Origin: a candidate division Hyd24-12 bacterium UBA6080
Lineage (GTDB): Bacteria; Fermentibacterota; Fermentibacteria; Fermentibacterales; JCC-6
DNA: 64,000 nt
Assembly: GCA_002436025.1 (NCBI GenBank)
Contig: DIXM01000002.1
Location: forward strand, 245,659-309,658
Direction of reading: 5' to 3'
Positions 1 to 64,000 of this stretch are shown here, one piece after another. The translations under genes were made by a program, and so were the position numbers. The notes under the pieces were generated by a model. The model was given only the letters and a program-made list of their open reading frames with translations, made no database searches and was not told the origin of the DNA. Positions within the stretch are counted from its first letter, which is position 1, and each line of letters opens with the position of its first letter.

Positions 1-1171
<1,171 letters not shown>

Positions 1172-1177
1172 GTAAAA

Positions 1178-1327
1178 GTGCGAGTCATAATCAACCTGGC
1201 CTGTTCTGAGTGCAAGCGTCGCAACTACAGCACGACAAAGAACAAGCGAACTCATCCGGACAGGATAGAGCTGAACAAGTATTGCCGGTTCTGCCAGAAG
1301 CATACCAAGCACAGGGAAGGCAAATAG
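1178..1327 (+). CDS. rpmG: 50S ribosomal protein L33 (zinc-ribbon C+ form)
   Basis: Manual translation from GTG: [49 protein letters not shown], with CxxC...CxxC. Lies 7 nt after the tuf stop. Shorter than the ORF-track length cutoff. Confidence 0.8.
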
Positions 1328-1353
1328 AACCGGAAGAGGATTGAAGGGAACGC

Positions 1354-1429
1354 AGGGCAGTAGCACAATTGGCAGTGCACCGGACTCCAAATCCGGGGGT
1401 TGAGGGTTCAAGTCCTTCCTGCCCTGCCA
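1354..1429 (+). tRNA. tRNA-Trp (anticodon CCA)
   Basis: Cloverleaf folded by eye. Acceptor stem AGGGCAG/CTGCCCT. Anticodon stem CCGGA/TCCGG with loop CTCCAAA. T-arm GAGGG-TTCAAGT-CCTTC. Discriminator G plus encoded CCA. Sits in the classical rpmG-trpT-secE position. Confidence 0.85.
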
Positions 1430-1469
1430 GATTCCCTTACGGAACTAAAACGGGACGGAGAATGGAAAG

Positions 1470-1712
1470 ATGGCGGCAAAAGCGGCCGGTGGCGGAAAAC
1501 TTGGCTTCCTGTCCAGATGGGCTGGGCTGGCTGTCGAGTTCCTGGGCGAAGTCAAGGCGGAACTGACAAAGGTCGCCTGGCCCACCAAGGATGAAACGAT
1601 AGCCTCCACCTGGGTCATCCTGGCGGCGGTTGCCGTGGTATCGGTCTGGATATTCCTGACCGACACCATATCCTCTCAGACGTTGTCCTTCCTCATCAGG
1701 TCGTTCAACTGA
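1470..1712 (+). CDS. secE: Preprotein translocase subunit SecE
   Basis: 80 aa with a C-terminal TM helix and the conserved KVAWPTKDE motif. Position between tRNA-Trp and nusG. Confidence 0.8.
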   Translation: MAAKAAGGGKLGFLSRWAGLAVEFLGEVKAELTKVAWPTKDETIASTWVILAAVAVVSVWIFLTDTISSQTLSFLIRSFN

Positions 1713-2302
1713 TGGTCGCCGTTTCACAGGCGGCTCCGGAAGGAACCGTTGCCTTGGATAGTGAGAATCCCGCTCTCAGGTGGTACGTGGTGCACTCCTA
1801 CTCCGGCTACGAACTAAGGGTCAGGAAATTTCTTGAGGGTCCCCTCGCAAGGAAGTTTCCCGGACGGGTCGGGAAGGTCGTCATCCCCACCGAGGAGATA
1901 ACGAACCGGCGGAACGGGAAGGACATCACCAGAGAGAAGAAGCTGTACCCCGGTTATGTTTTCGTTCAGCTCGAGCTCGATGACGAGATGATCCTTGACG
2001 TAAGGGGCATGGTCAACGTCAGCGGTTTCCCCCCCATGAACAAGGGCAGGCCCACTCCCCTTTCCGACGCGGACATGAAGAGGATACTGGGTCAGTCCGA
2101 CGGCAGCACCGAAGAGAAGAAGGTCGTCAGGATCTCCTTCAAGGTCGGCCAGACCGTAAGGGTAGTTGAAGGCCCCTTCAGAAACTTCACCGGGGTCGTG
2201 GAATCGCTGAATCCTGAGAGGGGAAAAGTCAGGGTCATCTTCACCATCTTCGGCCGCAAGGCCCCGGTTGAGATTGACCATTCCCAGGTGAGACTGGTCT
2301 AG
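1712..2302 (+). CDS. nusG: Transcription termination/antitermination factor NusG
   Basis: NGN domain (WYVVHSYSGYE) and a C-terminal KOW motif (KVGQTVRVVEGPFRNFTGVVE). TGATG overlap with secE. Confidence 0.9.
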   Translation: MVAVSQAAPEGTVALDSENPALRWYVVHSYSGYELRVRKFLEGPLARKFPGRVGKVVIPTEEITNRRNGKDITREKKLYPGYVFVQLELDDEMILDVRGMVNVSGFPPMNKGRPTPLSDADMKRILGQSDGSTEEKKVVRISFKVGQTVRVVEGPFRNFTGVVESLNPERGKVRVIFTIFGRKAPVEIDHSQVRLV

Positions 2303-2402
2303 GCAAACCCGCCCGGACCTTTACATAGGGGTCGAACTACCCCGCAATCGATCCGTGACCGTTCCATCAAGGGGAGGAACGTAACGGATGAAAGGAGTTC
2401 CC

Positions 2403-2831
2403 ATGGCCAAGAAGATCTTGGGCATGGTAAAGCTTCAGCTCTCTGCAGGACAGGCTACTCCCGCCCCCCCGGTGGGACCCGCCCTGGGCCAGTACGGAAT
2501 CAATCTGGCCGGATTCTGCAAAGAGTTCAATGCCCGTACCCAGGGGCAGGAAGGCCTGATCATCCCTGCGGTGGTCACGGTCTACAAGGACAGAAGCTTT
2601 ACCTTTGAGCTCAAGTCGCCTCCCGCGGCGATCCTTCTTAAAAGGGCCGCCGGCCTGGCGAAGGGGTCGCCGGAATCCAACCGCAACAAGGTTGGGACCG
2701 TCACCACCGCCCAGTGCCGCGAGATCGCCCGCACCAAAATGAAGGACCTCAACGCGGCATCCGAAGACGCCGCGGTCGAGATGATCCGCGGTACGGCCCG
2801 CAGCATGGGCCTGGAGGTGGTGGATGGCTAA
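2403..2831 (+). CDS. rplK: 50S ribosomal protein L11
   Basis: [30 protein letters not shown], typical L11 N-terminus. AAGGAG Shine-Dalgarno before the ATG at 2403; the ORF-track start at 2388 is probably too early. Confidence 0.9.
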
Positions 2832-3528
2832 TGTCAGCAGAAGGTTCGCCAAGGCCCGGGAGACGGTCGATCGCGAGAGGATCTACTCCCTCGACGAGAC
2901 GATCGCCCTGGTGAAGGGCGCCGCCACAGCAAAGTTCGACGAGACCGTTGAAGTTGCGGTGAACCTGGGCGTGAATCCGAAGCATTCGGATCAGGTCGTC
3001 CGTGGAACCTGCATTCTTCCCTTCGGCACCGGAAGAACGGTCCGTGTACTGGTATTCGCCAGGGGCGAGAAGGCCGAAGAGGCCCGGGAAGCCGGCGCGG
3101 ACAGCATAGGCGATGAGGAAACCGTAGAGAAGATCAAGGGCGGCTGGATGGATTTCGATGTGGTCATCGCCACGCCCGACATGATGAAGGTCCTGGGCGC
3201 GGTGGCCAGAATCCTCGGTCCCCGGGGTCTCATGCCCAACCCGAAAACCGGCACCGTGACAATGGATGTGTCACAGGCGGTCAGGGAGGCGAAAGCCGGC
3301 AAGATCAACTTCAGGGTTGACAAGACCGGTGTGCTTCATGTTCCTGTGGGCAAGGCCAGCTTCGATGAGCCGGCCCTCAGGGAGAACATTGTGGCCTTCA
3401 TGGAGAAGGTGATGCAACTCAAACCCGCCACCGCCAAGGGCAAGTACATCATCAGCATGTCGGTCTCATCCACCATGGGTCCCGGAGTTCGGGTTGATAC
3501 CGCCGATCTCCGGCTGGTTCTCAAGTGA
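2824..3528 (+). CDS. rplA: 50S ribosomal protein L1
   Basis: 234 aa L1-like translation. 8-nt overlap with the end of rplK. Confidence 0.9.
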
Positions 3529-3538
3529 GGAGGGTGGA

Positions 3539-4072
3539 ATGAGCATCACAAGACAGCGCAAGGAGACAACGGTCGCGTCCCTCACTGAGGAACTGGGGTC
3601 CAACGGGGCATTTGTTCTCGCGGATTTCACCGGGATAACCGTTGCCGACATGACCGAGTTGAGAAAGATCATGCGTGAGCGCGGGGTCAGCTTCACGGTA
3701 GTGAAGAACACCCTGCTCGACATCGTGCTGAAGGGCGTTGAACTCACAGGCGAAGAGGACGTCTTCCAGTACCTTCAGGGCCCCACAGCTCTGGCATCAA
3801 GCCGTGATGAAGTGCTTCCGGCAAAGGTTCTCAAGGAGTTTGCCGCCACCCATGAGGGTCGGCCCGTCATAAAGGGCGGCTTCGTGGCCGGGAGGAGTTA
3901 CAACGCGGTGCAGGTGGCGAGTCTGGCGGACATGCCAAGCCGGGATGAGCTTCTGGCCAGGGTCATGGGTTCCGCCACGGCCCCCATCCGGGGTTTTGTC
4001 ACCGTCACCGGCGGTATTGTGAGAAAGCTTCTTTACGCGCTCAACGCCGTGAAGGAAAGCAAAGAGAACTGA
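3539..4072 (+). CDS. rplJ: 50S ribosomal protein L10
   Basis: Internal ATG at 3539 preceded by GGAGGG. MSITRQRKETTVASLTEEL is L10-like. Confidence 0.85.
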   Translation: MSITRQRKETTVASLTEELGSNGAFVLADFTGITVADMTELRKIMRERGVSFTVVKNTLLDIVLKGVELTGEEDVFQYLQGPTALASSRDEVLPAKVLKEFAATHEGRPVIKGGFVAGRSYNAVQVASLADMPSRDELLARVMGSATAPIRGFVTVTGGIVRKLLYALNAVKESKEN

Positions 4073-4127
4073 GTCGATACCATTAACGCGACCCAAGGGT
4101 CCGATTGCCTAAAACGGAGGAAGAACC

Positions 4128-4508
4128 ATGAGTGACGACAAGAAGGCCGCCATCATCGAGGCCATTTCCAATATGACCGTTCTTGAGCTCGCCGAGCTTG
4201 TCAAGGAGATGGAAGCCAAGTTCGGAGTGTCGGCCGCAGCCCCCGCAGTTGCAGTTGCCGCTGCCGGACCCGCCGCTGCCGTGGAAGTGGAAGAGCAAAC
4301 CGAGTTCGACGTGATCCTCGAGAGCTTCGGCTCGAAGAAGATCGCTGTCATCAAGGTGGTCAGGGAACTCACGAACCTGGGTCTGAAGGAAGCCAAGGAC
4401 CTCGTGGACGGAGCCCCCTCCAAGCTCAAGGAAGCCGCGGAGAAGGCCGAAGCCGAAGAGATGAAGAAGCAGCTTGAGGAAGCCGGCGCAACTGTCATAC
4501 TCAAGTAG
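4128..4508 (+). CDS. rplL: 50S ribosomal protein L7/L12
   Basis: 126 aa with an Ala/Pro hinge and C-terminal [11 protein letters not shown]...KEEAEE. GGAGG RBS. Confidence 0.92.
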
Positions 4509-4529
4509 CAGGTGTATTCTGGTCTTTGC

Positions 4530-4560
4530 GGAAGGGACGGGATCAAATCCCGTCCCTTCC
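4530..4560 (+). terminator. rplL-rpoB intergenic hairpin (attenuator-like, weak U-tract)
   Basis: Perfect 13-bp stem GGAAGGGACGGGA / TCCCGTCCCTTCC with a 5-nt loop. Followed by CCCCGTTTCC...GTTTCGTGTTTCCTTTC. Matches the known partial terminator position between rplL and rpoB. Confidence 0.5.
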
Positions 4561-4610
4561 ATCCCCGTTTCCGGGCGTTTCGTGTTTCCTTTCAGTTGTG
4601 AGGAGCGGCA

Positions 4611-7600
4611 GTGAATAAGGATAGACCTGTCAGGAACTATTCGCGGGTTACCCCTGCCCTTGAAGTACCCGACCTGCTGAAGGTACAGCGGGATTCCTTC
4701 GAGAATTTTCTACAGGCTGATGTACCTTCGGATGAAAGACTTCCACAAGGTTTACACAAGATATTTCTCGACACATTTCCGATTGAGAGCGCAAGCAAGG
4801 AGTTTTCCCTTGAGTATGTGAGCTTCGAGGTTTCCCCTCCGAAGCACACCGTGAAGGAAGCCCTGGAACGGGGCGTCACCTACTGCGCCAACCTCAACGC
4901 CGTGATGCGCCTGGTCACCCGTGACCCCGAGTCGAAAAGCTTCAAGATGGGTGTTGATCAGAAGGTCTTCCTGGGCAGTCTGCCCATAATGACCGACAGT
5001 GGCTCCTTCATTATCAACGGCGCCGAAAGGGTCATCGTAAGTCAGCTTCACAGGAGCCCCGGTGTATTCTTCGAAGAGAAGGTCCAGCAGAGGAACCGCA
5101 GGGTTCACAGCGCCAGGGTCATTCCCCACCGGGGCTCGTGGCTCGAGATAAACCTCGATCCCAACGATCAGATTTTCGCCATCATAGACAGGCGCAACAA
5201 ACGGATACCTGTCACCATGCTTCTCCGGGCACTGGGTCTCTCCACTGACACACAGATTCTCGCCGCATTCTATCCCGTGGTGGAGAAAGACCTTGAAGCC
5301 ATGCTCAAACGTCAGTCCAGAAGCAGCGACTTCATTCACAGAACCTTCGCCGAGGACATTGCCGATCCGGCGACCGGTGAAGTGCTGGTTCGCTGTGACG
5401 AACCTGTGGAAACCGTTGAGAAGCTTGAGAACCTCGTATCCAGGGGCATAACCAAAGCCCGTTTTCTCGAGTCCCGCTCGGAGAGGGACAATTTCGACGG
5501 AATCCGCAAGACCCTGGCCAAAGAGGAGTCGAGTCTCGGCGCCGGTGTCGACAAGAACGAGGATTCCGCAACGATGTGGATATACGAAGCACTTCGCGGC
5601 ACAGAAGCCCCCTCCCTCGATCACGCGAGAAGCTACCTCAGAAGCATGTTCTTCGACAGCAAGCGCTACAGCCTGAGCGAGGTCGGGCGTTACAAGCTGA
5701 ACGAGAGGTTGAACATCAACACCTCCATGGACCGTCTCACCCTTGTGGTGGAGGACCTGGTGGCGATCGTGGACAACCTCATAATGCTTCGTGAGGGCAC
5801 CAACACCGCTGACGACATCGACCACCTGGGCAACCGCAGGGTCAAGACCGTGGGCGAGCTGCTCAGTCAGGAATTCAGCAAGGGTCTCAGCCGCATGGCC
5901 CGGACCATCCGTGACAAGATGGGCCACCAGGACAAGGACAAGCTCCGCCCGCAGGACCTTGTGAACTCCAGAACCCTCTCCAGCGTCATCAACACGTTCT
6001 TCGGCTCGAGCCAGCTCTCGCAGTTCATGGAGCAGACCAATCCTCTTGCGGAACTCACCCATAAGAGGCGCACAAGCGCTCTGGGCGAGGGCGGTCTTAC
6101 CCGCGAGAGGGCAGGCTTCGACGTTAGAGACGTGCATCACACCCATTACGGCAGGGTTTGCCCCGTGGAAACCCCTGAAGGCCCGAACATCGGCCTCATA
6201 ACAACCCTTTCAGTGTACGCCTCGATCAACCGTTTCGGCTTCCTCGAAACACCCTACCGGCGTGTCATCAAGGGAAAGATCACCGACGAGGTGGTGTACC
6301 TTTCCGCAGACCGGGAAGACCGCACCACGATCGCCGAGGCAGACTCCCCTGTCGATGCCAAAGGTTACCTGACAGGTCCCCTTGTGAGGGCCAGAAAGGC
6401 CGGAAACTTTCCCATGGTGCGTCCTGACGACATCGAATACATCGATGTCAGCCCGATGCAGCTCGTGGGTCTTTCCGCCGCCCTCATCCCCTTCCTCGAG
6501 CATGACGACGCCAACAGGGCACTGATGGGCTCCAACATGCAGAGGCAGGCGGTTCCTCTTCTCTACACCCAGCCCCCGGTCGTGGGGACCGGCATGGAAG
6601 CAGTGGCCGCCCGCGACAGCGGTGCGCTGGTCACTGCCCGCAGGGGTGGCATGGTGGTCGAGGTCGACTCACGCAAGATCGTGGTCAGGGCCGACGGCGA
6701 CGAGTACGATTTTGACAGGGATGACGTCTACGACCTTAAGAAGTTCCAGAGAAGCAACCAGGACACCTGCATCAACCAGAAACCAATGGTCAGCCCTGGC
6801 CAGAGGGTCGAGGAGGGTGCCATCCTTGCGGACGGCATGGCCACCAGCGACGGCAGGCTTGCACTGGGAGTGAACGCCCTGGTCGCCTTCACACCGTGGA
6901 ACGGCTACAACTACGAAGACGCTGTCGTGATGAGCGAGCGTCTGGTGAAGAACGACCTTTTCACAAGTGTTCACATCGAGGAGTACGAGGTCAACTTCCG
7001 CGAGACCAAACTCGGTCCCGAGGAACTTCTTCGCGACATCCCCAACGTGGGCGAGGACCGCAAGCGTAACCTCGACGAAAACGGAATTATCCGGGTCGGC
7101 GCAAGGGTTAGGTCGGATGACATCCTTGTCGGCAAGGTGAGCCCCAAGGGCGAGCAGGACCTTTCCCCGGCGGAAAGGCTCATCCGGGCCATTTTCGGCC
7201 AGAAGGCCGGCGATGTGAAGGACACTTCCCTCAGGGCTCCCAACGGCATGGACGGCATCGTGGTGGACGTGAAGGTCTACTCCCGCCGTGACGACACGGA
7301 GAGGGGCCGCAGGGTTCTCGAGGAACGCATCGACGCCCTCAGGGAACAGAAGCTGAACAGGGAACAGCGGCTCTGCAAAGAGCGGGATGACATGCTTTGC
7401 GAAGTTCTCACAGGCCAGAAGGCCGTCAACCTCATCGACTCCGTGACCGGCGAGCAGTACGTGCCCTCGGGCCGCAAGCTCACCACTGCGTCACTTCGCA
7501 AGGTGAACTTCACCGACATCGACTACGGCCGGCAGCTCTGCGAAGACCTCAAGGCCGATGACAGGGCCAGGAGGATCCTTCGAAGCACAAGCAGGGAACT

Positions 7601-8411
7601 CGACAAGATACAGCAGGAGTTCCTTCAGGCCGAGAACAGGATCAGCGTCGGAGACGAGCTCAAACCCGGCGTTATCAAGCTTGTCAAGGTCTACGTGGCC
7701 AAGAGGCGCAAGCTCAGGGTCGGCGACAAGGTCGCGGGCCGACACGGCAACAAGGGCATCGTGAGCATCATAGTCCCCGAGGAGGACATGCCCTACCTGC
7801 CGGACGGCACACCCGTAGACATCTGTCTCAACCCGCTGGGCGTTCCCTCCCGAATGAACGTGGGCCAGATCATGGAAACCAATCTCGGCTGGGCCGCCAA
7901 GACGCTGGGCTTCGATGTGGTGACACCGGTCTTCGACTCGGCGCACAACAGCGTGATAGAGGAAACCCTGGAAGAGGCCGGCCTGCCCCGCGACGGCAAG
8001 ACGGTCCTCTACGACGGCCGCACCGGCGAACCCATGAACGAGAGTGTTACCGTTGGTCTCATGTACGTTATGAAACTCGCCCATCAGGTGGAAGACAAGA
8101 TCCATGCCCGGTCCACAGGTCCGTACGCCATGGTCACCCAGCAGCCACTGGGCGGCAAGGCGCAGAACGGCGGCCAGAGGCTGGGTGAGATGGAGGTCTG
8201 GGCGCTCGAAGCGTACGGGGCGGCCCACTGCCTGCAGGAGATGCTCACTATCAAGTCGGATGACGTCGAGGGCAGGAACAGGGCCTACAGCAGCATCGTA
8301 CAGGGAAAGGCCATTCCCCCCTCCAGCACACCCGAGGCCTTCAGCGTTCTTCTGAACGAGATGAGAAGCCTGGCCCTGGATGTGGAACTGGTTACCGAGG
8401 AGGAGAACTAG
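4611..8411 (+). CDS. rpoB: DNA-directed RNA polymerase subunit beta
   Basis: 1266 aa. GTG start after AGGAG. Conserved beta-subunit blocks (e.g. GEGGLTRERAGFDVRDVHHTHYGRVCPVETPEGPNIGL). Confidence 0.95.
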   Translation: MNKDRPVRNYSRVTPALEVPDLLKVQRDSFENFLQADVPSDERLPQGLHKIFLDTFPIESASKEFSLEYVSFEVSPPKHTVKEALERGVTYCANLNAVMRLVTRDPESKSFKMGVDQKVFLGSLPIMTDSGSFIINGAERVIVSQLHRSPGVFFEEKVQQRNRRVHSARVIPHRGSWLEINLDPNDQIFAIIDRRNKRIPVTMLLRALGLSTDTQILAAFYPVVEKDLEAMLKRQSRSSDFIHRTFAEDIADPATGEVLVRCDEPVETVEKLENLVSRGITKARFLESRSERDNFDGIRKTLAKEESSLGAGVDKNEDSATMWIYEALRGTEAPSLDHARSYLRSMFFDSKRYSLSEVGRYKLNERLNINTSMDRLTLVVEDLVAIVDNLIMLREGTNTADDIDHLGNRRVKTVGELLSQEFSKGLSRMARTIRDKMGHQDKDKLRPQDLVNSRTLSSVINTFFGSSQLSQFMEQTNPLAELTHKRRTSALGEGGLTRERAGFDVRDVHHTHYGRVCPVETPEGPNIGLITTLSVYASINRFGFLETPYRRVIKGKITDEVVYLSADREDRTTIAEADSPVDAKGYLTGPLVRARKAGNFPMVRPDDIEYIDVSPMQLVGLSAALIPFLEHDDANRALMGSNMQRQAVPLLYTQPPVVGTGMEAVAARDSGALVTARRGGMVVEVDSRKIVVRADGDEYDFDRDDVYDLKKFQRSNQDTCINQKPMVSPGQRVEEGAILADGMATSDGRLALGVNALVAFTPWNGYNYEDAVVMSERLVKNDLFTSVHIEEYEVNFRETKLGPEELLRDIPNVGEDRKRNLDENGIIRVGARVRSDDILVGKVSPKGEQDLSPAERLIRAIFGQKAGDVKDTSLRAPNGMDGIVVDVKVYSRRDDTERGRRVLEERIDALREQKLNREQRLCKERDDMLCEVLTGQKAVNLIDSVTGEQYVPSGRKLTTASLRKVNFTDIDYGRQLCEDLKADDRARRILRSTSRELDKIQQEFLQAENRISVGDELKPGVIKLVKVYVAKRRKLRVGDKVAGRHGNKGIVSIIVPEEDMPYLPDGTPVDICLNPLGVPSRMNVGQIMETNLGWAAKTLGFDVVTPVFDSAHNSVIEETLEEAGLPRDGKTVLYDGRTGEPMNESVTVGLMYVMKLAHQVEDKIHARSTGPYAMVTQQPLGGKAQNGGQRLGEMEVWALEAYGAAHCLQEMLTIKSDDVEGRNRAYSSIVQGKAIPPSSTPEAFSVLLNEMRSLALDVELVTEEEN

Positions 8412-8412
8412 A

Positions 8413-11400
8413 ATGCACAGCAATCCCTCTCCAAGAGATGTGAATGCTTTCCCCACCGATTTCAGGGGGATCCGCATAAGCCTCGCCTCTCCGGACACCA
8501 TAAGGAACTGGTCCCACGGCGAGGTCACCAAGGCTGAAACGATAAACTACAGAAGCTACAAGCCCGAACCTGACGGCCTCTTCTGCGAGCGCATATTCGG
8601 GCCTGAAAAGGACTGGGAGTGCGCCTGCGGAAGGTACAAGAGGATCCGCTACCGAGGCGTGAAGTGTGACCGGTGCGGGGTGGAAGTGACCATGTCCAAG
8701 GTGCGGCGCAGCCGCATGGGACACATTGATCTCGCAGTTCCCGTGTGCCACATATGGTACTACAAGAACCGCCAGATCTCAAAGCTCCTGGACATAACCA
8801 ACATCGATCTCGAAAGGGTTCTCTACTACGAATCATACATCGTTGTGGCCAGCGATCATCCCCAGCTCCGGCCCGGCACCGTCCTCGGTGACGAGGAGTA
8901 CTACGCCGCAAAGGAAACCTACGGGAAAGACACCTTCAAGGTGGGCATGGGCGCCGAAGCGATCGCGAACCTTCTGGCCGGGCTCGATCTCGAGGAGCTG
9001 GCCGCCATGCTCCGCACCTCCATCGCCAACGAAACGACCCTTTCCAGGCGTCAGAAGAACGTGAAGAGGCTGAAGGAAGTGGTGGCTTTCACGAACTCCC
9101 GGGCCGAGAACCGCCCGGAGTGGATGATCCTTCGAATACTTCCCGTGCTGCCTCCGGGTCTTCGGCCCCTGGTTCCCCTCGACGGTGGCCGCTTCGCCAG
9201 CAGTGACCTCAACGACCTCTACCGCAGGGTCATCAACAGGAACAACCGCCTGAAGAGGCTTCTTGACCTCCAGGCGCCCGACGTGATCCTTCGCAACGAA
9301 AAGCGGATGCTTCAGGAAGCGGTTGACGCGGTGCTTGACAACTCCAGCCGCCGCAAACCAGTGAAGGGCGCGGGCATGCGCCCGCTCCGAAGCCTCTCCG
9401 ACCTTCTGAAGGGGAAGCGGGGAAGGTTCCGCCAGAACCTTCTGGGCAAAAGGGTGGACTACTCAGGCCGAAGCGTCATCGTGGTCGGCCCCGAACTCAA
9501 GCTTCATCAGTGCGGTCTTCCGAAAACCATGGCCCTCGAGCTTTTCAAGCCCTTCGTGGTTGCCAGGTGGGAGAAGAAGTACGGTTGCGGCGTGAAGATG
9601 GCCCAGAAGAAGGTCGAAGAACGCCCGGAAGAAGTCTGGGCCATACTCGAAAAGGTTATCAGGAACCACCCGGTTCTCATCAACAGAGCTCCCACTCTGC
9701 ACAGGCTGGGAATCCAGGCCTTTGAACCCGTGCTGGTCGAGGGCCTTGCCATCAGGCTTCATCCGCTCTCCTGCGCCGCCTTTAACGCCGACTTCGACGG
9801 TGACCAGATGGCGGTTCACGTTCCCCTTTCCGCCGAGGCCCAGGTCGAGGCCAGAATGCTCATGCTGGGAAGCAGGAACATTCTCAAACCCGCCAGCGGC
9901 GAACCGGTGGTCACGCCCAGCCATGACATGGTCATCGGAGTGTACTACCTGACCAAACCCATGGTCGCCGCCAAGGGCGAAGGGATGGTCTTCTCGGGCA
10001 GGGAAGAGGTCATCGGCGCTCTGGATGCCGGCAAGGTTGACTATCACGCCAAGATAAAGATCAGGGGCGTGAACAGGATCGGCGAAACCGGCAACGACGG
10101 CGAGATGAGAAAACCCACGTACTGGAAGGACTACACGACCCCCGGTCAGGTGGTTTTCAACGGGATAGTTCCCGAAGGCATGGGTTACATAATGGCCAAC
10201 GGCCAGATCCCGCACGAAAAGGTTTTCGGCAAGAAGGGCCTTTCCTCGATGGTCTCCAGGTGCCACCACAACGAAGGCGCCGTGGCCTGCGCCGTATTCC
10301 TCGACAACCTGAAGAGCCTCGGCTTCCACTACAGCACCATCAGCGGGCTTACCGTGGGCATGCGTGACATGATCATCCCCGACATGAAGACCGAGATCGT
10401 CAGCGAGGGCAGGAGGCTCGTGGCCGAGGTCGAGGAGAGAGCCGGGAAGGGCGAACTAACCGAGGCCGAACGGTACAACAGGATCATCGACATATGGAGC
10501 AAGGCCACCGAAGACGTGAAGAAATCCATGATGGATGTCCTCGAGAGGGACAAACACGGTTTCAACCCCATCTTCATGATGGCCCACTCCGGTGCCAGGG
10601 GAAGCGTTGACCAGGTCAGACAGCTCGCAGGCATGAGAGGTCTCATGTCGAAGCCCAAGAAGAAGCTCTCCGGCGAGCTGGGGGAAACCATCGAAACCCC
10701 CATTTTAAGCTCACTGAAGGAAGGCCTCTCGGTCATCGAGTACTCCATCAGTACCCACGGGTCCCGCAAGGGTCTCGCCGACACAGCACTCAAGACCGCC
10801 GATGCGGGTTACCTCACCAGGCGTCTTGTGGATGTCTGCCAGGACGTTGTGATCACCATCGAGGACTGCGGCACGATAAGGGGCAGGAACATCAGCGCCC
10901 TGAAAGAGGGCGAGGAGATACTTGAACCCCTCCGCGACAGGATCGTGGGCAGGGTTACCGCCGAGGACGTCTTCGATCCCATCGGTGACGAGATCATCCT
11001 CGAGGCGGGACGCGAAGTTACGGCCGAGCACGCGCTCAGGATCGAGGAAAAGGGCATCGAGACCGTCAGGATCCGAAGCGTTCTCACCTGCGAGGCTGAA
11101 CACGGCCTTTGCGCCAGGTGCTACGGATGGGACCTCAGCCGAAACCGCATGGTGACAAGGGGAGAAGCGGTGGGAGTCATCGCTGCCCAGTCCATCGGAG
11201 AACCCGGCACCCAGCTCACCCTGCGCACGTTCCACACCGGTGGTGTTGCCGGCCGTGAGGCCAAGGAGACTGAAGTCAGGGCAAGGCGCGCCGGAAAGGT
11301 CAGTTTCCGCAACATCCATATCGTTGAGGGCTCGGACGAATCCGGCAAGGTCAACCGCATAGCCACCAGGAACGGTCAGATCGTTATTCTCGACGAAAGC

Positions 11401-13185
11401 GGCGATGCGGTGTCAACCTACGACATCGTGCCCGGCTCACTGCTCAATGTGACAGAAGACCAGCAGGTGGAGCGGGACGATCTGATCTGCAAGAGCGATC
11501 CGTTCATCATCCCCATCGTGAGTGAACACAACGGGTCGGTCCACTACGTCGACATCGAGGAAGAGATCACCCTCAGGGAGGAGATCGACAGCGAGCAGCG
11601 CAGACAGATGGTGATCGTGGAGGACCGCAGCCGTACTCTTCACCCTCACCTCTTCATCCTTCCGGAGCACATCGTTGTGCTAAGCGGAAGACCCCAGCGG
11701 AGGGACCGGGAACTCCGCACCATGCACGACCTCCTGAAAGAGGCTGATTCCTCCACGGGCCGGATCGTTTTCACCTACCGCGACCTCGGCTCGGTCAGGA
11801 ACACCTCCCTCCTTGAGGACTTCGTAGCTTCCAGGGACGAGAAGATCCCGCATGTAGGCGTTGACTGCAGAAGGGTTCACACCGGCAGTTACGCCGCCTT
11901 CGTTGATGCCATCAACCTCATTGAGCCCCTGGGCAAGAAGAGCGGTGGCGAACTCTGGAAAAACCTCAGGACCGCCATGGACAACCTTGCAGAGGCCTCA
12001 TCCAGGAACAATGAAGAGATGGAGACCCATTTCATCAGCGCCCTCCTCGAGTTCAGCAAAAAGGTTCCCATGGTGCTCTCCGTCGCCGACCTCAACAGGG
12101 GCCACACGGGCACCCGGAAACTGGTGTCGATGCTCTGCGAGTCGATCGATCAGGGCAGGATACTCTTCATCGCCAGTTTCTCCCGCAGGGGTCTTCGAAG
12201 CCACACCGTGGCCCGGGGCCGGCAGCGTACTCAGGACCAGGACCCGGTTGAAGAGTTCATCAAGGACAACGTCCTCGGCGTCTACCCCATCCCCAGCGGG
12301 GCTCACCTGCGCGTGGAGGACGGCGCCCTGATCAAGATGGGCGTTCACCTGGCCAGGATAGAGAGAAGGCTCGGTCAGCAGAGGGACATCACCGGCGGCC
12401 TTCCCCGGGTGGAGGAACTCGTGGAAGCGAGATGCCCTCTGGATGCAGCGGCGATCGCGGAGATAAGCGGTATGATCGGTCTCAGTTCGATCAAGGCCGC
12501 CATGCGCACCGTGACGATCCGGGGCGACCAGGGTCAGGAATCCTCCCTCAAGATCCAGGCTTCGAAGCACATCAGGGTGCGCGAGGCGGATCATGTCGAG
12601 GCAGGCGACAAACTCACCGAGGGCCCGCTCGATCCCCACGACATCCTGAGGGTGAGGGGAACCGAGGCGGTGGAGGATTACCTCCTCAACGAGATTCAGG
12701 AAGTCTACAGGCTTCAGGGAGTGAAGATCAACGACAAGCATGTGGGCATCGTCGTGCGCCAGATGCTTTCGAAGGCCAAGATCGAGGACCCGGGCGACAC
12801 CAGGTTCCTCGAAGGCTCCCAGGTGGACAGACTCGATCTCAACCGTCACAACATGGAAGTGATGAGGCAGGGCAAGAGGCCTGCCACGAGTGACGTTCTG
12901 CTGCTGGGCATCACCAAGGCATCCCTCGCAACCGACAGTTTCCTTTCGGCGGCATCATTCCAGGAGACGAACACAGTCCTCGCTGATGCAGCCGTTCAGG
13001 CCAAGGTCGATCCTCTGCTGGGTCTGAAGGAAAACGTCATTGTCGGTCACCTCATTCCAGCGGGAACCGGTTTGCCTCTGTACAGGAACGTGAGGCTTTT
13101 CCTGCCCGACGGCGGCGCACTGCCGGAGCCGGTCAGGCTTGAGCCTGAAGAAGATACGCTTGACAATTTCCATTTCGATGCGTAA
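8413..13185 (+). CDS. rpoC: DNA-directed RNA polymerase subunit beta' (long form, about 1590 aa)
   Basis: ATG at 8413, 2 nt after the rpoB stop. Zinc-binding CxC...CxxC N-terminus. NADFDGD catalytic motif. The ORF-track start at 8380 overlaps rpoB and was rejected. Confidence 0.95.
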   Translation: MHSNPSPRDVNAFPTDFRGIRISLASPDTIRNWSHGEVTKAETINYRSYKPEPDGLFCERIFGPEKDWECACGRYKRIRYRGVKCDRCGVEVTMSKVRRSRMGHIDLAVPVCHIWYYKNRQISKLLDITNIDLERVLYYESYIVVASDHPQLRPGTVLGDEEYYAAKETYGKDTFKVGMGAEAIANLLAGLDLEELAAMLRTSIANETTLSRRQKNVKRLKEVVAFTNSRAENRPEWMILRILPVLPPGLRPLVPLDGGRFASSDLNDLYRRVINRNNRLKRLLDLQAPDVILRNEKRMLQEAVDAVLDNSSRRKPVKGAGMRPLRSLSDLLKGKRGRFRQNLLGKRVDYSGRSVIVVGPELKLHQCGLPKTMALELFKPFVVARWEKKYGCGVKMAQKKVEERPEEVWAILEKVIRNHPVLINRAPTLHRLGIQAFEPVLVEGLAIRLHPLSCAAFNADFDGDQMAVHVPLSAEAQVEARMLMLGSRNILKPASGEPVVTPSHDMVIGVYYLTKPMVAAKGEGMVFSGREEVIGALDAGKVDYHAKIKIRGVNRIGETGNDGEMRKPTYWKDYTTPGQVVFNGIVPEGMGYIMANGQIPHEKVFGKKGLSSMVSRCHHNEGAVACAVFLDNLKSLGFHYSTISGLTVGMRDMIIPDMKTEIVSEGRRLVAEVEERAGKGELTEAERYNRIIDIWSKATEDVKKSMMDVLERDKHGFNPIFMMAHSGARGSVDQVRQLAGMRGLMSKPKKKLSGELGETIETPILSSLKEGLSVIEYSISTHGSRKGLADTALKTADAGYLTRRLVDVCQDVVITIEDCGTIRGRNISALKEGEEILEPLRDRIVGRVTAEDVFDPIGDEIILEAGREVTAEHALRIEEKGIETVRIRSVLTCEAEHGLCARCYGWDLSRNRMVTRGEAVGVIAAQSIGEPGTQLTLRTFHTGGVAGREAKETEVRARRAGKVSFRNIHIVEGSDESGKVNRIATRNGQIVILDESGDAVSTYDIVPGSLLNVTEDQQVERDDLICKSDPFIIPIVSEHNGSVHYVDIEEEITLREEIDSEQRRQMVIVEDRSRTLHPHLFILPEHIVVLSGRPQRRDRELRTMHDLLKEADSSTGRIVFTYRDLGSVRNTSLLEDFVASRDEKIPHVGVDCRRVHTGSYAAFVDAINLIEPLGKKSGGELWKNLRTAMDNLAEASSRNNEEMETHFISALLEFSKKVPMVLSVADLNRGHTGTRKLVSMLCESIDQGRILFIASFSRRGLRSHTVARGRQRTQDQDPVEEFIKDNVLGVYPIPSGAHLRVEDGALIKMGVHLARIERRLGQQRDITGGLPRVEELVEARCPLDAAAIAEISGMIGLSSIKAAMRTVTIRGDQGQESSLKIQASKHIRVREADHVEAGDKLTEGPLDPHDILRVRGTEAVEDYLLNEIQEVYRLQGVKINDKHVGIVVRQMLSKAKIEDPGDTRFLEGSQVDRLDLNRHNMEVMRQGKRPATSDVLLLGITKASLATDSFLSAASFQETNTVLADAAVQAKVDPLLGLKENVIVGHLIPAGTGLPLYRNVRLFLPDGGALPEPVRLEPEEDTLDNFHFDA

Positions 13186-13187
13186 AC
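13159..13187 (+). promoter_or_regulatory. Candidate sigma70-type promoter for rpsL-rpsG, embedded in the last codons of rpoC
   Basis: TTGACA - 17 nt - TAAACT, immediately before the rpoC stop. Followed by a 7-bp hairpin (CTGTTCC/GGAACAG, 13191-13213). Confidence 0.3.
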
Positions 13188-13241
13188 TTGCTGTTCCGCC
13201 AATGAAGGAACAGACGCTGTAAGGTTCTGAAAGGAGAGAAT

Positions 13242-13613
13242 TTGCCCACGATCAACCAACTGGTGCGGTCAGGGAGAAGCAAGCAGAAGGCCAACACAAA
13301 GGCTCCCGCGCTTACCTCCTGCCCTCAGAAAAAGGGCATCTGCACCCGTGTGTATACATCAACGCCCAAAAAGCCCAACTCCGCCCTCAGAAAAGTGGCC
13401 AGGGTCAGGCTTCGCAACGGTTATGAAGTAACAGCCTACATTCCCGGCGAGGGGCACAACCTCAACGAGCACTCCGTGGTTCTCGTCCGCGGGGGCAGGG
13501 TCAAGGACCTTCCCGGCGTGCGCTATCACATCATCCGCGGTGTTGAAGACGCCAGCGGCGTGAGCGGTCGCAAGCAGAGCAGGTCCAAGTACGGGACGAA
13601 GAAGGAAGCGTAG
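13242..13613 (+). CDS. rpsL: 30S ribosomal protein S12
   Basis: TTG start after [14 protein letters not shown]...[11 protein letters not shown] is the S12 signature. Confidence 0.92.
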
Positions 13614-13618
13614 GCGTC

Positions 13619-14086
13619 ATGAGAAGAAACAGACCGAAAAGGCGTGAGATACTTCCTGACAGGAAGTACGGAAACCTGGTGATCGCCAAGTTCATAAACA
13701 ACATCATGCACCAGGGCAAACGCTCAGTTGCCGAGGGCGTGGTATACGACGCTTTCGACATGATATCCGAAAAAACTGGTCAGGACCCCGTGGCCGTCTT
13801 CAACAAGGCCATGAACAACGTCCGCCCCACCCTCAAGGTGAAATCCAGGAGGGTTGGCGGTTCAACCTACCAGGTGCCCGTCGAGGTCAAGCAGAGCGAG
13901 CGCGACGCCCTGGCAATGCGCTGGATAATCAGCTACTCCAGGGGCCGCAAGGGGCGCAGCATGGCCCAAAGACTGGCCCAGGAGTTCATCGAGGCCTCCC
14001 AGGGCGAGGGCAACAGCGTCAAGAAGCGGGAAGACACCCACAAGATGGCCGAAGCCAACAAGGCTTTCGCCCACTACCGCTGGTAA
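13619..14086 (+). CDS. rpsG: 30S ribosomal protein S7
   Basis: 155 aa S7-like (MRRNRPKRREILPDRKYGN...). Confidence 0.92.
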   Translation: MRRNRPKRREILPDRKYGNLVIAKFINNIMHQGKRSVAEGVVYDAFDMISEKTGQDPVAVFNKAMNNVRPTLKVKSRRVGGSTYQVPVEVKQSERDALAMRWIISYSRGRKGRSMAQRLAQEFIEASQGEGNSVKKREDTHKMAEANKAFAHYRW

Positions 14087-14089
14087 TAA

Positions 14090-14161
14090 TTGGGGGACAC
14101 AATACTTGATTATCCGAAACGATGCGGGTCAAACTGGATAAGTAAGTTTTGTGTCCCCCAA
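14090..14161 (+). repeat. Palindromic repeat element copy A (72 nt)
   Basis: 13-bp perfect terminal stems TTGGGGGACACAA / TTGTGTCCCCCAA around a 46-nt interior. The conserved 5' motif TTGGGGGACACAATACTTGATTATCCGA recurs at 15049 and, inverted, at 16257. Starts 3 nt after the rpsG stop. Confidence 0.65.
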
Positions 14162-14177
14162 AATCCAAAAACCAAAA

Positions 14178-14564
14178 TCATTCCTCGAACACTCCATCGA
14201 CGAACTGCCCGTGATTCCTCCAGCAGTTCGCGTTCCATCCCCGAAGGCTGAACGTGTCCCTCTCTCTGCCCATGATACGGTATCTGTACTCGATGCCGGT
14301 CCTGGGGCAGACCAGACCTGCATGAACGTATCCTGAGATTGTGTTCAGCTTCTTCCAGCCGTTCCCCGGGGGATACTGATTGTGCTCTGCAAGGTAGAGT
14401 TGAAGCGCGCCCGCTATGGTTCTCAGATTCGACCTGCAGGAAGCAAGCTTTGCGCTTTCCGAAACGTCCCTGAATTTGGGAATGGCGATGGCGGACAGTA
14501 TTCCCAGTATCACCACCACTATCATGAGTTCGATGAGTGTGAAGCCCTTGTTGGAATCCTTCAC
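14178..14564 (-). CDS. Prepilin-type N-terminal cleavage/methylation domain protein (type IV pilin / T2SS pseudopilin-like)
   Basis: N-terminus MKDSNKGFTLIELMIVVVILGILSAIAIP is the class III signal with G|FTLIE. GTG start in a GTGA overlap with the upstream gene's stop. Confidence 0.75.
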   Translation of the reverse strand: MKDSNKGFTLIELMIVVVILGILSAIAIPKFRDVSESAKLASCRSNLRTIAGALQLYLAEHNQYPPGNGWKKLNTISGYVHAGLVCPRTGIEYRYRIMGRERDTFSLRGWNANCWRNHGQFVDGVFEE

Positions 14565-14965
14565 AGCTCACCTGCCTTGAAGGCTTCGATCTCCATGTCG
14601 GAAGTGTAATAGAGTCCGCCCGGGGTTCGAAGCGACCATTCATCGTCGTACTCCAGTTCGAACACGAAACCCGACGGAAGGTCAAGATCGGGTGCCAGGG
14701 GCATGGTATCGGTCAATGCCCGCCAATCCTGAACCCTCATGAAAACCGCAGCGACAGAATCCCTTTCCGCCTGCTCCAAAGGGGGCGGGGAGCCTACAAA
14801 ACCGCTGCCTTCAGGCTGATACAGCAGGACAACGATGATCAGAAGCGCACCCGCCGCGCCAAAGACCAGAATGCCGGAGCCTTTCTTCCGCTTTTCCTTC
14901 GGCGGGGCCTTCTCCTCGTAGACGATGTCCATGTCCAGCTCAAGGGGTTTCTGAGTGTTCGTCAT
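14561..14965 (-). CDS. Hypothetical membrane protein (co-transcribed with pilin)
   Basis: Start chosen at the ATG (MTNTQKP...) preceded by GGAGGAG; the ORF track's GTG at 14992 is upstream of it. One predicted TM segment (ILVFGAAGALLIIVVLLY). Confidence 0.5.
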   Translation of the reverse strand: MTNTQKPLELDMDIVYEEKAPPKEKRKKGSGILVFGAAGALLIIVVLLYQPEGSGFVGSPPPLEQAERDSVAAVFMRVQDWRALTDTMPLAPDLDLPSGFVFELEYDDEWSLRTPGGLYYTSDMEIEAFKAGEL

Positions 14966-15048
14966 GCCGGTCTCCTCCAGTAAGAGATTCACTCATCCCA
15001 ATCCCTGATTATCAAAAGAACTCCCACGGTTGCAAAGGGGTGGGTAAC

Positions 15049-15144
15049 TGGGGGACACAATACTAAATTATCCGATGGGAAAAATCTGAATCTTCAGGGT
15101 AGTTCAATGCAAACCTGCGGTTTTTACAGGTTTGTGTCCCCCCA
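15049..15144 (+). repeat. Palindromic repeat element copy B (96 nt)
   Basis: TGGGGGACACAATACTAAATTATCCGA...TTGTGTCCCCCCA with 12-bp perfect terminal stems. Lies in the divergent region between the minus-strand pilin operon and the plus-strand genes. Confidence 0.65.
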
Positions 15145-15160
15145 TTCCCTTGGAGGCCTT

Positions 15161-15861
15161 TTGAGACACTTCACATTGGCCCTCATCCTTCTTACGAAAT
15201 GGTCAGCTTATGGAGCAGATTCCGCATTATTCCGTTTCATCGGCTTTTCCACCGATGGAGTTTTTTCGCCTGGGAGCAGTACGGCGTACAGGACGGCAGC
15301 GGTTTTCCGTGGAGCACGGTGACCATCCAGTCGACTGCTGACGGATCAGTCATCCATGAGTTCAGCGTCGTCCTGGAAGACGGGTTCAAGGGAGAAGGCG
15401 ACCCCGGGGGGGAGAGTATGCGGCTGGCACACGAGGCTCTCCTCTGCCTGTCCGGCGGAAGCTGGGACAGGGGTTCGCTGCTCGTTCACCATCCCCCCAC
15501 AGACATGACGTTCGGGGGAAGCCAGGTGACCTTCTGCACGACTTACTACTCCCCCTCATACTACATCGGTGACTACACACTCGACCTTGTTACCGTGGAG
15601 ATTCCCGGGACTGAGATGGAGGAGTACTGGGGGTTCCCACCGCTTTCGTTGTCCGTGGTGTTTTCCGATAACATCACAGGTCTCACCCGAACGGTGATGG
15701 ATACATCCGACAGGACCGGCAACCTCCAATGGGTGTTCGGTTACGGCATACAGGACGTCTGGTGCATTGGGGACTCGGTCTTTGCTGCTGCCATCCAGTG
15801 CGTATCCATAGGTTTCGAAGGACCTGACCTGCGGTACCTGATGACGGGCTGGACGATTTGA
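15161..15861 (+). CDS. Hypothetical secreted protein; reading frame interrupted at a T6 tract (15261-15266)
   Basis: TTG start after GGAGG encodes a signal-peptide-like MRHFTLALILLTKWSAYGADSALF... in the frame of ORF 15107..15322. The long body continues in the frame of ORF 15199..15861. One extra T in the T6 run would join them into about 233 aa. Confidence 0.45.
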
Positions 15862-15885
15862 CCGGTCACATCGTGAGGAGGAACG

Positions 15886-16203
15886 ATGTCTTCTGAGAAA
15901 GCCTTCACCTGCAGCCAGTGCGGGGCCCCCGAACTGGAACGGTCGGGGGAGGGAAAGCTGCGATGCCCATATTGCGGCAGCCTCTACAGCTTTTCAGTGC
16001 GGGGTCCGACCGTTGTGATCCGAAAGGGAGCAAACGTCATCATTGGCAAAAAAGCAAAAGTTACGATAAGAGGCGGGGTGGAGATCCACGAAGGCGCCCG
16101 GGTCAAGATTGACGGAGAGGTGACACTTCTGGAAAGGGCGCCCGAAGAGGCCATCAGCGCCGCCAGACTGAGGCTGCGAGCAACGGGCAAAGACGAAACT
16201 TAA
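15886..16203 (+). CDS. Small zinc-ribbon protein with bactofilin-like beta-helical repeat segment
   Basis: GAGGAGG RBS. CSQCG...CPYCG zinc ribbon. Then VVIRKGANVIIGKKAKVTIRGGVEIHEGARVKIDGEVTLL, an alternating hydrophobic/Gly pattern as in bactofilin DUF583. Confidence 0.6.
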   Translation: MSSEKAFTCSQCGAPELERSGEGKLRCPYCGSLYSFSVRGPTVVIRKGANVIIGKKAKVTIRGGVEIHEGARVKIDGEVTLLERAPEEAISAARLRLRATGKDET

Positions 16204-16215
16204 GATATCTAAACT

Positions 16216-16249
16216 GAAGGTTCATTTTTCTTTAAAAAATGAGGCCTTC
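16216..16249. terminator. AT-rich palindromic hairpin between convergent genes
   Basis: GAAGG...CCTTC stem around the near-palindrome CATTTTTCTTTAAAAAATG. A striking AT island in GC-rich DNA. Confidence 0.3.
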
Positions 16250-16256
16250 GGTGCAA

Positions 16257-16285
16257 GATAATTTAGTATGGTGTCCCCCAATTTA
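16257..16285 (-). repeat. Repeat copy C (inverted, left-arm motif only)
   Basis: The reverse complement reads AATTGGGGGACACCATACTAAATTATC, about 24/27 identity to copies A and B. No partner arm. Abuts the stop codon of the MFS gene. Confidence 0.6.
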
Positions 16286-17464
16286 TTCCTTGATCGGCTT
16301 CAGGGTGAAACCAATGATGGCAGCCACGAAGCACAGGGCCGCGGCGGTATAGTAGGCTGCGGTGTAGCCGCCGGTAGAGTCGAGTATCCTTCCCGCCATC
16401 ATGGGGCCGATCTGCCCGCCCACACCCCACGCTGTGAAAAGAACTCCGTAGTTCAACCCCATGTTTTTCGTGCCGTAGAAATCACCGACCGCGGAGGGGT
16501 AGACGGAAAGCATGGCGCCGTAGGCGAAGGTGACGACCATCGCGCCGAAAAGGATGGATGCGAAGCTCCCGAAGCTTGCGAAGAAAAGAAGGACAGTACC
16601 CTGGGCGAGGTAGAGGATCATCATGGTCTTCGCCCGTCCCAGTTTGTCCGAGATGGTTCCCGCAATGGGCCGGCCAAGGGCGTTGCTTATTGCCATGAAG
16701 GCCACCAGCAGAAAGCCGAAGTTCCGGCCGGTCTGCACGCTGGCGATCGTTGAAAGGTGGCCGATGATCATCAGACCGGCCAGCGCCCCCGCGACGAACA
16801 TCACCCAGAGCTGGTAGAACTGCCGTGTGCGTATCATCTGTTTCCAGTCGTAGTCACGTACCGAGACCCTGGCCTGCCGTCCGGCAGCCTGCACCTGCTT
16901 TTCGGGGTTCTTTAGGGTCTGGGCGAGTCCCACCACCACCAGGAAGAAGCCCGCTCCGAGAATCCGGAAGGAGTTGAAGATCGTGTAGTTCTGTATCAGG
17001 TAGTTGGTGAGGGGCGCGATGTAGATGGTTGCCGCGCCGAACCCTCCCACCACCATGCCCGAGATCAGCCCCTTGCGCTCAGGTGGGAACCACTTTATGG
17101 CGACGGGGGTCGTGGCCGAGTAACCAAGACCGATTCCCGACCCCGCCATGATACCGAAGCACAGCACAAGCCCCGGAACGGTCTGGAAGAAACTGGCCAG
17201 AACCATGCCTCCCCCCACCAGTATCCCGGCCAGCGTCACTACGACCCTGGGGCCGTACTTGTCCTGAAGACGGCCACCGAAGATCATCATGACGGCGAAC
17301 ATTGCCACAGCCATCGTGTAGGGCAGCGAAGCCTGGGTGCTGCTCCATCCAAGCGATTCCCGCAGGTTGGCGGCGAAGATGCTCCAGGCGTAGAGAACTC
17401 CGAAGGAAAGGTTGATGCCCATTCCGGCCAGGACGATGGTCCATGCCCTTTTGTTCCTGTTCAT
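16283..17464 (-). CDS. MFS transporter, oxalate/formate antiporter (OFA) family-like
   Basis: 393 aa with 12 predicted TM helices. OFA-like motifs. Confidence 0.8.
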   Translation of the reverse strand: MNRNKRAWTIVLAGMGINLSFGVLYAWSIFAANLRESLGWSSTQASLPYTMAVAMFAVMMIFGGRLQDKYGPRVVVTLAGILVGGGMVLASFFQTVPGLVLCFGIMAGSGIGLGYSATTPVAIKWFPPERKGLISGMVVGGFGAATIYIAPLTNYLIQNYTIFNSFRILGAGFFLVVVGLAQTLKNPEKQVQAAGRQARVSVRDYDWKQMIRTRQFYQLWVMFVAGALAGLMIIGHLSTIASVQTGRNFGFLLVAFMAISNALGRPIAGTISDKLGRAKTMMILYLAQGTVLLFFASFGSFASILFGAMVVTFAYGAMLSVYPSAVGDFYGTKNMGLNYGVLFTAWGVGGQIGPMMAGRILDSTGGYTAAYYTAAALCFVAAIIGFTLKPIKE

Positions 17465-17535
17465 ATGCGGAAGCCCCCCTGTTGAATTTAGCCCGGATTA
17501 TAGCTGGATTGGCTGTTCTTAACAAAACCCGGCTA

Positions 17536-18765
17536 TCAGTGCTTTCCCGCCCGAATGCCTGAAGCTGCCGCCACTGCGGAAGAGAATGCCCACTGGATGT
17601 TGTAACCGCCGGTATCGCCGTCCACATCGAGGACTTCCCCCGCGAAGAAAAGACCCGGGGTGATCCTGGATTCCATGCTCTTCCGGTTGACCTCGTCCCG
17701 GGTCACGCCTCCCGCTGTTGCCATTGCGACATTGAAGCCGCCCTTTTTCGCAACCTTGACGGGAAATGCCGTTACCAGACCGAGTATCTTCATTCGATCG
17801 GTCCTTCCGATCTCTCCTCCCTTGCGGGACGGAACGATACCCGCCTTTTCGAGAACGGTGTCCGCGAGCCGTTCGGGAATGCCAAGGCCTTTCACGATGG
17901 TTCTGACCGCCTTCTTTCCCCCGGCCTGAAGGGCGGCGATAAGGCTGATTTCGACTTCTCCCGCAGGTTTGTCCGTAAGCGCCACCGAAAGCCTGTCACC
18001 ATCCCTGATGTGCCTGCTGAGGTCCAGTATTCCGGGTCCCGAAAGCCCAGCTCCGGTGAAGAGAACGTCGCCCCTGGCTGAAATCGTCCTCCCGTCGGCC
18101 TTATGAAGGGAGATCGCCGGGTTTTTGACTGATATGCCGGCAAGCCCTGCGGGAAAAGGTTCCTCCGCCGTTATGTGTGTGAGGGAGGGGGTGATGTCGG
18201 TTACGGTATGGCCCAGCGAAACCGCCAGATCGAACCCGTCACCTGCTGAGCCGGTGTCGGGGTAGGAGCACCCGCCCGTGGCTATGACCAGGTAATCGGA
18301 TGAGAACACCGCTGCACCAGTGGTGACGGTGAAACCGCCCTCCTCCCTTGAAACCGCTTCGACCTGTGAGTCGAACACCATCCTTACGCCCTTCCCGGCA
18401 CACCGCCCAAGAAGAAGCGCGAGGATGTCGGATGCCCTCATTCCCGCAGGGAACAGCTTGCCGTCCTCCCGGGCGAAGGTCTTTACGCCGCCGTTCTCGA
18501 GAAAGGCGCACAGGTCTTTGTTGGTGAAGGCCAGAAGGGCTGGTTTGACGAAATTGGCTGCTCCACCGTAGTGCCCGGTGAATTCACTGATCGGACCGGT
18601 CCGGCTGAAATTGCACTGCCCCGACCCCGAAAGCAGCAGCTTTCTGCCGGGACTTCCGTTCTTCTCAAGCAGGAGCACATCATCCCTGTTCGTGCATGCG
18701 TTCAGGGCACAGAACAGTCCTGCGGGACCTGCCCCGATGACAATGGTCTTGTATCTGGAGAGCAT
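17536..18765 (-). CDS. HI0933/BaiN-like NAD(P)/FAD-dependent oxidoreductase (aminoacetone oxidase family flavoprotein)
   Basis: Start set at the internal ATG giving MLSRYKTIVIGAGPAGLF (Rossmann GxGxxG). LLLEKNGSPGRKLLLSGSGQCNFS is typical of the HI0933 family. Confidence 0.8.
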   Translation of the reverse strand: MLSRYKTIVIGAGPAGLFCALNACTNRDDVLLLEKNGSPGRKLLLSGSGQCNFSRTGPISEFTGHYGGAANFVKPALLAFTNKDLCAFLENGGVKTFAREDGKLFPAGMRASDILALLLGRCAGKGVRMVFDSQVEAVSREEGGFTVTTGAAVFSSDYLVIATGGCSYPDTGSAGDGFDLAVSLGHTVTDITPSLTHITAEEPFPAGLAGISVKNPAISLHKADGRTISARGDVLFTGAGLSGPGILDLSRHIRDGDRLSVALTDKPAGEVEISLIAALQAGGKKAVRTIVKGLGIPERLADTVLEKAGIVPSRKGGEIGRTDRMKILGLVTAFPVKVAKKGGFNVAMATAGGVTRDEVNRKSMESRITPGLFFAGEVLDVDGDTGGYNIQWAFSSAVAAASGIRAGKH

Positions 18766-18772
18766 GAGCGGC

Positions 18773-19174
18773 CTACAGCCTCCATACCTCCTCGCCGGTC
18801 TGGACCAGGCCCATCCCGTTTTCCTCCAGGGCTGAGCGCATCCATTCCAGTGACTTGTCGAAGTTATCAAGCAGGACGGTGCTTCCGTTATCGGAGCTGA
18901 CCTGCAGCAACCTGCTGTTCCGGGCGTAGGTTCCCCTGGAAACGGTTACTGTGCCGAAGGGAAGGCTGACAGGTTTTCCCCTTATCAGAAGCTTTAGAAG
19001 GATACCCAACTGGGTGTAGAGCAGCGCCATCTTTCCCAGGTCGTGAAAGACGAACCTTCTGTTGGTCAGAACGCAACGGCAGTCAACCGGGAACTTTATC
19101 TTCCCGCCCTGCAGCGTGTAACGGCGTCTGTCGGCGAAAACCTGCTCATCGGGGTCGGGCGTGAACTTCGGCAT
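18773..19174 (-). CDS. Hypothetical protein (possible bacterial PH-like fold)
   Basis: 133 aa, no signal peptide. Co-directional and tightly spaced between the OM-barrel gene and the oxidoreductase gene. Confidence 0.4.
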   Translation of the reverse strand: MPKFTPDPDEQVFADRRRYTLQGGKIKFPVDCRCVLTNRRFVFHDLGKMALLYTQLGILLKLLIRGKPVSLPFGTVTVSRGTYARNSRLLQVSSDNGSTVLLDNFDKSLEWMRSALEENGMGLVQTGEEVWRL

Positions 19175-19189
19175 GAAACTCCTTTTTTC

Positions 19190-19921
19190 TCAGAACATCC
19201 TTCTGATGGTAAAGCCCAGGGCGAGGTCGTTCGTGGCCGCCCCGTTCAACTGCCCCCGCGGGCCGATGCCGGTACTGTTCCCAAGGATGACGACGAACTG
19301 GTGACCCCATGTGGTGCGCCTGACCCCGAAGCAGAACGAGTCTTCGGGAAGGATCGATTGATCTTCGTCATCCCGGTCGATGACCGGGAAGTATTCTCCG
19401 ATAAGGGCCGTATTCTCCCCAAGACCAAGGGAAAGACCGAACCCGGGGCCGTGCCTTTCGGTCCTGCCGTCATAGGCATAGTTCACCGTGGGGATGATCC
19501 GCCCGTTCGCGAAGGGGGCCGAGAACGCGCCAAGCAGCGTCAGCCCGCCCTCACGGTCCTGGTTGGCCGCAGGTTTCACCGAGGAATACCCCATGGAAAA
19601 GGCAGCCTCGAAGCTGTCGACAAAGGTGCTCCAGTACCCGCCCAGCGTGTATTCCTTCCCGGAGCGCACGTGCCCGGCCCTGATCTCGAGACCGTTCACC
19701 GGGAACCATCCCAGTTCTGCACCCACGTTGGCACCGATGTCCATTCCGAAGAATGTCTCGATCGGTTCGTCCTTAAGTGCTGCCCCGTAGAACCTGTGGT
19801 TCAGCCTGAGTTCCAGGCTTCCCTCACCGGTTGCCGGCGCGGGGGTCTCGATGTTGAGCATCCCAGGGCCGTAGGCGGCCAAAGGACAGGCGATCGCCAG
19901 AAGCATCGCGGCAACTCTCAT
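19190..19921 (-). CDS. Putative outer-membrane beta-barrel protein
   Basis: Signal peptide MRVAAMLLAIACPLAAYG. Alternating amphipathic strands rich in aromatic and Gly residues. C-terminal ...GFTIRRMF ending in Phe. Confidence 0.55.
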   Translation of the reverse strand: MRVAAMLLAIACPLAAYGPGMLNIETPAPATGEGSLELRLNHRFYGAALKDEPIETFFGMDIGANVGAELGWFPVNGLEIRAGHVRSGKEYTLGGYWSTFVDSFEAAFSMGYSSVKPAANQDREGGLTLLGAFSAPFANGRIIPTVNYAYDGRTERHGPGFGLSLGLGENTALIGEYFPVIDRDDEDQSILPEDSFCFGVRRTTWGHQFVVILGNSTGIGPRGQLNGAATNDLALGFTIRRMF

Positions 19922-19930
19922 GAGAACCTC

Positions 19931-20461
19931 CTAAAGGAGTTCGAGTGAAACTGCACGAACGAACTGGTGCGCGCTTGTGAAATCATCTCCCCCACTTGGA
20001 CCGTAAGCCAGCAGGATCGCATAGGTTTCCCCCTGGGTGAGAACGGCATCGTACAGGTCGCCGGAAGACATGGGGATGGAGAAGTCGATCTCGGTCTTGT
20101 TTCCGGTCTCGCCCGCCTCTATGAGCGTGACGTTGCTGTTGCCTCCCAATACAATGTCGGCCTCGTGGGTCGTGACGCCCGTACCGAAATCGTCACGTAT
20201 GAACCCCGTTCCGTCTTCGACGTATCCGATGATGAAATTCGCATCCTTCATCATCACGGAGGGGTCGAAACCAACCGCAACCCAGCCCGTCGTTGGCGCG
20301 GAGAGTTTCACGTGAAGGGTCGCCCCGTCGTTCTCCACCCGCCACTGAAACACGACATCGTCAGTGGTGTAGTCGTTCCATCCCTCGGTCCCGGAAGGGC
20401 CCGTGGTGTCGCCGCAGCTTCCCATAAGAAGCAGGGCTGTAATGACAAAAGCTTTTTTCAT
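19931..20461 (-). CDS. DOMON-domain lipoprotein (paralog 1)
   Basis: MKKAFVITALLLMGSCG lipobox. TGWVAVGFDPSVMM.DANFIIGYV...IRDDFG...H..D..LGG core shared with the divergent paralog. Confidence 0.7.
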   Translation of the reverse strand: MKKAFVITALLLMGSCGDTTGPSGTEGWNDYTTDDVVFQWRVENDGATLHVKLSAPTTGWVAVGFDPSVMMKDANFIIGYVEDGTGFIRDDFGTGVTTHEADIVLGGNSNVTLIEAGETGNKTEIDFSIPMSSGDLYDAVLTQGETYAILLAYGPSGGDDFTSAHQFVRAVSLELL

Positions 20462-20545
20462 TCCGCCTCCGCCCTTTTCCATCGTTTTCCTTACTTGACA
20501 GTTGTATTATTATACTTGCTGGTGAAAAAGAAAGGAAGGCTGACA

Positions 20546-21094
20546 ATGGGTAAGCTGTTGATCATCATGGCCGTCCTCACAGGCACCACATTCGCATGGC
20601 AGGAGATCGAGGTTTCGGGATTCCTCCTCAGATGGGAAACCCGGGCGGGAGACAACCTTGCTGTGGAGCTCACCGGTCCCACGACGGGCTGGGTTGCGGT
20701 GGGTTTCGACCCCTCCGTGATGATGCTGGACGCCAACATCATCATCGGCTACGTTTCGGGCGGCAACACCTTCATCAGGGACGACTTTGGATGGCAGACC
20801 ACATCCCACAGGGCCGACACCCTCCTGGGGGGAACCGAAGACTTTATCATCGACGGCGGCTCCGAGTCCGGGGGGGAAACCCAGATCAGGTTCACCATCC
20901 CGCTTGACTCCGGTGACCAGTACGACAAGCCCCTTGTTCCCGGCAGCTCCTACCCGATAATACTTGCCAGGGGACCCAACGGCGCAGACGACTTCTCGAC
21001 CCAGCACCAGTTCATAACCACTGCCACCATCGACATCCTTGCCTTCTCCCTCCAGGGGTCCACCTGGGGTAGGGCGAAGATGGGTCTTGACTGA
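20546..21094 (+). CDS. DOMON-domain protein (paralog 2, signal peptide)
   Basis: AAAGGAAGG RBS. MGKLLIIMAVLTGTTFA signal. The same TGWVAVGFDPSVMMLDANIIIGYV...IRDDFG core as paralog 1. Confidence 0.7.
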   Translation: MGKLLIIMAVLTGTTFAWQEIEVSGFLLRWETRAGDNLAVELTGPTTGWVAVGFDPSVMMLDANIIIGYVSGGNTFIRDDFGWQTTSHRADTLLGGTEDFIIDGGSESGGETQIRFTIPLDSGDQYDKPLVPGSSYPIILARGPNGADDFSTQHQFITTATIDILAFSLQGSTWGRAKMGLD

Positions 21095-21692
21095 GAGCAC
21101 GACCGACACTCTTCGGATACTCGCCTTTGCGGGCAGCACCAGAGAGGGATCTTTCAATCGCGCACTGATGGAACAGGCTGCCGGGTTCGCACGCGAGGCC
21201 GGCGCTGCTGTCACCCTGGTCGATCTCGACGACTTCCCCATGCCGATAGTGAACCAGGACCTTGAAACCGCGCACGGCATCCCTGCGACCGCCCTGGCCT
21301 TCAAACGGCTTCTTTCAGAGAACGACGGCTTTCTCATCGCGTCGCCTGAATACAACGGCTTCGTTACACCGCTGCTCAAGAACTGCCTGGATTGGGCTTC
21401 CCGTTCGGAAACGCCCGACGAGAAGCCCCTCTCGGCGTTCAGGGGGAAGACGGCGGCCATCCTGTCGGCATCACCCGGAGGCCTTGGGGGGCTCCGCAGC
21501 CTGTCCGTCCTCAGAACGCTTCTGACGAACCTCGGTGTGATCGTGCTTCCGGGGCAGCATGCGGTCTCCGGGGCGGACGGGGCGTTCGATGATGAAGGAA
21601 AACTGAAGGATTCCGGGAACGTCGCATCGGTGAAAAGGGTCGTCCGGGAACTTGTCAGGGTCACTTCCGCTCTGAGAGCAACGGTCCACTGA
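21087..21692 (+). CDS. NAD(P)H-dependent FMN reductase family protein
   Basis: TTG start overlapping the DOMON stop. LRILAFAGSTREGSFNRAL...LIASPEYNGFVTPLLKNCLDW is typical of the SsuE/ArsH-like FMN reductase family. Confidence 0.75.
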   Translation: MTESTTDTLRILAFAGSTREGSFNRALMEQAAGFAREAGAAVTLVDLDDFPMPIVNQDLETAHGIPATALAFKRLLSENDGFLIASPEYNGFVTPLLKNCLDWASRSETPDEKPLSAFRGKTAAILSASPGGLGGLRSLSVLRTLLTNLGVIVLPGQHAVSGADGAFDDEGKLKDSGNVASVKRVVRELVRVTSALRATVH

Positions 21693-22387
21693 TGCTGCTT
21701 CAGGCGCTTCCGCCGGCGCTCCCGCCCGGGAGTTCAGAATCATCCGACGCACTCCAGGCCATCGCCCTGCGAGCCGTGCTCCGATCCCCGGAGTGGGGGC
21801 AGGTCAAAGAGTACTGGAACCTTCTGAACCGCGTAACAGGGAAAGGTGGCCAGTTCCAGCCCGCCGGTGACCTGGACATGGCAAAGGCCGACAGCATCAT
21901 AGCCGATGTTCGCAGGTGCATGGCCGGGCTCAACCCCGACGGCGGTACGGGGGGCATGTGGAGCGCCCTTGAGATGACGGGTCTTCTCGTTGAGACCCGG
22001 GCACTGAGGCTCAGCCGCATCAACCCCGCTTTCATGACAAGGATGATGCCCTCATGGTCGACCACCTTCGGTGAAGACCTGCTCTACAGCTTCGACTCAA
22101 GGCTCAGGGAGCTCGAGAGGCTCAGGAGCGGGGGTGAACTCACCGAAGAGGTCTTCCTGTCTGCGTCGGATACGCTTGGCAGACAGTTCGAAACGTGGGC
22201 GCTTCTGCAGTTGGCCGATGACCGGTACGGCTTCGGGCCCCCCGGTATTCAGGAAAGGCTTCTGGAGGTCGAACTCCTCTACGAAACCGTTGCGGAGGAA
22301 TTCGGCGAGGAGAGGGTTCTGGCCTTCAGGGAGATGCGCCCATACCTCGAGCCCCTTCTCGAAAGTCTTCTTGAGGAGTTTTACTGA
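21692..22387 (+). CDS. Hypothetical protein (231 aa, no recognisable domain)
   Basis: TGATG coupled to the FMN reductase gene. Ends in a CTGA junction with the radical SAM gene. Confidence 0.5.
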   Translation: MLLQALPPALPPGSSESSDALQAIALRAVLRSPEWGQVKEYWNLLNRVTGKGGQFQPAGDLDMAKADSIIADVRRCMAGLNPDGGTGGMWSALEMTGLLVETRALRLSRINPAFMTRMMPSWSTTFGEDLLYSFDSRLRELERLRSGGELTEEVFLSASDTLGRQFETWALLQLADDRYGFGPPGIQERLLEVELLYETVAEEFGEERVLAFREMRPYLEPLLESLLEEFY

Positions 22388-23298
22388 ACGTCTTCTGGTT
22401 CGCGTTCGAGGTCACTCCCGTCTGCAACCTTTCCTGCGGCTACTGTTACAACTTCTGGCGCGACCCCGGGCAGCAGGTTCCACGGGAGCTTGAGATTACA
22501 GAGATCCGGGGGATTCTGCACAGCCTTCGGACCGATGCCCCGGGATCAGGCGTGACCCTTACGGGAGGCGAACCCCTGCTCAGACCCGATCTTCCCGGGA
22601 TCGCAGCTGCAGCAGCGGAACAGGGCTTCACAGTGGCCGTCGCCACCAACGGGACACTTCTGACATCATCCATTGCCCGCGAACTGCGGGATTCGGGAGT
22701 AAGGCACTTCGACATCGGCATCGAAACCAGAGTCGCGGACGTTTCAGAAGGGATAGCAGGTGCCTGTGCGACCGGGGCCAGCGTCACCCTTTCACTTTGC
22801 CTCACCTCGAAAAACTCCGGTTCGGCACCGGAAGTGGTGAGGTTTGCGGCGGCTCTGGGGGCCGATGCCGTGTGTCTGAACAGGTTCGTTCCAACGGGCA
22901 GGCCGACCGATGCCGACCACCTGCCCTCGTCAACCGGGATCATTGATGCCCTGCGGGATGCCGGAAGGGTGGGCGCGGAGCTCTCCCTGCCTGTCTACGC
23001 GGGCATCCCGCTGGAGCCCTGTGTGTTCCCCAATGTCAATGAATTTGGTATAATCAACACCGCATGTCACTGTGGAGAGGGAAAGTGGGCCATAGGGCCC
23101 GATGGCTGGCTGAGAACCTGTGAGCAGAGCCCTGTTCTTCTCGGAAGCCTGCTTACAGAAAGGTTTTCTGCACTGAGGGAGTTGACCGTCGTGAAAGGGT
23201 TCCGTGAAGCCACACCTTTCCGTAAATGCCATGGTTGTGCCGATCTTCCACGTTGCGGCGGAGGGTGCAGGTTTCTTGACGGATCGGAGTGCAGTTGA
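22384..23298 (+). CDS. Radical SAM / SPASM-domain protein (no canonical start codon before the Cys motif)
   Basis: Frame open from 22375. It encodes LNVFWFAFEVTPVCNLSCGYCYNFW (CxxxCxxC), then GGEPLL, then C-terminal CHCGEGKW...CHGCADLPRCGGGCR (SPASM/twitch-like). The first canonical start (GTG 22552) lies after the cluster motif. A CTG at 22384 overlaps the upstream TGA. Confidence 0.6.
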   Translation: MNVFWFAFEVTPVCNLSCGYCYNFWRDPGQQVPRELEITEIRGILHSLRTDAPGSGVTLTGGEPLLRPDLPGIAAAAAEQGFTVAVATNGTLLTSSIARELRDSGVRHFDIGIETRVADVSEGIAGACATGASVTLSLCLTSKNSGSAPEVVRFAAALGADAVCLNRFVPTGRPTDADHLPSSTGIIDALRDAGRVGAELSLPVYAGIPLEPCVFPNVNEFGIINTACHCGEGKWAIGPDGWLRTCEQSPVLLGSLLTERFSALRELTVVKGFREATPFRKCHGCADLPRCGGGCRFLDGSECS

Positions 23299-23789
23299 AC
23301 TACTTCGCGTACGGATCGAACATGTCCCTGGCAAGGCTGTCCGCCAGGATCCCGTCGGTGCGGCGAACCTGTGTGGGCTCTCTCGCCGGTTATAAACTGG
23401 TGTTTCACAAGGCCGGTGAAAGCGACGGCTCGGCCAAATGCGACGCATTCTTCACGGGCGACCCGTCCCACGAGCTCCTGGGCGTGGTGTACCGGATCGA
23501 TCCCGACGAGAAACACAGGCTGGACATCATCGAAGGCGTCGGTTACGGCTACGAGAACCGTTGCGTCAAGATCAGGCTCGGGGACGGCAGCGTCGTTTCG
23601 GCCTGGGTTTACTGCGCCACCGTCATCAATCCTTCGCTGCTGCCTTTCGACTGGTACAGGGAGCATGTGGTGAGGGGAGCCCTTGAAAACGGTCTTCCCG
23701 ACCATTACGTCTCCCGCATAAGGGCCGTCGAGGCAAAGAGCGACCCCGACCGTGAACGGGCCTCACGCGAGCTTTCCATCTACGCCTGA
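23289..23789 (+). CDS. Gamma-glutamylcyclotransferase (GGCT/AIG2-like) family protein
   Basis: N-terminus QLNYFAYGSNM is the GGCT signature. GTG start overlapping the radical SAM gene end. Confidence 0.75.
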   Translation: MQLNYFAYGSNMSLARLSARIPSVRRTCVGSLAGYKLVFHKAGESDGSAKCDAFFTGDPSHELLGVVYRIDPDEKHRLDIIEGVGYGYENRCVKIRLGDGSVVSAWVYCATVINPSLLPFDWYREHVVRGALENGLPDHYVSRIRAVEAKSDPDRERASRELSIYA

Positions 23790-23791
23790 AC

Positions 23792-23820
23792 TTGACAAAC
23801 CGGCATCCTGTCGTAAGAAT
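23792..23820 (+). promoter_or_regulatory. Candidate promoter upstream of fusA
   Basis: TTGACA - 17 nt - AAGAAT, 42 nt before the fusA ATG. Confidence 0.25.
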
Positions 23821-23861
23821 GCCTGCCTGTAACCCCCACAGCCAGGAGACAGGTTCCGCCC

Positions 23862-25916
23862 ATGAGCAGCCCCAGTGCACTTCGCAACATAGGCATCTTC
23901 GCCCACATCGATGCGGGCAAGACCACGGTCACGGAGAGGATACTTTTCTACACCGGCCGCACTCATCGAATGGGAGACGTTGACCACGGCACCACGGTGA
24001 TGGACTGGATGCCGCAGGAGCGCGAAAGGGGCATAACCATCGTTTCCGCAGCCACCACGTGCACCTGGAAGAACACCACCATAAACATCATAGACACACC
24101 CGGTCACGTTGACTTCACGGCCGAGGTCGAGCGTTCCCTCAGGGTCCTCGACGGCGGAGTGGCTGTATTCTGTGCGGTGGGAGGCGTCGAACCCCAGACC
24201 GAAACTGTCTGGCGCCAGGCTCTGAAGTACGGGGTCCCGACCATTGCTTTCGTGAACAAGATGGACCGCCAGGGAGCAGATTTCCCCAGGGTGCTCCAGA
24301 TGATGCGGGACATCCTTGGGGCTGTGCCCCTGCCCGTTTTCCTTCCCATCGGAAGCGGACAGGCCTTCAGGGGCATCGTGGATGTGATACGCAGCCGTGC
24401 GCTCTTCTTCGATCCAGAATCACTTGGCGAGACCATACGTGAAGAGCCGATACCCGAAGAGATGGCCGATTCCGCGGCCCGGGCCCTCGAGGCCGTTCAG
24501 GAGGCCGTGGCTGACCTTTGCGAAGATGCCATGGAACGTTACTGCACGGGGAATCTCGATCCGTCCCTCATCATCCCGCTCATCAGGAGGGGAACGCTTG
24601 AGAAACGGTTCGTTCCGGTCCTCTGCGGCGCCGCCCTCAGGAACGTGGGCGTTCAGCGTCTTCTCGACGCCATAGTCGACTGGCTTCCCGCCCCTGAAGA
24701 GCTTCCTCCCGTCACAGGCATCAAGTCCGACGGCACCGAAGCGGAAAGGTCCAGAGGCACTGATTCGCCCTTCACCGCCCTGGTGTTCAAGATACAGACC
24801 GACTCCCATCTGGGCAGGCTCGCCTACATGAGGGTGTATTCGGGAAGCGCGAAGGATGGCCAGGCCGTTCTGAACAACCGTACGGGCCGGAAGGAGAGGA
24901 TGATGCGCCTGGTCCGCATGCATGCGGACAAGCGTGACCACCTCGACTTCGTACAGGCCGGAGACATAGCGGCGGCTGGAATGAAGGACGCTGCAACGGG
25001 CGACACCCTGACGGCGCCCGAACACCCGATTACCCTTGAATCCATCGATTTCGCCGAACCGGTCATGCAGATGGCCATCGAGCCCGCGGGCGCCCGTGAT
25101 GACAAGGCTCTGGAGGACGCCCTTCAGGAGATGACCAGTGAGGACCCCAGCCTGAGGGTGGGAGTAGACCGCGATACCGGCCAGAACATCATCATGGGCA
25201 TGGGAGAGCTGCATCTGGAGATCGTGGTGGACAGACTAAAGCGGGAGAAGAATCTTCAGGTTCACACCGGGAACCCCCAGGTATCCTACCGCGAGGGCGT
25301 TCTGCGCCCGGGCAGGGGCGAGGGCAGCTTCGAGAGGCTCATCGCGGGCCGTGGCAATTTCGGCCATGCCGTGGTGCAGGTCGAACCCACTGGGGGGGGG
25401 ATCGAGATAGCAAGCACTGTTTCAGGGCTTCCCTTTTCCTTCACCGAGGCCGCCAAAAGCGGGATCAGGGGCAGTGTGGGCGCCGGAGCACTTGCGGGTT
25501 TTCCAGTGGATGGCATTCGTATAACGCTGATCCAGGCAAGGCTTCACGAGACCGATTCGACGGAACTTGGCTATGCCTCGGCCGCTGCAGCCGCCTTCCG
25601 GGAAGCACTGAAGGATGGCTCACCGGTGATCCGCGAGCCCATAATGATGCTGGATGTGATATCCCCGGTAGACTACCTCGGCGAAGTCCTGGGCGACATC
25701 AGCTCCCGCCGTGGACAGGTCGAGGCCATCCACCAGCGCGGGGAAGCGCGCAACATCCACGCCAGGGTTCCCCTGGCCGAGCTGTTCGGGTATTCCAGCA
25801 ACATAAGGAGCCTCACCCAGGGCCGCGCAGGGTTCTCCATGCAGTTTTTGAACTACGAGAACACCCCGCCCAACGTTCAACGCGACCTTCTTCAGAAAAT
25901 GGGCATCATCACCTGA
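23862..25916 (+). CDS. fusA: Elongation factor G
   Basis: 684 aa. [14 protein letters not shown] and DTPGHVDF G-motifs. Domains II-V recognisable. Separated from rpsG and from rpsJ by accessory DNA. Confidence 0.9.
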
Positions 25917-25950
25917 ACCGCAGCCTGAAAAGCTCAGGCGGTCGCCGTTC

Positions 25951-25988
25951 CCGGGATGCTTCCGGGAAGGCAAGTGCAATGCCTTTTT
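25951..25988 (+). terminator. Candidate intrinsic terminator after fusA
   Basis: CCCGG-GATGCTT-CCGGG, then GGCA-AGTGCAA-TGCC followed by TTTTT. Confidence 0.35.
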
Positions 25989-26231
25989 AAGCAGGAAACC
26001 ACCCCGGGGCTGCATTCCGTGATATGGACCCCCGACGCTTCCGTGCCTTCGGGGTGCTATCTGATAGGACTTGAGTCAGCCGGTGGAACGGTCACAAGAC
26101 GATGCGTGTTTATGAGATAGTGTTATCCGGCTGGCTTGGGAACCACAGAAGTGTCGCACCAAAACCGGCGAATCTGTAGCATCTGTCACCGAAGTTGATG
26201 CTCACAGCACTGGTTTCTGTCCTGATGCTCC

Positions 26232-26260
26232 TTGACAATTGAATCCCGCCGTATGTAAAT
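26232..26260 (+). promoter_or_regulatory. Candidate promoter for secreted-protein gene pair
   Basis: TTGACA - 17 nt - GTAAAT, about 50 nt upstream of the 26312 ATG. Confidence 0.25.
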
Positions 26261-26311
26261 TGACATGGCAGGTTTATTCTCTCAGAGCATTACCCTGTAG
26301 GGAGTCTTGTC

Positions 26312-29227
26312 ATGTCGTATCTTCCTCCCAGATTTGGTGTATTCACTCTTAGCGTTCTAATCCTGCTCACTCAGTCCCTCATCGCAGCGGAACCCGGGGA
26401 GAACACAATTCCCATCATAGGCATGCGGGCTTCCAACAACGCAGACTTTTCAGGGATAGGCATTCGTCTTCTCTGCGAGCTGTCTTGGAAGTGTTTCGAC
26501 GGAGTGGAGGTGGAGGGACTTGTGGTGGATGGTTCCGCGGGAAACCCGGATTGGCAAGACAATCGTGATTTCATAGAACTCTGCGGTGATGCGGGCATGC
26601 TTCTGGTCCTTGCTCCCTGGGAGATAAGCCAGTTCCATAACTTCTGGAACGTAAACACCGCGTACTGGTTCCGCTGGGAGGACTATTCACTCAATTCCGG
26701 GAAGTGTTTCGGGCAGCTTTCCGAAACCCTTGGAGCACCGATTGACTCCATGACGGCTGCGCAGATGGCAGATACCACTGAAATCAGATCAGTTGCATAC
26801 GCGAACAACCAATTGGCAATCACCTTGAACCCTGCGACTTATCCCGCCCTTTGGTTCTACAACGTATATGACGAGGCGCCTGCGCGTCAGCGTGCCAGAA
26901 TGATAGAAGGTTCCACGACATGGGACGATTGGATCCCCAACCTCTACACCCAGGACACACTGAGCAATGGTGAACCAACCCTGACGGAGATAGAACCCGC
27001 GGGCATCTACTCCTGGCAGAAGTGGTTTGCGGAAAACCACGTGACAACTCCCATCCCCCTTACCATCAACTTCTCCCTGCTGCATACCATTCAAGCCAAT
27101 GAGTACACCGGGATAACCTGGGATCTCAACTACGGCACCATGCACCAGCAGGCCAATTCTGTCAGAGCGTTGTGCGAAGCCCTGTACCAGGGGCCTCCCG
27201 GGACGGGAACGCCCGTTGACCCGGTGAGCAACTCCCCTGAGTTCATCTGTTTCGACTACTACCCGTTTCGGTATGTTCACATTGATTCCCTGGGAGCAAC
27301 CCTCTGCGACGACGACTGGCTCTTCCTTGTTGACCATTGCGAACAGGGGATGGACTCGACGGTGTTCGCGGCAAGGGAGAGCGATGTCCCGGTGTTCTTC
27401 TACCCTCAGGCCTTCGGGGTCTCCGGAGGTCCGCTGCTGCGTGATTCCGCAGGAGATCTTGAGTACCTTTCCTACACGTACCGCACTCCTGCTCCTCAGG
27501 AGTTCCGCATGCTCTGCAATCTGGCCCTGCTGCACCAGGCAAAGGGGCTTTTTCCCTACTCCCTGGCCGGCTACATCTCTGACCCCAATGCCCCTGAAGA
27601 TCAGAACAACTTTATATGCAACTCGCTTCTCGACCTTCACGGCATACCGTTCGATGCTCCGTACGAAGACTGGGTGTACACCGGAAGGTGGCCGGATACT
27701 GGTGACTGGGAAGGCGGGTACGAGTACGCCGACCCCGGGGAACTTCCCCCCTTCAGCGCGGGCTTCGACCCTCTCTACGAGGTGTCGGCAGCACCGGTTC
27801 CAGTGCAGGATGACCCGAAGAACACCGAGAGGTTTCTGACATGGCTCTTCGAGCCCTACTCGAGGCTTTACGACAGCGTTCAGGTTCCCCTGGCCGAGGC
27901 TGCAGTGATTGCACCCGAGATGTCGGATCTCTGGTGGTGGGAGGGTTCGTGGGACGCTGCAAGTATCTCTGTGGACGACCCTGAGATCTACGACCACTAC
28001 GTTCCACCTGTGATAAAGGTGTTCCAGGGGCCGGACAGCAGCCACGTGTATCTTTACTACGTGAACCGCTACCTGAGGAACGAAGAGACGGATTACACCG
28101 TCAGGCTCACTGTCTCTCAGAGCCCCGGGTACGTATCCTTAACTGTACTTGACCACAGCAGGCGCTTTTTGATACCGGCTCCTTCAGGGGGCGGGGGCAA
28201 CGATGTTTACGTCGCCTTCGACGACACGCTGGAAGCGGGTGAGGGCAGGCTCGTTGAGTTCGTGGACACAAATGCTCTTCCCGCGGACATCAGGGTGACG
28301 TCACCCGACGTTTATGTGTACAGGCAGGGCGCCGTGAACAGAAGCGACCGGTTGTGCTGCACCGCCGGTGAAACCATCACCTTCGGAGCCGTGTACTACA
28401 ACATGGGGACTGCGGCAACCGGAGATATCAGCGTGGTCTTCGAAAAGGTTGGTACACCGTACATACTGGGCACCGACACGATACGTTTCGGGGGGCTTTC
28501 AGGGTACTACAACCCCGACAGCGCCTCCGCGAGCATTCAGTGGGAGACCGATGTGAACGACATTGGTGTTCACAGGATCGGGATAAGCGCGGGAGCCGTT
28601 TCCGGCGAGAACACATCCGACAACAGTGTTACGGTCACGGTTCTTGTTGAGCCTTTGGACTACGCCACCGAAGTTCCGGGGAACGCGTGGGACATGACCG
28701 AGGCTGTGAGCAATCCGCCGGACTGGTTCACCAATGACATTGTCTCGATTGCGGCCGGCTGGATTGATTCATGCTGGACCGATTCCGTCAGCGGAATGTT
28801 CGAGGGCGCAATTGAGTCCCGCACTTACGGTGCCTGGACAGGGTTCAAGGGGGATATCAGCCTTAACACCGGCGGTGGATCAATCAACGCAGACCGGTAC
28901 ACATTGCTGAGCCTTGCCGGTGTCTCCCTGAACCCCAATGTATCTACAACGGAGTATGGCTGCGGCATGTTCCTGTTATGGAAGGATTCAACGGAGACCG
29001 AGCGTCAGTTGGAGCTTCACGGGAGCAACGGCTTTGATCGGTGGCTTGGGAACGGCAGGGAGATGTGGCGCGAGTTCGGACCTCTTGACCTCTCCGATGT
29101 TCCTTGGTGGGGCGGCGAGATAAGCGATCTGAGGATAAGGTTCCAGATGGATCCGCCCGGAAGTCTCCCGGGTAGCTCCCTTGGCATCAGGATCGGCTGG
29201 GTCAGGCTGGAAGAAGGTGCTTTGTGA
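26312..29227 (+). CDS. Large secreted hypothetical protein (971 aa) with CARDB-like Ig-fold segment
   Basis: N-terminal signal peptide. No catalytic motif recognised. A segment around residues 640-760 resembles CARDB/Ig-like repeats. Confidence 0.65.
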   Translation: MSYLPPRFGVFTLSVLILLTQSLIAAEPGENTIPIIGMRASNNADFSGIGIRLLCELSWKCFDGVEVEGLVVDGSAGNPDWQDNRDFIELCGDAGMLLVLAPWEISQFHNFWNVNTAYWFRWEDYSLNSGKCFGQLSETLGAPIDSMTAAQMADTTEIRSVAYANNQLAITLNPATYPALWFYNVYDEAPARQRARMIEGSTTWDDWIPNLYTQDTLSNGEPTLTEIEPAGIYSWQKWFAENHVTTPIPLTINFSLLHTIQANEYTGITWDLNYGTMHQQANSVRALCEALYQGPPGTGTPVDPVSNSPEFICFDYYPFRYVHIDSLGATLCDDDWLFLVDHCEQGMDSTVFAARESDVPVFFYPQAFGVSGGPLLRDSAGDLEYLSYTYRTPAPQEFRMLCNLALLHQAKGLFPYSLAGYISDPNAPEDQNNFICNSLLDLHGIPFDAPYEDWVYTGRWPDTGDWEGGYEYADPGELPPFSAGFDPLYEVSAAPVPVQDDPKNTERFLTWLFEPYSRLYDSVQVPLAEAAVIAPEMSDLWWWEGSWDAASISVDDPEIYDHYVPPVIKVFQGPDSSHVYLYYVNRYLRNEETDYTVRLTVSQSPGYVSLTVLDHSRRFLIPAPSGGGGNDVYVAFDDTLEAGEGRLVEFVDTNALPADIRVTSPDVYVYRQGAVNRSDRLCCTAGETITFGAVYYNMGTAATGDISVVFEKVGTPYILGTDTIRFGGLSGYYNPDSASASIQWETDVNDIGVHRIGISAGAVSGENTSDNSVTVTVLVEPLDYATEVPGNAWDMTEAVSNPPDWFTNDIVSIAAGWIDSCWTDSVSGMFEGAIESRTYGAWTGFKGDISLNTGGGSINADRYTLLSLAGVSLNPNVSTTEYGCGMFLLWKDSTETERQLELHGSNGFDRWLGNGREMWREFGPLDLSDVPWWGGEISDLRIRFQMDPPGSLPGSSLGIRIGWVRLEEGAL

Positions 29228-31062
29228 AAGCTCTGATTCTGCTGCCCGTTGTCTTGACAACCTCTTTGGCGGGCTTAAGCGGGCAGGACGACTGGTCCGA
29301 CGGGCCTGGAGTTCCCGGGCCGGTGAACTTCTTCTTTCAATCCTTCGACAGCCACCAGAACATGGGATACGAGGACACGCCGGGGGAGTTGTTCCTTCAT
29401 CTTCGGGGCGAGAAGCATCAGGTCACGAACTACCTTGAGTACTCGGTTCCCGGGATGGTGGCAGACATGAACGGCGACGGTCACCTTGACGTGGTGTGCG
29501 GGTCCAACGGATACAGCAAGAGGAAGGTTTACTGGTTCGAGAACGACGGTTCAGGGGGTGGCTGGGAGCGCCACGATGTGAGTGGAACTGGCGAAGTGAC
29601 CTATCCATGGTCCGTTTGCGCCGCGGATGTCGACGGAGATGGCGATATGGACGTTATCTGCGGGGATAACGACAACAAGATTTTGCTCTGGATCAACACT
29701 GACGGATCGGGGCTGACCTGGGAAACCATCATTCTTGTTGACAACCTTTTCTATAGCCCAACGTTTGTCACGAATTCCGACATTGATGGCGACAGTTATC
29801 CTGATGTTGTTACACTAACAGGTGGTGGTTCCAACGAGTTGATCCTATGGTTTGAAAACCCCATACCCGATCGGCCCACAATCGATGGATGGACACAACA
29901 TCTGGTAGGACCGAAAGCAAACTGCAATCAGGTCTTTCCAGCCGACATCAACGGCGATGGTCGGATGGACGTGGTCAGCGCTGCTGGAAGTTCCAACAAG
30001 CAGGTGTCGTGGTGGGAGAACGAGAACGGTACGGGCGACAACTGGACTGAGCGCACCATTGTCAACAACATCAATCACGCAAAGACTGTCCATGCTTCAG
30101 ACATGGACGGTGACGGCGACATGGATGTGATTGCTGCAGGGTCTTATGACTTGTACTGGTTTGAGAACGACGACGGACTGGGAACTTCTTGGACAGAGCA
30201 TCAACTTCCTGATCCTTTTGTTCTGTGCAAGGCCGCTGCAGGAGTTGACATTTTTGGAAACGGCAGTCCAGTGATTCTCTCTGCTCATGGTTCCAGTGGC
30301 ACGCCTATTCGCTTCGTCCTCTGGGAGCGGATGGACGAGGGGGGTCTGACCTGGAGAAGGCACATACTGGAGAAGAGTTACCTGTACCATGGTCTCTCCG
30401 TTGGGGATATCGATGGGGACGGTACACTTGATGTGGTTGCCTTCGAGGATGGCAGCCGGGTTTTCTGGTTCAGCAAGTTTGGCTACCCATCCGAAGGAAC
30501 ACTCACCTCATCCATTCTGGACGTGAACAACTATCCCCACTGGGATGAGATACAGTGGCAGGACAGCGTTCCTGCGGGTTCTTCCGTACGGTTTCGTGTG
30601 CGTAGTTCCAACGATCCCGGGGACATGGGTGAGTGGTCTGGCTACATTGAGGAGTCCGGGAGCCTTGAGGGCTTTGCGGACAGCACCCACCGTTATTTCC
30701 AGTACCGTGTTCACATGGAGCCATCGGGCCATCTGGTGACACCCACGCTCTATCAGGTGCTGATCTACTGGCAGTGGCTTGGGGTGGAGGGGGCTGAAGA
30801 AGAAACATGCCTTCACCCGGTGACCCCCAACCCATGTACAGGCCCTGTGGAGATACGGTTCAGTCTTGCGGAGCCGGGTCCCATTGCGCTTCAGGTGTTC
30901 GACCTGTACGGCCGTTTGGTCGCCTTGCCGGTGGACGGCGAGGTGTCGGGCGGTGAACACTCGGTCCAGCTTGCTTCCCTGCATCCGGGAGCCTACTTCG
31001 TCAGGATGACCACGGGAGAAGAAGTGCTGCGGGAGCGCTTTGTTCTGGTGGGTGATCAGTAA
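29224..31062 (+). CDS. FG-GAP/VCBS-repeat beta-propeller protein with T9SS-type C-terminal sorting domain
   Basis: GTGA overlap with the upstream gene. Signal peptide. Repeated DxDGDGxxDV calcium-binding FG-GAP motifs (DMNGDGHLDV, DVDGDGDMDV, DINGDGRMDV, DMDGDGDMDV, DIDGDGTLDV). The C-terminal ~80 aa (NPCTGPVEIRFSLAEPGPIALQVFDLYGRLV...GAYFVRM) resembles the Por/T9SS CTD. Confidence 0.8.
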   Translation: MKALILLPVVLTTSLAGLSGQDDWSDGPGVPGPVNFFFQSFDSHQNMGYEDTPGELFLHLRGEKHQVTNYLEYSVPGMVADMNGDGHLDVVCGSNGYSKRKVYWFENDGSGGGWERHDVSGTGEVTYPWSVCAADVDGDGDMDVICGDNDNKILLWINTDGSGLTWETIILVDNLFYSPTFVTNSDIDGDSYPDVVTLTGGGSNELILWFENPIPDRPTIDGWTQHLVGPKANCNQVFPADINGDGRMDVVSAAGSSNKQVSWWENENGTGDNWTERTIVNNINHAKTVHASDMDGDGDMDVIAAGSYDLYWFENDDGLGTSWTEHQLPDPFVLCKAAAGVDIFGNGSPVILSAHGSSGTPIRFVLWERMDEGGLTWRRHILEKSYLYHGLSVGDIDGDGTLDVVAFEDGSRVFWFSKFGYPSEGTLTSSILDVNNYPHWDEIQWQDSVPAGSSVRFRVRSSNDPGDMGEWSGYIEESGSLEGFADSTHRYFQYRVHMEPSGHLVTPTLYQVLIYWQWLGVEGAEEETCLHPVTPNPCTGPVEIRFSLAEPGPIALQVFDLYGRLVALPVDGEVSGGEHSVQLASLHPGAYFVRMTTGEEVLRERFVLVGDQ

Positions 31063-31089
31063 ACACGTTGCAGGAGAGACCGTTTCCCG

Positions 31090-32253
31090 TCAGTTGCACA
31101 GGCCCCTCACGATAACAGCTCGTACCGTTTCCAGAAGCAGTTTCGAGCCCAAAGACAGAAGCCCGTCGGGGAACTCGTAATCGGGGTGGTGGAGAGAAGG
31201 GGTTTCCTCACCGGCCCCAAGGCCGAGAAGGACCCCCGGGATGGCGCCTGTGAAGTGGCCGAAGTCCTCCGACCATGGGAAGGGCTCTTCCCTGAAGGAG
31301 ACGTTCATGCCAAGCCCCCTGGCTGTCTCTGCGACCAGGTCAACCAGACTGCTGTCGTTCTGCACGGGTGGGAACTCTTCGCTTCCTTCCACCGAAACCC
31401 CCAGCCCGTAAGCCCCCGCGATCCCCTCGGCGAGCCAGGTGCACTCTCTGAACAGGTCTTCGAGAACCCCCTTTTCTGCGGCCCTGAGGGTTGCCATTAA
31501 AACCGCCTCGCCCGGGGAAGTCCCGAACGTTTCAGCACCCAGCGCCGCATGGACGACAGTGACCATCGCAGGTTGATAAAGACCGGTCCGGTTCTGTGGA
31601 ACGGCGTTAAGGGCCTGGATAAGCTGGGCGACCGCCATTGCAGGGCTTCTGCCCTTGTGGGGTTCCCCCGCGTGGGAACGTTCACCGGTGATATTGACGG
31701 TTATCCCCACTGATGCGGAGGCGAAGACACCATGCCTGAGGATGACCTCGCCCGACTTGAACCCGGGAAGGTTGTGAAGCGCCACTGCGAAGTCGGGCAT
31801 TACGGACTTGAAACCTTCGTCCTTCAGTGCCGCGGAGGCTCCTGCGCCGGTCTCTTCCGCGGGCTGGAAAAGCAGGAGGACCGAGCCCCTTTCAAGCGGG
31901 GCTTCCGAAAGTTCTGCCGCCACGCCGGCAAGCATCGCCATATGACCATCGTGCCCGCACCCGTGATACGCTCCGGAACCATCCGGCATGGGAAGGCCGT
32001 CGAGCTCGCACCTAACCATTACCCGGGGTCCGGGAAGAGCCCCCTTGAATAGAGCGGCCACGCCGTGCCCGGCGATCCCCCTCAGAAGCCTGGTTGGGCA
32101 TGTGGCGGCAAGAAAGTCTGCCACGATCACTGCCGTTGCGGCCTCCCTGCCGGAAACCTCGGCCCTTGCGTGAAGGGCCCTTCGGAGATCGAGCGGGTTC
32201 AGACCTTCCCCTTTCCAACGAGTTTGGCGAAGTGTTCGAAGGAGCGGTCCCAC
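31090..32253 (-). CDS. M20D-family amidohydrolase (peptidase M20)
   Basis: LRRALHARAEVSGRE...GIAGHGVAALFKGALPGPRVMVRCELDGLP...QPAEE is typical of M20D. Start shown as GTG 32253, which overlaps the upstream small ORF by 55 nt. The alternative CTG 32202 overlaps that ORF's TGA and gives MNPLDLRRALHA, a very typical family N-terminus. Confidence 0.75.
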   Translation of the reverse strand: MGPLLRTLRQTRWKGEGLNPLDLRRALHARAEVSGREAATAVIVADFLAATCPTRLLRGIAGHGVAALFKGALPGPRVMVRCELDGLPMPDGSGAYHGCGHDGHMAMLAGVAAELSEAPLERGSVLLLFQPAEETGAGASAALKDEGFKSVMPDFAVALHNLPGFKSGEVILRHGVFASASVGITVNITGERSHAGEPHKGRSPAMAVAQLIQALNAVPQNRTGLYQPAMVTVVHAALGAETFGTSPGEAVLMATLRAAEKGVLEDLFRECTWLAEGIAGAYGLGVSVEGSEEFPPVQNDSSLVDLVAETARGLGMNVSFREEPFPWSEDFGHFTGAIPGVLLGLGAGEETPSLHHPDYEFPDGLLSLGSKLLLETVRAVIVRGLCN

Positions 32254-32402
32254 GTTTTCTCTTCTTCTTTTGGGAAAAAGCAGCCCGGAATCTCCCTGTT
32301 CTTCAGGTGGCTTGCCACACATTCGCAGCAAACACCCTTTCGGGAGCACGGTTCGTAGCTGCAGTTGCACCGCTTGAGATTTTCAGGCTTTCTGCACTCC
32401 AT
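32199..32402 (-). CDS. Small cysteine-rich protein (67 aa, 7 Cys; CxCx5Cx5CCxC...C)
   Basis: Strong SD: GGAAGGAGTG, 5 nt before the ATG. MECRKPENLKRCNCSYEPCSRKGVCCECVASHLKNREIPGCFF. Divergent from the S10 operon. Confidence 0.6.
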   Translation of the reverse strand: MECRKPENLKRCNCSYEPCSRKGVCCECVASHLKNREIPGCFFPKEEEKTWDRSFEHFAKLVGKGKV

Positions 32403-32465
32403 GATTCACTCCTTCCGTCCGGTTTGCATAAGGGCCGGGCGCCCCCGGTGTCAATGCCCCACGGC

Positions 32466-32494
32466 TTGACAGACCGGGTTTTCTGTGGTAGGCT
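32466..32494 (+). promoter_or_regulatory. Candidate S10-operon promoter
   Basis: TTGACA - 17 nt - TAGGCT, about 175 nt upstream of rpsJ. Confidence 0.25.
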
Positions 32495-32667
32495 TGCACT
32501 TCCCCGAAAGGCCAGGGGTGGTTGCGGTTCCTTTGGAATTCAACCATATTTGGCGCCCCGGAGGCTCCGATGAGCCAATGGGTGAAAATGAAATTGGCAG
32601 CGCGGGATTCTCCCGAATGGGTGTATTGCGCGTTTATTTCTGGTTTGTAAAGAACCGAGGAGATGGG

Positions 32668-32973
32668 TTGAACGAAATACGGCTCAGAATCAGGCTTCGG
32701 GCCTATGACCACCGGCTTCTGGACAAGTCAGCCGCTTCCATCGTGCGCGGCGTGCTGAATACCGGAGCCAAGGTTGCGGGTCCGATCCCACTGCCCACGA
32801 GGCGCACGATGTTGACGGTTCTCCGAAGCCCCCATGTTGACAAGAAATCACGGGAGCAGTTCGAGTTGAGGGTTCACTCCAGGCTCATTGAGATTCGCGA
32901 TCCCAACGAGCAGACCACCGAAGCCCTGCGTCAGCTCGATGTTCCCGCCGGTGTGGATGTTGAGATAAAGTAA
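32668..32973 (+). CDS. rpsJ: 30S ribosomal protein S10
   Basis: TTG start after [26 protein letters not shown]...GPIPLPTR is the S10 signature. The ORF-track start at 32485 is too early. Confidence 0.9.
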
Positions 32974-33125
32974 CCTGCATTCCTCCTGACTGATCCGGCG
33001 GGGCCGGATTAAGAGGAAATGTCGCACTGCGGAGCCTGGGCGGATGCTCCGGCGGGCGACGGAAGAAAGAACAGAAACGCTCGTCCCCCCGCCAATAAGG
33101 GGACTTCAGCGACGGGAAGTGGTAT

Positions 33126-33761
33126 ATGAGCGGATTGATGGCTCGTAAACTGGGCATGACCCGTGTCTTCAATGAAGACGGAAGGGTCATCCCGGTCACC
33201 GTACTCGAGGCGGCGCCCAACCATGTGGTTCAGGTGAAAACCATCGAGCATGACGGCTATGCCGCTGTGCAGGTGGGCTTCGTTCCACAGAAGGAAAGCC
33301 GTCTCAACAAGCCCCGGAAGGGGCATCTGGCGAAGGCGGGGGTTCCCCCCGTGTCCAGGCTTGCGGAAGTTGGGAAGCCCGGGGGCGATGTAAAACCGGG
33401 TGACACCATCACCGTGAGCATCTTCAGCCCCGGCGAGAAGGTCGACGTAACAGGCCTGTGCAAGGGCAAGGGTTTCCAGGGTGTCGTGAAAAGGCACGGT
33501 TTCAGCGGTGGTGATGAGACCCACGGCTGCAAGTCCCACCGTGTTCCCGGCTCGATCGGTCAGAACGCAACCCCCGGTCGCGTCTGGAAGAACAAGAAGA
33601 TGCCCGGCCAGACCGGCAACACCAGGGTGACGGTCAAGAACCTTGAGATCGTGGAAGTAGACGGAGAGAAGAACCTCGTCGTGCTCAAGGGCGCTGTTCC
33701 CGGTTCAAGGAACGGTTACCTTCTCATTCGGAAGCACCGCAAGAGCGGAGGTAACAACTGA
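33126..33761 (+). CDS. rplC: 50S ribosomal protein L3
   Basis: LGMTRVFNEDGRVIPVTVLE, position in the S10 operon. Confidence 0.9.
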   Translation: MSGLMARKLGMTRVFNEDGRVIPVTVLEAAPNHVVQVKTIEHDGYAAVQVGFVPQKESRLNKPRKGHLAKAGVPPVSRLAEVGKPGGDVKPGDTITVSIFSPGEKVDVTGLCKGKGFQGVVKRHGFSGGDETHGCKSHRVPGSIGQNATPGRVWKNKKMPGQTGNTRVTVKNLEIVEVDGEKNLVVLKGAVPGSRNGYLLIRKHRKSGGNN

Positions 33762-34384
33762 TGGCACTCGCAAGGGTATACACGATGAGCGGCGAAGAGG
33801 TCGACACCGTTCAGCTCCCGGATGAGGTTTTCTCCACCGGGGTTTCCACCCATGTTCTGTGGGAGGTCGTAAGGGTCGAGCAGACCAACCGCCGCAGGGG
33901 TACCGCCAGCACCAAGACCCGCGCCTTCGTAGTCGGCAGCGGAAAGAAACCCTGGCGTCAGAAGCATACCGGCCATGCCCGAAGCGGCTCCAAGAAGTCG
34001 CCGATCTGGCGTGGGGGCGGCGTTGCTTTCGGCCCCCATCCCCGTCCGTGGAGCATCAAGCTCAACCGCAAGATACGCCGCAAGGCCTTTGCGGGGATAC
34101 TCAGCGAAAGACTGGACGAGGGGAACCTTCGCCTCATCCGTGATTTCTTCCTCGAGGGCAAGACCCGGCAGGTCGCGGGAATGCTTGCCGGGAACGGTTG
34201 CTCGGGCAGGAAGACCCTCATTCTCACCCTCGAGGGAGACGAACTTGCCACCAGGGCGTCCCGCAACATCCCCGGTGTGTTCTCAGCCAGTGCCCGAAGC
34301 GTTCCGGTGACCACTCTGGTTAACGCCGAAGTGGTCCTGATGGACGAACGGGCCATTGATGAGCTGAAAGCGAGGCTTTTGTAA
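33761..34384 (+). CDS. rplD: 50S ribosomal protein L4
   Basis: ATGA overlap with rplC. L4-like 207 aa. Confidence 0.9.
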   Translation: MALARVYTMSGEEVDTVQLPDEVFSTGVSTHVLWEVVRVEQTNRRRGTASTKTRAFVVGSGKKPWRQKHTGHARSGSKKSPIWRGGGVAFGPHPRPWSIKLNRKIRRKAFAGILSERLDEGNLRLIRDFFLEGKTRQVAGMLAGNGCSGRKTLILTLEGDELATRASRNIPGVFSASARSVPVTTLVNAEVVLMDERAIDELKARLL

Positions 34385-34671
34385 TGGATGCCCGACAGAT
34401 AATCATCGAGCCCATTGTAACCGAGAAATCCACCGTGGCACGGGAGAGCCTCAACGCCTACTCCTTCAAGGTGAAGCCCTCCGCCACCAAGCACCAGATC
34501 GCCAAGGCGATCGAGGAGATATTCAGTGTGACGGTCCTTGCAGTCCATACCATCAGGATGGATGGCAAACTGAAGCGCATGGGCCGCTTCGCGGGTCGCC
34601 GCTCATCCTGGAAAAAAGCCATTGTCACCCTGAAAAAGGGCGACACTGTCGACTTCTTTGAGGGGGTGTAA
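34384..34671 (+). CDS. rplW: 50S ribosomal protein L23
   Basis: 95 aa, [10 protein letters not shown]... Confidence 0.9.
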
Positions 34672-34673
34672 CC

Positions 34674-35516
34674 ATGGGTATGAAGCGTTGGAAGCCCACC
34701 ACCCCTGGTACCAGGTTCAAGGTATCGCCCGACTTCTCCGAGATAACCAGAACCGGGGGCGAAAAGTCCCTTCTTGTGATCCTGCCAAGCAAGGCCGGCC
34801 GGAACAACAAGGGGCGCGTTACCGCCAGGCACAGGGGTGGCGGTCACAAACGCATGTACAGGATCGTAGACTTCCGCAGGAACAAGCCGGGCATTCCGGG
34901 CAGGGTCGATTCAATCGAATACGATCCGAACCGCAGCGCCAGGATCGCCCTCGTGATCTACTGCGACGGCGAGAAGCGGTACATCATTGCCCCCGAGGGT
35001 CTCGAAGTCGGTCAGACCGTTCTCAGCGGCTCCGAGGCGCCTCCCGAGATCGGCAACCATCTTCCCCTGAACAGGGTTCCTCTGGGCACAATGGTTCACA
35101 ATGTCGAGATGAAGCCCGGCAAGGGCGGACAGATCGCCCGAAGCGCGGGCGCTTCGGTTCAGCTCATGGCGCGCGAGGGCGGATACGCAACTCTGCGCAT
35201 GCCCTCCCGCGAGATGAGAAGGGTGCCCGCTGAGTGCATGGCCACCATCGGCCAGGTCGGAAACTCCGAGCACAATCTGGTTGTTCCCGGCAAGGCCGGA
35301 GCCAGCCGCTGGGTAGGCAGAAGACCCTACGTCAGGGGTGTTGCCATGAACCCGGTTGACCATCCCATGGGTGGTGGCGAAGGCAAGACAAGCGGTGGCC
35401 GTCATCCGTGCTCACCGTGGGGACAGCTCGCCAAGGGCCTTCGAACCCGGAAACCCAAGAAGGATTCGAACAAACTCATCTTAAGGCGCAGACCCACCGG
35501 AAAGAGGAGGAAGTAG
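34674..35516 (+). CDS. rplB: 50S ribosomal protein L2
   Basis: [10 protein letters not shown]...GGGHKR...[15 protein letters not shown]. Confidence 0.93.
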
Positions 35517-35518
35517 CG

Positions 35519-35785
35519 ATGGCGCGTTCCCTGAAAAAAGGCCCGTTCATCGATGCCGGGCTTCTCCGGAAGGTGGAGCTCATGGGCCAGACCGGCGAAA
35601 GCAAGGTAATAAAGACCTGGGCCAGACGGTCCACGATCCCGCCGGACTTCGTAGGCCAGACATTTGCGGTACACAACGGCCGCAAGTTCGTACCGGTTTT
35701 CGTTGTGGAAAACATGGTGGGGCACAAGCTCGGCGAGTTCGCCCCCACCCGGACCTTCCGCGGTCACCGCGAGAAGAAGAAGTAG
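35519..35785 (+). CDS. rpsS: 30S ribosomal protein S19
   Basis: ATG 2 nt after the rplB stop. [12 protein letters not shown]... The ORF-track start at 35408 is upstream junk. Confidence 0.9.
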
Positions 35786-35795
35786 GGGTGGGAAA

Positions 35796-36161
35796 ATGGA
35801 AGCCGTAGCAAAGGCCAGATTTGTCAGGGTTCCCCCCCGGAAGGCCAGGCAGGTCGCCGACCTCATCCGGGGCAAATCCGTTGGCCAGGCGCTGTCCATA
35901 CTCATGACAGTGCCCAAGGTTGCCTCGAAGATCATCGCCAAGACACTCGATTCCGCTGTGGCGAACGCCGTCTTTCTCTCCGACGGCGCCAAGCTCGAGG
36001 CTGAGAAAATGAAGGTCTCCCTTATCACCGTGGACGAGGGCCCCATGGTTGCCCGCTGGCGTCCCAGGGCCAGGGGCAGGGCCACACGCATTGTTCACCG
36101 GACCAGTCACATCACCGTCAGGGTCAGCCAGGGTGAAGCTGCCGGACCGGAGAAGAGGTAA
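35796..36161 (+). CDS. rplV: 50S ribosomal protein L22
   Basis: MEAVAKARFVRVPPRKARQVADLIRGKSV. Internal ATG of ORF 35664. Confidence 0.88.
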   Translation: MEAVAKARFVRVPPRKARQVADLIRGKSVGQALSILMTVPKVASKIIAKTLDSAVANAVFLSDGAKLEAEKMKVSLITVDEGPMVARWRPRARGRATRIVHRTSHITVRVSQGEAAGPEKR

Positions 36162-36163
36162 AC

Positions 36164-36817
36164 ATGGGACAGAAGACAAATCCTATCGGCCTCAGGCTGG
36201 GGATCACCAGAAGCTGGGACTCGGTCTGGTTCGCCAAGGGCAGGAATTTCGCGAAGCTGGTTGAAGAGGACGCAAGGATCAGAAAGTACATCCTTCTGAA
36301 CCCTCTCCTCGACAAGGCCCAGATAAGCAAGGTCCAGATACTCAGGAAGCCCCAGGAAGTGCATATCGCCATCAGCACGGCAAGACCCGGCATGGTCATC
36401 GGCACGAGGGGCAAGACCATCGACAAGCTCACCAGCGAACTCACCGCCCTCACCGACAAGACCGTGAAGGTCAAGGTTGACCAGATCGACAATCCGGAAG
36501 TGAGCGCAGTCCTGGTCGCCGAGAACGTCGCCAGGCAACTGGAGAACAGGGTTTCGGTCAGAAGGGCCATAAAGAGAACAATATCCGACACGATAAGGGC
36601 CGGTGCTCTGGGAATCAAGGTTTCCTGTTCCGGCAGGCTGGGCGGAGCGGAGATGTCCAGGATCAACACGTACCATGAGGGCCGGGTTCCCCTGCACACC
36701 CTCAGGGCGGACATCGACTTCGCCAGGGCCGTCTCCCGTACCACATACGGCGTGATCGGCGTTAAGGTCTGGATCTATGTGGGCGATGTTCACGAAGCCC
36801 CCGTGGCCGGATCCTGA
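36164..36817 (+). CDS. rpsC: 30S ribosomal protein S3
   Basis: MGQKTNPIGLRLGI... with a KH domain. Confidence 0.92.
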   Translation: MGQKTNPIGLRLGITRSWDSVWFAKGRNFAKLVEEDARIRKYILLNPLLDKAQISKVQILRKPQEVHIAISTARPGMVIGTRGKTIDKLTSELTALTDKTVKVKVDQIDNPEVSAVLVAENVARQLENRVSVRRAIKRTISDTIRAGALGIKVSCSGRLGGAEMSRINTYHEGRVPLHTLRADIDFARAVSRTTYGVIGVKVWIYVGDVHEAPVAGS

Positions 36818-36834
36818 GAGAGTGGTGATGCAGC

Positions 36835-37257
36835 ATGTTGATGCCGAAAAGAACTAAGTACCGGAAACAGCACCGGGGAAGAATGCGGGGAATGGCCAAG
36901 GGCGGCGCCGAGGTTTCCTTCGGTGAATTCGGCCTTCAGGCCCTGGCCCCGGGTTGGATCACGAGCGCCCAGATCGAGGCAGCCCGAATCGCCATGACCA
37001 GACACATCAAGAGGGGCGGAAAGGTTTGGATCAGGGTCTTCCCTGACAAACCCATCACTGCCACCCCTCTGGAAACAAGGATGGGCAAGGGCAAGGGGCC
37101 GGTTGAGGGCTGGGTTGCCGTAATAAGACCCGGCCGGGTGATGTTTGAAATCGAGGGAGTGGCACCGGAAACCGCCAGGGAGGCCATGCGCCTCGCCGGG
37201 CACAAGCTGCCGGTGGCAACCCGTTTCGTGATCAGGGATAAGGAGGCTCACCAGTGA
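36835..37257 (+). CDS. rplP: 50S ribosomal protein L16
   Basis: [19 protein letters not shown]. Confidence 0.92.
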
Positions 37258-37472
37258 AACCTCATGAATTCCGGGCCATGAGCAGGGATGAGCTTGAGGA
37301 ACAGGTGAGAGAGCTCCAGAGGGAGATTTTCAACCTCAGGTTCCGCAAGGCGGCCCAGCAGCTCGACAACCCGGTGAAGGTTCGCATGGTCCGGAAAGAT
37401 CTGGCCCGGGCCTTGTCCATTCTTCATGAGATAGACATGGGCATTGAAACCAAAGCCGGGGAAGGGAACTGA
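37254..37472 (+). CDS. rpmC: 50S ribosomal protein L29
   Basis: 72 aa, ELREQ...FNLRFRKA. Confidence 0.88.
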
Positions 37473-37474
37473 CC

Positions 37475-37738
37475 ATGGCCGAAACAAGAGTAGGAAACAG
37501 AAGAGTGCTTCGTGGAACCGTGGTTTCGAGCGCCATGGACAAGACCGCAGTGGTGGAAGTCACCTCGGTCAAGGCTCACCCGGCCTACAAGAAGCGCGTT
37601 CGAAGCAGCAGCAGGTATTACGCCCACGACGAGAACAACCAGTGCGCCGTGGGGGATGTGGTTACCATCGCGGAAACCCGCCCCCTCTCCAGACTCAAGA
37701 GATGGCGCCTGATTGAGATCGTCGAGAAGGCCAAGTAG
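37475..37738 (+). CDS. rpsQ: 30S ribosomal protein S17
   Basis: 87 aa S17-like. Confidence 0.9.
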
Positions 37739-37749
37739 GGAGGCCGGAT

Positions 37750-38115
37750 ATGATTCAGGTGTTATCAAGGCTCAAGGTAGCCGACAACTCCGGCGCCCGG
37801 GAGGTCATGTGCATCAAGGTACTGGGTGGTACCGGGCGTCGGTACGCCTACATCGGTGACCTCATCGTGGTCACCGTGAAAGAGTCGTCCCCCGGTGGGA
37901 CGGTGAAGAAGAGCGATGTCAGAAGGGCGGTTGTGGTCCGCACCCGCAAGGAACTCAACCGTGCCGACGGCTCAAGTGTAAGGTTCGACGACAACGCCGC
38001 AGTGATCCTTGACGACGCCGGTCAGCCCGTGGCCACAAGGATCTTCGGTCCGGTGGGTCGTGAGCTTCGTCAGCGTTTCATGAAGATCGTCTCGCTGGCG
38101 CCGGAGGTGATTTAG
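37750..38115 (+). CDS. rplN: 50S ribosomal protein L14
   Basis: [27 protein letters not shown]. Confidence 0.93.
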
Positions 38116-38116
38116 G

Positions 38117-38434
38117 ATGCATGTGCGCAAGGGCGACAAGGTTCTTGTCATCACCGGAAACGACAAGGGCAAGAGCGGCAAGGTGCTGAAGGTCTTCCGG
38201 GACAGGAACAAGGCAGTTGTGGAAGGCGTCAGGATCATCAAGCGCCACACCCGTCCGTCCCAGAAGAACCAGCAGGGTGGAATTGTGGAGAAGGAAGCCC
38301 CCATCGATGCTTCGAATCTTCAGGTGATCTGCCCTGACTGCGGCAAGGCTTCGGGCATGAGCCGTGTCAGGGATGAAGACGGCAATCTCTCTCGCAAGTG
38401 CAAGGCTTGCGGCGAGATCATCACTGCGGGATAG
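38117..38434 (+). CDS. rplX: 50S ribosomal protein L24 with C-terminal C4 zinc-ribbon tail
   Basis: KOW-containing L24 core (KGDKVLVITGNDKGKSGKV). The C-terminus is ICPDCGKASGMSRVRDEDGNLSRKCKACGEI (CxxC-x20-CxxC). Confidence 0.88.
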   Translation: MHVRKGDKVLVITGNDKGKSGKVLKVFRDRNKAVVEGVRIIKRHTRPSQKNQQGGIVEKEAPIDASNLQVICPDCGKASGMSRVRDEDGNLSRKCKACGEIITAG

Positions 38435-38442
38435 GAGACTGA

Positions 38443-39018
38443 ATGAGCGAGAACACCATGCCCAGGCTCAAGCAGATCTACCGGCAGGAGGTCCGCGGCA
38501 AGATGCTTGAGAAATTCAACTACACCAACGCCATGCAGACCCCGGGTCTGACCAAGATCGTGGTCAACATGGGGCTTGGCAAAGAAGCGATGGACAACGC
38601 CAACAACGTTACCAGCGCCCAATCCCAGATGGAGGCCATAACCGGCCAGAAGAGCGTTGTGGCGAAGGCCAAGAAATCCGTCGCGGCTTTCAGACTTCGC
38701 GAAGGAATGCCCATCGGGGTGTTCACCACCCTCAGGGGTGACAGGATGTGGGAGTATCTTGACCGGCTCATCAATTTCGCACTGCCCCAGGTGCGCGATT
38801 TCCGCGGACTGCCTTCAAAGGGGTTCGACGGAAGGGGCAACTACAATTTCGGAGTCGAGGAACAGGCGATCTTCCCCGAAATCGACGTGGACAAGATTGA
38901 CAAGTTCAGGGGGATGAACATCACCATCGTCACCACAGCCAGGAACGATGAAGAAGGCCTCGAGCTTCTCAGCCTCCTGGGAATGCCATTCCGTCGCAGT
39001 GGCAGAAGGGGGGCGTAG
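38443..39018 (+). CDS. rplE: 50S ribosomal protein L5
   Basis: 191 aa L5-like. Confidence 0.9.
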
Positions 39019-39019
39019 A

Positions 39020-39205
39020 ATGGCGAAGAAGAGCCTGATCGCCAAACAGAAAAGACCCGCCAAGTTCCAGGTCAGGAACTACAACAGGTGCACTCTCTGC
39101 GGAAGGCCGAGGGGCTTTCTGCGAATGTTCGGAATATGTCGGATCTGCTTCAGGGATATGGCCAACAGGGGTCTTATTCCTGGTATCCGCAAGGCTAGCT
39201 GGTAG
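39020..39205 (+). CDS. rpsN: 30S ribosomal protein S14 type Z (zinc-binding, 61 aa)
   Basis: [16 protein letters not shown]...[22 protein letters not shown]. Coordinates follow the ORF-track frame; my text reading near here is 1 nt ambiguous. Confidence 0.85.
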
Positions 39206-39218
39206 GAAGGGGTAAAAC

Positions 39219-39614
39219 ATGTCAATGACCGACCCGATAGCCGACATGCTGACCCGGATCAGGAACGCTTCCTCGGCGGGCCACAAGATGGTTGATATTC
39301 CTGCGTCGAAATTGAAGGCCAGCATCGCCAGGGTCCTCTACAACCATGGCTTCATTCTCGGCTTCCGCAGAATCGAAGACGGGAAACAGGGGGTGCTCAG
39401 GGTTTACCTGGCATACAGGAACGGAACACCCCTGATCGTGGGAATAAAAAGAATCTCCAAGCCCGGGTGCAGAGTGTACGCCGGTGTTGATACCCTTCCC
39501 AGAGTCATGGGAGGCAGAGGGCTGGCAGTACTCACCACGCCCAGGGGGATCATCACCGATTTCGAGGCCAGGAAACACAACGTGGGCGGCGAAGTGCTGC
39601 TCCACGTCTGGTAA
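39219..39614 (+). CDS. rpsH: 30S ribosomal protein S8
   Basis: MSMTDPIADMLTRIRNA. Confidence 0.92.
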   Translation: MSMTDPIADMLTRIRNASSAGHKMVDIPASKLKASIARVLYNHGFILGFRRIEDGKQGVLRVYLAYRNGTPLIVGIKRISKPGCRVYAGVDTLPRVMGGRGLAVLTTPRGIITDFEARKHNVGGEVLLHVW

Positions 39615-39627
39615 GCGGGGGTAGGGA

Positions 39628-40173
39628 ATGTCAAGAATCGGAAAGCTTCCCATCCCCCTCCAAGGCGCAAAGGTGACCCTCTCCGGTAATACCGTGACAG
39701 CGGTCGGCGCCCGGGGGGAGGACACTTTCGTCCTCCCGGATGGGATAACAATTGAGGTCACCGGCGAGATGGTGAACGTCAATCGCCGGGATGACAGCCC
39801 GGATCAGCGCCGGCTTCACGGCGTGACCCGCGCCCAGCTCAACAACCGAATCCTCGGTGTGACGCGGGGTCACACACTTGAACTGGTTGTTCAGGGCAAG
39901 GGTTACCAGGCTGAGCTCGTGGGAAAAGCGATTGAAATGCAGATCGGTTTTTCCCACAAAGTCGTGGTTTCCATTCCCGAAGGGCTGAAGGTCGAACTCA
40001 AGCTGGGCCAGAACACGTTCAGCCTGGTCATTGCCGGGAACGACAAGCAGCTCGTGGGGAACTTCGCTTCAACACTCTACAAGATCAGGCCGGTTGAACC
40101 CTACAACCTCATCGGGTTCCGGTACAGCGACCAGCAGATAAAGCGCAAGGCCGCCAAGTCTGCAACAAGTTAG
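39628..40173 (+). CDS. rplF: 50S ribosomal protein L6
   Basis: MSRIGKLPIPL... Confidence 0.92.
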   Translation: MSRIGKLPIPLQGAKVTLSGNTVTAVGARGEDTFVLPDGITIEVTGEMVNVNRRDDSPDQRRLHGVTRAQLNNRILGVTRGHTLELVVQGKGYQAELVGKAIEMQIGFSHKVVVSIPEGLKVELKLGQNTFSLVIAGNDKQLVGNFASTLYKIRPVEPYNLIGFRYSDQQIKRKAAKSATS

Positions 40174-40189
40174 AAGAACGGAGGCAATC

Positions 40190-40552
40190 ATGTCCAAACC
40201 TGACAGAATTCAGCGCCTCCTTCGCCGGCACAGGAGCATCAGGAAGAAGATCTCAGGAACAGCGGAGCGACCCAGGCTTTTCGTCCGGCGGACCAACCGG
40301 CACATGCTTGCGAGTCTCATCGATGACCAGGCTGGCAGGACGCTGCTCTCCCTCACCACCGACTCCAGGGAGATCGGGGAAGCAGCAACCGGGAGCAAAA
40401 GCGACAGGGCTGCGTTCCTCGGAGCAAAACTGGCTGAAAAGGCCAGGGCGATAGGCGTTGAAAAAGTAGTATTTGACCGGGGCGGTCATCCCTTCCACGG
40501 TAGGGTGAAGGCTCTGGCTGAAAAAGCCCGCGAAGGCGGACTGGTTTTCTAG
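40190..40552 (+). CDS. rplR: 50S ribosomal protein L18
   Basis: 120 aa L18-like. Confidence 0.9.
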
Positions 40553-40562
40553 GGGGCTCTCA

Positions 40563-41192
40563 ATGGCTGAAGAAAAACAGGGCGGAAGGTCTTCCCGGGG
40601 CACAGGAGCTGCCGGTGGCGGCCCGGGCGCCAGAGGTAACAGGACTCCCAAGGATCGCAAGGAAGCCAAGGGCAGACAGCGCAAGCCCGAAGTGGTCGAG
40701 GACGACGGCCTGGTGGACAGGCTGATAGCGGTCAACCGCTGCGCCAAGGTCACCAAGGGCGGCAGAACCTTCGGCTTCAACGCCATCGTTGCCGTGGGAG
40801 ACCAGAACGGCAAGGTCGGCGTCGGTCTCGGAAAGGCTACCGAGCTTCCCGAATCAATCAGGAAGGCTACCGAAGCCGCCAAGAAGAGCATGATCGAGAT
40901 TCCAATGATGGACAACCGCACGCTGCCCCACGTCATCGTGGGCAGGTACGGAGCGGGGCAGGTTCTGCTTCGTCCCGCCAGCCCCGGAACGGGTGTCATC
41001 GCCGGAAGCGCCGTGCGCGCCATAATGGAGTGCGCCGGTGTCAAAGACGTTCTCACCAAGGCTCAGGGCACAAGCAACCCGCACAATGTGGTCAAGGCCA
41101 CCATGAGCGGGCTGACCGATCTCATCACGATCACCAGGGTGAGTGCCATCCGGTCCAAGATCGTCGCCGGAAGGACGGAGAACAATGGCTGA
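40563..41192 (+). CDS. rpsE: 30S ribosomal protein S5 (with Gly/Arg-rich N-terminal extension)
   Basis: S5 core [39 protein letters not shown], preceded by an extension of about 45 aa. Confidence 0.9.
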
Positions 41193-41376
41193 GGCAAAAC
41201 TCAGGATCACCAAGGTGAAGAGCTGCATCGGAAGGCAGGAAGTGCAGAAGCGCACACTTGCCGCCCTCGGGCTCAGAAAGATCAACCAGGTGGTTGAACA
41301 GCCGGATAACCCGCAGACCAGGGGCATGGTTTTCAGGGTTCGCCATCTTGTTAAAGTGGAAGAGGTGAAGGCATGA
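41185..41376 (+). CDS. rpmD: 50S ribosomal protein L30
   Basis: [34 protein letters not shown]. Internal ATG of ORF 41143. 8-nt overlap with rpsE. Confidence 0.85.
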
Positions 41377-41816
41377 GAAGGCTGCAACACCTCCGTCCCG
41401 CCGATGGCGCCACCAAGGACCGCCTTCGAAGGGGATGCGGCCGGGGAACCGGCAACGGCGGAACTGCCGGCAAGGGCCACAAGGGCCAGAAGGCAAGGGG
41501 GAAGATCCACCCCTGGTTCGAGGGCGGACAGCTCCCCATCCACCGCAGGATGACACACAAGGGGTTCAGCAATTTCAGGTTCGCCATCGACTACCAGGTC
41601 GTGAACGTCGGGATGCTGAACAGATTCGAGAACTCAACGGTGATCACCCCGGACATTCTCAAGTGCGCGGGCCTCATCTCTTCCCGGAACAAGCCGGTGA
41701 AGATCCTCGGCGACGGCGCGCTTGAGAAGGAACTCACGGTCTGCGCCCACGCGTTCACCCAGAGCGCTCTCGAGACCATCAAGTCCGCCGGGGGGACCGC
41801 AGAGGTGATCGGCTGA
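41373..41816 (+). CDS. rplO: 50S ribosomal protein L15
   Basis: Gly-rich L15. Confidence 0.9.
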
Positions 41817-43120
41817 TGCGCGGTTTCGAAAGCATCATGAAGATACAGGAGCTGAGGAAGAAGATCATATACACCTTCCTGCTCCTGGCGGTTTACCGCA
41901 TCGGCGGGCACATCCCTGTTCCCGGTATCGATGGTTCCGCCCTTCAGGAGGCCTTTAACTCCGCCGGCGGCATGATGGGCATGTATGACCTGTTCGTGGG
42001 CGGCGCCCTCAGCAGGGCAAGCATTTTCGCGCTGGGGATCATGCCCTACATCTCTGCCTCGATCATCATCCAGCTCCTCACTTCCGTGGTGCCCTACTTC
42101 GAGAAACTGAAGAAGGAGGGCGAAGCCGGCAGACAGAAGATGACCGAGATCACCCGTTACGGCACGGTGCTTCTTGGGTTGATCCAGGGCCTGGGCATCT
42201 CCCAGTTCATCGTGGGCATGAATCAGCAGGTTCCCGGGGTAGTACCCAATCCCGGTCTGGGTTTCACCCTGCAGACGGTCCTCACCCTGATCACCGGCAC
42301 CATATTCGTGATGTGGCTGGGCGAGCGCATCAGTGAGCGGGGCGTGGGCAACGGCATAAGCCTCATCATCTTCGCCGGCATCGTCGGGGATATCCCCCAG
42401 GCTGTGATATCGCTCTACAGAGATGTCTTCGTGCTTCAGCAGACCAACTTCATGAGCATGATATTCCTTTTGGTGTTCATGTTCGCCACTGTGGCTTTCG
42501 TTGTCCTGATGACCGAAGCCCAGCGCAAGATTCCCGTCACCTACGCCAAGCAGGTGAGGGGAAGGAAGGTCTACGGCGGCCAGAGCACGTTCATTCCCAT
42601 CCGCCTCAACACCGCTGGGGTGATCCCCGTGATCTTCGCCCAGTCCTTCATGATGTTCCCGTCCTCCATAGCGATGTTCTTCCCCAACTCCGGAATAGAT
42701 GACTGGGTGAACAGCTGGCTCTCCCCGGGGGGCGCCATCTACAACATCGTCTATGCCGTGCTCATCATCGTGTTCGCCTACGTGTACACCGCCATAACCT
42801 TCAACCCCCAGGACCTCTCCGACAACATGAAGAAGTACGGCGGTTTCATTCCGGGCAGAAAACCGGGCAAGTCCACGGCGAAGTACATCGAGCGGGTCCT
42901 TGTCAGAGTTACGCTTCCGGGAGCCATCTTCCTGGCCCTGATCGCTGTGCTTCCCATGATCCTCATCAGGCAGATGGGCGTGAACTTCATGTTCGGCGGC
43001 ACCAGTCTCCTGATCGTGGTCGGGGTGGCCCTCGAAACCCTCAGACAGATCGAGACCCACCTTCTCATGAGGCATTACGATGGCTTCCTCAGCAAGGGAA
43101 GGATTCGCGGCCGCCGATGA
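41816..43120 (+). CDS. secY: Preprotein translocase subunit SecY
   Basis: 434 aa, 10 TM helices, SecY signature. Confidence 0.93.
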   Translation: MRGFESIMKIQELRKKIIYTFLLLAVYRIGGHIPVPGIDGSALQEAFNSAGGMMGMYDLFVGGALSRASIFALGIMPYISASIIIQLLTSVVPYFEKLKKEGEAGRQKMTEITRYGTVLLGLIQGLGISQFIVGMNQQVPGVVPNPGLGFTLQTVLTLITGTIFVMWLGERISERGVGNGISLIIFAGIVGDIPQAVISLYRDVFVLQQTNFMSMIFLLVFMFATVAFVVLMTEAQRKIPVTYAKQVRGRKVYGGQSTFIPIRLNTAGVIPVIFAQSFMMFPSSIAMFFPNSGIDDWVNSWLSPGGAIYNIVYAVLIIVFAYVYTAITFNPQDLSDNMKKYGGFIPGRKPGKSTAKYIERVLVRVTLPGAIFLALIAVLPMILIRQMGVNFMFGGTSLLIVVGVALETLRQIETHLLMRHYDGFLSKGRIRGRR

Positions 43121-43734
43121 TCGTAACCTTCTTCGGTTCACCCGGCTCCGGAAAGGGCACCCAGGCTGAACTCGCCTCAAGGGCCCTGGGACTCACCCAT
43201 GTGTCCACGGGCAACCTTTTCCGCAGGGAGATCGAGCGGAACAGCGCCCTTGGCTGCAAGATCCGGGATGTTCTCGAAGCGGGAAAACTGGTGGCCGACG
43301 AGATAGTGAACGAGCTTGTTTTTCAACTGCTCCATGAGCTTCCAGGGGTACTCCTCGACGGGTACCCCCGGAACGTTTTCCAGGCCGGCAGTCTCGACGG
43401 CTTCCTGCTTCAGGGCAGCCGGAAGCTTGATCTGGCTGTCTTTCTGGATATCCCCGAGACCGAGGCGGTATGCAGGCTCTCCGGCAGGCGTCAATGCACT
43501 TCCTGCGGCGTCCAGGCCGCTTCCTCAGACGAGTCCTGCAACTCCTGCGGAGCAGCGCTGATACGCCGCACCGACGACGACCCCGGCGTGATACACCGGC
43601 GTTTCGAGGAGTATCGCCTTAAGACAAGCCCACTCGAGGCGTTCTACGCCGGAAGGCTTGTCAGGGTGGACGGAGTCGGAACCGTTGCGCAGGTCCATTC
43701 CCGGGTCCTGAAGGCGATGGAACCATGGCTGTGA
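43117..43734 (+). CDS. adk: Adenylate kinase (zinc-lid form)
   Basis: GSPGSGKGTQ P-loop. LID with CTSCG...CNSCG. ATGA overlap with secY. Confidence 0.9.
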   Translation: MIVTFFGSPGSGKGTQAELASRALGLTHVSTGNLFRREIERNSALGCKIRDVLEAGKLVADEIVNELVFQLLHELPGVLLDGYPRNVFQAGSLDGFLLQGSRKLDLAVFLDIPETEAVCRLSGRRQCTSCGVQAASSDESCNSCGAALIRRTDDDPGVIHRRFEEYRLKTSPLEAFYAGRLVRVDGVGTVAQVHSRVLKAMEPWL

Positions 43735-44471
43735 TCACCTCCAAAAACGAAATTGCCGCCATGCGCGAAGCCTGCAGGATTGTGAGGAAGGTTCTCACCG
43801 AGACCGGTTCTTTCATCGAGCCGGGCGTTACCACGGCCGCCATTGACGCCCTCGGCAGAAGGATCATCGAAGCGGAGGGTGCCGTTCCCTCCTTTCTGGG
43901 CTACAACGGCTATCCTGCAGGGGTCTGTGTATCCGTGAACAACGAGGTGGTCCACGGCATTCCATCCACAGACCGAACCATCAAGGAAGGCGATCTGGTA
44001 AGCGTTGATGTGGGAGCTTTCAAAGGGGGCTTTCACGGCGACGCTGCCGAGACCTTTCCGGTGGGCAGGGTGATCCCCCTTGCCTCGAAGCTGCTTGAGG
44101 TAACCCTCAGGGCAAGGGACCTTGGCATAGCCGCCGCAGTCAGCGGGGGCCATGTGGGTGATATCGGAGCCGCGGTTCAACAGGAAGTTGAGAAGAACGG
44201 CTTCAGCGTTGTCAGGCAGCTCGTGGGTCACGGCATCGGCAGACGGCTTCACGAGAAGCCACAGGTGCCCAACTATGGGTCGATTGGAAGGGGAATGCGG
44301 CTGTCCGACGGACTGCTGCTGGCCATTGAACCCATGGTGAACTCCGGAGACGCGTTCGTGAAAACACTTTCCGACGGTTGGACCGTCATCACGGCGGACG
44401 GGTCGCTTTCCGCCCACGCGGAGCATACGGTGATGGTTCGTGGGCGTGAACCGGAAATATTGACGGCGTAG
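43725..44471 (+). CDS. map: Methionine aminopeptidase type I
   Basis: 248 aa with the metal-ligand pattern of MAP1. Confidence 0.9.
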   Translation: MAVITSKNEIAAMREACRIVRKVLTETGSFIEPGVTTAAIDALGRRIIEAEGAVPSFLGYNGYPAGVCVSVNNEVVHGIPSTDRTIKEGDLVSVDVGAFKGGFHGDAAETFPVGRVIPLASKLLEVTLRARDLGIAAAVSGGHVGDIGAAVQQEVEKNGFSVVRQLVGHGIGRRLHEKPQVPNYGSIGRGMRLSDGLLLAIEPMVNSGDAFVKTLSDGWTVITADGSLSAHAEHTVMVRGREPEILTA

Positions 44472-44524
44472 ACATTTATGCGAATAATTGGGGTTCTCAT
44501 AGTACCGGAAGGGAGTGAAGGCAC

Positions 44525-44749
44525 TTGGCGAAAGAACAGGGCGTAGTGGTTGACGGGACCGTTCTCGAGACACTTCCCAACAACATGTGTCGCGTTCAGC
44601 TGGACAAGCCCGAGGGTCATGTGGTCCTTTGCCATGTTTCCGGCAAGATGAGAATGCATTACATAAGAATACTGGTGGGCGACAGGGTCACGGTCGAGAT
44701 CTCCCCCTACGATCTCACCCGGGGCAGGATCACCTACAGGTACAAGTGA
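44525..44749 (+). CDS. infA: Translation initiation factor IF-1
   Basis: 74 aa S1-like OB fold. TTG start after a GGGAG-containing RBS. Confidence 0.88.
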
Positions 44750-44758
44750 GGTTGAAAA

Positions 44759-44875
44759 ATGAAGGTACGCAGTTCAGTGAAGAAAATCTGCGAATACTGC
44801 CGAATTGTTCGCCGCAACGGGAAGGTGCATGTCATCTGCCCCCGGAATCCGCGACACAAACAACGGCAGGGATAG
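44759..44875 (+). CDS. rpmJ: 50S ribosomal protein L36 (zinc form)
   Basis: Manual translation: [38 protein letters not shown]. Below the ORF-track size cutoff. Confidence 0.85.
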
Positions 44876-44904
44876 CCGCATAAAACGGCGACGGAGGTGT
44901 AAGA

Positions 44905-45270
44905 TTGGCGAGAATCGCAGGAGTTGACCTGCCCAGGAACAAGCATGTGCTCTACGCTCTTCCGTACATCCACGGCATTGGGCTCACTAGTTCCAGGTTC
45001 ATTCTGGACAAGGTCGGGATTCCCATGGACAGGAACACCGATGCCCTTTCAGAAAGCGATGTTGCTGCTCTTCGTAAAGTCATCGAAGAGGAGTTCAAGG
45101 TAGAGGGCGCCCTCAGGGCCGAGGTCAGCATGAACCGTAAAAGGTTGATGGATATCGGCTGCTACAGGGGGCTCAGACATCGCAGGGGTCTTCCAGTCCG
45201 GGGACAGAGAACCCACACCAATGCCCGCACCCGCAAGGGTCCCAAGCAGGGCCACACCAGGAAGCGGTAG
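44905..45270 (+). CDS. rpsM: 30S ribosomal protein S13
   Basis: [15 protein letters not shown]... Confidence 0.92.
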
Positions 45271-45281
45271 GGAGGTAGACC

Positions 45282-45683
45282 TTGCCCAAAGCTAAGGGAA
45301 AGCGAATAGTCAAGAAAATCACCAGGGTTTCGGATATTAATGGTGTTGCGCACATTAAATCCTCGTTCAACAACACCCTGGTTTCCATTTCCGACCGGCA
45401 GGGAAATGTCATCACATGGGCCAGCGGTGGAACCACCGGGGTCAAGGGAACAAGAAAGAGCACGGCCTACGCCGCGAGCCAGGCAGCCGTTCAGGCTGCC
45501 GAGAGAGCCATAGAGGCGGGCCTGAAGAAGGTCGAGATATGGGTGATGGGTCCCGGATCAGGAAGGGAAGCCGCGGTCAGGGCCCTTCAGTCGACTGATC
45601 TTGAAGTGGTGGCCATCAAAGACATCACCCGGCTGCCTCACAACGGCTGCAGACCTACAAAGAGACGCAGGGGCAAGTCGTAG
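45282..45683 (+). CDS. rpsK: 30S ribosomal protein S11
   Basis: TTG start after GGGAGG. S11-like 133 aa. Confidence 0.9.
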
Positions 45684-45714
45684 GAGGGATTCTCAAGCCT
45701 TCAGGGGGAGATGA

Positions 45715-46701
45715 ATGGAATTCATGAAGCTTTACCTGCCGGACCGTATTCAGTGGGAACAGGAAACACTCACGGAAACCACTGGCAGGCTTGTGATAAC
45801 GCCTCTGGAAAGAGGTTTCGGCCGCACCCTTGGCAACGCGATGAGAAGGGTCATGCTCTCCTCGCTTGCGGGTGCTGCTCCCGTGTCTGTGACCATCAAA
45901 GGCGCCAGCCATGAGTTCAGCGCCCTTCCGGGTGTAAGGCAGGACGCATCTGACATCGTTCTGAACGTCAAGTCCCTGAGCATCCGCCACGACGGCGAAG
46001 AGCCGTGCACTCTCACGCTCAAGGCCGACAAGCCGGGTGTGTACACAGCGGCCTCCCTTGCGGGTGATCCCCTTCTCAGGGTGACCAATCCCGATCAGGA
46101 GATCGCTGAGATCACCGGCAAAGGCGTGCTGGACCTCACCATCCTGGTGGAAAAGGGCAAGGGCTTCGTCACGGTGGACGAGTGGTTCAATACCGGCAGG
46201 GGCCAGGAAATCGGCACCATGCTCGTTGACTCGTGGTTCTGCCCCGTGAAGACGGTCAATTACACCGTCGAAAGCGCCCGTGTCGGCGACAGAACAGACT
46301 ACGACTGCCTCTACATCGACATAACCACCGACGGAAGCCTTACGCCCCAGGAAGCCGTGGAGAAAACCTGCGCCATCCTTGTTCAGCACTTCAAAATGGT
46401 AATGGAGGGCACCGGGCCCGAAACATCCGAGGAAACAGGCGTTGAAAAGGCCGCTCCTGCTAAGAAGACCGAGAGCAAGCCAAAAAGCAGCAACTGGGAC
46501 TCGGTTCCCATCGACGATGAAGACTTCCAGATGGACAGGAAGTATGTGAATATACTGAAGTCCGCTGGGATTGAGACCGTCGGCGGACTCGCCGCCATGA
46601 CAGCCGACCAGTTGAAGGCATTCAACGGCGTGGGCGACAAAACCCTTCAGGTCATAAACGAGAAGCTTTCTCTGAAGGGCCTGAAGCTGAGAACGGAATA
46701 G
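45715..46701 (+). CDS. rpoA: DNA-directed RNA polymerase subunit alpha
   Basis: NTD ITPLERGFGRTLGNAMRRVMLSS and a CTD helix-hairpin-helix. Directly follows rpsK, with no rpsD between. Confidence 0.92.
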   Translation: MEFMKLYLPDRIQWEQETLTETTGRLVITPLERGFGRTLGNAMRRVMLSSLAGAAPVSVTIKGASHEFSALPGVRQDASDIVLNVKSLSIRHDGEEPCTLTLKADKPGVYTAASLAGDPLLRVTNPDQEIAEITGKGVLDLTILVEKGKGFVTVDEWFNTGRGQEIGTMLVDSWFCPVKTVNYTVESARVGDRTDYDCLYIDITTDGSLTPQEAVEKTCAILVQHFKMVMEGTGPETSEETGVEKAAPAKKTESKPKSSNWDSVPIDDEDFQMDRKYVNILKSAGIETVGGLAAMTADQLKAFNGVGDKTLQVINEKLSLKGLKLRTE

Positions 46702-46708
46702 GAAACCC

Positions 46709-47083
46709 ATGCGTCACAGAAAAACGACACCCAAGCTTGGCCGCACCAGGGAAGCCCGGGTACGAATGCTCAGGAACCTGGTCACCTCGCTTATCATTGA
46801 GGAAAGGGTGACTACAAGCCTGGCAAGGGCAAAGGTCGCCCGGAGCCTCGCGGAACGGATCATCACCAAGGGCAGGACCGACACCGTGCACTCCCGCAGG
46901 CAGGTCGCGGGTATGGTTTACGGCAGCGATGCCGTGAAAAAGGTCTTCAACGAACTCGGTCCCAGGTTCACGACCCGTCCCGGTGGCTACACCAGGATAC
47001 TTCGACTCGGCCCACGGGCGGGAGACGCCGCCGAAGCAGTGATACTGGAATTGGTGGACGCTCCCGCAGTGGAAAAGAAGTGA
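46709..47083 (+). CDS. rplQ: 50S ribosomal protein L17
   Basis: MRHRKTTPKLGRTREARVRMLRNL. Confidence 0.92.
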   Translation: MRHRKTTPKLGRTREARVRMLRNLVTSLIIEERVTTSLARAKVARSLAERIITKGRTDTVHSRRQVAGMVYGSDAVKKVFNELGPRFTTRPGGYTRILRLGPRAGDAAEAVILELVDAPAVEKK

Positions 47084-48042
47084 GAAGGATAGCCGTTCTT
47101 TCCTCGGGCGGCGACGCCCCGGGAATGAACGCCGGAATAAGGGCCACGGTCAGGGCTTCCCTGAGCCGTGGCCTTTCCGCGTACGGCGTTTACCGGGGTT
47201 ACGAAGGCCTCATAGACGACAATATGCGCCTTCTGGAATCGCGTGATGTTTCCAACATCCTTCAGCACGGCGGAACGATCCTTCATTCCGCGAGAAGCGA
47301 TCGCTTCATGACGCCCGAAGGCCGGGCGGCGGCGGCAGCGAACCTCGCGAAGCGCGGGATCGACGGTCTTGTTGTCCTGGGCGGCGACGGCAGCTTCAGG
47401 GGAGCCCACGATCTCAGCGTGGAACACGGTGTAAACGTGGTCGGGGTGCCGGCCACGATAGACAACGACATCTGGGGGTCGGATTTCACAATAGGCTACG
47501 ACACGGCGGTCAACACCGCACTTTCGGCGCTTGACAAGGTTCGCGACACCGCTGCGGCCCACGACAGGCTTTTCATAGTTGAGGTCATGGGCAGGCATGC
47601 GGGCTTCATAGCACTTGAGGTTGCCATCGGCGGCGGCGCCGAAGCCGTGTTCATCCCCGAAACGCCCAGCGACATCCCCGGGATCTGCGACAAGGTCAGG
47701 GAAAGGGTTGCCCTTGGCCGGACCTCCAACATCCTCGTTGTCGCCGAGGGCGACGAGGAGGGGAACGCCTACGCAATTGCGAAGAAGATCGAGGACCTGT
47801 CCGGTCTGAAAAGCCGGGTAACGGTCCTGGGCCATGTTCAAAGGGGGGGGAGCCCCACCACCAGCGACAGGGTCCTTGCAACCAAGCTGGGATGGGCGGC
47901 CGTTGATGCCCTTCTGGAAGGCAATGCGCCCTGCATGGTGGGTGTGGAGAACGGAAACATCTCGCACCACTATCTTCCCGATACCTGGCAGAACAAAAAA
48001 CAGCTCGACACTCTCCTGCTTCAGATCATCCAGGACATTTAG
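47080..48042 (+). CDS. pfkA: ATP-dependent 6-phosphofructokinase
   Basis: GTGA overlap with rplQ. IAVLSSGGDAPGMNAGIRA, GGDGS, MGRHAGFIAL motifs. Confidence 0.88.
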   Translation: MRRIAVLSSGGDAPGMNAGIRATVRASLSRGLSAYGVYRGYEGLIDDNMRLLESRDVSNILQHGGTILHSARSDRFMTPEGRAAAAANLAKRGIDGLVVLGGDGSFRGAHDLSVEHGVNVVGVPATIDNDIWGSDFTIGYDTAVNTALSALDKVRDTAAAHDRLFIVEVMGRHAGFIALEVAIGGGAEAVFIPETPSDIPGICDKVRERVALGRTSNILVVAEGDEEGNAYAIAKKIEDLSGLKSRVTVLGHVQRGGSPTTSDRVLATKLGWAAVDALLEGNAPCMVGVENGNISHHYLPDTWQNKKQLDTLLLQIIQDI

Positions 48043-48044
48043 CC

Positions 48045-48506
48045 TTGCTCGGGGTGCTCTGCTACCTGAAGCGCGACGGCCATACCCTCATGATACACCG
48101 CAACCGGAAACCCGGCGACGTTCACGGTGGGAAATGGAACACGCTTGGCGGCAAGATGGAGCCCGGCGAAACCCCCGAAGAGTGCGCCGCAAGGGAAGTC
48201 AGGGAGGAAAGCGGCCTCGTGGTACAGAACCCCAGGCTGCGGGGGGTCATAACCTTCCCCGAGTTCGCGGACGAGCAGGACTGGTTCGTCTTTGTCTTCA
48301 CCTGCACCGAATTCACCGGAGAACTTTTGAAAGAGTGCCCCGAAGGCACGATCCACTGGGTGAACGACGAAGACCTGTCCTCCCTGTCACTCTGGGAGGG
48401 CGACCATATCTTCATGAAGTGGCTGGACTCAGAGAAGTTCTGGAGCGCCAGGTTCGCTTACGGACCGGAGGGGCTCAGGAACCACTCGGTGGTCTTTCAC
48501 GGGTAA
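48045..48506 (+). CDS. NUDIX hydrolase (MutT-like)
   Basis: Nudix box GGKMEPGETPEECAAREVREESGL. Confidence 0.8.
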   Translation: MLGVLCYLKRDGHTLMIHRNRKPGDVHGGKWNTLGGKMEPGETPEECAAREVREESGLVVQNPRLRGVITFPEFADEQDWFVFVFTCTEFTGELLKECPEGTIHWVNDEDLSSLSLWEGDHIFMKWLDSEKFWSARFAYGPEGLRNHSVVFHG

Positions 48507-48535
48507 GACCCGTAGAACCGTCCCAAAGAAGGAAA

Positions 48536-49231
48536 CTACATTTTATCCTTGCCTCCACCTATGAACCGATAGATCACGGCCCCCAGCATTGCCCCGACTA
48601 ACGGCGCAACCCAGAAGAGCCAGAGCTGTTCGACCGCCCATCCTCCGACGAACAGGGCAACTCCTGTGCTGCGGGCGGGGTTCACTGAGGTGTTCGTGAC
48701 CGGAATGCTTATCAGATGGATCAGGGTGAGGCAAAGACCTATGGCGATTGGCGCAAGTCCTTTGGGCGCCCTGTTGTCGGTGGCCCCGAGTATCACGACA
48801 AGGAACATCATTGTCATGACCACTTCAGTCACAAGCGCCGCAAGAAGGGTGTACCCTCCCGGTGAGTGGGCGCCGTAACCGTTCGAGGCGAACCCGGCGG
48901 AAACGTCGAAACCCGCCTTTCCGCTCGCGATGAGGAAGAGCACGCCGCCAGCGGCTATGCCGCCCAGCACCTGGAAAAGGATGTAGGGGAACAGGTCTTT
49001 TGCCTTGAAGCGTCCGCCTGCCCATAGACCAAGCGACACCGCAGGGTTGAGATGGCACCCGGAGATGTGACCTATTGCGAATGCCATGGTCAGAACGGTG
49101 AGGCCGAACGCAAGCGACACGCCAAGCAGACCAATCCCAAGGCCGGGAAACGCGGCCGCCAGAACGGCACTGCCGCAACCGCCAAGAACAAGCCAGAAGG
49201 TTCCGAAGAACTCAGCGACATACTTTCTCAT
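48536..49231 (-). CDS. aqpZ: Aquaporin Z / MIP-family channel
   Basis: Two NPA motifs (NPAVSLG, NPARS). N-terminus [23 protein letters not shown] matches AqpZ. Start at the internal ATG. Confidence 0.88.
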
Positions 49232-49343
49232 GGCTCCCCCTTTCATTCATGATCGTGACAAAGAATCCGATTCATGTTGATAACAGCATGGCAGGGCTCC
49301 GTACACGCAACTAGACCATGAGGGCGGACGGAACAAGTTTTCC

Positions 49344-49835
49344 TCAGAGCATCTTCTGCATCCATACCGTGTCGAATTCGCGCCCCATCTTCATTCCCAC
49401 GTTCCTGAAACGGCCGCACTCAACGAACCCGTTCTTCAGGTGAAAGTTCACGCTTCCGGGGTTCAGTGAAGAGATGCTGGCAAGGATCGTGATGATACCC
49501 CTTTCAGCTGCTCCGCGTTCGAGATGTGCCAGAAGCAGTTTTCCCAGCCCCTTCCCCGTGTGGTCAGGGTGGATGAAATAAGCCGCCTCGGCGGTTCGGG
49601 TGAATGCGGGCATCGGGTTGTGCGCCCGCAGCATTGCGAATCCCACGACGCTGCCCTGTCGATCCCTCACGGCTGCGGTGGGGTAGCCCTTCGACATCTG
49701 AAGCAGCATGTCGAATGCCTGGTCGGGCAGCCTGGTCTCGGGGTAGGCTGCGAACGAGTTCTCGATGTAGTGGTTGAAAATCTCCATGACCGCTATGCGG
49801 TCTTCAGGTTTCAGCGGTCCGATGGAATACTCCAT
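49344..49835 (-). CDS. GNAT family N-acetyltransferase
   Basis: 163 aa, acetyl-CoA binding motif ..GKGLGKLLL.. Confidence 0.75.
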   Translation of the reverse strand: MEYSIGPLKPEDRIAVMEIFNHYIENSFAAYPETRLPDQAFDMLLQMSKGYPTAAVRDRQGSVVGFAMLRAHNPMPAFTRTAEAAYFIHPDHTGKGLGKLLLAHLERGAAERGIITILASISSLNPGSVNFHLKNGFVECGRFRNVGMKMGREFDTVWMQKML

Positions 49836-49851
49836 GATTACTGCTTCCTTT

Positions 49852-51060
49852 CTACAATCCCCGAATGAGCGTTTCGAGCGCCAGTGCTATCTCAATAACC
49901 TTCGCGCAGTCAACTATTCCCGGATTGTCCTTATCAGTGTGCGTAACGTCCTGTGTGTCCATGTTCGTTATCAGCCACATTGAAGAGACCGCCAGCGCCG
50001 GGCACCCCATCTGAACGAAAATGCTGTGGTCGCCCTGTGGCCACTGTGGACCCTCCCCGATGCCGGGAAAGAGCTCAAGTACATGGCTCGCCAGATCCAT
50101 GACAGGCTTTGGCAGACCGAAGAAGGAAAAGGAGCTCAATCCATCCCGGTAGCCTGCGCCGTCTATGTTGATGTTGAGAAGCATGTCTCCGAACCTGTCC
50201 CGGTTCATCCCAATGTACTGCATCTGACCGGGAACGGCGTAATAGTCTTCGCCGTTCAGGGCGACCAGTTCGATCAGCCTTTCTCCATGATAGTCCGCAA
50301 GCAGTTCCGACAGAAGAAGCAGAACCGCCACGCCAGTGGCATTGTCAATGGCGCCTGGCGTCCCTTTTTTCGCGTCTATGTGGGCTGTTACAACGACCCT
50401 TTTCCCCCGGGAGGCGCCTCTGGAGGCAATGACATTGAAAGCCTTTTCAGGTATTCGGACCGCCCGGGATTCGAGCCTGGCCATCCCACCGGTCTGGGGC
50501 AGCAGCCGTGCGCCTTCCTCCTCTGTCATGTACACCGACGGGATGTCGAAATCACCGTCCTCTATGAGCGGAAATGGGTAAACCCCGCCCGCAAGCGATG
50601 AGTTTCTGCCCGTGGCGCAAACGATTGCGGCGGGTTGCTTTTCTTCGAGGGTGTCTATCAAGGCCCTGTGGTGGTCTGGATTGTAGAAGACGAAGTTTTT
50701 GGGCATGATCTGCTCACGCGCCAGCCCGCCGTAGAGGAGCAGCACCTTTCCGAGTGCCTCGGATGCCCTCAGTTCCTCCAGGGAAGAAGTGCAAACCAGG
50801 GGCGCTTCGACAGAACAACCAAGGCTGTATGGGCTGGCATTCACGGTAAACGCTTCGCCGGCCACCGAAAGCGTGCTCTTTCCCACGCTCCAACCCATCA
50901 CATCCATTTCGTGTGATTCCGTCAGCCAGCCGAACCGCCGGGTTTCGTCCTCGAAGAATGATGTGGCCATCCTGTTGCCCGGGCTTCCCACGCAACGCTC
51001 CGGAATAGCCCTGCACAGCTGCTCAAGTATGCGTGAGCACCTTTTCTCACCGTGTTCCAT
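49852..51060 (-). CDS. M28-family zinc peptidase (aminopeptidase-like)
   Basis: GGAGG RBS. TAHIDAKKGTPGAIDNATGVAVLLLLSE and GDHS metal-ligand blocks. Confidence 0.75.
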   Translation of the reverse strand: MEHGEKRCSRILEQLCRAIPERCVGSPGNRMATSFFEDETRRFGWLTESHEMDVMGWSVGKSTLSVAGEAFTVNASPYSLGCSVEAPLVCTSSLEELRASEALGKVLLLYGGLAREQIMPKNFVFYNPDHHRALIDTLEEKQPAAIVCATGRNSSLAGGVYPFPLIEDGDFDIPSVYMTEEEGARLLPQTGGMARLESRAVRIPEKAFNVIASRGASRGKRVVVTAHIDAKKGTPGAIDNATGVAVLLLLSELLADYHGERLIELVALNGEDYYAVPGQMQYIGMNRDRFGDMLLNINIDGAGYRDGLSSFSFFGLPKPVMDLASHVLELFPGIGEGPQWPQGDHSIFVQMGCPALAVSSMWLITNMDTQDVTHTDKDNPGIVDCAKVIEIALALETLIRGL

Positions 51061-51081
51061 GCCGACCTCCGTGGCTTTCCT

Positions 51082-52347
51082 TCAGTCCGGCTGATTATCG
51101 TCCTCGAACTCGGGGTAGTGTAACTTTCGGCAATCCGGACAGATGCCATGGCTGAACTCGGCCTGGGAGTGGGTTTGAATGTAGCTTTCGATCTGATTCC
51201 AATAGCCCATGTCATCACGCACCTTCTTGCAGACTGAACAGATCGGCATCAGTCCACTGAGGATCTTTACGGTCTGAAGGGCTTTCTCACGCTCTGAAAC
51301 GAGCCGTTCGCGCTCCTCCTCGATCCTCTTGCGCTCGGAAATATCATTCACGCTGGACAGAACGCACATTTCGCCGTTCACCCTCATGATCTCAGCCGAG
51401 AAAAGGCCCGTAAAAGTCTCGCCGGACTTCTTCGTGAAGATGTACTCCATGCCGGATACGCTTTGGTTTCCCGCAAGCTGCTTCACTACCATTTCCCTGT
51501 CCTTCGGCTCGGCCCAGAGGGTCAGTTCAACGGTCGTCCTTCCAATGACTTCGTCCGGGCTGAAACCCGTGATCCTTTCGAAGCCCCGGTTGACCTCAAA
51601 GATGGCACCGTCAGTCATGCGGCTGAGAATAATTGCGTAAGGAGAGGAGTGGAATGCCGCCGAGAACCTGGCCTCCTGCATCCCGATCGTGCTTATCAGC
51701 CTGCGGTTGACCATCAGACCCATGGAATAGGTGAGCAGCACGAAGAGAAGTTGAAGAACCATGTGAAACGCTGCTTCCGCGTTGCCAGAGTTCAGGTAGT
51801 TGCCGGCCTGAAGTGGATTTGTCGCCAGCCATACGGCTCGGATGGCAAAGACCAGCGTGTAAAGGAAAAACGCCAGCCCCACCCATGAAGTGAAGTGGCG
51901 CATCGCAGCGTTTGCCGGGCGAAGCATCAGGAGCGCGCACTGAAAACAGATCACGAGAAGCGCGACCGTCAAGTTGAGGGAGCGAAGCGTGAGGTCGGGC
52001 GAGACCATTGAGAAGTAGGCGTGAACAACTATGGCAAGCCCGAGATAAACCAGGTTGCCCGTCCGGGGGATCCTCTGTCCGACAAACCGGGAAAGACCCT
52101 CCAGCCCCAGGAACGAGCCGCTGATAATAAGTATGTTGGCGAACAGTACCGATGCCCAGTCGGGAATCGAGCCCCGAAGAAGGATCAGAAAAAGCCCCGT
52201 GGTCTGCAGCAGGAAGTCCAGCGCCCAGAGGGACAGCCCGTCGAACTGCTTACGGTTCTGACGCCATAGTGCTGCCATCACCATTGCACAGATGGTGTTG
52301 ACCAGTACTCCGCCGATTACGACCGTCTGCAGGTCAAGTGAGTGCAT
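51082..52347 (-). CDS. Membrane sensor: 7-TM N-terminal domain + PAS + C-terminal Cys/His-rich domain
   Basis: About 7 hydrophobic helices in the first 220 aa. A PAS fold (…RFSAAFHSSPYAIILSRMTDGAIFEVNRGFERITGFSPDEVIG…). The C-terminus is ICSVCKKVRDDMGYWNQIESYIQTHSQAEFSHGICPDCRK. Confidence 0.65.
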   Translation of the reverse strand: MHSLDLQTVVIGGVLVNTICAMVMAALWRQNRKQFDGLSLWALDFLLQTTGLFLILLRGSIPDWASVLFANILIISGSFLGLEGLSRFVGQRIPRTGNLVYLGLAIVVHAYFSMVSPDLTLRSLNLTVALLVICFQCALLMLRPANAAMRHFTSWVGLAFFLYTLVFAIRAVWLATNPLQAGNYLNSGNAEAAFHMVLQLLFVLLTYSMGLMVNRRLISTIGMQEARFSAAFHSSPYAIILSRMTDGAIFEVNRGFERITGFSPDEVIGRTTVELTLWAEPKDREMVVKQLAGNQSVSGMEYIFTKKSGETFTGLFSAEIMRVNGEMCVLSSVNDISERKRIEEERERLVSEREKALQTVKILSGLMPICSVCKKVRDDMGYWNQIESYIQTHSQAEFSHGICPDCRKLHYPEFEDDNQPD

Positions 52348-52487
52348 CGCGTCCGTTTCTGCCGGGAGATCAGTTCAGTGTAAAAAGCGTAAGGAATATG
52401 CATGAGCACGAATGGACAATGACGGCATCAGTTCATAACCCTTTCCGAGCAACGATCCGCAGGATACTGCATCAGCACTGTCTTGTC

Positions 52488-52895
52488 CTACCGGGTCCAG
52501 GGTCCCGACAGGGAAAGCCCCTCCCTGTTCACGGATACATAGATGATCTCTGATACCAGCTCGCTTTCCTCGCTGTAGAAGGTCCTGTCGAAACGGAAAT
52601 GCACGGTGTAGCCCCCCATCTCCTCGTAACCCTGTTCGTGGGTCGTCCGCATGGAGGAGAGAGGAAAACCGCTGAGTGCGGAAAGCTCGTCTGCGCTCAG
52701 GACGTGTGTTTTTCCAAAGGCGTTGATGGTGAAAGAGCTCCACACTCCTGATCCCACTGTGGCGCTGATGGAGATGTCCCCAGCCTCGGGAGTCCCCGCG
52801 ACCTGAACTGAAGCCGAGGTCCAGTCGAGGAATTCCTCCTCGGAGGCGAAAGTCACGCCCACCAGAAGCAACAGTGTCACAGCAAGCCTTTTCAT
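52488..52895 (-). CDS. Hypothetical secreted protein
   Basis: Signal peptide MKRLAVTLLLLVGVTFA. Last gene of a three-gene minus-strand operon with 4-nt overlaps. Confidence 0.5.
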   Translation of the reverse strand: MKRLAVTLLLLVGVTFASEEEFLDWTSASVQVAGTPEAGDISISATVGSGVWSSFTINAFGKTHVLSADELSALSGFPLSSMRTTHEQGYEEMGGYTVHFRFDRTFYSEESELVSEIIYVSVNREGLSLSGPWTR

Positions 52896-53365
52896 GTTAC
52901 CCTTTCCGGATTGGTCGGCAAGGACATCCCTGCGGACAGATCTTCGGTTGCAGTTATCGTTCCCCCCGCAAGCTCGACACCCAGAACTGTTTTGAACGCA
53001 GTTGGTTCCTGATACCCCATGTGGACATAGCGGCCAGGTATGAGGTCTTTCGCAAGCGTGAGCCTTCCCGTGAAGGGCACGCTTATGGCAAGCCCCGGGT
53101 AGGTTGCCCTGAACTCCTCCATGGTGGGTTCGACCCCCCCTATGGGCAGGTACCGTCCGTTCCTTTCCCTGAGCGTGAGCTGCCGGAGCAGAAGCTCCTG
53201 ATTCGTAAGCTCATAGGTGCAGTAGTATCCGCGGTAGCAGCCCGTGTGCATCATTTCGGGTTCCATGCCGAACTGCCCGGGAGTTGCCAGCTCTCCGGGA
53301 GTCATGCCTATCAGGGAATACTCTTCATTCCGGTATAGAAAGGTGTCGGATATCTGGGCAGTCAA
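52892..53365 (-). CDS. Hypothetical protein
   Basis: 157 aa. ATGA-coupled on both sides. Confidence 0.45.
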   Translation of the reverse strand: MTAQISDTFLYRNEEYSLIGMTPGELATPGQFGMEPEMMHTGCYRGYYCTYELTNQELLLRQLTLRERNGRYLPIGGVEPTMEEFRATYPGLAISVPFTGRLTLAKDLIPGRYVHMGYQEPTAFKTVLGVELAGGTITATEDLSAGMSLPTNPERVT

Positions 53366-53667
53366 ACTGACTCCATTCCGGCCTCTCTCAGCAGGTCGTC
53401 CGACTCCTGTTTCGAAAGCCTCATCAGGTATTCGTCATCCTCACTGCCGTTAACGAGGAAGACGTAGTCGGTCCGGTAGAGGAAGAAAGCACCGCATTCC
53501 GGACACTGCTTAAGGATACGTTTCCTGCTGCTGCAGGGTTCATAGTCGAACACATCGGTCAACCTTGAAAAAGCCGCAGGAAGGTATGTGTTGTTATCTG
53601 AACCGAACTTCTGTTCAGCATGCTCCCTGTCGGAAAGCCCTGAGCATGTCTCGCAGCTGTTTGCCAC
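53362..53667 (-). CDS. Hypothetical zinc-ribbon protein
   Basis: CETC...CPECG pairs of CxxC. First gene of the three-gene operon. Confidence 0.45.
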
Positions 53668-53856
53668 TTTAATCCCCAGCTTCTTCCGGCTTGCAGAAAA
53701 CCCGGACGGGTTTCATGTTCCTCTCCAGGTCAACGATGCCACGGTGGAATATGGTTACTATTGTGGCAGCGATGGAAGTATGAGTTAGATTGTTGTGGTA
53801 CAACGATTTGTCGCAGCAAACTAATCTATCTAAGTCCGTCCCCTAAGGAGGGTGAT

Positions 53857-54258
53857 ATGGGAATGATGAAGGAGTTCAGGGCGTTCGCGATGCGGGGGAA
53901 CGTGATGGACATGGCGGTGGGCATCATCATCGGCGCGGCGTTCGGGAAGATAATCGCGTCGCTGGTGGCCGACGTGATAATGCCTCCGATAGGGCTGCTG
54001 GTCGGAGGGGTGAACTTCACCGATCTTTCGGTAGTCCTCAGGGAGGCGGTGGGCGAGACCGCCGCGGTGACCCTGAACTACGGTGTTTTCATCCAGACGC
54101 TTCTCGACTTCGTGATCGTGGCATTCGCCATCTTCCTGATGATCAGGGGGATGAACACTCTGTCCAGGAAGAGGGCCCAGGCGCCCGCTGCCCCCCCCGC
54201 GCCTTCTGCGGAAGAGGTTCTTCTGGGGGAGATCAGGGACCTTCTGAAGCAGAAGTAG
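53857..54258 (+). CDS. mscL: Large-conductance mechanosensitive channel
   Basis: [55 protein letters not shown] closely matches MscL. Confidence 0.9.
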
Positions 54259-54304
54259 GGGCTGTCCCCTTTCAGCCCGGAAGGTCTTGGGCTATCTTTC
54301 TGGC

Positions 54305-57112
54305 ATGAGTGCCATCGTCCTTCTTCTGTCTGTCGCGGCGTCCATTGCCGTAAGGGTGGGATATGAAGAGAACCCGCCCATGGCCTTCACCAACCCTTCC
54401 GGTGAACCGGACGGTTTTTACGTCGAGCTGGTGAACCACATCGCGCAGTCCGAGGACTGGAAGCTTCAGTTCGTGCCGGGGGAGTGGTCCGAGCTGCTTG
54501 AGTGGCTTGAAAGCGGCGAGATCGACCTTCTGCTATCAATTGCCATGACGCCGGCCCGGAGGGAGCTCTTTCTCTTCACCGAGAACAGCGCTTATTCCGG
54601 GTGGTCCACGGTGGCGGTCAAGCGTTCGGGAAGGTTCGGCTCGATGGCCGAGCTCGAAGGCGCGACCATTGCGATGATCCACGACGACATCCACTCCATG
54701 ACGTTCCTGGAACTCGTGGATAGGCTTGGCGTTGCAGTGACGCCGCTCTGGGTCTCCAATTTTCACGGGGCGATGCAGGCCGTGGCCGACGGCATGGCAG
54801 ACGGCGCAGCGGTCCCGTGGCACGCCGTGGCTTTCTTCGGGCCGGATATGGGCCTTGAGGGGTCTCCTGTGGTGTGGAACCCCGTTCAGACAAGTATAGC
54901 GGGCAACCTTATGACGGCGGCGCCGCTCATCGCCGCGATAGACGGTCATCTTACGGCATTGAAGGCCGATGACGAATCCATCTATTATGCCCTCAGGAGC
55001 AAGTGGGTCTTCCCCGATACCGATTCCCATCACCGTTTGCTGCTTGTCATACTGGGTGTGCTGGCCCTGTCGGGCGTTGTCATCATTTTCGTAAGCAATT
55101 TGAGGTTGAGCCGGGAGGTCAGGAAGAAAAATCGCGCCCTCAGGGTTAATTCCACGCTTGCCACCGTAGCCGGTGCCGTAAACGAGGCGGATTCACTCGA
55201 CGAACTGTGCAGCAGACTCGTGGGCGCCCTGGCCGACGTGATGGAAACCTCGAACCTGTTCGTCGCTGTGTATGTCCCGGAAAGGGACGTGTTCCGCATC
55301 CCGAAAATTCTTGACAGGTTCGACGACTACACCGAGATCGACAACCCCGGGTCACTGACCCACAACGTGTTCCGCTCCAACGCTGCCGTGAGGTGGAACC
55401 GGGAAGAGATAAGCGCCTACTACCGCCGGACCGGCGGCGTACAGGTGGGAACGCCTGCCGAGCAGTGGCTGGGTGTCCCCCTCAGGGCAGGGAAGGAACC
55501 GGTGGGCGTCGTGGCCGTTCAGAGCTACGAGAGGGCGGACCAGTTCACTCAGGCTGATCAGGAACTTCTGGAGAGCGTGGGCGCACAGCTTGGCAACGCA
55601 ATACTCCGCATGAGGGCCATCGAGGAACTCACCGCCTCCAGGGGGCGGCTCTCAAGGTTGATGGCTGCGGACCCTTCAGCTATCCTGCTTCTCGACGAAA
55701 AGGGTGTCGTGCAGGACTGCAACCCACAGGCACGGGATATCCTGGGCTGCGGCTGCAACGAGCTCATGGGCCTTGACTTCTACGGTTTTCTGAGTCAGGG
55801 CGCCGAACGGATGCGGTGTTTCCTTGACCCGGACTCTCCGGACGAGGACTTCCGGTTCGCCGGGCAGGTGTCAAAGCCTGATGGGACGGGCTTCCCTTTC
55901 GAGGCCAGGGGTTCCGTTTTCGAGGAATCAGGCAGAAGGCTCTACTTCGTTGGTATTCAGGACGCCACCCGAAAGCTCGCCCTCGAGGCCGAAGCCGCCC
56001 GGAACGAGAGGCTGGAGTCGGTCGGTGTTCTGGCAGGTGGCATCGCCCACGACTTCAACAACATCCTGACCGGTGTGCTTGCAAACCTCAGCCTTCTGAA
56101 AAGGGAGAAACCCGGATCGAAGAGGTTCAGGACCTTCGCGGAGGACGCCGAGAAAGCCGCCCTCAGCGCCAGGCACCTGACCAACCAGCTCCTCACGTTC
56201 GCCCAGGGGGGCGCTCCGGTCAAAAGGGCGGTTCATACGGCCGAACTGCTTGAACAGGCCACGAGGTTCCTTCTTCGGGGGTCGGGAGTGTCCTTCTCCA
56301 TCGAGTCGGACAGCGACCTCTGGAATCTCGAGGCCGACCCAGGTCAGTTCTCGCAGGTGGTGAGCAACCTTGTTTTGAACGCGAAGCAGGCGATGAACGA
56401 TGCCGGAAGCCTCAGTGTTTTCGCAAGGAATGCAACGCTGAAGGCCACTGACGAGGAGGGGTTGCCTTCGGGAAGGTACGTGAGGATCCTCTTTCACGAT
56501 TCCGGCCCCGGGATTCCAAGAAAGATAGCTGACAAGGTCTTCGACCCCTACTTCACCACCCGGGAAAAGGGGCATGGGCTTGGTCTCACGACCAGCCACT
56601 CCATAGTCGTCAGACACGGGGGGCGCATCCGGATACTGCCGTCCGCCAAAGGGGCGCTCTTCGAAGTGCTGATGCCCGCCGCCCTTGCAGGCACTCTGTT
56701 GCCCGCACGCATTGCCGGGATCCCGGCAGAACACACAGAAAAGATACTTGTCCTCGACGACGAGGAGATAGTGCGTACCGCCGCGAGCAACCTGCTCGGC
56801 GCCCTGGGATGCACGGTTGACGAGGCCTCTGACGGCGCCACCGCCATCGCAATGTACCAGAGCGCCCTTGATGACGGCCGCAGGTACGATGCCGTTATCA
56901 TGGACCTCACGATTCCCGGAGGGATTGGCGGTGAGCAGGCCGTTCGCGAGGTGCTGGCCATAGATCCCGACGCCAGGGTGATAGTCTCAAGCGGTTACGC
57001 CGGCAACAGCATAATGGCCAACTACCGCGACTTCGGGTTCAGTGGCGTTCTGAGCAAGCCCTATACCCTTTCAGAGCTCTCCGATGTGATCCGAAGGGTC
57101 GTCGATGACTAA
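54305..57112 (+). CDS. Hybrid sensor histidine kinase/response regulator (periplasmic solute-binding-like domain, TM, GAF, PAS, HisKA-HATPase, REC)
   Basis: H-box GGIAHDFNNILTGV. G-boxes. A C-terminal REC domain (LVLDDEEIV...DAVIMDLTIPGG). The start could also be the TTG at 54287. Confidence 0.8.
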   Translation: MSAIVLLLSVAASIAVRVGYEENPPMAFTNPSGEPDGFYVELVNHIAQSEDWKLQFVPGEWSELLEWLESGEIDLLLSIAMTPARRELFLFTENSAYSGWSTVAVKRSGRFGSMAELEGATIAMIHDDIHSMTFLELVDRLGVAVTPLWVSNFHGAMQAVADGMADGAAVPWHAVAFFGPDMGLEGSPVVWNPVQTSIAGNLMTAAPLIAAIDGHLTALKADDESIYYALRSKWVFPDTDSHHRLLLVILGVLALSGVVIIFVSNLRLSREVRKKNRALRVNSTLATVAGAVNEADSLDELCSRLVGALADVMETSNLFVAVYVPERDVFRIPKILDRFDDYTEIDNPGSLTHNVFRSNAAVRWNREEISAYYRRTGGVQVGTPAEQWLGVPLRAGKEPVGVVAVQSYERADQFTQADQELLESVGAQLGNAILRMRAIEELTASRGRLSRLMAADPSAILLLDEKGVVQDCNPQARDILGCGCNELMGLDFYGFLSQGAERMRCFLDPDSPDEDFRFAGQVSKPDGTGFPFEARGSVFEESGRRLYFVGIQDATRKLALEAEAARNERLESVGVLAGGIAHDFNNILTGVLANLSLLKREKPGSKRFRTFAEDAEKAALSARHLTNQLLTFAQGGAPVKRAVHTAELLEQATRFLLRGSGVSFSIESDSDLWNLEADPGQFSQVVSNLVLNAKQAMNDAGSLSVFARNATLKATDEEGLPSGRYVRILFHDSGPGIPRKIADKVFDPYFTTREKGHGLGLTTSHSIVVRHGGRIRILPSAKGALFEVLMPAALAGTLLPARIAGIPAEHTEKILVLDDEEIVRTAASNLLGALGCTVDEASDGATAIAMYQSALDDGRRYDAVIMDLTIPGGIGGEQAVREVLAIDPDARVIVSSGYAGNSIMANYRDFGFSGVLSKPYTLSELSDVIRRVVDD

Positions 57113-57223
57113 CCGCTTTCGTGGCGCCCTGCATAAGTTCGTGTCGTTCAGTCAGAAAACCTTGAAATGGAACATGATGCCCACTTTCTGTGTATATTGC
57201 AGGTGGAATACAGGGAGGTCTTC

Positions 57224-57610
57224 ATGACTAAAACTCAGGTTCGCTCAAACAGTGCTCCCGCCCCCGTGGGTCCCTACAGCCAGGCCATTCTCACGGAAGG
57301 GTTCGTTTTCGCAAGCGGTCAGCTCGGCATCAACCCAGCTACGGGTGCCATGCCCCCGACGGTGGAGGAGCAGGCCGAACAGGCCCTGAACAATCTCAGG
57401 GCCGTTCTCGAAGCGGGCGGGTCAGCGCTTGACCGGGTCGTCAAAACCACCGTCCTGCTTGCCGACATGAAGGACTTTGCAAAGGTCAACGGCATATATG
57501 CCCGCTATTTCACCGAGCCCTTCCCCGCAAGGGCGGCCTACCAGGTCGCCGGGCTTCCCCTTGGGGGGCTCGTGGAGATAGAGGCAGTGGCCCTTTCCGG
57601 AAGGGACTGA
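57224..57610 (+). CDS. ridA: RidA/YjgF family reactive-intermediate deaminase
   Basis: AGGGAGG RBS. PAPVGPYSQAILTEGFVFASGQLGINPATG. Confidence 0.85.
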   Translation: MTKTQVRSNSAPAPVGPYSQAILTEGFVFASGQLGINPATGAMPPTVEEQAEQALNNLRAVLEAGGSALDRVVKTTVLLADMKDFAKVNGIYARYFTEPFPARAAYQVAGLPLGGLVEIEAVALSGRD

Positions 57611-57611
57611 C

Positions 57612-58280
57612 ATGCTGGGTCTGGTCTGGTCCACGGTTACCGCATCCGACGGTTTCACCAAGTTCATCCTGCTTCTGATACTCGTGTTGTCGCTGGGCGC
57701 TTGGTCGGTGGCCATATCCAAGCTCAGGGAGCTTTCCCGGATAAGCGGGGCTTCGCGAATGTTCATGGAAGCCCTCCGGACTACCGGCCGCCCCCCGGGT
57801 GGTGATTTTTTGAAGAACAGTTCCGAGATGGGGCCCCTGGCCAGGATGTACGCCGAAGCCGGCAGGTATCTTCGCCGCAGAAGCGACCTCGGCCTGACAG
57901 GCCCCCTGACGGCCGAGGAAGTCGCGATCCTTCACGGGGCGCTCGAGAGGGAAGCCAGTGAAGACCTGGCCCAGCGCAGCAGGAACATCGGCTTTCTTGC
58001 CACTGTCACCAGCATCAGCCCCCTTCTCGGGCTTCTTGGAACCGTTTGGGGCGTGCTGGCCAGTTTCATAGGGATGCGGGAGATGGGCTCGGCCGACATA
58101 AGCGCGGTGGGCTCAGGCATCGCCGCAGCCCTGACCACTACAGTGGCAGGGCTTCTCGCCGCCATTCCCGCCAACGTCTTCCACAACTACTCCGTCGGGA
58201 AGGTTGACGACCTTGCTGGAGAGATAGACCGCTTCCTTTCAGAGCTTGTTGACGTGTGCAGAAGGGGCAGCATAACATGA
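57612..58280 (+). CDS. tolQ: MotA/TolQ/ExbB proton-channel family protein
   Basis: 3 TM helices with a conserved C-terminal TM pair. First gene of the tolQ-tolR-tolA-like-tolB-pal-cpoB cluster. Confidence 0.8.
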   Translation: MLGLVWSTVTASDGFTKFILLLILVLSLGAWSVAISKLRELSRISGASRMFMEALRTTGRPPGGDFLKNSSEMGPLARMYAEAGRYLRRRSDLGLTGPLTAEEVAILHGALEREASEDLAQRSRNIGFLATVTSISPLLGLLGTVWGVLASFIGMREMGSADISAVGSGIAAALTTTVAGLLAAIPANVFHNYSVGKVDDLAGEIDRFLSELVDVCRRGSIT

Positions 58281-58690
58281 TCCGCCCCAGATACCGGCAG
58301 CTCTCGACCATCAACGTAACGAACCTCGTTGACGTCACTTTCGTCCTGCTGGTGATCTTCATGCTGAGCGCCCCTGTGATCCATCGCAGCGCGGATGTCA
58401 GGCCCCCTTCCACCGATCAGGGGCGCATCCTGAACCGGCTTGACCCCGGAACATCCCTTCTGGTCGAGATCGATGCCCTTGGTAACATCACCGTGGCCGG
58501 CGAGCCCGTGGCTCCGGCGGACCTCTCCGGGCTCGCTGCGGCTGCCCTTGAGGGTGGACGCACCGAAGCCTTTGTGAGGGCCGACGGTGAAGCCCGCTAC
58601 ACAGTTCTTGCCCTGGCGCTCACCGAGCTGCGCAGGGGTGGCTATGCAAACGTGGGTCTTGTACAGGAGTCCATGAGTGAACAGCCCTGA
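58277..58690 (+). CDS. tolR: ExbD/TolR family protein
   Basis: ATGA overlap. INVTNLVDVTFVLLVIFM single TM. Confidence 0.8.
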   Translation: MIRPRYRQLSTINVTNLVDVTFVLLVIFMLSAPVIHRSADVRPPSTDQGRILNRLDPGTSLLVEIDALGNITVAGEPVAPADLSGLAAAALEGGRTEAFVRADGEARYTVLALALTELRRGGYANVGLVQESMSEQP

Positions 58691-59432
58691 TGCTTTCCGC
58701 AGACCCTCCAGCAGCCCGCCGGTCGTCGACCGGTCGGCCATGGTCATGTCCTTCGGGGTGCACGCGGGGATACTCGTCCTGATCATCCTGACCGGGCTGA
58801 TAATGAACTCCGGCCCAGCGCCCGTCATCATGGGTGGTGGCTCCATGGTTTCGGTCGAGATGGTGGTGCTCGATCCGGAATCGAACCCCGGAAATCCGCA
58901 GACCCTTCCGGCCGAGGTCGAGACAGCCCAGATCGAGGAATCGGTACCGATACCCGAACTGATCCAGGAGATGATGGAGGCCACCGAGGTCGAACCTGTT
59001 GAGATCGAGCCTGTTGAAACCCAGCCCGTCGAAGTGCAACCCGCTGAAACTCAGCCCGCTGAAGTCCAACCCGCCGAGGTGCAGCCCGTACAGACTCAGC
59101 CCGCTGAAGTTCAGCCCTCTGGCCAGTTCGTCACCATAGGTTCCTCGGGAGAGGCGGGAGCGGGAGCGCCCGGACCCGCAAGCTACGAGGGAAGGGTGTT
59201 CGCCGCCATCAGAAGGAATTTCGTAACATCCACCGATCCCCCAAACACGTACCGGATCCATTTCACCGTAAACCTTGACGGTACATACAGGTACGATGTC
59301 GTCAGACAGAGCGGCAACGCTGCCTTCGACAGGGCTGTCGAGCACGCCCTCGAAACGGCCAACATACCTCCGGTGCCTCCGGGTCGAACAAATCCGGTCA
59401 GATTGAGTATAGAGTTTCTGGGTCCCGAGTAG
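58677..59432 (+). CDS. tolA: TolA/TonB-like energy transducer (Pro/Glu-rich repeat linker, TonB_C-like C-terminus)
   Basis: GTG start. N-terminal TM. (QPxEV)n linker. C-terminal ...YEGRVFAAIRRNF...NAAFDRAVEHAL. Confidence 0.7.
   Translation: MNSPDAFRRPSSSPPVVDRSAMVMSFGVHAGILVLIILTGLIMNSGPAPVIMGGGSMVSVEMVVLDPESNPGNPQTLPAEVETAQIEESVPIPELIQEMMEATEVEPVEIEPVETQPVEVQPAETQPAEVQPAEVQPVQTQPAEVQPSGQFVTIGSSGEAGAGAPGPASYEGRVFAAIRRNFVTSTDPPNTYRIHFTVNLDGTYRYDVVRQSGNAAFDRAVEHALETANIPPVPPGRTNPVRLSIEFLGPE
58988..59116 (+). repeat. In-frame 15-nt tandem repeat (about 8 units of CAGCCCGCTGAAGTN) encoding (T/V)QPAEV units in the tolA-like linker
   Basis: The direct repeats are visible in the nucleotide sequence at 58988-59116. 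Confidence 0.7.
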
Positions 59433-59457
59433 TTCAGGGGCGTGAGGGGAGAAACCT

Positions 59458-60633
59458 TTGAAATTGCTTGTCCTTATCCTTGCGATACCGGTCTGCCTTC
59501 AGGCCGCCGAATTCCTTCCCATGACACCAATAGGCGCCCAGTGCCTTCCAGTGAGCGTTCGTGTGGAGGGGTTGGGCGAGGGAGCGGTAACCGTCCGCGA
59601 TCAGCTTGTGTTCGACATCGACTTTTCGGGCCTTCTCATAACCGTCCCCGAGAACGAGGCTTTCGTGAAGCTTTCAGCCAGGGTCTCGGGTAGCGACGGG
59701 AACTGGAATATCTCCGCCAGGGCCGAAGCCGAGGGGGAAGGGGTGCTCGTGAAGGAGTACCAGGGTTCCTCGCTTCACGACATGGTGCACAGCCTTTCGG
59801 ATGACCTGGTGTTCGCCCTCACGGGTGAACAGGGGATCGCCTCCACAAGAATCGCCTACATAGTCCGGGGGGGCGAGGAGTGGAGGCTTGTCGTTAAAAC
59901 CCTCGATCCCAGGCCATCAGCCACCATCATGCGGGACGCGCAGGTTCTGACCACCCCCGCGTGGAGCCCACTGGGCGATCGCATCGCCTTCACTTCCTAC
60001 AGGGCCGGAACGGGCGACATCTACACCTATTCGTTCGCTTCGGGCTCGGCATCACGGATCATTTCGGGCGGGGTGAACACCGCTCCCGCCTGGAGCCCGA
60101 ACGGAAGCCAGCTCGCATTCACCCGTTCCGAGAACGGAAGCTCCGACCTTTGGCTGTACAGCGTTTCGGGCGGCAGCTCCACCCCCCTCACGGCCAGAAG
60201 CAGCATCGAGACATCGGCCAGCTTCTCCCCCAACGGGCTTCAGTTGATCTTCACCAGCGACCGGGTGGGCTATCCCCAGCTCTACTGGATGAGCGCCTCG
60301 GGCGGGAGCGCGGAGAGGGCGGGATTTTCCCACGGTTACTGCGACAGCCCTGCGTGGTCGCCCCGGGGCGACAAGATAGCCTACTGCGCAAGGGCCGGAA
60401 GCGGGTTTCACATCTTCGTGATGAACTCGGACGGAACCGAGATAAGGCAGGTGACCACCCGGGGAACCCTCAACGAAGACCCCGTATGGTCGCCCACCGG
60501 GCGCCACCTTGCCTTTTCCAGCGACATGGATGGCATGAGGAACATATACATGATGGAGTTGAACAGTTTGAAGGTTCACAGGCTCTCCACCGGCGGAGAG
60601 AGTTACTGCCCGGCGTGGTCGCCGGTGCGTTAG
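59458..60633 (+). CDS. tolB: Tol-Pal system beta-propeller protein TolB
   Basis: Signal peptide. Repeated ...P.WSP.G..IAF.S.R.G..DIY beta-propeller blades. Confidence 0.85.
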   Translation: MKLLVLILAIPVCLQAAEFLPMTPIGAQCLPVSVRVEGLGEGAVTVRDQLVFDIDFSGLLITVPENEAFVKLSARVSGSDGNWNISARAEAEGEGVLVKEYQGSSLHDMVHSLSDDLVFALTGEQGIASTRIAYIVRGGEEWRLVVKTLDPRPSATIMRDAQVLTTPAWSPLGDRIAFTSYRAGTGDIYTYSFASGSASRIISGGVNTAPAWSPNGSQLAFTRSENGSSDLWLYSVSGGSSTPLTARSSIETSASFSPNGLQLIFTSDRVGYPQLYWMSASGGSAERAGFSHGYCDSPAWSPRGDKIAYCARAGSGFHIFVMNSDGTEIRQVTTRGTLNEDPVWSPTGRHLAFSSDMDGMRNIYMMELNSLKVHRLSTGGESYCPAWSPVR

Positions 60634-60639
60634 GGAAGG

Positions 60640-61155
60640 ATGGAAGAGATGAAGAAGCTTGCGTTGACGATGGGGTTGATCTCACTTCTTGTCGCCTTTG
60701 CCGGCTGCGGCCGCACGACCGTTATCGAGGACGACGTGGTCGAAAGCGACACCCTTGTCACCGGGGTGTGGGAGGAAGACCCCATGATCGCGCTGAACGC
60801 CGCGCTGGCCAGGCATCAGGAAGCACTTCGCGACGTTTTCTTCGAGTACGACTCCAATGAACTGAGCAGTGCAGCGCTTGAGGCACTGATGTTCGACGCC
60901 GGATACATGATGAGCAACTCGGGTTTCAAGGTGCTTCTTGAAGGCCACTGCGACGAGCGCGGCACCGTTGACTACAACCTTGCCCTGGGTGAGAGGCGCG
61001 CCCAGTCCGTCTACCAGTACCTGGTGAACTACGGCATCCCGGCTTCCAGGCTCACGACGGTCAGCTATGGCAAGGAAAGGCCCTTCGCCAGTGGTTCCAC
61101 CGAGTACGCCTTCTCCCAGAACCGCAGGGTTCACCTGCGGGTGATGCCGGAGTAG
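60640..61155 (+). CDS. pal: Peptidoglycan-associated lipoprotein (OmpA-like)
   Basis: Lipobox LVAFAGCG. OmpA-like domain FEYDSNEL...LEGHCDERGTVDYNLALGERRA. Confidence 0.88.
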   Translation: MEEMKKLALTMGLISLLVAFAGCGRTTVIEDDVVESDTLVTGVWEEDPMIALNAALARHQEALRDVFFEYDSNELSSAALEALMFDAGYMMSNSGFKVLLEGHCDERGTVDYNLALGERRAQSVYQYLVNYGIPASRLTTVSYGKERPFASGSTEYAFSQNRRVHLRVMPE

Positions 61156-61160
61156 TCCAG

Positions 61161-61832
61161 ATGAAACGGGGGGCCCTTTACACGGTCTTTCTCTTGCCGC
61201 TTTTTTGCGGGTGCTGGCTCTCCACATGGTCCAAGGCGCCGGGCAGGGTCGAGAAACTCGAGGTATCCCAGGAGGAGATGAGGGTCGATGTCGATTCCAT
61301 CGCTGCCGGGGTCGAGAGAAACCAGCATCTGCTCCGGGGGATCCAGGCTCAGGCCGGAATGCGCGACTCTGGAGCAGCCCAGCAACTGTCCGAGATGGTG
61401 AGCCAGCTCGAGGCGGCTCTTGCCAGGTTCACCCAGGCCCGGGTGGGACAGGACGAAGAGGCCGGGGCTGCCGAGCCCATTTACGAAGACGCCTTCAGGC
61501 AGTATCAGCAGGGCGATTACACAAGGGCTGCCCAGGGCTTCAGGCAGGTGTTCTCCGAATACCCCAGAAGCGTACTGGCGGACGACGCGCTATACTTCGC
61601 CGCCCTCTGCAACCAGGCACTCGGAGAGCCCCACCGGGCCATCGAGGAGCTGGTGGCCGTCTATTTCATGTACCCGTCGGGGGACAGGACCGCATCGGCC
61701 CTGGCCAGGGCGGCGGCCATCTACGCACTGCACACCGCCGAAACCGAGAGGGACAGGCTTGAAGCGATCATTCTCCAGGAATACCCCCAGAGTGACGAGG
61801 CCAGACTGATCCGTCAGCGCACCGGAAGGTAG
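61161..61832 (+). CDS. cpoB: Tol-Pal associated TPR protein CpoB/YbgF-like
   Basis: Signal/lipobox. Coiled-coil N-terminus. C-terminal TPR (YEDAFRQYQQGDYTRAAQGF...). Confidence 0.65.
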   Translation: MKRGALYTVFLLPLFCGCWLSTWSKAPGRVEKLEVSQEEMRVDVDSIAAGVERNQHLLRGIQAQAGMRDSGAAQQLSEMVSQLEAALARFTQARVGQDEEAGAAEPIYEDAFRQYQQGDYTRAAQGFRQVFSEYPRSVLADDALYFAALCNQALGEPHRAIEELVAVYFMYPSGDRTASALARAAAIYALHTAETERDRLEAIILQEYPQSDEARLIRQRTGR

Positions 61833-61940
61833 CGGCGATCTTACAAATCCGGCATATTTGCCGGTCAGAGCATGTGCTGCCCGGGGTCCCCTCCCGGGCA
61901 GCAGTAGTCATTGAACGCAACACCCAAGAGTGGAAATCAA

Positions 61941-63194
61941 ATGTCTTACAATGTCACAACGGATGAATCCGGCAGAAAAACCGTCAGTTTTCACATGGAT
62001 GCCGAGGGAGTGGACAGGCTCTTTCGGGAAGTCAGGCGTGAGATACAGAAGGACATCGTCGTTCCCGGGTTCAGGAAGGGCAAGATACCTTCGTCCATCC
62101 TGAAGCAGAAGTTCGGAAACCTGATACTCTCCGAGGTTGCTGAGAAAGCCCACCGTGAGATGTCCGACGTTCTTTTCGAGGAGAACGACTGGATCCTCTC
62201 CGACGCCGAACCCGAGTTCAAGCCGGTCCTGCCTGCTGAGGGCCGCGACTACGACTACGAGGTCACCTACACTCTCTTCGAGACGCCGGCTCCCACCGGG
62301 ATCAGGGGCATTTCCATTGCCGTTCCCGGCTTTGACGAGGACAAGGCCCTCGAGGAAGCCCTTTCAGAGATCCGCAACCGGTTCGTCTCATTTGAGCATG
62401 TGGAACGGGCAGCGGAGGAAGGAGACCTCGTTGTTGTCGAGTACCCTTCGCGCGAGGCGGGGGAACCCCGGCGCGCGGCGGTTGTCATAGGCAGGGAGAA
62501 CATGGGGCCGGGTTTCGACGAGCTCCTTCCCGGCCTTTCCACGGGAGCCAGGTTCTCGGCCCGAATGGATTTCCCGGGGCTCGAAGAGGAGCCCCCGGCC
62601 ACTGAATTTGCCGTCGTGGAGGTGAGGGAACCCAAAACCCCCGAGCTTGACGACGATTTCGCGAAAACCGCCGGCGGGTTCGAAAGCATGGAACAGCTCA
62701 GGCAGAAACTGCGCGAGAATATCAGCGAGAAGCATAAGGCCGAGCGCCGGTCGTTCGTTGAGTCCGTGGCACTGGACAGCCTGCTTTCATCCAACGTGTT
62801 CGATCCGCCCGCGTTCATGGTTGACAACCTTGCCCGTGACTACGCAAAACGTCTCGAAGACGGCGAATCGACCCCGGAAACCGAGAAGACGATCAGGGAG
62901 CTGGCCGAACGCAAGGTCCGGGAATTCCTGATACTCCGGCAGATAGCCATAGTCGAAGGCATACCGTTGTCACAGGAAGAGATACAGAAAGAGGCCGCGG
63001 GTGGCTCTGCCTCTTCGGCGCTCGACCGGCTTCGCAACGAGAGGGCTTTGGAACTCGTGATCTCGAGCGCAGTTGAAACCGTTGCGGAACCTCAGGCAGA
63101 ACATCCGGATAATCATGATGAGCCCGGGGCTTCATGGAAGTGGGTCGCGGTTACCGAAATGCCCGGCAAGGAGAAGGAGAAGGAGGGTCAGTGA
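61941..63194 (+). CDS. tig: Trigger factor
   Basis: PGFRKGKIP ribosome-binding signature. PPIase and C-terminal domains. Start at the internal ATG (MSYNVT...). Confidence 0.85.
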
Positions 63195-63781
63195 TGTCTT
63201 CCGTGATTCCCTTCGTCGTTGAGAGGGATGGGAACTATGAGCGCTCGTACGACATCTATTCAAGGCTGCTTAAAGACCGCATAGTTTTCATCGGTGATGT
63301 CATTTCTCCGCAGACGGCGGGTCTTGTCGTCGCTCAGCTCCTTTTCCTTGAGGGCCAGGATCCCAAGAAAGACATCAACATGTACATTCACAGCCCGGGA
63401 GGCTCGGTCTCCGCGGGACTCGCGATCTTCGACACCATGAGGTTCATAAGGCCCGACATCGCCACGTTCTGCATGGGAAGCGCCGCAAGCATGGCTTCAG
63501 TGCTTCTGGCCGCGGGCGCGAAGGGCAAGAGGAACATCCTGCCCCACGCCAGGGTGATGATCCATCAACCCAGCGGCGGCGTGAGGGGGCAGGCCAGCGA
63601 CATCGAGATCGAAGCCCGTGAGATCCTGAAGATACGGGAGGAGATGAACATCATCCTGGCGGAATGCACCGGACAACCCATAGGGAAGATAGCGCAGGAC
63701 ACCGACAGGAACTTCTGGATGAACGCCGCCGAGTCGGTCGGGTACGGCATCGTTGACAACATTCTTGACAAGAGGGTGTAA
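63194..63781 (+). CDS. clpP: ATP-dependent Clp protease proteolytic subunit
   Basis: TGATG overlap with tig. Ser-His-Asp context ([19 protein letters not shown]). Confidence 0.92.
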
Positions 63782-63783
63782 CA

Positions 63784-64000
63784 ATGCCGAAGGAGAACCG
63801 CTGTTCCTTCTGCAACAGGGCGTCGGGTGAGGTCAACCAGCTCATCCAGGGGCCGGGGGTCTTCATCTGTGACGACTGCGTAAGGTATTGCAGCGAGATA
63901 ATCGTTGAAACACCGGGAAAGCCCGAGGAGAAGTCCGTCCCCGGCCTTTTTCGCAAGGGACTTCCGTCACCCCGTGAGATAAAGGAACAGCTCGACCAGT
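63784..64000 (+). CDS. clpX: ATP-dependent Clp protease ATP-binding subunit ClpX (3' partial)
   Basis: N-terminal C4 zinc-binding domain CSFC...CDDC. Runs off the window end. Confidence 0.9.
   Translation, partial: MPKENRCSFCNRASGEVNQLIQGPGVFICDDCVRYCSEIIVETPGKPEEKSVPGLFRKGLPSPREIKEQLDQ

Follow-up and report, generated by a model that had tools for sequence, protein, structure and literature searches.

TIRYT elements, or TIRtrons, are RAYT-like genes flanked by terminal inverted repeats (TIRs) that have the motif GGGGWSAS in common, and copies of the TIRs occur as singles, dimers and groups, according to the available part of their description (Di Nocera et al., 2013; PMC3733652). They have been placed in subclass 2.1 of the TnpA_Y1 transposases, for which a C-terminal HTH (Bac_DnaA_C, HTH_23 or HTH_28-like) is reported in the accessible text of the classification (Quentin et al., 2018; PMC6006769). 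The locus analyzed here lies in a window of 64,000 nucleotides from a Candidatus Fermentibacteraceae genome and contains, between rpsG and a convergent gene for an MFS transporter, two two-gene cassettes and three copies of a repeat (Table 1). A sequence-only reading had interpreted this 2.2-kb segment as cargo held between TIRs and had raised the possibility of an undescribed cassette system. We consider it very probable that the three repeats are dispersed TIR copies of a TIRYT/TIRtron element, a relative of the REP/REPIN-RAYT systems, that the genes between them are not cargo, and that the different versions of the islet arose by ordinary recombination. The 2.2-kb segment is not one transposon. 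The arrangement of repeats and cassettes is not a new system either, as elements of this type were described in the two publications cited above, to the extent of their available text.

Genes and repeats of the rpsG-MFS islet

Table 1. Features of the rpsG-MFS islet (positions in the window).
Feature	Position	Strand	Basis or remarks
rpsG (ribosomal protein S7), left border of the islet	13619..14086	+	ORF; PF00177; source annotation 30S ribosomal protein S7
Element A, complete TIR dimer (REPIN-like hairpin)	14088..14163	.	Arms 14090-14115 and 14136-14161, 20-nt loop
Cassette 1 gene 2, prepilin-type pilin/pseudopilin-like protein, 128 aa	14178..14564	-	PF07963, N_methyl motif, E = 2e-10
Cassette 1 gene 1, orphan 134-aa protein, one hydrophobic helix	14561..14965	-	Alternative GTG start gives an ORF reaching 14992
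Possible remnant of a TIR arm (inner part), low confidence	14999..15013	+	CAATCCCTGATTATC; 13 of 15 nt match arm A (inner part)
Element B, decayed TIR dimer	15046..15146	+	Full left arm 15046-15072, short right arm 15132-15146
Cassette 2 gene 1, DUF2259 secreted-protein gene, pseudogene here	15161..15861	+	PF10016
Cassette 2 gene 2, 105-aa protein, N-terminal CxxC..CxxC zinc ribbon	15886..16203	+	Zinc-ribbon matches sub-threshold
Element C, lone-arm copy of the transposase unit's right end	16200..16283	-	Lone arm 16254-16283 (CAAGATAATTTAGTATGGTGTCCCCCAATT)
MFS transporter gene, right border of the islet	16283..17464	-	PF07690, E = 1e-52; conserved in all relatives

The 24-27 nt motif (TGGGGGACACMATACT..ATTATC) was present three times in the window, at positions 14088-14114 (plus strand, no mismatch), 15046-15072 (plus strand, three mismatches), and 16257-16283 (minus strand, three mismatches, i.e. 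24/27 identical). The number of copies expected by chance is 0, and matches were obtained in 0 of 100 shuffles of the sequence. With up to six substitutions allowed, no further copies of the 24-nt motif were detected in the 64-kb window or across ten orthologous loci of 20 kb. The repeats of about 27-30 bp that had been proposed to bound the segment are present, the inverted one with the proposed 24/27 identity, except that the motif ends at position 16283, position 16285 being the end of the MFS stop codon. All arms carry GGGGACAC, which fits GGGGWSAS. Inverted arms enclose both the whole 2.2-kb segment (pair I2) and cassette 2 (pair I1, 93% complementary). A single arm of 24-27 nt has neither a GTAG tag nor a stable internal stem, and folding is limited to the dimer.

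The three copies differ in their state of preservation. Element A is a full hairpin dimer, with arms that are 88% complementary and a predicted DNA fold of -20.8 kcal/mol (z = -6.6); orthologous dimers are present in L001, L002, L150, and L151, and dimers are also found at L133 and L140. The internal copy, element B, had been regarded as a third complete copy of the element. It is present at the proposed place but is a decayed dimer, with a right arm of just 12-15 nt and a fold of z = -2.3. It directly precedes the DUF2259 gene's ribosome-binding site, and every relative that has this gene has kept it there. Element C is a lone arm, identical at 30 of 30 positions to the 3' flank of the Y1 transposase gene of the same genome (L137:9249-9278), and about 55 nt inward of the arm can still be aligned to this untranslated flank. 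The possible relic between the cassettes is located in a stretch of ca. 65 nt that is present in alleles harboring both cassettes and absent from alleles harboring cassette 1 only.

Copies of the repeat end directly at, or overlap, the stop codon of the facing gene. The TAA stop codon of rpsG runs straight into TAATT+GGGGG, the tip of element A; the tip of element C has one base in common with the MFS stop codon (16283-16285); and the tip ..TAATTGGGGG touches or overlaps the stop codons of several unrelated genes. Since copies end at facing stop codons, the TAATT tip supplying a TAA, the outermost arms touch the stop codons of rpsG and of the MFS gene. Ending at stop codons is thus common in the repeat family, and what had been taken for an insertion exactly between two of them is no evidence of a single event. 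The ends of the elements have the sequence TAATTGGGGGACAC. No direct duplication was evident at the flanks of A (TAATAATT / AAAATCC), B, or C, as judged from flanks for which there is no clean empty site; the target-site duplication sought as a mark of transposition was accordingly not observed there.

Both genes of cassette 1 correspond to what had been read from the sequence, a membrane protein and a prepilin-type pilin whose gene start is overlapped by GTGA. The pilin-like protein also gave NCBIfam matches to the N-terminal regions of GspG and PilA, under the cut-offs of these families. The orphan protein had no match in Pfam or NCBIfam, and its homologues form seven clusters only, six at 75-100% identity and a seventh at 45% identity on a 602-bp contig of unknown taxon. 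For cassette 2, the frameshifted secreted protein was identified as DUF2259. Its gene has lost the start codon (ATG to TTG at 15161) and carries a -1 frameshift in the T6 run at 15262-15267; searches by tblastn with the intact protein of L010 returned two frames, and both lesions are identical in two independent assemblies (L004 and L006). The second gene of the cassette is found in every relative except those with cassette-1-only alleles. Its product had been described as zinc-ribbon/bactofilin-like. No bactofilin match was found for it, and the sole support for a β-helix was a weak hexapeptide-repeat match (E = 0.015-0.05).

A Y1 transposase gene flanked by the same repeat

No homologue of a Y1 transposase was detected by tblastn in the window. 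Approximately 80 kb upstream, on the same contig of 799 kb, the genome carries a gene encoding a 218-aa Y1 protein, with genes for a decarboxylase and a PAS histidine kinase on either side. In this strain, the gene has lost its 5' arm and kept its 3' arm, which is identical to copy C. The search for an associated transposase was thus successful, and the copies in the window are, as had been proposed, non-autonomous. The order decarboxylase gene, Y1 gene, PAS kinase gene is conserved in at least three Fermentibacteraceae lineages, and a fourth lineage, the closest relative L010, has a pseudogene with an internal deletion. At L140, which is such a Fermentibacteraceae locus, a dimer is located 5' of the Y1 gene and an arm 3' of it. 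Current activity of the transposase is unproven.

The Y1 ORF matched the Pfam family Y1_Tnp (PF01797, E = 1e-11), and its sole NCBIfam match was REP_Tyr_transpos (59-73 bits, under the equivalog cut-off of 80). In a profile search of the PDB, the best solved structure was TnpA_REP (4ER8, 1e-7), ahead of ISDra2 TnpA (9e-6). The HUH motif (NHVHIV) and the catalytic tyrosine (RYIEQNPV) line up with 4ER8. Among 12 Y1 proteins, the tyrosine is invariant and the first histidine is present in 11. The proteins have a conserved C-terminal extension of ca. 85 aa (HERTGRPLG...KPGPK). Searches for an HTH in this part of the protein gave no Pfam match with single sequences at E values up to 5, and no HTH protein in the PDB profile search.

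The repeat is not confined to its three places in the window. Scanning for an exact 21-mer identified more than 116 stretches in species-representative genomes of many phyla, with 250 copies at four mismatches or fewer, including 42 hairpin dimers. Eighteen inverted arm pairs were 260-3500 nt apart, most of them by ca. 730 nt (range 329-1104), and 13 of the 18 belonged to loci with a whole or truncated Y1 ORF detectable by tblastn. Genes for RAYT-like Y1 (HUH) transposases of 220 aa are enclosed in many phyla by inverted copies with a spacing of about 730 nt. The repeats are therefore TIRs of the transposon type, as the sequence-only reading had it, since the same arms bracket Y1 transposase genes. 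The occurrence of an identical 21-mer across phyla points to a unit that has spread horizontally as a whole and not by vertical inheritance alone. Five contigs with a Fermentibacteraceae-like tetranucleotide usage (r = 0.89-0.93; other phyla 0.84 or less) hold further copies. For dispersal within the genome of the window itself, the documentation is thin: of this genome, ca. 78 kb were read, in which copies are present at two loci only, the group of 4-5 arms in the window and the flank of the transposase gene.

At one locus of another phylum (L103), inverted arms spaced by 1104 nt enclose an MNT+HEPN gene pair.

On the reading preferred here, non-autonomous TIR/REPIN-like elements would have spread into the spaces between the genes of a variable islet, right up to stop codons, the host keeping one such transposase gene at a conserved chromosomal position about 80 kb upstream from the window. 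If it acts like IS200/IS605 TnpA and E. coli TnpA_REP, the enzyme would bind the single-stranded hairpin of a TIR dimer and cut and rejoin the DNA at the foot of the hairpin. Short non-autonomous elements would thereby be copied to new intergenic sites without target duplication.

Variation of the islet among relatives

Three versions of the rpsG-MFS islet occur among relatives, harboring cassette 1 only, cassette 2 only, or both, and every module border in the three alleles carries copies of the repeat. In L007, cassette 2 is present and the right-hand arm is absent altogether. Alleles harboring cassette 1 only are flanked by two complete dimers and not by two single arms. The site of C is empty in L007, L005, and L008, occupied by a lone arm in L010, and occupied by a full dimer in L002/L003. 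Comparison of orthologous junctions thus confirmed that the site is variable and that relatives with an empty C site exist; the place of A, on the other hand, is taken by another hairpin, T1, where A is missing.

These alleles bear on the cargo proposal, in which a non-autonomous transposon carries either the 2.2-kb segment as a whole or one of the two-gene cassettes and is moved as a unit by a transposase acting in trans on its outer arms. Inverted arms do bound the whole segment and cassette 2, the differences among relatives do comprise whole cassettes bordered by arms, a cognate transposase gene is present in the same genome, and the MNT+HEPN pair of L103 lies between inverted arms. However, cassettes occur alone or together, each with its own set of repeats, and neither the cassette 2 of L007, devoid of a right arm, nor the double dimers of the cassette-1-only alleles fit a single TIR-bounded element. 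Most of the 18 long-range pairs surround a Y1 gene or its remnant and not cargo. The cassette genes themselves are 76-88% identical between lineages, and their divergence tracks or exceeds that of the flanks: the pilin is 81-82% identical between the window and L001/L002 for flanks at 89-91%, and 87.6% identical between L001 and L002 for flanks at 93-95%. Judging from this divergence, the cassettes are not the result of recent transfer. The membrane protein of cassette 1 was found in this family only, and in the contexts examined all of its homologues were located at the rpsG locus. The cargo transposon is consequently improbable, and the description of the cassettes as mobilizable did not survive the comparison.

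The 27-nt inverted repeats flanking divergent gene pairs had also suggested that a recombinase might flip the DNA between them and thereby switch expression of the divergent cassettes. The orientation of both cassettes was identical in 13 of 13 lineages, represented by more than 23 contigs, and no inverted version was found. Moreover, the gene bracketed by the arms elsewhere encodes a Y1 transposase and not an invertase or an integrase, and the same arms form hairpin dimers and surround the Y1 gene in many phyla. A phase-variable segment is highly unlikely in view of these observations.

Relatives lacking cassette 1 (L005, L007, L008, and L010) harbor T1, a short GC hairpin, in place of element A. 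T1 and the repeat have a common tip sequence (GGGGGACACC / GGTGTCCCCC), and the GC stem of L008 is followed by TTTTTT. The hairpins might therefore have evolved locally as terminators or RNA-stability elements devoid of mobile origin, their likeness being due to a common function. The location of A and C between convergent genes, the substitution of A for a terminator-like hairpin, and the presence of GGGGGACACC in both T1 and the repeat tip are in agreement with such an origin. In contrast, no T-run was found 3' of A or C and a terminator scan returned nothing at either element; the arm of C matches the transposase flank of its own genome at 30 of 30 positions; and the same 21-mer brackets a transposase gene in many phyla. 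A terminator origin is very unlikely, and the cross-phylum distribution led us to reject it. A terminator role may be a secondary effect of the hairpins. The convergent transcripts of rpsG and of the pilin gene probably also end in hairpin A, which replaces the short GC hairpin of relatives.

Repeats are classic points of break and join for short-read assemblers, and a chimeric join or a collapsed repeat in a metagenome-assembled contig could in principle mimic such an islet. ENA, JGI, and Logan assemblies, which are independent of each other, contain the identical structure (L004 and L006, with flanks 100% identical), and diverged versions of the islet are present in other lineages (L002/L003 and L127/L131). 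An assembly artefact deserves almost no credence.

According to the dispersed-TIR reading, the three versions of the islet would have arisen by ordinary recombination, partly between repeat copies in direct orientation. Of the two cassettes, cassette 2 (DUF2259 and zinc ribbon) has probably occupied the site for longer, and cassette 1 (orphan membrane protein and pilin-like protein) is a lineage-variable insert, always accompanied by dimer A. Recombination between repeat copies probably removes modules. In particular, the cassette-1-only version would fit a deletion extending from the left arm of B to the left arm of a C dimer. The dimers of these alleles, designated D, have the 3' part of the loop in common with each other and are similar to the C dimer of L002, and the inner part of their left arm is of the C type and not of the B type. 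These features of the D dimers support the deletion model.

Two observations fit less well. Repeats at every module border of a three-allele islet exceed what simple intergenic colonization predicts, which counts against the explanation that we favor. In addition, dimer A plus cassette 1 alternates perfectly with T1 over an interleaved phylogeny of the flanks, an alternation that simple deletion fails to explain. The TIR hairpins might thus be working joints of a modular islet, a Y1 transposase or hairpin-guided recombination adding, removing, or swapping small gene modules bounded by TIR dimers at one fixed place of the chromosome beside rpsG. We regard this as unlikely and keep it under consideration because of the repeats at every border, the alternation of dimer A and T1, the interleaved alleles, and the MNT+HEPN pair of L103. 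If true, cassettes would be exchanged by an HUH enzyme instead of an integrase.

Comparison with known mobile elements

Integron attC sites are defined by RYYYAAC/GTTRRRY core sites. The islet is reminiscent of an integron in that imperfect palindromes separate small gene modules that are variably present among relatives, and the hairpins could be read as attC-type sites at which a site-specific tyrosine recombinase inserts cassettes. However, the element ends do not have the sequence of attC core sites, the cassettes are divergent rather than co-oriented, the modules were not seen elsewhere, and the enzyme tied to the repeat is a Y1 HUH transposase and not IntI. The islet is almost certainly not an integron-like array.

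Classical MITEs originate from insertion sequences encoding DDE transposases and generate target-site duplications. Like the bacterial MITEs RUP, NEMIS/Correia, and ERIC, the repeats described here are short, non-coding, gene-adjacent elements with TIRs of 15-30 bp and stable hairpins, presumably mobilized in trans, and element C resembles a deletion-derived MITE in keeping ca. 55 nt of the internal 3' end of its parent. They differ from MITEs by the lack of an evident duplication and by the parental enzyme, which is a Y1 HUH transposase; no DDE gene is bracketed by the arms.

IS200/IS605 elements, mobilized by a TnpA Y1 transposase through single-strand "peel and paste", lack terminal inverted repeats, and the subterminal hairpins at their ends have a common orientation. 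These elements and the Y1 protein share the HUH/Tyr catalytic core, as seen in the profile match to ISDra2 TnpA, and recognition of hairpins in single-stranded DNA and absence of target duplications would be expected by analogy. The ends are nevertheless long inverted arms, and the protein is nearer to TnpA_REP.

As in REPIN-RAYT systems (Bertels and Rainey, 2011, PMC3116915; Bertels et al., 2017, PMC5581495), two inverted units form a hairpin of ca. 75-130 nt, lone units resemble decay products, spread appears to be non-autonomous, and a RAYT-type gene flanked by the same repeat occupies a conserved chromosomal site in several Fermentibacteraceae lineages. In contrast to REP units, which are short palindromes tagged by GTAG (or CGTC), the unit forms no such palindrome of its own and lacks a GTAG tag. 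Its copy number is apparently low rather than in the hundreds, and an identical 21-mer is common to different phyla.

Relative to TIRYT/TIRtrons, the host phylum, Fermentibacterota, is outside the examples in the available text of the published accounts, and the transposase gene of this strain retains the 3' arm only. Nor does that text mention 4-5 arms clustered within a strain-variable islet of 2.2 kb, or arms placed directly against stop codons, both of which were observed here. To the same extent of the source, the likeness comprises a RAYT-like Y1 gene of ca. 220 aa between long inverted GGGGWSAS arms (here GGGGACAC), a probable dispersal of further arms, single, as dimers, or in groups and moderate in number, a C-terminal extension past the HUH/Y core, and a patchy distribution across phyla.

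Repeat copies and the transposase gene of the host genome

The motif AATTGGGGGACACAATACTTGATTATC was found at three sites in the window and in none of 100 shuffled sequences, which bears out the repeats described in the sequence-only reading. A search tolerating up to 6 substitutions detected no further copy of the arm, the unit of the terminal inverted repeat (TIR), in the 64-kb window. Copy A folds much more strongly than shuffled sequence (z = -6.6). Searching the whole window against Rfam at gathering thresholds retrieved a tRNA only, indicating that the repeats lie outside any known RNA family. Scanning of the 13.9-16.5 kb interval for promoters and terminators revealed nothing at copies A or C; one sigma-70-like site was located upstream of cassette 1 (an orphan membrane protein gene and a pilin-like gene), a count not above chance. 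Target-site duplications were not evident at the copies, and no lineage offered a clean empty site for a strict test.

Location of the repeat copies, islet alleles and associated features (coordinates without a locus prefix are those of the window).
Feature	Location	Description
Copy A	14088-14163 (motif 14088-14114, +)	Complete palindromic element; 26-nt arms, 88% complementary; 20-nt loop
Copy B	15046-15146 (motif 15046-15072, +, 3 mismatches)	Left arm full; right arm just 12-15 nt; fold z = -2.3
Copy C	16257-16283 (-, 3 mismatches)	Lone arm; final base is first base of MFS stop codon
DUF2259 gene	15161-15861	ATG to TTG; -1 frameshift in T6 run
T1 hairpin	L005:10478-10500, L007:10478-10499, L008:10480-10502, L010:10478-10500	After rpsG, lineages without cassette 1
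Allele I	L007, L010; degraded forms L008 and L005/L009	T1 hairpin, element B, cassette 2, with or without C
Allele II	L001, L150, L151	Dimer A, cassette 1, second full dimer D
Allele III	Window (= L004 = L006), L002/L003, L127/L131	A, cassette 1, B, cassette 2, C
Third insert type	L005/L009:10517-11623	368-aa gene
Y1 pseudogene of L010 genome	L153:5495-5510	~490-nt internal deletion
ORFs facing an arm	L019:4701-5832; 16263-16430	End at TAA inside arm
Tandem partial tip copies	L015:3461, L024:1868-1954, L027:6564, L047:4844, L085:1105, L109:7833-7874	Precede full arm
Gene-carrying arm pair	L103:5718-6821	Inverted arms 1104 nt apart
Split str operon	14086-23862	rpsG end 14086; fusA 23862-25916 (684 aa); ~9.8 kb apart
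rpoC ORF	8380-13185	1590-1601 aa

A metagenome match (L130/L140) contains a 221-aa Y1 transposase gene that has a TIR dimer (two inverted arms) 5' of it and an arm 3' of it and adjoins a gene for an Orn/Lys/Arg decarboxylase. The L140 decarboxylase falls in a 90%-identity cluster that also contains a copy from the 799-kb contig of the window, where it is followed, in the same synteny, by a 218-aa Y1 gene and a PAS histidine kinase gene. In contig coordinates, this Y1 locus lies ~80 kb upstream from the start of the window. The 3' flank of the Y1 gene, CAAGATAATTTAGTATGGTGTCCCCCAATT, is identical to window positions 16254-16283, and its alignment with element C runs ~55 nt further inward. Thus, element C is a copy of the right end of the transposase unit. 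In the window strain, the Y1 gene no longer has its 5' arm. The syntenic gene is intact in the L007 genome and is a pseudogene in the L010 genome, in which the initial MAR.. is fused to the C-terminal part and the 3' arm is kept.

A metagenome scan with a 24-mer of the Fermentibacteraceae type returned nine stretches and missed contigs known to bear the motif, so the metagenome collection provides no basis for a census of the repeat. Five further contigs bearing an arm of this type were placed by tetranucleotide correlation (r = 0.89-0.93 to the window, versus 0.84 or less for other phyla), and their window-like usage suggests that more dispersed copies are present in Fermentibacteraceae.

Position of the arms relative to stop codons

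The tip of the arm, which reads TAATTGGGGG, directly follows the rpsG stop codon in the window and in four relatives (L001, L002, L150, and L151), and the decarboxylase stop codon in L140. The MFS stop codon is overlapped or supplied by the tip in the window, L001, and L002, and so are the stop codons of unrelated genes at two other loci (L133 and L128). The sequence-only reading had noted insertion exactly between two stop codons. Since the tip abuts or overlaps stop codons at several unrelated genes, this exact placement is a property of the repeat family and does not point to one insertion event. Either a target preference or mere tolerance by selection could account for the placement. ORFs facing an arm can terminate at the TAA within ..ACTAAATTATC, giving the peptide ..NWGTPY*. 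At L019, a 375-aa ORF reads into the arm, so that C-termini can be altered, or gene callers misled, by the repeat. Copies set tight against stop codons, and able to supply them, are relevant to gene calling in metagenome-assembled genomes.

Alleles of the islet and divergence of the cassette genes

Ten related loci were obtained by exact-sequence look-up of RpsG, and two more lineages via the cassette-1 protein; one source assigns the organism to Candidatus Fermentibacteraceae. Among these relatives, the islet, which extends from rpsG to the convergent MFS gene, exists in three structural versions, with repeat copies at every module border. By flank identity (96-98%), the locus closest to the window is L010, which harbors allele I, and lineages with alleles II and III are interleaved. 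This closest relative of the window strain is also devoid of dimer A and cassette 1. Allele II may derive from an ancestor with both cassettes, in which cassette 2 would have been lost by recombination between the directly oriented left arms of B and C. The D dimers of allele II share the 3' part of the loop and resemble the C dimer of L002, and in its inner portion their left arm matches the C-left and not the B-left type; both features fit such a deletion. A simple deletion between the left arms of A and B was rejected as the origin of allele I, because the latter contains T1 and a spacer ahead of B, which this deletion cannot yield. The alleles provide a natural series for studying repeat-to-repeat deletion.

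T1 is a short GC hairpin (CGGGGGRCACC-N3-6-GGTGYCCCCCG; z = -8.4 in L010) located exclusively after rpsG among the sequences examined, in perfect alternation with dimer A. The outer 10 nt of the TIR arm recur in its stem, and T1 of L008 resembles an intrinsic terminator. T1 may be a relic of a dimer or a native hairpin that attracted the element. A third type of insert replaces element B and most of the DUF2259 gene in L005/L009; the encoded 368-aa protein has a weak match to 6-bladed beta-propellers (E = 6e-4), and no repeat arms are close by.

The gene descriptions of the sequence-only reading were mostly right. The pilin-like protein contains a prepilin N-terminal motif, and the start of its gene overlaps the stop codon of the membrane protein gene by GTGA. 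In cassette 2, the DUF2259 gene, intact in L010, L007, and L002, is inactivated in the window strain, and the inactivated sequence recurs identically in two other assemblies; the downstream zinc-ribbon gene is still intact. The 105-aa protein has a zinc-ribbon-like N-terminus, and its assignment as bactofilin-like was dropped, as the search returned no match.

The proposal that the repeats bound mobile cargo was not supported. The pilins of the window and L001/L002 are 81-82% identical (flanks, 89-91%), and those of L001 and L002 87.6% (flanks, 93-95%); DUF2259 identity is 92% between the window and L010 and 77% between the window and L002. Divergence of the cassette genes parallels or outpaces that of the conserved flanks, and recent horizontal transfer was rejected for this reason. 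Among 5.8 billion proteins, the cassette-1 membrane protein has seven homologue clusters only, six of them 75-100% identical and the seventh (45%) from a taxonomically unplaced 602-bp contig; the gene was at the rpsG locus in every context examined. L007 contains cassette 2 without a right-hand arm. This comparative evidence argues that the genes between the repeats are not cargo. An inverted segment was present in no lineage examined, contrary to the proposed invertible cassette. Exchange of gene modules at the rpsG address, driven by an HUH enzyme or guided by the hairpins, appears very improbable.

The str operon is itself split. The rpsG-fusA block, conserved in 10 of 10 related loci, comprises the islet, the MFS transporter, an HI0933-like flavoprotein, DUF5777, two DOMON proteins, an FMN reductase, a radical SAM protein, and a GGACT protein. 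The exceptional length of the rpoC ORF suggests lineage-specific insertions.

The repeat family across phyla and its relation to known systems

Species-representative genomes were scanned with a 21-nt degenerate core, yielding matches in more than 116 stretches, counts that are lower bounds and give no copy number per genome. Among the matches listed, hosts belong to Desulfobacterota, Omnitrophota, Planctomycetota including anammox genera, Gammaproteobacteria, Nitrospira, Bacillota, Hydrogenedentota, Armatimonadota, and others. The arm 21-mer is present in exact form in many phyla (L011-L126, e.g. L060, L088, L025, and L087), its hosts including anammox Planctomycetota, Thiomargarita, Nitrosomonas, and Bacillota. 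One further contig with the 21-mer, 2.6 kb long, is binned as Nanoarchaeota, possibly in error. Transposases aligned across phyla share only about 45-54% identity with the Fermentibacteraceae enzyme; because matches were selected by the exact 21-mer, this sample is no measure of how well the arm is conserved relative to the protein.

The recurrent context consists of an arm, a promoter-like stretch (TTGACA..TATAGT), and an ORF starting with MARIARVV.PG.PHH.TQRGNRR, which encodes a Pfam Y1_Tnp protein. Its sole NCBIfam match, to the REP-associated tyrosine transposase, is under the equivalog cut-off, and among solved structures E. coli TnpA_REP (4ER8) is the nearest, with ISDra2 TnpA ranking behind it. 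The HUH motif and the catalytic tyrosine were aligned, the latter being invariant in 12 sequences and the first histidine conserved in 11. No C-terminal HTH was detected by Pfam with single sequences or by comparison of a 12-sequence profile with PDB sequences.

Among the matches listed, the 21-mer loci contain 250 arm copies, including 42 hairpin dimers, and 18 inverted arm pairs separated by 260-3500 nt, most by ~730 nt; 13 of these 18 pairs are in loci with a Y1 gene or a remnant detected by tblastn. The sole clear gene-carrying exception (L103, from another phylum) encloses an MNT-like nucleotidyltransferase and HEPN pair and no transposase, and a 900-nt pair in L085 contains no recognisable gene. 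In several phyla, tandem partial copies of the tip and its flank precede the full arm, for example ...gagttctggggacacaatgagttcTGGGGACACAATAC... or repeated GGGTAATTAT units.

This architecture was already published in 2013 and is not the undescribed system that had been supposed. Di Nocera et al. coined the name TIRYT/TIRtrons for RAYT-like genes that lie between long terminal inverted repeats with a common GGGGWSAS motif; in some genomes, they found the TIRs scattered singly, as dimers, and in groups (PMC3733652). Twenty-six examples were published in 2013, and most TIRYT/TIRtrons were equated with TnpA_Y1 subclass 2.1 by Quentin et al., 2018 (PMC6006769). GGGGACAC fits the GGGGWSAS motif. 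The feature in the window is a set of TIR repeats of a TIRYT/TIRtron: transposon-type, non-autonomous repeats at a variable site, with the enzyme encoded elsewhere, which bears out part of the sequence-only reading, and not an undescribed cargo-bearing or invertible cassette. This removes a false lead, the repeats being the footprint of a little-studied RAYT branch, and adds Fermentibacterota to the hosts of the repeat family. Documentation of the case is good, as a single genome contains the transposase, its flanking arm, and identical dispersed copies. The occurrence of the 21-mer in many phyla suggests a far wider distribution of the family than the examples of 2013 show. The window's repeats are not GTAG-tagged REPs but, by analogy, may work in the same manner as REPIN-RAYT systems.

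Follow-up and report, generated by a model that had tools for sequence, protein, structure and literature searches.

A split rpsL–rpsG–fusA–rpsJ locus with variable gap contents in a clade of Candidatus Fermentibacterota

Few bacterial gene orders are as strongly conserved as the rpoBC–str–S10–spc string, and the reason for its cohesion is still debated. In some bacteria, small multigene insertions lacking mobility genes separate operons of this supercluster (Brandis et al., 2019, PMC6735719); in Salmonella, for example, bfd–bfr–hopD has come to lie between the str and S10 operons. Within the str operon, adjacency to rpsG is a hallmark of the EFG I subfamily of elongation factor G (EF-G) (Margus et al., 2011, PMC3150367), and EFG I genes outside this operon are exceptional, with two single-EFG genomes in the first dataset of 303–305 (Margus, Remm and Tenson, 2011, PMC3150367).

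Here we analyze a stretch of 64,000 nucleotides, hereinafter the window, from an organism of Ca. Fermentibacterota, an uncultured phylum. A preliminary description of this DNA had stated that in most bacteria fusA soon follows rpsG, and rpsJ follows fusA or tuf. This agrees with a background set obtained by an EF-G search of genome contigs (at least 600 matching stretches, those listed being all from other phyla, with 48–52% identity), where rpsG lies at most ~310 nt upstream of fusA in 77 out of 80 genomes, and rpsJ follows fusA or tuf in 33 out of 36 genomes with enough downstream sequence, both counts being among the matches listed. Compared with this other-phyla background, the break in the window is unusual.

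Layout of the locus and distribution of the break

In the window, the str operon is reduced to a remnant of two genes, rpsL and rpsG, and rpsJ, according to the gene order, is the first gene of a contiguous S10–spc cluster (Table 1). The rpsG–fusA gap (gap 1) comprises 9,775 nt and 14 genes, and the fusA–rpsJ gap (gap 2), 6,751 nt and four genes. Pfam matches and gene calls confirm the coordinates and gene identities given earlier for the interruption of both linkages by non-ribosomal genes: gap 1 is formed by a repeat-bounded cassette with four genes in 14087–16283, followed by ten more genes, and gap 2 by genes of a 971-aa protein, an FG-GAP/T9SS protein, an M20 peptidase, and a 67-aa DUF6485 protein.

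Table 1. Features of the split locus (window coordinates).
Feature	Position	Strand	Basis and remarks
str promoter candidate	13160–13188	+	TTGACA-17-TAAACT; −10 overlaps the rpoC stop codon
rpsL	13242–13613	+	Pfam S12, E 1e-41
rpsG	13619–14086	+	Pfam S7, 3.8e-63
MITE-like element 1	14088–14163		26-nt arms AATTGGGGGACACAATACTTGATTATCC, 20-nt loop; begins 2 nt past the rpsG stop codon
Pilin-like N_methyl protein	14178–14564	−	Pfam N_methyl, 2.2e-10; present in L092
134-aa protein	14561–14965	−	Gene call; present in L092
MITE-like element 2 with cargo	15046–16283		Outer arms 93% complementary
Terminal repeats of element 2	left 15046–15073, right 16256–16283		Degenerate inner right repeat 15120–15144
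DUF2259	15199–15861	+	Cargo of MITE-like element 2
Zn-ribbon protein	15886–16203	+	Cargo of MITE-like element 2
Ten-gene block	16283–23789	both	Pfam; shared by relatives whose EF-G is at least 82% identical; − strand: MFS, HI0933-like flavoprotein, 133-aa protein, DUF5777, DOMON; + strand: DOMON, FMN reductase, 231-aa protein, radical SAM, GGACT
fusA promoter candidate	23792–23820	+	TTGACA, 16–17 nt spacer, TAAGAAT
fusA	23862–25916	+	EF-G, 684 aa, all five EF-G domains (Pfam)
Gene relic	25959–26117	+	T9SS-type C-terminal end of a PQQ-repeat protein, corresponding to its final 53 codons
Promoter candidate of the 971-aa gene	26232–26261	+	Pattern match
971-aa protein	26312–29227	+	Gene call
FG-GAP protein with T9SS sorting domain	29224–31062	+	Pfam
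M20 peptidase	31090 to ~32130 or 32322	−	Pfam; divergent from rpsJ
DUF6485, 67 aa	32199–32402	−	Pfam; divergent from rpsJ
S10 operon promoter candidate	32466–32494	+	TTGACA-17-TAGGCT
S10 leader	to 32667	+	~170 nt; GC-rich hairpin 32600–32633, then U-rich run
rpsJ	32668–32973	+	Pfam S10 domain, inside ORF 32485–32973

Twelve Fermentibacterota loci were sampled, and the branch of the break was placed by pairwise identities, not by a tree. The intact order rpoBC–rpsL–rpsG–fusA–rpsJ is found in four loci of sister lineages, L086 (Aegiribacteria), L087, L088 (Fermentibacter daniensis), and L093, with spacers of ~90 nt between rpsG and fusA, and 30–80 nt between fusA and rpsJ. In the window, L092, L083, L089, L084, L090, L085, and L091, the order is broken at every junction reached by the contig. 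These eight loci form the broken clade, with EF-G of 683–689 aa; EF-G, S7, and S12 identities put the window, L092, L084, L090, and L085 in one clade, and L083, L089, and L091 are assigned to it by EF-G identity alone. The genes rpsG, fusA, and rpsJ, all on the plus strand in the window, retain their order and common orientation in the window, L092, and L084, and the partial views available for the other five broken loci (L083, L089, L090, L085, and L091) agree with this. The partner gene was not found within 10 kb in three loci (rpsG in L089; rpsJ in L085 and L090), and thus larger rearrangements are possible there.

Given that the sister lineages are intact and all eight loci of the clade are broken, the split is derived but old, and not recent in the window genome; judging by this distribution, the contiguous order is ancestral. 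The split is not peculiar to the window genome or species: the break is common to every sampled member of the clade, including Ca. Sabulitectum, down to ~68% EF-G identity. It had also been considered that the whole lineage might share the arrangement; comparison of synteny demonstrates that this is so for the break, but not for the contents of the gaps.

Contents and turnover of the gaps

The preliminary description had proposed an insertion hotspot, and turnover is indeed seen at both gaps, as the eight broken loci carry four or more distinct gene sets in gap 1 and seven or more in gap 2, but neither integrase and transposase genes nor a tRNA gene accompany it. No Pfam match to an integrase, transposase, or recombinase was observed among the genes of either gap, and the gap gene tables of the relatives contain neither integrases nor transposases. 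There is no tRNA at the gap borders, the sole tRNA of the window being located at 1354–1429, and no direct repeats bracketing gap 1 or gap 2 were found.

The ten-gene block upstream of fusA is also present in L092, L083, and L089 (in the latter, its 133-aa protein is not called), and not in L084; its tetranucleotide composition is native (r = 0.85–0.92 relative to the 64-kb window, a reference rich in ribosomal genes). Element 2 with its cargo has an atypical profile (r = 0.74), and this DUF2259/Zn-ribbon cargo is also found in L083 (90% EF-G identity) and L099 (78% nucleotide identity). The window and L092 are collinear but for one 1.28-kb and one 1.3-kb indel. Gap contents vary from genus to genus, and even at 94% identity there are differences, namely, a two-gene indel within a palindromic repeat element, an alanine racemase gene absent from the window, and the relic following fusA.

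In gap 2, genes of the 971-aa and FG-GAP proteins, found only in the window and L092 among the loci compared, form a tetranucleotide outlier (r = 0.69–0.75). The M20 gene adjoins rpsJ in L092, L083, L089, and L084, and DUF6485 is called in L092, L089, and L084, and not in L083. In L083, a gene of a 564-aa PQQ protein sits between fusA and M20, and the short reading frame following fusA in the window is 79% identical at the amino acid level to residues 512–564 of this protein (E = 2e-28), with a match at the DNA level as well; this similarity indicates that it is the remnant of a deleted gene. Overall, the compositional outliers are 14–16 kb and 26–31 kb, and 17–24 kb and 31–32.7 kb are native; the recently variable parts of the gaps are outliers, and the remainder is native. 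Thus, the earlier view of the gaps as accessory DNA has to be narrowed: it does not apply to 17–24 kb and the M20/DUF6485 pair, whose native composition and collinear inheritance in relatives show that they are not recent.

MITEs and mobile insertion cassettes have terminal inverted repeats, lack a transposase, and sometimes carry passenger genes. Two palindromic elements of similar appearance, with the repeat sequence AATTGGGGGACACAATACTTAATTAT, lie in gap 1, local copies being confined to 14.09–16.28 kb of the window. Their terminal inverted repeats have arms of 26–28 nt that are 88–93% complementary, and near-perfect in L092. Element 1 is predicted to form an RNA hairpin (−37.9 kcal/mol, z = −6.8) with a U tail on neither strand; L092 has this element at the same site with the loop inverted. 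At the site of element 2, L092 has a plain 135-nt element with no cargo; since the cargo seems to be older than the split between the window and L092, its loss in L092 is the more parsimonious explanation. The element flanks are AT and TA at 14086–87 and 16284–85, respectively, with no unambiguous duplication, and no elements were found in gap 2 or in the gaps of other relatives. A metagenome search with a 15-mer of the repeat yielded mostly single chance matches, and paired true copies at few loci among those listed; copies on other metagenome contigs are those of L111 (two), L109, L144, L146, L161, and L202 (among the matches listed). On unrelated contigs, the same repeats enclose different cores beside ordinary genes, and no transposase was found beside the copies on L111 or L154.

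Candidate promoters, leader, and terminators

A TTGAC(A/G)-N17-TA(A/G)A(C/G)T motif is located at the position of the str promoter candidate in nine out of nine Fermentibacterota loci covering this region, broken and intact. Hence, the candidate noticed earlier in the 3′ end of rpoC is present at 13160, but is unrelated to the break; its −35 element lies within the rpoC coding sequence, and thus conservation could reflect the protein. In contrast to this phylum-wide motif, TTGACA-N16/17-TAAnnT occurs ~70 nt upstream of the fusA ATG in each of the eight broken loci, irrespective of which gene precedes fusA, and in none of the four intact ones. As its flanks differ between the two sub-clades, a single ancestral origin, rather than two convergent ones, is only putative.

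The S10 leader of E. coli is the target of L4-mediated attenuation. The S10 promoter candidate and the leader of the window are conserved in five loci, i.e., in the sub-clade of the window, with compensatory changes in eight out of 48 predicted pairs of the leader, whereas intact relatives have only 30–80 nt at this position. The leader region (32380–32700) has no Rfam match at E ≤ 1. Conservation across relatives corroborates the earlier proposal of separate TTGACA-type candidates for fusA (at 23792) and the S10 operon (at 32466).

The 64 kb contain three matches to the pattern TTGACA-N16–18-TAnnnT, as against an expectation of 0.21, and all three immediately precede gene starts, namely, those of rpsL, the gene of the 971-aa protein, and rpsJ; a general promoter scan of the window was not enriched (nine vs. 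5.9). A terminator scan gave ten sites in the window, fewer than in shuffles (18.2), with none at the 3′ ends of rpsG or fusA, and a whole-window Rfam scan at the gathering threshold revealed only tRNA-Trp. In L085 and L090, which are relatives of the window, rpsG is followed by a GC hairpin of the canonical type and a U run. The window hairpin at this place lacks a U tail, so that transcription of rpsG may continue into the gap. Promoter and terminator activity at the split pieces is a prediction from motifs and their conservation.

Origin of the break and comparison with known systems

A misjoin at 14.09, 23.86, 25.92, or 32.67 kb might be suspected because the sequence was assembled from a metagenome, 14.09–16.28 kb contains palindromic repeats, and the L083 contig ends close to such repeats. 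It is, however, exceedingly improbable. Two contigs of ~799 kb each, from ENA and JGI, are 100% identical to window positions 13862–35916 (22,055 nt, covering all four junctions); the assemblies were made by different assemblers, although they may come from one sample. Moreover, an identical fusA is present on seven contigs, these junctions are also covered by contigs of relatives obtained from different samples, and L092, a relative with 94% EF-G identity that was sampled elsewhere, agrees with the window in gene order, so the possibility of assembly breakpoints mentioned in the preliminary description is not borne out. Nor does the locus seem to have lost its original str-linked fusA, with a paralogue or xenologue (EFG II, spdEFG, or a laterally acquired gene) now residing in an accessory region. 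The protein is indeed short (684 vs. 687–697 aa) and only ~50–53% identical to EF-G of other phyla, among the matches listed. Yet its nearest relatives, 60–99% identical, come from Fermentibacterota wherever the source is named and include the str-linked fusA of the sister lineages Aegiribacteria and Fermentibacter; it does not group with a paralogue subfamily; the best matches in other phyla adjoin rpsG in 77 out of 80 cases (among the matches listed), the EFG I hallmark; and EF-G identities follow those of S7 and S12. Taken together, these comparisons make a replaced EF-G very unlikely and indicate that fusA is a vertically inherited orthologue. As to whether EF-G evolves faster relative to S7 in the broken clade, the pairs disagree, one having 96% identity in S7 and 80% in EF-G, and L090/L085 resembling intact pairs.

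A genomic island, with foreign accessory DNA having entered the super-operon in the window genome only recently, would account for the atypical tetranucleotide composition at 14–16 kb and 26–31 kb, for the repeats bounding 14.09–16.28 kb, and for the restriction of the 971-aa and FG-GAP genes, among the loci compared, to the window and its 94% relative. It is at odds with a break common down to ~68% EF-G identity, with the native composition and collinearity with relatives of most of gap 1 and the M20/DUF6485 genes, and with the presence of the DUF2259/Zn-ribbon pair in L083 (90% EF-G identity) and L099 (78% nucleotide identity); in addition, no integrase, transposase, or flanking tRNA was found. 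We regard such an island as improbable, and for the break as a whole it is largely refuted. It is also unlikely that transposase-less MITE-like elements with 27-nt terminal inverted repeats repeatedly deliver genes to these junctions, making the hotspot element-driven and not merely permissive. In favor of this, one element abuts the rpsG stop codon, another encloses two genes at a site where the 135-nt element of the 94% relative is empty, and, among the matches listed, these repeats also occur with other cores beside ordinary genes of unrelated metagenome contigs. Such shuttling fits poorly with the confinement of the elements to the rpsG-proximal 2.2 kb of gap 1 and their absence from gap 2 and from the gaps of other relatives, with the cargo that seemingly predates the window–L092 split (loss in L092 being more parsimonious), and with the search results, as neither a clear target-site duplication in the sequence nor a transposase beside the repeat copies on L111 or L154 was found.

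The sequences themselves show the break and its phylogenetic distribution, the variable contents of the gaps with the relic and the indels, and the conservation of promoter-like motifs; what we infer is the activity of promoters and terminators, how the insertions arose, and that the gaps are selectively neutral. Comparison of the loci makes it quite probable that an old operon fission was followed by gene turnover in the gaps. The Fermentibacterota ancestor would have had rpoBC–rpsL–rpsG–fusA–rpsJ–rplC… as a single unbroken string, which would have been opened at rpsG|fusA and fusA|rpsJ on the branch leading to the clade of Ca. Sabulitectum and the window organism. Retention of both order and orientation speaks for small insertions, a few genes in size, rather than an inversion or translocation. 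The three pieces would then have become separate transcription units: rpsL–rpsG, transcribed from the old promoter overlapping the rpoC stop codon and ending at a hairpin (the MITE-like palindrome in the window, the canonical terminator in Sabulitectum-type genomes); fusA, with its own TTGACA-type promoter ~70 nt upstream; and the S10 unit, with its own promoter, to which the sub-clade of the window may have added a new ~170-nt leader with an attenuator-like hairpin. With co-transcription no longer needed, the DNA between a terminator and the next promoter would be a low-cost landing zone. Gap contents would have been gained, lost, and replaced lineage by lineage, with turnover distal to each promoter, that is, beside rpsG in gap 1 and beside the fusA 3′ end in gap 2. 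A stronger version, in which, after the split, the clade changed how its translation genes are controlled and gained a long-lived site of gene exchange, the rpsJ leader being a new r-protein autoregulatory attenuator, the rpsG palindromes being mobile cassettes, and the hotspot being element-driven, is tentative and seems rather doubtful.

The clade may serve as a natural experiment, as it has long tolerated a split within an operon (rpsG|fusA), and intact sister lineages are available for comparison. It provides sequence-level candidates for compensation, namely, the dedicated fusA promoter and the new S10 promoter with its leader, and a visible record of what builds up after co-transcription is abandoned. 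For annotation of Fermentibacterota, it means that gene order is no guide to fusA. The split locus does not point to a new mechanism; its value is that of a comparative case.

Among described systems, the putative S10 leader resembles that of E. coli in being a long 5′ leader upstream of rpsJ with a terminal GC-rich hairpin and a U-rich run, but has no sequence or Rfam similarity to it and is present only in the sub-clade of the window, and L4 binding is only putative. Similarly, the palindromic elements share with MITEs and mobile insertion cassettes the 26–28-nt terminal inverted repeats, the short intergenic palindromes, one copy with two passenger genes, and variable cores elsewhere; they differ in that no target-site duplication or cognate transposase was identified, and their mobility is only putative. 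As in the exceptional EFG I genes outside the str operon (PMC3150367), an EF-G gene of the canonical type is no longer beside rpsG, but in the present case fusA has remained between rpsG and rpsJ, co-oriented with them and only 5–10 kb away. The locus follows the pattern of the supercluster insertions (Brandis et al., 2019, PMC6735719): a contiguous ancestor, insertion of a few non-mobility genes, retained order and orientation, larger separations later in some lineages, and the presumed need of each piece for its own promoter. The differences are that one of the two breaks cuts into the str operon itself (rpsG|fusA) instead of falling between operons, that the phylum is another, uncultured one, and that the contents turn over repeatedly within one clade. 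Thus, this is a clear but not unprecedented operon break-up, and a fresh example of a known phenomenon.

Gene order around fusA in the window and its relatives

According to the preliminary description, the rpsL-rpsG-fusA-rpsJ linkage is broken twice by accessory DNA. Its coordinates, gene counts and gene descriptions proved right on re-examination: 9,775 nt separate rpsG from fusA (gap 1), and 6,751 nt separate fusA from rpsJ (gap 2). In six Fermentibacterota relatives, the rpoC calls that are complete have 1,590–1,601 aa; a paper about lineage-specific RNA polymerase insertions (PMC11515920) reportedly mentions Fermentibacteria.

Features of the window (nucleotide positions)
Feature	Position	Remarks
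tuf	11–1171	window start
tRNA-Trp		after tuf, before the ORFs at the secE position
ORFs at places expected for secE-nusG-rplKAJL-rpoB		assigned by position only
rpoC	8380–13185	1,601 aa
str promoter candidate	13160–13188	−10 element spans rpoC stop codon
rpsL	13242–13613	
rpsG	13619–14086	
Gap 1, repeat-bounded stretch	14087–16283	four genes: pilin-like N_methyl protein, 134-aa protein, DUF2259, Zn-ribbon protein
Repeat element 1	14088–14163	complete palindromic copy
Repeat element 2, outer arms	15046–15073, 16256–16283	93% complementary; enclose DUF2259 and Zn-ribbon gene
Repeat element 2, degenerate inner arm	15120–15144	
Gap 1, remainder		ten genes: MFS, HI0933-like flavoprotein, 133-aa protein, DUF5777, two DOMON (head-to-head), FMN reductase, 231-aa protein, radical SAM protein, GGACT
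DOMON genes	19931–20482 (−), 20546–21094 (+)	
DOMON inverted repeat	20184–20318, 20656–20790	135 nt, 76% complementary
fusA promoter candidate	23792	TTGACA, 16–17 nt, TAAGAAT
fusA	23862–25916	all EF-G domains present
Gap 2		four genes: 971-aa protein, FG-GAP protein with T9SS sorting domain, M20 peptidase, 67-aa DUF6485
S10 promoter candidate	32466	TTGACA-17-TAGGCT
rpsJ	32668 (start)	heads contiguous S10-spc cluster

The EF-G homologues at 60–99% identity bear Ca. Fermentibacterota names wherever the source is named (Ca. Sabulitectum, 70%; Ca. Aegiribacteria, 64–65%; Ca. Fermentibacter daniensis, 62%), and the next best matches, in other phyla, reach only about 53%; these homologues and the synteny argue against a paralogous EF-G. 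The placement of the phylum within the FCB group (NCBI taxonomy) agrees with the T9SS sorting domain and with tuf lying upstream of secE rather than after fusA.

The background set consisted of 80 loci from other phyla among the EF-G matches listed. In 77 of them, rpsG precedes fusA at a distance of no more than about 310 nt, and of the 36 that extend at least 1.5 kb downstream, 33 have rpsJ after fusA or tuf. A survey by Margus et al. (2011; PMC3150367) treats EFG I genes outside the str operon as exceptional, counting two genomes with a single EFG of this kind in its first dataset of 303–305. The canonical rpoB-rpoC-rpsL-rpsG-fusA-rpsJ-rplC order is also retained in four related loci, with spacers of about 90 nt (rpsG/fusA) and 30–80 nt (fusA/rpsJ), while in the clade with an EF-G of 683–689 aa (at least 68% identity) each locus is broken at all junctions its contig reaches, with varying contents. 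The remaining supercluster junctions are contiguous in all 12 loci.

Related loci compared with the window
Locus	EF-G identity	Arrangement
L086 (Aegiribacteria MLS_C)	65%	intact
L087	63%	intact
L088 (F. daniensis)	62%	intact
L093	63%	intact
L092	94%	like window, minus DUF2259 and Zn-ribbon gene, plus alanine racemase adjoining M20
L083	90%	window's block upstream of fusA; gap 2: PQQ-repeat protein, M20
L089	82%	window's proximal block, Na/Pi-PhoU genes farther upstream, rpsG not within 10 kb; gap 2: alr, M20, DUF6485
L084	80%	rpsG-[aminotransferase, two unknowns, sulfatase, unknown]-fusA-[M20, DUF6485]-rpsJ
L090	71%	rpsG-[nitroreductase]-fusA-[V4R, NiFe hydrogenase, ... >10 kb]
L085 (Sabulitectum)	70%	rpsG-[five genes incl. 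nitroreductase, PQQ/T9SS protein]-fusA-[V4R, hypFCDE, hydrogenase, >10 kb]
L091	68%	[BON/LysM, DUF937]-fusA-[V4R, hydrogenase]-rpsJ

Pairwise identities of EF-G, S7 and S12 agree in the grouping and place the window, L092, L084, L090 and L085 in one cluster, to which L083, L089 and L091 were assigned on EF-G identity alone; S7 has 155 aa in the tested broken loci versus 157 aa in the intact genomes. From the intact sister loci and the grouping of the broken ones, we infer that the break is derived inside the phylum, yet was already present in the ancestor of a clade of family rank or wider. The linkage is indeed broken twice, but the break is shared by all sampled members of the clade, down to about 68% EF-G identity, and is not confined to this genome.

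The break is real and an assembly chimera is disfavored. Seven contigs carry an identical EF-G, and the longest two, an ENA MEGAHIT contig (799,009 nt) and a JGI contig (798,777 nt; metagenome 3300002498), possibly from one shared sample, are 100% identical to window positions 13862–35916, spanning all four junctions; the same gene order recurs in L092, from another metagenome.

Gene turnover and palindromic repeats in the gaps

The window and L092 are collinear over the whole region (84.8% nucleotide identity in the stretch with both gaps and fusA, 90–92% in the ribosomal parts) save two exceptions: window positions 14976–16259 (DUF2259 and Zn ribbon) correspond to just 113 nt in L092, and the 1.3-kb alr gene of L092 to 47 nt in the window. 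Since the DUF2259/Zn-ribbon pair is found as well in L083 and in another compared sequence, L099 (78% nucleotide identity), its absence from L092 more likely reflects loss. Directly after fusA, positions 25959–26117 encode 53 residues that share 79% identity with the C terminus of a 564-aa PQQ protein, whose gene occupies the corresponding position in L083; this stretch is a relic of a deleted PQQ-repeat protein gene, comprising its last 53 codons (T9SS-type C-terminal end). Near-identical sequence directly follows fusA in L092.

The stable parts are M20/DUF6485 adjoining rpsJ and the rSAM-GGACT block adjoining fusA; changes are concentrated beside rpsG and beside the 3' end of fusA. In line with this fine-scale turnover, tetranucleotide composition is atypical at 14–16 kb and 26–31 kb (r = 0.69–0.75; mean 0.86, sd 0.05) and typical at 17–24 kb and 31–33 kb. 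A third outlier, outside the gaps, lies at 51000–54000 (r = 0.72–0.75, GC about 0.55). The inverted repeat of the DOMON genes marks them as an inverted paralogue pair, kept also in L092, L083, and L089.

The repeat elements near rpsG have arms of 26–28 nt (consensus AATTGGGGGACACAATACTTAATTAT). L092 carries near-perfect copies at both corresponding sites (1412–1487 and 2290–2422), the second being a plain 135-nt element with a core differing from that of the window. The loops of element 1 (window 14116–14135, L092 1440–1459) are reverse complements over 18–20 nt (aaacgatgcgggtcaaac vs gtctgacccgcatcgttt), due either to a short inversion of the segment that the arms enclose or to insertion of the element in opposite orientation. 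Among the matches listed, arms with other cores occur on further, unrelated metagenome contigs beside ordinary genes such as CorA, DUF5916, and DUF3160 (L111, one of the compared sequences, has copies at 9533–9695 and 12051–12213), and no transposase was seen beside the copies on these other contigs. The repeats look like MITE-type elements, one with passenger genes. Being limited to the rpsG-proximal 2.2 kb, they cannot account for the gaps as a whole, and element-driven shuttling of genes is a possible reading of the 14–16 kb part only.

Candidate promoters and transcript ends

Of the promoter candidates in the preliminary description, the TTGACA-type ones assigned to fusA and to the S10 operon are conserved across relatives. 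Each of the eight broken loci has TTGACA-N16/17-TAAnnT about 70 nt ahead of the ATG of fusA, even L084, L090, L085, and L091 with their different upstream gene. The motif is absent from the rpsG-fusA spacer of all four intact loci, and this distribution is good comparative evidence for a dedicated fusA promoter dating from about the time of the split. L092, L083, and L089 share the S10 candidate unchanged, and L084 has it in nearly identical form. Downstream of it lies a conserved leader of about 170 nt (32495–32667), predicted by RNAalifold to be structured and to end in a GC-rich hairpin (32600–32633), then a U-rich run that closely precedes the Shine-Dalgarno sequence. Compensatory changes occur at eight of 48 predicted pairs, the leader matches no Rfam family, and intact relatives have too little space upstream of rpsJ for it; the leader is possibly an r-protein attenuator of post-split origin.

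The str candidate in the rpoC 3' end is likewise present, but every one of the nine loci covering this region has TTGAC(A/G)-N17-TA(A/G)A(C/G)T in that place. Because intact loci are among them, the candidate is a long-standing trait of the whole phylum and has no connection with the break; conservation of its −35 element may be due in part to coding constraint. Overall, the window contains TTGACA-N16-18-TAnnnT three times, against 0.21 occurrences expected, and in every case a gene begins shortly downstream. Members of the broken clade often have TTGC or TGC after the −10 candidates (13183–13191, 23814–23823, 32489–32497, and those of relatives; TAAACTTGC, TAGGCTTGC, TAAGGTTGC), suggestive of a promoter element in this lineage that extends downstream.

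In L085 and L090, rpsG is followed by a canonical GC hairpin and its U run; in the window and L092, a palindrome of 76 nt (−37.9 kcal/mol, z = −6.8) that lacks a U tail stands there instead, and termination at it is uncertain.

Origin of the break

The findings are best explained by an ancient event in which small insertions split the super-operon at two points, with compensating signals, namely, the fusA promoter and the S10 promoter with its leader. Afterwards, the spacers between the end of one unit and the promoter of the next would have become permissive for the gain, loss, and replacement of genes. A recent island could be suspected from the atypical composition of some parts of the gaps; it is disfavored, as the break is common to all sampled members of the clade, no integrase, transposase, or tRNA is found within or beside either gap of the window, and composition is typical at 17–24 kb and 31–33 kb. 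Thus, the suggested insertion hotspot holds as a long-lived site of turnover, with contents varying between loci, and not as accessory DNA that this genome acquired recently.

In this uncultured phylum, a highly conserved gene order has been broken; the break is real, derived, and well documented, and comparison of sequences supports new promoters after it. The evolutionary pattern is a known one, to which the break adds a new example; it does not amount to a new kind of system. In Proteobacteria, separation begins with small multigene insertions of non-mobile genes, at times followed by larger rearrangement (Brandis et al., 2019; PMC6735719). The clade of the window resembles this pattern in its probable fission by small insertions with subsequent turnover, and differs from it in that one break falls inside the str operon.

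Follow-up and report, generated by a model that had tools for sequence, protein, structure and literature searches.

Palindromic repeats downstream of rpsG in a Fermentibacterota genome are probably non-autonomous TIR repeats of the TIRtron family

The stretch of DNA analyzed in this study, hereafter the window, comprises 64,000 nt from the candidate division Hyd24-12 bacterium UBA6080 (GCA_002436025.1, DIXM01000002.1:245659-309658). It carries tuf, a tRNA gene, rplK-rplA-rplJ-rplL, rpoB, rpoC, rpsL, and rpsG in this order, followed 3' of rpsG by copy A of a repeat, module 1, copy B, module 2, copy C, an MFS transporter gene, and an HI0933-like flavoprotein gene, the last two on the minus strand (Table 1). 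The repeated unit is called a TIR (terminal inverted repeat) below, and the loci compared are given by their L numbers. The rpsG and fusA genes are normally neighbors in the str operon. The gap between them in this genome (14087-23861) was occupied by 9.8 kb of mixed-strand genes, and its first 2.2 kb was indel-polymorphic among relatives with identical RpsG. The DUF2259 gene of module 2 was broken: it had TTG where relatives have the ATG start, and the reading frame shifted within a T-run (near 15255-15262), which split the signal-peptide part (in the frame of 15161) from an ORF at 15199-15861. The same broken DNA was present in two independent assemblies (L033 and L035). The L039 ortholog was intact and encoded 234 aa; in L037, the most distant relative, the gene had shrunk to a short remnant (6460-6815).

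Table 1. Positions of the repeat copies and neighboring genes in the window.
Feature	Position	Strand	Basis or content
rpsG	13619-14086	+
Copy A, TIR dimer (hairpin)	14088-14163	.	Repeat, fold, and profile searches; loop of 20 nt
Copy A, left TIR	14088-14114	+
Copy A, right TIR	14137-14163	-
Module 1, between A and B	14178-14992	-	Context, outside the element
Prepilin-type N-methyl/DUF1559-like gene, module 1	14178-14564	-
Hypothetical gene, module 1	14561-14992	-
Copy B	15045-15144	+	Full left TIR (15045-15072) and decayed right arm
Module 2, between B and C	15161-16203	+	Context: DUF2259 gene (frameshifted) and Zn-ribbon gene
DUF2259 gene, module 2	15161-15861	+	Broken
Zn-ribbon gene, module 2	15886-16203	+
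Copy C, solo TIR without partner arm	16257-16283	-	Repeat, pattern, and profile searches
MFS transporter gene	16283-17464	-

A previous reading of this DNA, made from the sequence alone, had described A (14090-14161) and B (15049-15144) as a two-copy family of palindromes with perfect 12-13 bp terminal stems and a common 5' box. Both copies were found at these positions, and the box was readily recovered, with the 31-nt stretches 14087-14117 and 15045-15075 being 90% identical. The stem length was correct for A, in which the 72-nt palindrome is closed by 13 perfect bp and the 26-nt arms were paired at 88%. It was too long for B, whose closing stem contained 11 perfect bp (15050-15060 with 15132-15142) because of one extra C in the right arm. 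Copy A starts directly 3' of the rpsG stop codon TAA (14084-14086), and its predicted RNA fold had a z score of -7.8 for the plus strand (-37.9 kcal/mol), compared with -34.2 kcal/mol for the minus strand; 0 of 200 shuffles folded as well. Copy B lies approximately 90 nt upstream of the ancestral start of the DUF2259 gene; its interior consisted of approximately 60 nt of unrelated sequence, its right arm was truncated to the tip at 15132-15142, and its fold was weakly better than that of shuffles (z = -2.7). The gene context agreed with the earlier placement of A in a convergent gap (rpsG on the plus strand, the pseudopilin gene on the minus strand) and of B in a divergent gap.

The family turned out not to be limited to two copies, as a third, copy C, was present on the minus strand. 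Its foot (AATT) shares bases with the MFS transporter stop codon, and it showed no fold. The unit common to A, B, and C was 27 nt long, AATT(C)GGGGGACACMATACTWAATTAT; it is not self-complementary, and a single TIR forms no hairpin by itself. The pattern GGGGACACNATACTNNATTATC, searched with at most three mismatches, had four matches in the window compared with 0 in 100 shuffles. A profile built from 232 TIRs matched only the left and right TIRs of A, the left TIR of B, and C in the 64 kb (E values from 2e-6 to 1.6e-8), together with the truncated right tip of B. GGGGACAC was present in the same four TIRs. All three elements fell inside 2.2 kb, and, given three elements in 64 kb, the abundance of TIRs in this genome may be low.

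The distribution of the box was determined in public genomes. The pattern GGGGGACACNATACTNNATTATC, with 20 specified bases, was scanned against GTDB using one genome per species, and 29 stretches were obtained from these species-representative genomes compared with approximately one expected by chance (1.2e12 positions/4^20). The hosts included Planctomycetota, Bacillota, Armatimonadota, Desulfobacterota, Omnitrophota, Bacteroidota, several classes of proteobacteria, and Candidatus Fermentibacteraceae (two genomes), and a scan of metagenomes yielded at least 120 stretches. Public contigs from at least eight phyla carried the element in full, with internal deletions (313-446 nt), or as hairpins as short as 22 nt. 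As public data contain dozens to hundreds of copies, A and B could no longer be regarded as chance local palindromes with no further copies and no tie to IS ends. The logo of 261 distinct boxes displayed a sharply bounded 27-nt unit, AATTC-GGGGGACACMATACTWAATTAT, in which GGGGACAC was invariant at positions that the search pattern itself had constrained. The exact box sequence was not found in a literature search, and the family was recognized by way of publications on RAYTs.

In many loci, inverted box pairs 719-807 nt apart enclosed one ORF of 218-225 aa. This ORF matched Pfam Y1_Tnp (E values of 1e-15 and 4e-13) and scored 70.6 and 73.7 bits against NCBIfam REP_Tyr_transpos, under the cutoff of 80, and 17.6-18.8 bits against transpos_IS200, for which the cutoff is 55. 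It contained the motifs NHVH and YIELNP, and the gene end and the 3' TIR overlapped (GATAATTAA). Di Nocera et al. (2013, BMC Genomics 14:522; PMC3733652) reported RAYT-like genes with long flanking TIRs, which they named TIRYT, and called the resulting units TIRtrons; their TIRs share the motif GGGGWSAS and form moderately abundant families of single, dimeric, or clustered copies. Most TIRYTs were subsequently placed in TnpAY1 subclass 2.1, whose members have NHVH and YIELNP motifs and a median length of 238 aa, lack REP hairpins, and show the TIR consensus GGGG[AT][CG]A[CG] (Quentin et al. 2018; PMC6006769). RAYT group 1, which is equivalent to this subclass, has the widest distribution of the RAYT groups and is the most IS-like of them (Bertels et al. 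2017; PMC5581495). Judged from its sequence, the enzyme associated with the box is an HUH/Y1 protein of TnpAY1 subclass 2.1, or RAYT group 1, and is referred to as TIRYT below.

A full-length or nearly full-length TIRYT homologue was enclosed by 17 TIR pairs (719-1063 nt), both motifs were invariant in the TIRYT alignment, and the Y1/HUH gene was the sole gene type between full-length TIR pairs. TIRYT homologues picked regardless of their flanks carried related TIR variants, such as AATTAGGGGGACAGTATATGTAATTAT and GGGGGACACAATACGTAATTCC; therefore, the box in the window is one widespread variant of a family-wide TIR. No phage vehicle was detected (0 matches in IMG/VR), and plasmids contained only distant TIRYT homologues with less than 45% identity. 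On the basis of these results, we assign A, B, and C to the TIRtron family, with a probability of roughly 0.85, as non-autonomous repeats (a dimer, a decayed dimer, and a solo TIR, respectively) that TIRYT would mobilize. The elements share with the published TIRtrons a TIR that starts with GGGGACAC and fits GGGGWSAS, a Y1 gene of approximately 220 aa with NHVH and YIE(L/Q)NP between the TIRs, the overlap of the 3' TIR with the gene end, occurrence as singles, dimers, and clusters, a moderate copy number, and a wide, patchy spread among phyla. They differ from the TIRtrons of the cited literature in their host, Candidatus Fermentibacteraceae, which is absent from the hosts listed there, in the near constancy of one 27-nt TIR variant across at least eight phyla, and in a fully documented series of deletions whose smallest member is a 22-nt hairpin and whose largest measures approximately 800 nt.

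This series was evident from 73 TIR pairs, which formed a length continuum of 43-48, 67-76, 93-100, 129-256, and 313-446 nt and then full length (approximately 730-800 nt). Remnants of the N and C termini of TIRYT persisted in some pairs of 313-446 nt, hairpins of 22-46 nt with identical TIR tips occurred in several lineages, and A (72 nt) and B (96 nt) both lie within the series. The suggestion of MITE/PATE-like mobile palindromes in the sequence-only reading was right in substance, inasmuch as the box is the TIR of elements with a Y1 (IS200-like, HUH) transposase and internally deleted and hairpin-only derivatives exist. The interiors of similar-sized copies were unrelated, both between A and the copy in L146 and among copies of 153-155 nt. 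By sequence comparison, such interiors fit repeated internal loss or replacement between conserved ends rather than a structured RNA. The latter had also been proposed, and A does fold very stably on both strands, but no Rfam family reached the gathering threshold over the window except for tRNA elsewhere, and at E<=1 over 13900-16400 the only match was a sub-threshold generic miRNA-precursor hairpin on both strands. Moreover, the loop of A was inverted between close relatives, C has no fold, and that of B is weak. It is therefore extremely unlikely that A, B, and C are small structured RNA genes.

Classical MITEs moved by a DDE transposase would also explain terminal inverted repeats, small size, and the lack of coding capacity, and in such elements the TIRs are accompanied by a target-site duplication. 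In 63 distinct pairs, the complementarity of the arms extended exactly 5 nt past GGGGG and then fell to background; no target-site duplication of 2-5 nt was detected at the tested offsets, and direct-repeat matches remained at chance level. As this result and the exclusive presence of a Y1/HUH gene between full-length TIR pairs both contradict a DDE-type element, we give this explanation almost no credence.

A transposase gene was not detected in the window by tblastn with two TIRYTs (best E value of 0.12). When RpsG of the window was used as a query, ten loci were recovered from Fermentibacteraceae-type contigs, of which L033 and L035 were identical to the window over 12,468 nt. L035 is located on TOLCLC_10000048, a Candidatus Fermentibacteraceae contig, and the same contig encodes a TIRYT, P0003, approximately 93 kb from copy A. 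The P0003 gene was intact and encoded 218 aa with NHVH and YIEQNP motifs. A TIR located 100 nt downstream of the gene (L160 6753-6783) was identical to the box of C over 31 nt and was the one TIR element in this 12.7-kb locus, none being found upstream of the gene. P0003 therefore differs from flanked TIRtrons in retaining one TIR only, at its 3' side, and the gene itself looks immobile. In L119, a Fermentibacteraceae-like metagenome locus, a TIRYT 81% identical to P0003 had a solo TIR on one side and a TIR dimer of 155 nt on the other. The AlphaFold model of P0003 had a pLDDT of 87.7, and its best PDB match was E. coli TnpA-REP bound to the REP hairpin (4er8_A; E value of 3.9e-8, target TM of 0.73). 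The next best matches were the ISDra2 and then the IS608 transposases. By sequence, 4er8 was the only PDB match (E value of 0.0023). Our literature search found no biochemical work on TIRYTs.

The relatives were 88.8-96.1% identical to the window over rpoC-rpsG, and those compared share an identical RpsG, with the differences falling at the TIR elements. The position 3' of rpsG was occupied by a 68-72-nt TIR dimer in the window and L030-L032 and by a 22-23-nt hairpin composed of TIR tips only in L034 and L036-L039. The loop of A was inverted in place in L030 and L031 compared with the window, and the flanks kept their orientation. Copy C was present in the window and L039, was represented by a closed 93-nt element in L031, and was absent from L034, L036, and L037. 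Modules 1 and 2 were present or absent independently of each other, with TIR elements at the junctions: module 1 was missing in L036 and L039, and L030 had a closed TIR element of 123 nt instead of module 2. Module 1 was 82-84% identical to that of L030 and L031. The modules diverged like other non-core genes, indicating that these differences were old polymorphisms rather than recent transfers. A recent lateral transfer of module 1, considered as a separate possibility, was ruled out by the same 82-84% identity. No pair of filled and empty sites with identical flanks was found among the relatives, and the element ends were not mapped exactly, because the junctions of the relatives were too diverged.

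We also considered whether the left TIR of B and C form the ends of one cassette-like unit of 1.23 kb that carries the DUF2259 and Zn-ribbon genes, with TIRs acting like attC or cassette boundaries. The two arms (15046-15072 and 16257-16283) were 93% complementary, and the loss of module 2 with a closed TIR element in L030, as well as the loss of module 1 in two relatives, would be expected of such units. However, nearly all relatives had module 2 at this locus, its divergence (77-94% identity) being typical of vertical descent, module 1 resembles its L030 and L031 counterparts to the degree given above, and neither module was seen at another genomic site. Furthermore, L034, L036, and L037 have the module 2 genes without C, and the TIRs thus arrived independently of the genes. 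Boundaries of a single cassette-like unit are therefore highly unlikely. A composite transposon spanning B to C was rejected on the grounds that the cargo occurs without C in relatives and that its divergence looks vertical.

If A, B, and C are TIR repeats mobilized by TIRYT, the following series of events may be proposed. Loss of the interior between two TIRs would generate miniature palindromes of any length. In single-stranded DNA, both TIRs of a copy would pair into a hairpin, which TIRYT, encoded approximately 93 kb away, could recognize in trans, as suggested by analogy with the TnpA proteins of IS608 and ISDra2 and with E. coli TnpA-REP. By the same analogy, cleavage would take place at the foot of the hairpin, around AATT/GGGGG, and the hairpin would be rejoined elsewhere without a target-site duplication. 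The observations establish the sequence family, its tie to the Y1 gene, the range of sizes, the lack of duplication, an intact TIRYT gene in the genome, and the polymorphism and inversion at the sites, whereas the catalytic steps, the single-stranded substrate, and any current activity are inferred.

The downstream T-tract said to be missing from A and B was indeed missing on either strand, and the same was true of C; none of the three combines a G+C-rich hairpin with a T-tract, as intrinsic terminators do. Nevertheless, the hairpins could primarily be terminators or 3' mRNA-stabilizing stem-loops that only secondarily resemble transposon ends. In 10 of 10 relatives, a long (68-72 nt) or short (22-23 nt) hairpin with the stem GGGGGRCAC was located 5-12 nt after the rpsG stop codon; the short stems formed an A-T, G.T, and G-C series across lineages; in L037, a T-run followed the rpsG hairpin, the only canonical terminator-like version seen; and both A and C adjoin stop codons. 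Canonical hairpin plus T-tract terminators were not enriched in this genome (11, 13, and 22 compared with 20.7, 18.7, and 18.4 expected); therefore, the missing T-tract is indecisive either way. In contrast, B is situated in a gap with divergent promoters, C has no hairpin, and many phyla have a transposase gene flanked by this 27-nt sequence; nor would a terminator explain why the AT-rich inner half of the box is conserved. Taken together, a primary role in termination or mRNA stability appears improbable, and termination could at most be an additional, exapted role of A. Copy A may also serve as the 3' hairpin of the rpsL-rpsG transcript, a likely secondary effect that would not exclude mobilization by TIRYT and that is favored by the conserved position of the hairpin, the series of short stems, and the T-run in L037.

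Two features pointed to a possible role of TIRs for the host. The left TIR of B was nearly invariant in five lineages, while the surrounding intergenic DNA was 65% identical and the right arm of B had decayed. This conservation hints at a host-level function, which a purely selfish model does not predict. In addition, the 3' end of a sensor-kinase (HisKA/response-regulator) gene contained a TIR as its last approximately 20 residues (..KPYHLDQLGDTILNYL..) in four Fermentibacteraceae loci (L160 6722-6790, L119 1190-1274, L003 approximately 1560-1640, and L026 approximately 7930-8000), adjoining the TIRYT gene where TIRYT was present. Comparison of these sequences hints that solo TIRs such as the left TIR of B and the kinase-gene TIR are under selection or homogenization. 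Together with the TIR-tip hairpin after the rpsG of every relative, these observations could be accounted for if the TIRYT-TIR pair in Fermentibacteraceae were a vertically inherited, domesticated system with solo TIRs kept by selection, although we regard this as rather unlikely. If it were true, the TIR copies would be transcript-end or regulatory elements, and TIRs would be preferred breakpoints for the gain, loss, and inversion of small modules downstream of rpsG.

The TIR repeats resemble REPINs and REP-RAYT systems (Bertels and Rainey 2011; PMC3116915) in that A is a hairpin-forming inverted doublet (arms of 26 nt, spacer of 20 nt), in their intergenic location, often right after stop codons, in the presence of a low-copy HUH/Y1 gene flanked by repeats, and in the best structural match of the enzyme, TnpA-REP (PDB 4ER8). 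Unlike REPs, they have an AATT(C) foot followed by GGGGG without GTAG or GTGG, and the single unit is not a palindrome. REPINs number tens to hundreds per genome; evidence for copies in the hundreds was not obtained here, three elements being present in the 64 kb and one in the 12.7-kb TIRYT locus. The enzymes also score below the REP_Tyr_transpos cutoff, in contrast to REP-RAYT systems. With IS200/IS605 elements and PATEs they share an enzyme of the Pfam Y1_Tnp superfamily (HUH and a catalytic Tyr), the lack of a target-site duplication, and non-autonomous palindromes. However, IS200/IS605 elements have asymmetric subterminal hairpin ends without TIRs, whereas the full elements described here have 27-nt TIRs, and the tyrosine motif is Y...Q in the former and Y...NP in the latter. 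Hence, the derivation from IS200/IS605 ends offered in the sequence-only reading missed the exact family, which is the RAYT-related TIRYT/TIRtron class (PMC3733652, PMC6006769).

TIRtrons have been described since 2013, and the copies in the window are a tidy but ordinary case from a candidate phylum that has received little study. The analysis assigns unexplained palindromes to a published class of mobile DNA and provides a concrete example of this class in Fermentibacterota. It goes modestly beyond the cited papers with respect to the cross-phylum constancy of one 27-nt TIR and the deletion series leading from a transposase element to hairpins. A genome with an intact enzyme gene and defined substrates (a dimer, a decayed dimer, and a solo TIR) would be a convenient test system for TIRYT. 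In annotation, a hairpin of this kind that follows a stop codon should not automatically be taken for a terminator or an sRNA gene.

Several minor observations were made in the course of this work. A Thermodesulfobacteriota contig (L024) contained two nearly identical 313-nt deleted TIRtrons (4155-4467 and 5222-5534) situated 1,067 nt apart, as well as a full TIRtron copy (479-1206); the 313-nt pair looks like a recent amplification of a deletion derivative. Tandem repeats of the outermost TIR tip only (GGAATTCC, GGGGGAGTTCC, and partial boxes) were found beside TIRtrons at L163 1380-1500 and 2170-2290, L164 1380-1470, and L004 560-670, and also upstream of the box in L008, L012, L028, and L029. 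These reiterations may result from repeated cleavage and ligation at the tip, with which they are compatible and which they do not prove. Finally, an inverted repeat of 135 nt with 76% complementarity was detected in the window at 20184-20318 and 20656-20790, which probably represents two opposed DOMON-domain paralogues rather than a mobile element.

Follow-up and report, generated by a model that had tools for sequence, protein, structure and literature searches.

Recent single-base inactivations, seen as strain-specific frameshift pseudogenes, are common in bacterial genomes and metagenome-assembled genomes (MAGs). Poly-G and poly-C contingency loci, for example among the surface genes of Campylobacter, Neisseria and Haemophilus, carry a homopolymer where two frames meet, close to the 5' end of a gene whose product is exported; in known loci of this kind, the tract is typically 8 or more nucleotides long. 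Programmed -1 frameshifting of the kind found in dnaX and IS3-family transposases, like transcriptional slippage, involves a -1 shift on a U-run, and a run of six T/A is shorter than the length that RNA polymerase requires for efficient slippage. With these systems we compare a split gene of the DUF2259 family (Pfam PF10016, "Predicted secreted protein"); a literature search on DUF2259 found nothing.

The gene lies in a stretch of 64,000 nucleotides from candidate division Hyd24-12 bacterium UBA6080 (contig DIXM01000002.1), which we refer to as the window. We judge, with a probability of about 0.8, that a genuine, recent and strain-specific deletion of one base has inactivated this gene, which would then be a young pseudogene and not a regulated switch. 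A lesion of this type is already known in kind: it is an ordinary single-base inactivation. As in other strain-specific frameshift pseudogenes, the change is a single-base indel, the orthologues are intact, no sign of decay is seen yet, and nothing about the locus is distinctive. With the contingency loci, the gene shares a homopolymer at a frame junction near the 5' end of an exported-protein gene. However, the tract here consists of 6 T nucleotides, has the same length in on and off alleles, is not conserved in relatives, and exhibits no heterogeneity among four assemblies. The requirement for a -1 shift on a U-run is shared with dnaX, the IS3 family and transcriptional slippage, whereas an in-frame tandem slippery heptamer, a stimulatory structure and conservation of the split arrangement are all absent from this locus.

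The gene is on the plus strand. It begins with a TTG codon at positions 15161-15163, preceded at a spacing of 4 nt by the Shine-Dalgarno sequence GGAGG (15152-15156). This TTG aligns with the ATG start codons of the orthologues, which also have GGAGG upstream, at an equal spacing in intact loci L001 to L004 (homologous loci and proteins are cited by L and P numbers). The frame reads MRHFTLALILLTKWSAYGADSALFRFIGFSTDGVFSPG..., and positions 15161-15214 encode a predicted Sec signal peptide, MRHFTLALILLTKWSAYG, with predicted cleavage before ADS. The prediction is based on heuristic features only, namely a positive n-region, a 9-aa hydrophobic core (KD 2.54) and A-x-G at -3/-1 before ADS; by the same heuristic, the N-termini of relatives have the same features. 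The 5' part of the native coding sequence extends from 15161 to 15260 and covers codons 1-33 in full and codon 34 up to its first base. One base is then missing between G15260 and T15261, where the intact allele reads G-C-T (codon 34, GCT, alanine), and a T6 run follows at 15261-15266, whose length is equal in the frameshifted and intact alleles. The 3' part, from 15262 to 15861 (codons 35-233 and the stop codon at 15859-15861), is out of frame with the start. The start-codon frame ends at a premature TGA at 15320-15322, with a predicted product of 53 aa, and the open reading frame (ORF) at 15199-15861 is offset from it by +2, which is equivalent to -1.

A preliminary description of this region had proposed the TTG start with GGAGG 4 nt upstream, the reading and the stop codon of its frame, a T-run of exactly six at the frame junction, and an uninterrupted 233-aa product once a base is added there; each of these points was confirmed. 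It had also described the ORF beginning at 15199 as lying in another frame, with neither a signal peptide nor a plausible start of its own. The difference in frame stands, as does the lack of a signal peptide, which neither shortened product has. The lack of a plausible start does not stand, because ATG 15199 and GTG 15319 are both possible and both are used by public gene callers. The 220-aa ORF called by JGI (P0090, 15199-15861) starts at an ATG without a Shine-Dalgarno sequence, and the 180-aa ORF called in NCBI, ENA and Logan (P0091, 15319-15861) starts at a GTG with GGAG (15311-15314) 4 nt upstream. The latter lacks both a signal peptide and the FAWEQYGVQDGSGFPW motif, and a search by heuristic features of the N-termini of P0090 and P0091 found a signal peptide in neither.

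Homology assigns both frames to one gene. Searched by itself, the 53-aa upstream peptide aligns with residues 1-35 of protein P0003 (E = 6e-14). The downstream 220-aa ORF aligns with residues 34-233 of P0003 (E = 3e-129), and its initial 20 residues match nothing. Matches of both frames to one protein are far beyond chance and therefore indicate a single split gene, with the frame switch at residues 34-35. The earlier proposal of a single secreted-protein gene broken by a 1-nt frameshift at this spot is thus borne out. After repair of the frame, the protein scores 47.4 bits against PF10016 (gathering cutoff, 25; E = 2.8e-12), with a match that starts at residue 37. Like other members of the family, it exceeds the threshold, has the 233-aa length of its orthologues, and contains the FAWEQYGVQDGSGFP and GFEGPD motifs; by the heuristic features given above, it also has a putative N-terminal signal peptide. 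The fused protein has 89 homologues, all with PF10016, the best with an E value of 1e-141 at 92% identity and 100% coverage. The closest are P0001 (92% identity), P0002 (84%) and P0003 (84%), each with 100% coverage and a length of 233-234 aa, and one of the best homologues comes from a MAG of Candidatus Fermentibacteraceae and is named as a DUF2259 protein.

The alignment to P0001-P0003 is collinear over the junction, which is located just before the most conserved motif of the family, FAWEQYGVQDGSGFPW; FAWEQYGVQDGSGFP in the repaired protein is likewise the motif most conserved in the family. In the alignment of homologues, residues 37-50 are nearly invariant, and G218, F219, E220 and G221 are invariant. 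An AlphaFold model of the repaired protein has a pLDDT of 82 and a pTM of 0.80, with low pLDDT in the signal-peptide stretch. In the model, strand 1 (residues 23-30, pLDDT >90) and strand 2 (residues 35-41) flank the lesion, and the whole predicted fold is encoded by neither ORF alone. Orthologues at L001, L002, L003/4, L005-8, L013, L014, L016 and L059-L063 are all intact in a single frame. In the window, this frame is interrupted by the 1-nt deletion at 15260/15261, and the start frame stops at 15322; the disruption relative to the intact orthologues is reproduced in four assemblies.

The nature of the lesion is best seen by comparison with L013, a locus from the Logan assembly of SRR21291833 whose protein (P0093) has a window-type N-terminus and is in frame. 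Over 1010 nt, L013 and the window share 96.8% identity, with the lesion as the only indel. Within 15086-15317, just two further differences separate the sequences, and the 5' part of the gene (15161-15260) differs by one synonymous substitution, at 15217. The junction reads GGAGTTTTTTCGCC in the window and GGAGCTTTTTTCGCC in L013, which corresponds to the codons GAT GGA GCT TTT TTC GCC in L013 and GAT GGA G-T TTT TTC GCC in the window. An alanine codon (GCN) at position 34 is common to L003, L005 and L061, and in every relative except L013 the T-runs at this site are three or fewer (for example, GGT GAG TAC TTC GCC and GGT GCG TAC TTT GCC). Because the T6 of L013 is preceded by C, the simplest lesion would be deletion of this C beside an unchanged T-run. 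Judged from these alleles, the most parsimonious event would be loss of the C from codon 34, 5' of T6, and not a contraction from T7 to T6. A possible alternative is a route of two steps, in which a C-to-T change would give GTT TTT TTC (T7) and a real or artefactual change from T7 to T6 would follow.

L013 is a 1-kb metagenomic contig that may be a strain mosaic, yet its 31-mers around the site are of the window type on both sides. Exact-pattern scans for T6/T7 or +C alleles gave no match in GTDB species-representative genomes or in JGI metagenome contigs, two collections that do not contain the contigs of the strain itself. A protein-guided scan of metagenome contigs recovered only more distant relatives, which were intact.

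The alternative that survives best is a sequencing or assembly artefact, in which the true genome would have an unbroken frame (GCT6 or GT7), with one base lost beside or within the homopolymer during base-calling or consensus formation. We consider this improbable, yet it deserves more weight than any of the other alternatives discussed below. The lesion does touch a homopolymer, and the gene is otherwise perfectly conserved. The preliminary description had raised a homopolymer assembly error as one possibility, which is disfavored by the presence of the same lesion in four assemblies, by longer homopolymers that are in frame, and by the lack of any other intragenic indel in 20.5 kb. In detail, the same G followed by T6 is present in JGI 3300002498 (assembled with CLC; TOLCLC_10000048, 798,777 bp), in ENA ERZ27315036 (MEGAHIT; k141_86836, 799,009 bp), and in the Logan assemblies of SRR943309 and SRR943313. 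Over 2.2-6.7 kb, these assemblies match the window at 100% identity. They represent three assemblers and at least two sequencing runs, all in exact agreement. The four probably derive from one culture or DNA source and may share raw data, so a systematic error is conceivable, and it is for this reason that we leave some residual probability to an artefact.

Other homopolymers and indels also speak against a miscount. We checked all 49 homopolymers of at least 6 nt in the window, and the long ones reside in long open frames, including G9 in fusA, G8 at 47843 and C8 at 54191, as well as C7 and G7 runs. Since the assembly resolves G9 in the essential fusA gene, and other tracts more prone to error are likewise in frame, miscounting of a T7 is unlikely. 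When the window is compared with L001 (a 2-Mb contig with 96% identity that is syntenic over 20.5 kb), five gaps are found, four of which are intergenic or at gene boundaries; the only intragenic gap is the lesion. Relative to L013, the nearest intact allele, the T-run has the same length and the missing base is a C, unlike the usual miscall of homopolymer length. In a collection of 15 billion proteins, the exact in-frame product of the strain is missing, and both shortened calls are present: the 180-aa call on 5 or 7 contigs, depending on the look-up (NCBI, ENA and Logan), and the 220-aa call from JGI.

Downstream of the lesion, dN/dS is 0.13-0.18 in all pairs with relatives. Such values are favorable to an artefact. 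If the lesion is real, they imply that purifying selection acted on the gene until a recent time, and therefore that the lesion is young. The low dN/dS is no positive evidence of decay. Amino-acid changes specific to the window amount to one (A to G in GGESM), and the substitutions are too few for relaxed selection to be judged.

Less probable than an artefact is that the lesion beside T6 acts as a reversible or leaky switch, through changes from T6 to T7 in the population or low-level -1 slippage of the ribosome or RNA polymerase on U6, so that some full-length DUF2259 protein would still be exported. If this were true, an uncultured phylum (Fermentibacteria) would harbor an incipient contingency locus. 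Slipped-strand phase variation in the strict sense, which the preliminary description had also offered, would have the tract alternate between T6 and T7 and turn the secreted protein off and on within a population. T6 does sit at the frame junction, a change to T7 would restore the frame with a plausible V-F-F, and secreted proteins are a typical class of contingency-gene product. However, the on allele and the off alleles share T6 and differ by a C, where L013 is taken as the on-state locus and the window together with L009-L012 as the off-state loci. Moreover, the strain is in the off state in each of its four assemblies, the T7 version is absent from the 15-billion-protein collection, and the tract is missing from every other orthologue, where T-runs are at most three. 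T6 is also below the homopolymer length of known contingency loci. We therefore regard phase variation at this tract as highly unlikely.

Least probable of all is recoding, whether by the ribosome (a programmed -1 frameshift) or by transcriptional slippage on U6/T6, that would supply some full-length ...GVFFAWEQ... protein: a slip of the P-site tRNA-Phe from UUU (15263-65) to UUU (15262-64) would yield exactly this sequence, but the zero-frame codons GGA GUU UUU UCG contain no X XXY YYZ heptamer and the A-site tRNA would be unable to re-pair, the 94 nt at 15267-15360 fold at -30.2 kcal/mol compared with a shuffled mean of -30.4 (z = 0.06) and thus offer no stimulatory structure, the sole Shine-Dalgarno-like GGAG is 2 nt from the site and off the spacing known to stimulate -1 shifts, six T/A are too short a run for efficient slippage by RNA polymerase, and all orthologues, including the nearest allele, are plain in-frame genes in which the split arrangement is not conserved. 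Separately, a terminator-like hairpin that ends in the T-run (15234-15266) was considered and rejected, as such hairpins occur at chance frequency (3 found, 2.7 expected).

In the reading that we prefer, a recent null allele, positions 15161-15861 are the orthologue of a gene for a 233-aa secreted DUF2259 protein whose place between rpsG and fusA is conserved in Candidatus Fermentibacteraceae. One base pair would have been lost, most simply the C of codon 34 (GCT to G-T) directly before T6. Translation from the TTG at 15161 would now produce the 18-aa signal peptide and 35 further residues before the stop at 15322. The remaining 199 codons would be readable just from internal starts without an export signal, namely ATG 15199 or GTG 15319. 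Because these internal starts provide no export signal, the strain most likely makes no functional exported DUF2259 protein.

The region around the lesion has a mosaic pattern of divergence. Relative to L001, synonymous divergence (dS) falls from about 1.9 in codons 1-35 to 0.08 downstream, and the change coincides with the lesion site (15161-15265 versus 15267-15861). Given the high divergence of codons 1-35 from L001, the lesion lies on the border of a segment that is recombined or mosaic. L013 resembles the window 5' of about 15318 and L001 3' of about 15318. On the basis of these alignments, the pattern points to strain recombination or to a mosaic metagenomic contig. A different arrangement is found in L015 (JGI Ga0351878_1254), in which positions 1-6876 consist of the reverse complement of the equivalent of 10111-15083 in the window (from inside rpoC to a pilin block described below) joined directly to the equivalent of 15301 onward. 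Either the inversion/deletion is real, or the contig is an assembly chimera. Protein P0005 (180 aa) was evaluated as a possible second, independently frameshifted copy of the gene and rejected, since its contig, L015, lacks the 5' part of DUF2259 as a result of this rearrangement or chimera.

The organism belongs to Candidatus Fermentibacteraceae. The gene is part of a set of about 9.8 kb of nonribosomal genes (14087-23861) that interrupts the str operon between rpsG and fusA. This set contains genes for DUF2259, a Zn-ribbon protein, an MFS transporter, an HI0933-like flavoprotein, DUF5777, two DOMON proteins, FMN_red, a radical SAM protein and GGACT, and it has the same order in L001 and L002. 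The preliminary description had placed the gene inside a mobile-looking cassette, a view that finds no support, as the pair of DUF2259 and Zn-ribbon genes has the same rpsG-fusA position in related genomes. Given the equal order of the block in L001 and L002, the DUF2259 gene is not obviously part of any mobile cassette. In a relative with 67% identity, this gene is located elsewhere.

The downstream partner gene (15886-16203, plus strand) is intact and encodes a 105-aa protein with an N-terminal zinc ribbon; the exact protein is present in NCBI, JGI, Logan and ENA. It follows the DUF2259 gene by 22-25 nt in L001-L004 and L013-L015. The zinc ribbon has the form CxxC...CxxC. After it comes a repetitive segment, rich in beta structure, that matches hexapeptide repeats weakly. 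A Pfam search with this protein returned just weak zinc-ribbon matches and no established family.

Between rpsG and the DUF2259 gene is a 958-bp block (14087-15075), the sole part beside the gene pair that is variably present. It is missing in L001 (96% identical) and L002, and present in L003, L004 and L015. On its minus strand it carries genes for a prepilin-type N-methyl protein (14178-14564) and a 143-aa ORF (14561-14992). The block is bordered by a 31-nt direct repeat (14087-14117 and 15045-15075; copies 90% identical), and each copy is part of a hairpin element. A motif, TGGGGGACACAATAC, occurs four times in the window, at 14091, 14146 (minus strand), 15049 and 16266 (minus strand), where 0.1 occurrences are expected. 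Copies of TGGGGGACACAATAC form hairpins at 14090-14161 and 15043-15149, and they bracket the pilin block and the DUF2259/Zn-ribbon pair. The motif resembles the REP-like palindromic elements of intergenic regions.

A related box, TTGGGGACACCATACTAAATTATCC, is found upstream of the DUF2259 gene and is conserved in all close relatives. We rejected this box as a candidate structured RNA, because its closing stem is not conserved and the energy of its consensus fold is -6.3 kcal/mol. When 13900-16400 was scanned against Rfam, the sole match was a subthreshold one to a miRNA precursor on both strands, which corresponds to a plain hairpin. A long, near-perfect hairpin at 14077-14178, between the rpsG stop codon and the 3' end of the pilin-like gene, resembles, at a subthreshold score on both strands, the precursor of a plant miRNA; it probably represents either a terminator that works in both directions or a copy of the palindromic element. 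Elsewhere in the set, a 1-nt indel relative to L001 at 18775 turns the TAA stop codon of a 133-aa gene into TAG and displaces the region in which the HI0933-like gene starts. The length of the HI0933-like gene varies among relatives, at 409 or 416 aa, and its longest ORF here is 444 aa. A 5-nt indel relative to L001 is found at 16284, at the stop codon of the MFS gene.

Beyond annotation, the finding matters little. The 220-aa and 180-aa "proteins" in public databases are not the real product of the gene, and both lack the export signal. A full-length product would contain STDG(A/V)FFAWEQYGVQDGSGFPW and STDG(A/V)FFAWEQYGVQDGSGFPWSTVTIQSTADGSVIHEF across the junction. If the deletion is real, this Fermentibacteria strain can live without the DUF2259 secreted protein. 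The contig name suggests that the strain comes from a toluene-degrading methanogenic enrichment. Papers on TOLDC describe a toluene-degrading enrichment from an aquifer in Colorado, with no link to SRR943309 or SRR943313, and a literature search found these run numbers in no paper. A real deletion would be a weak hint that DUF2259 may be dispensable under such conditions.
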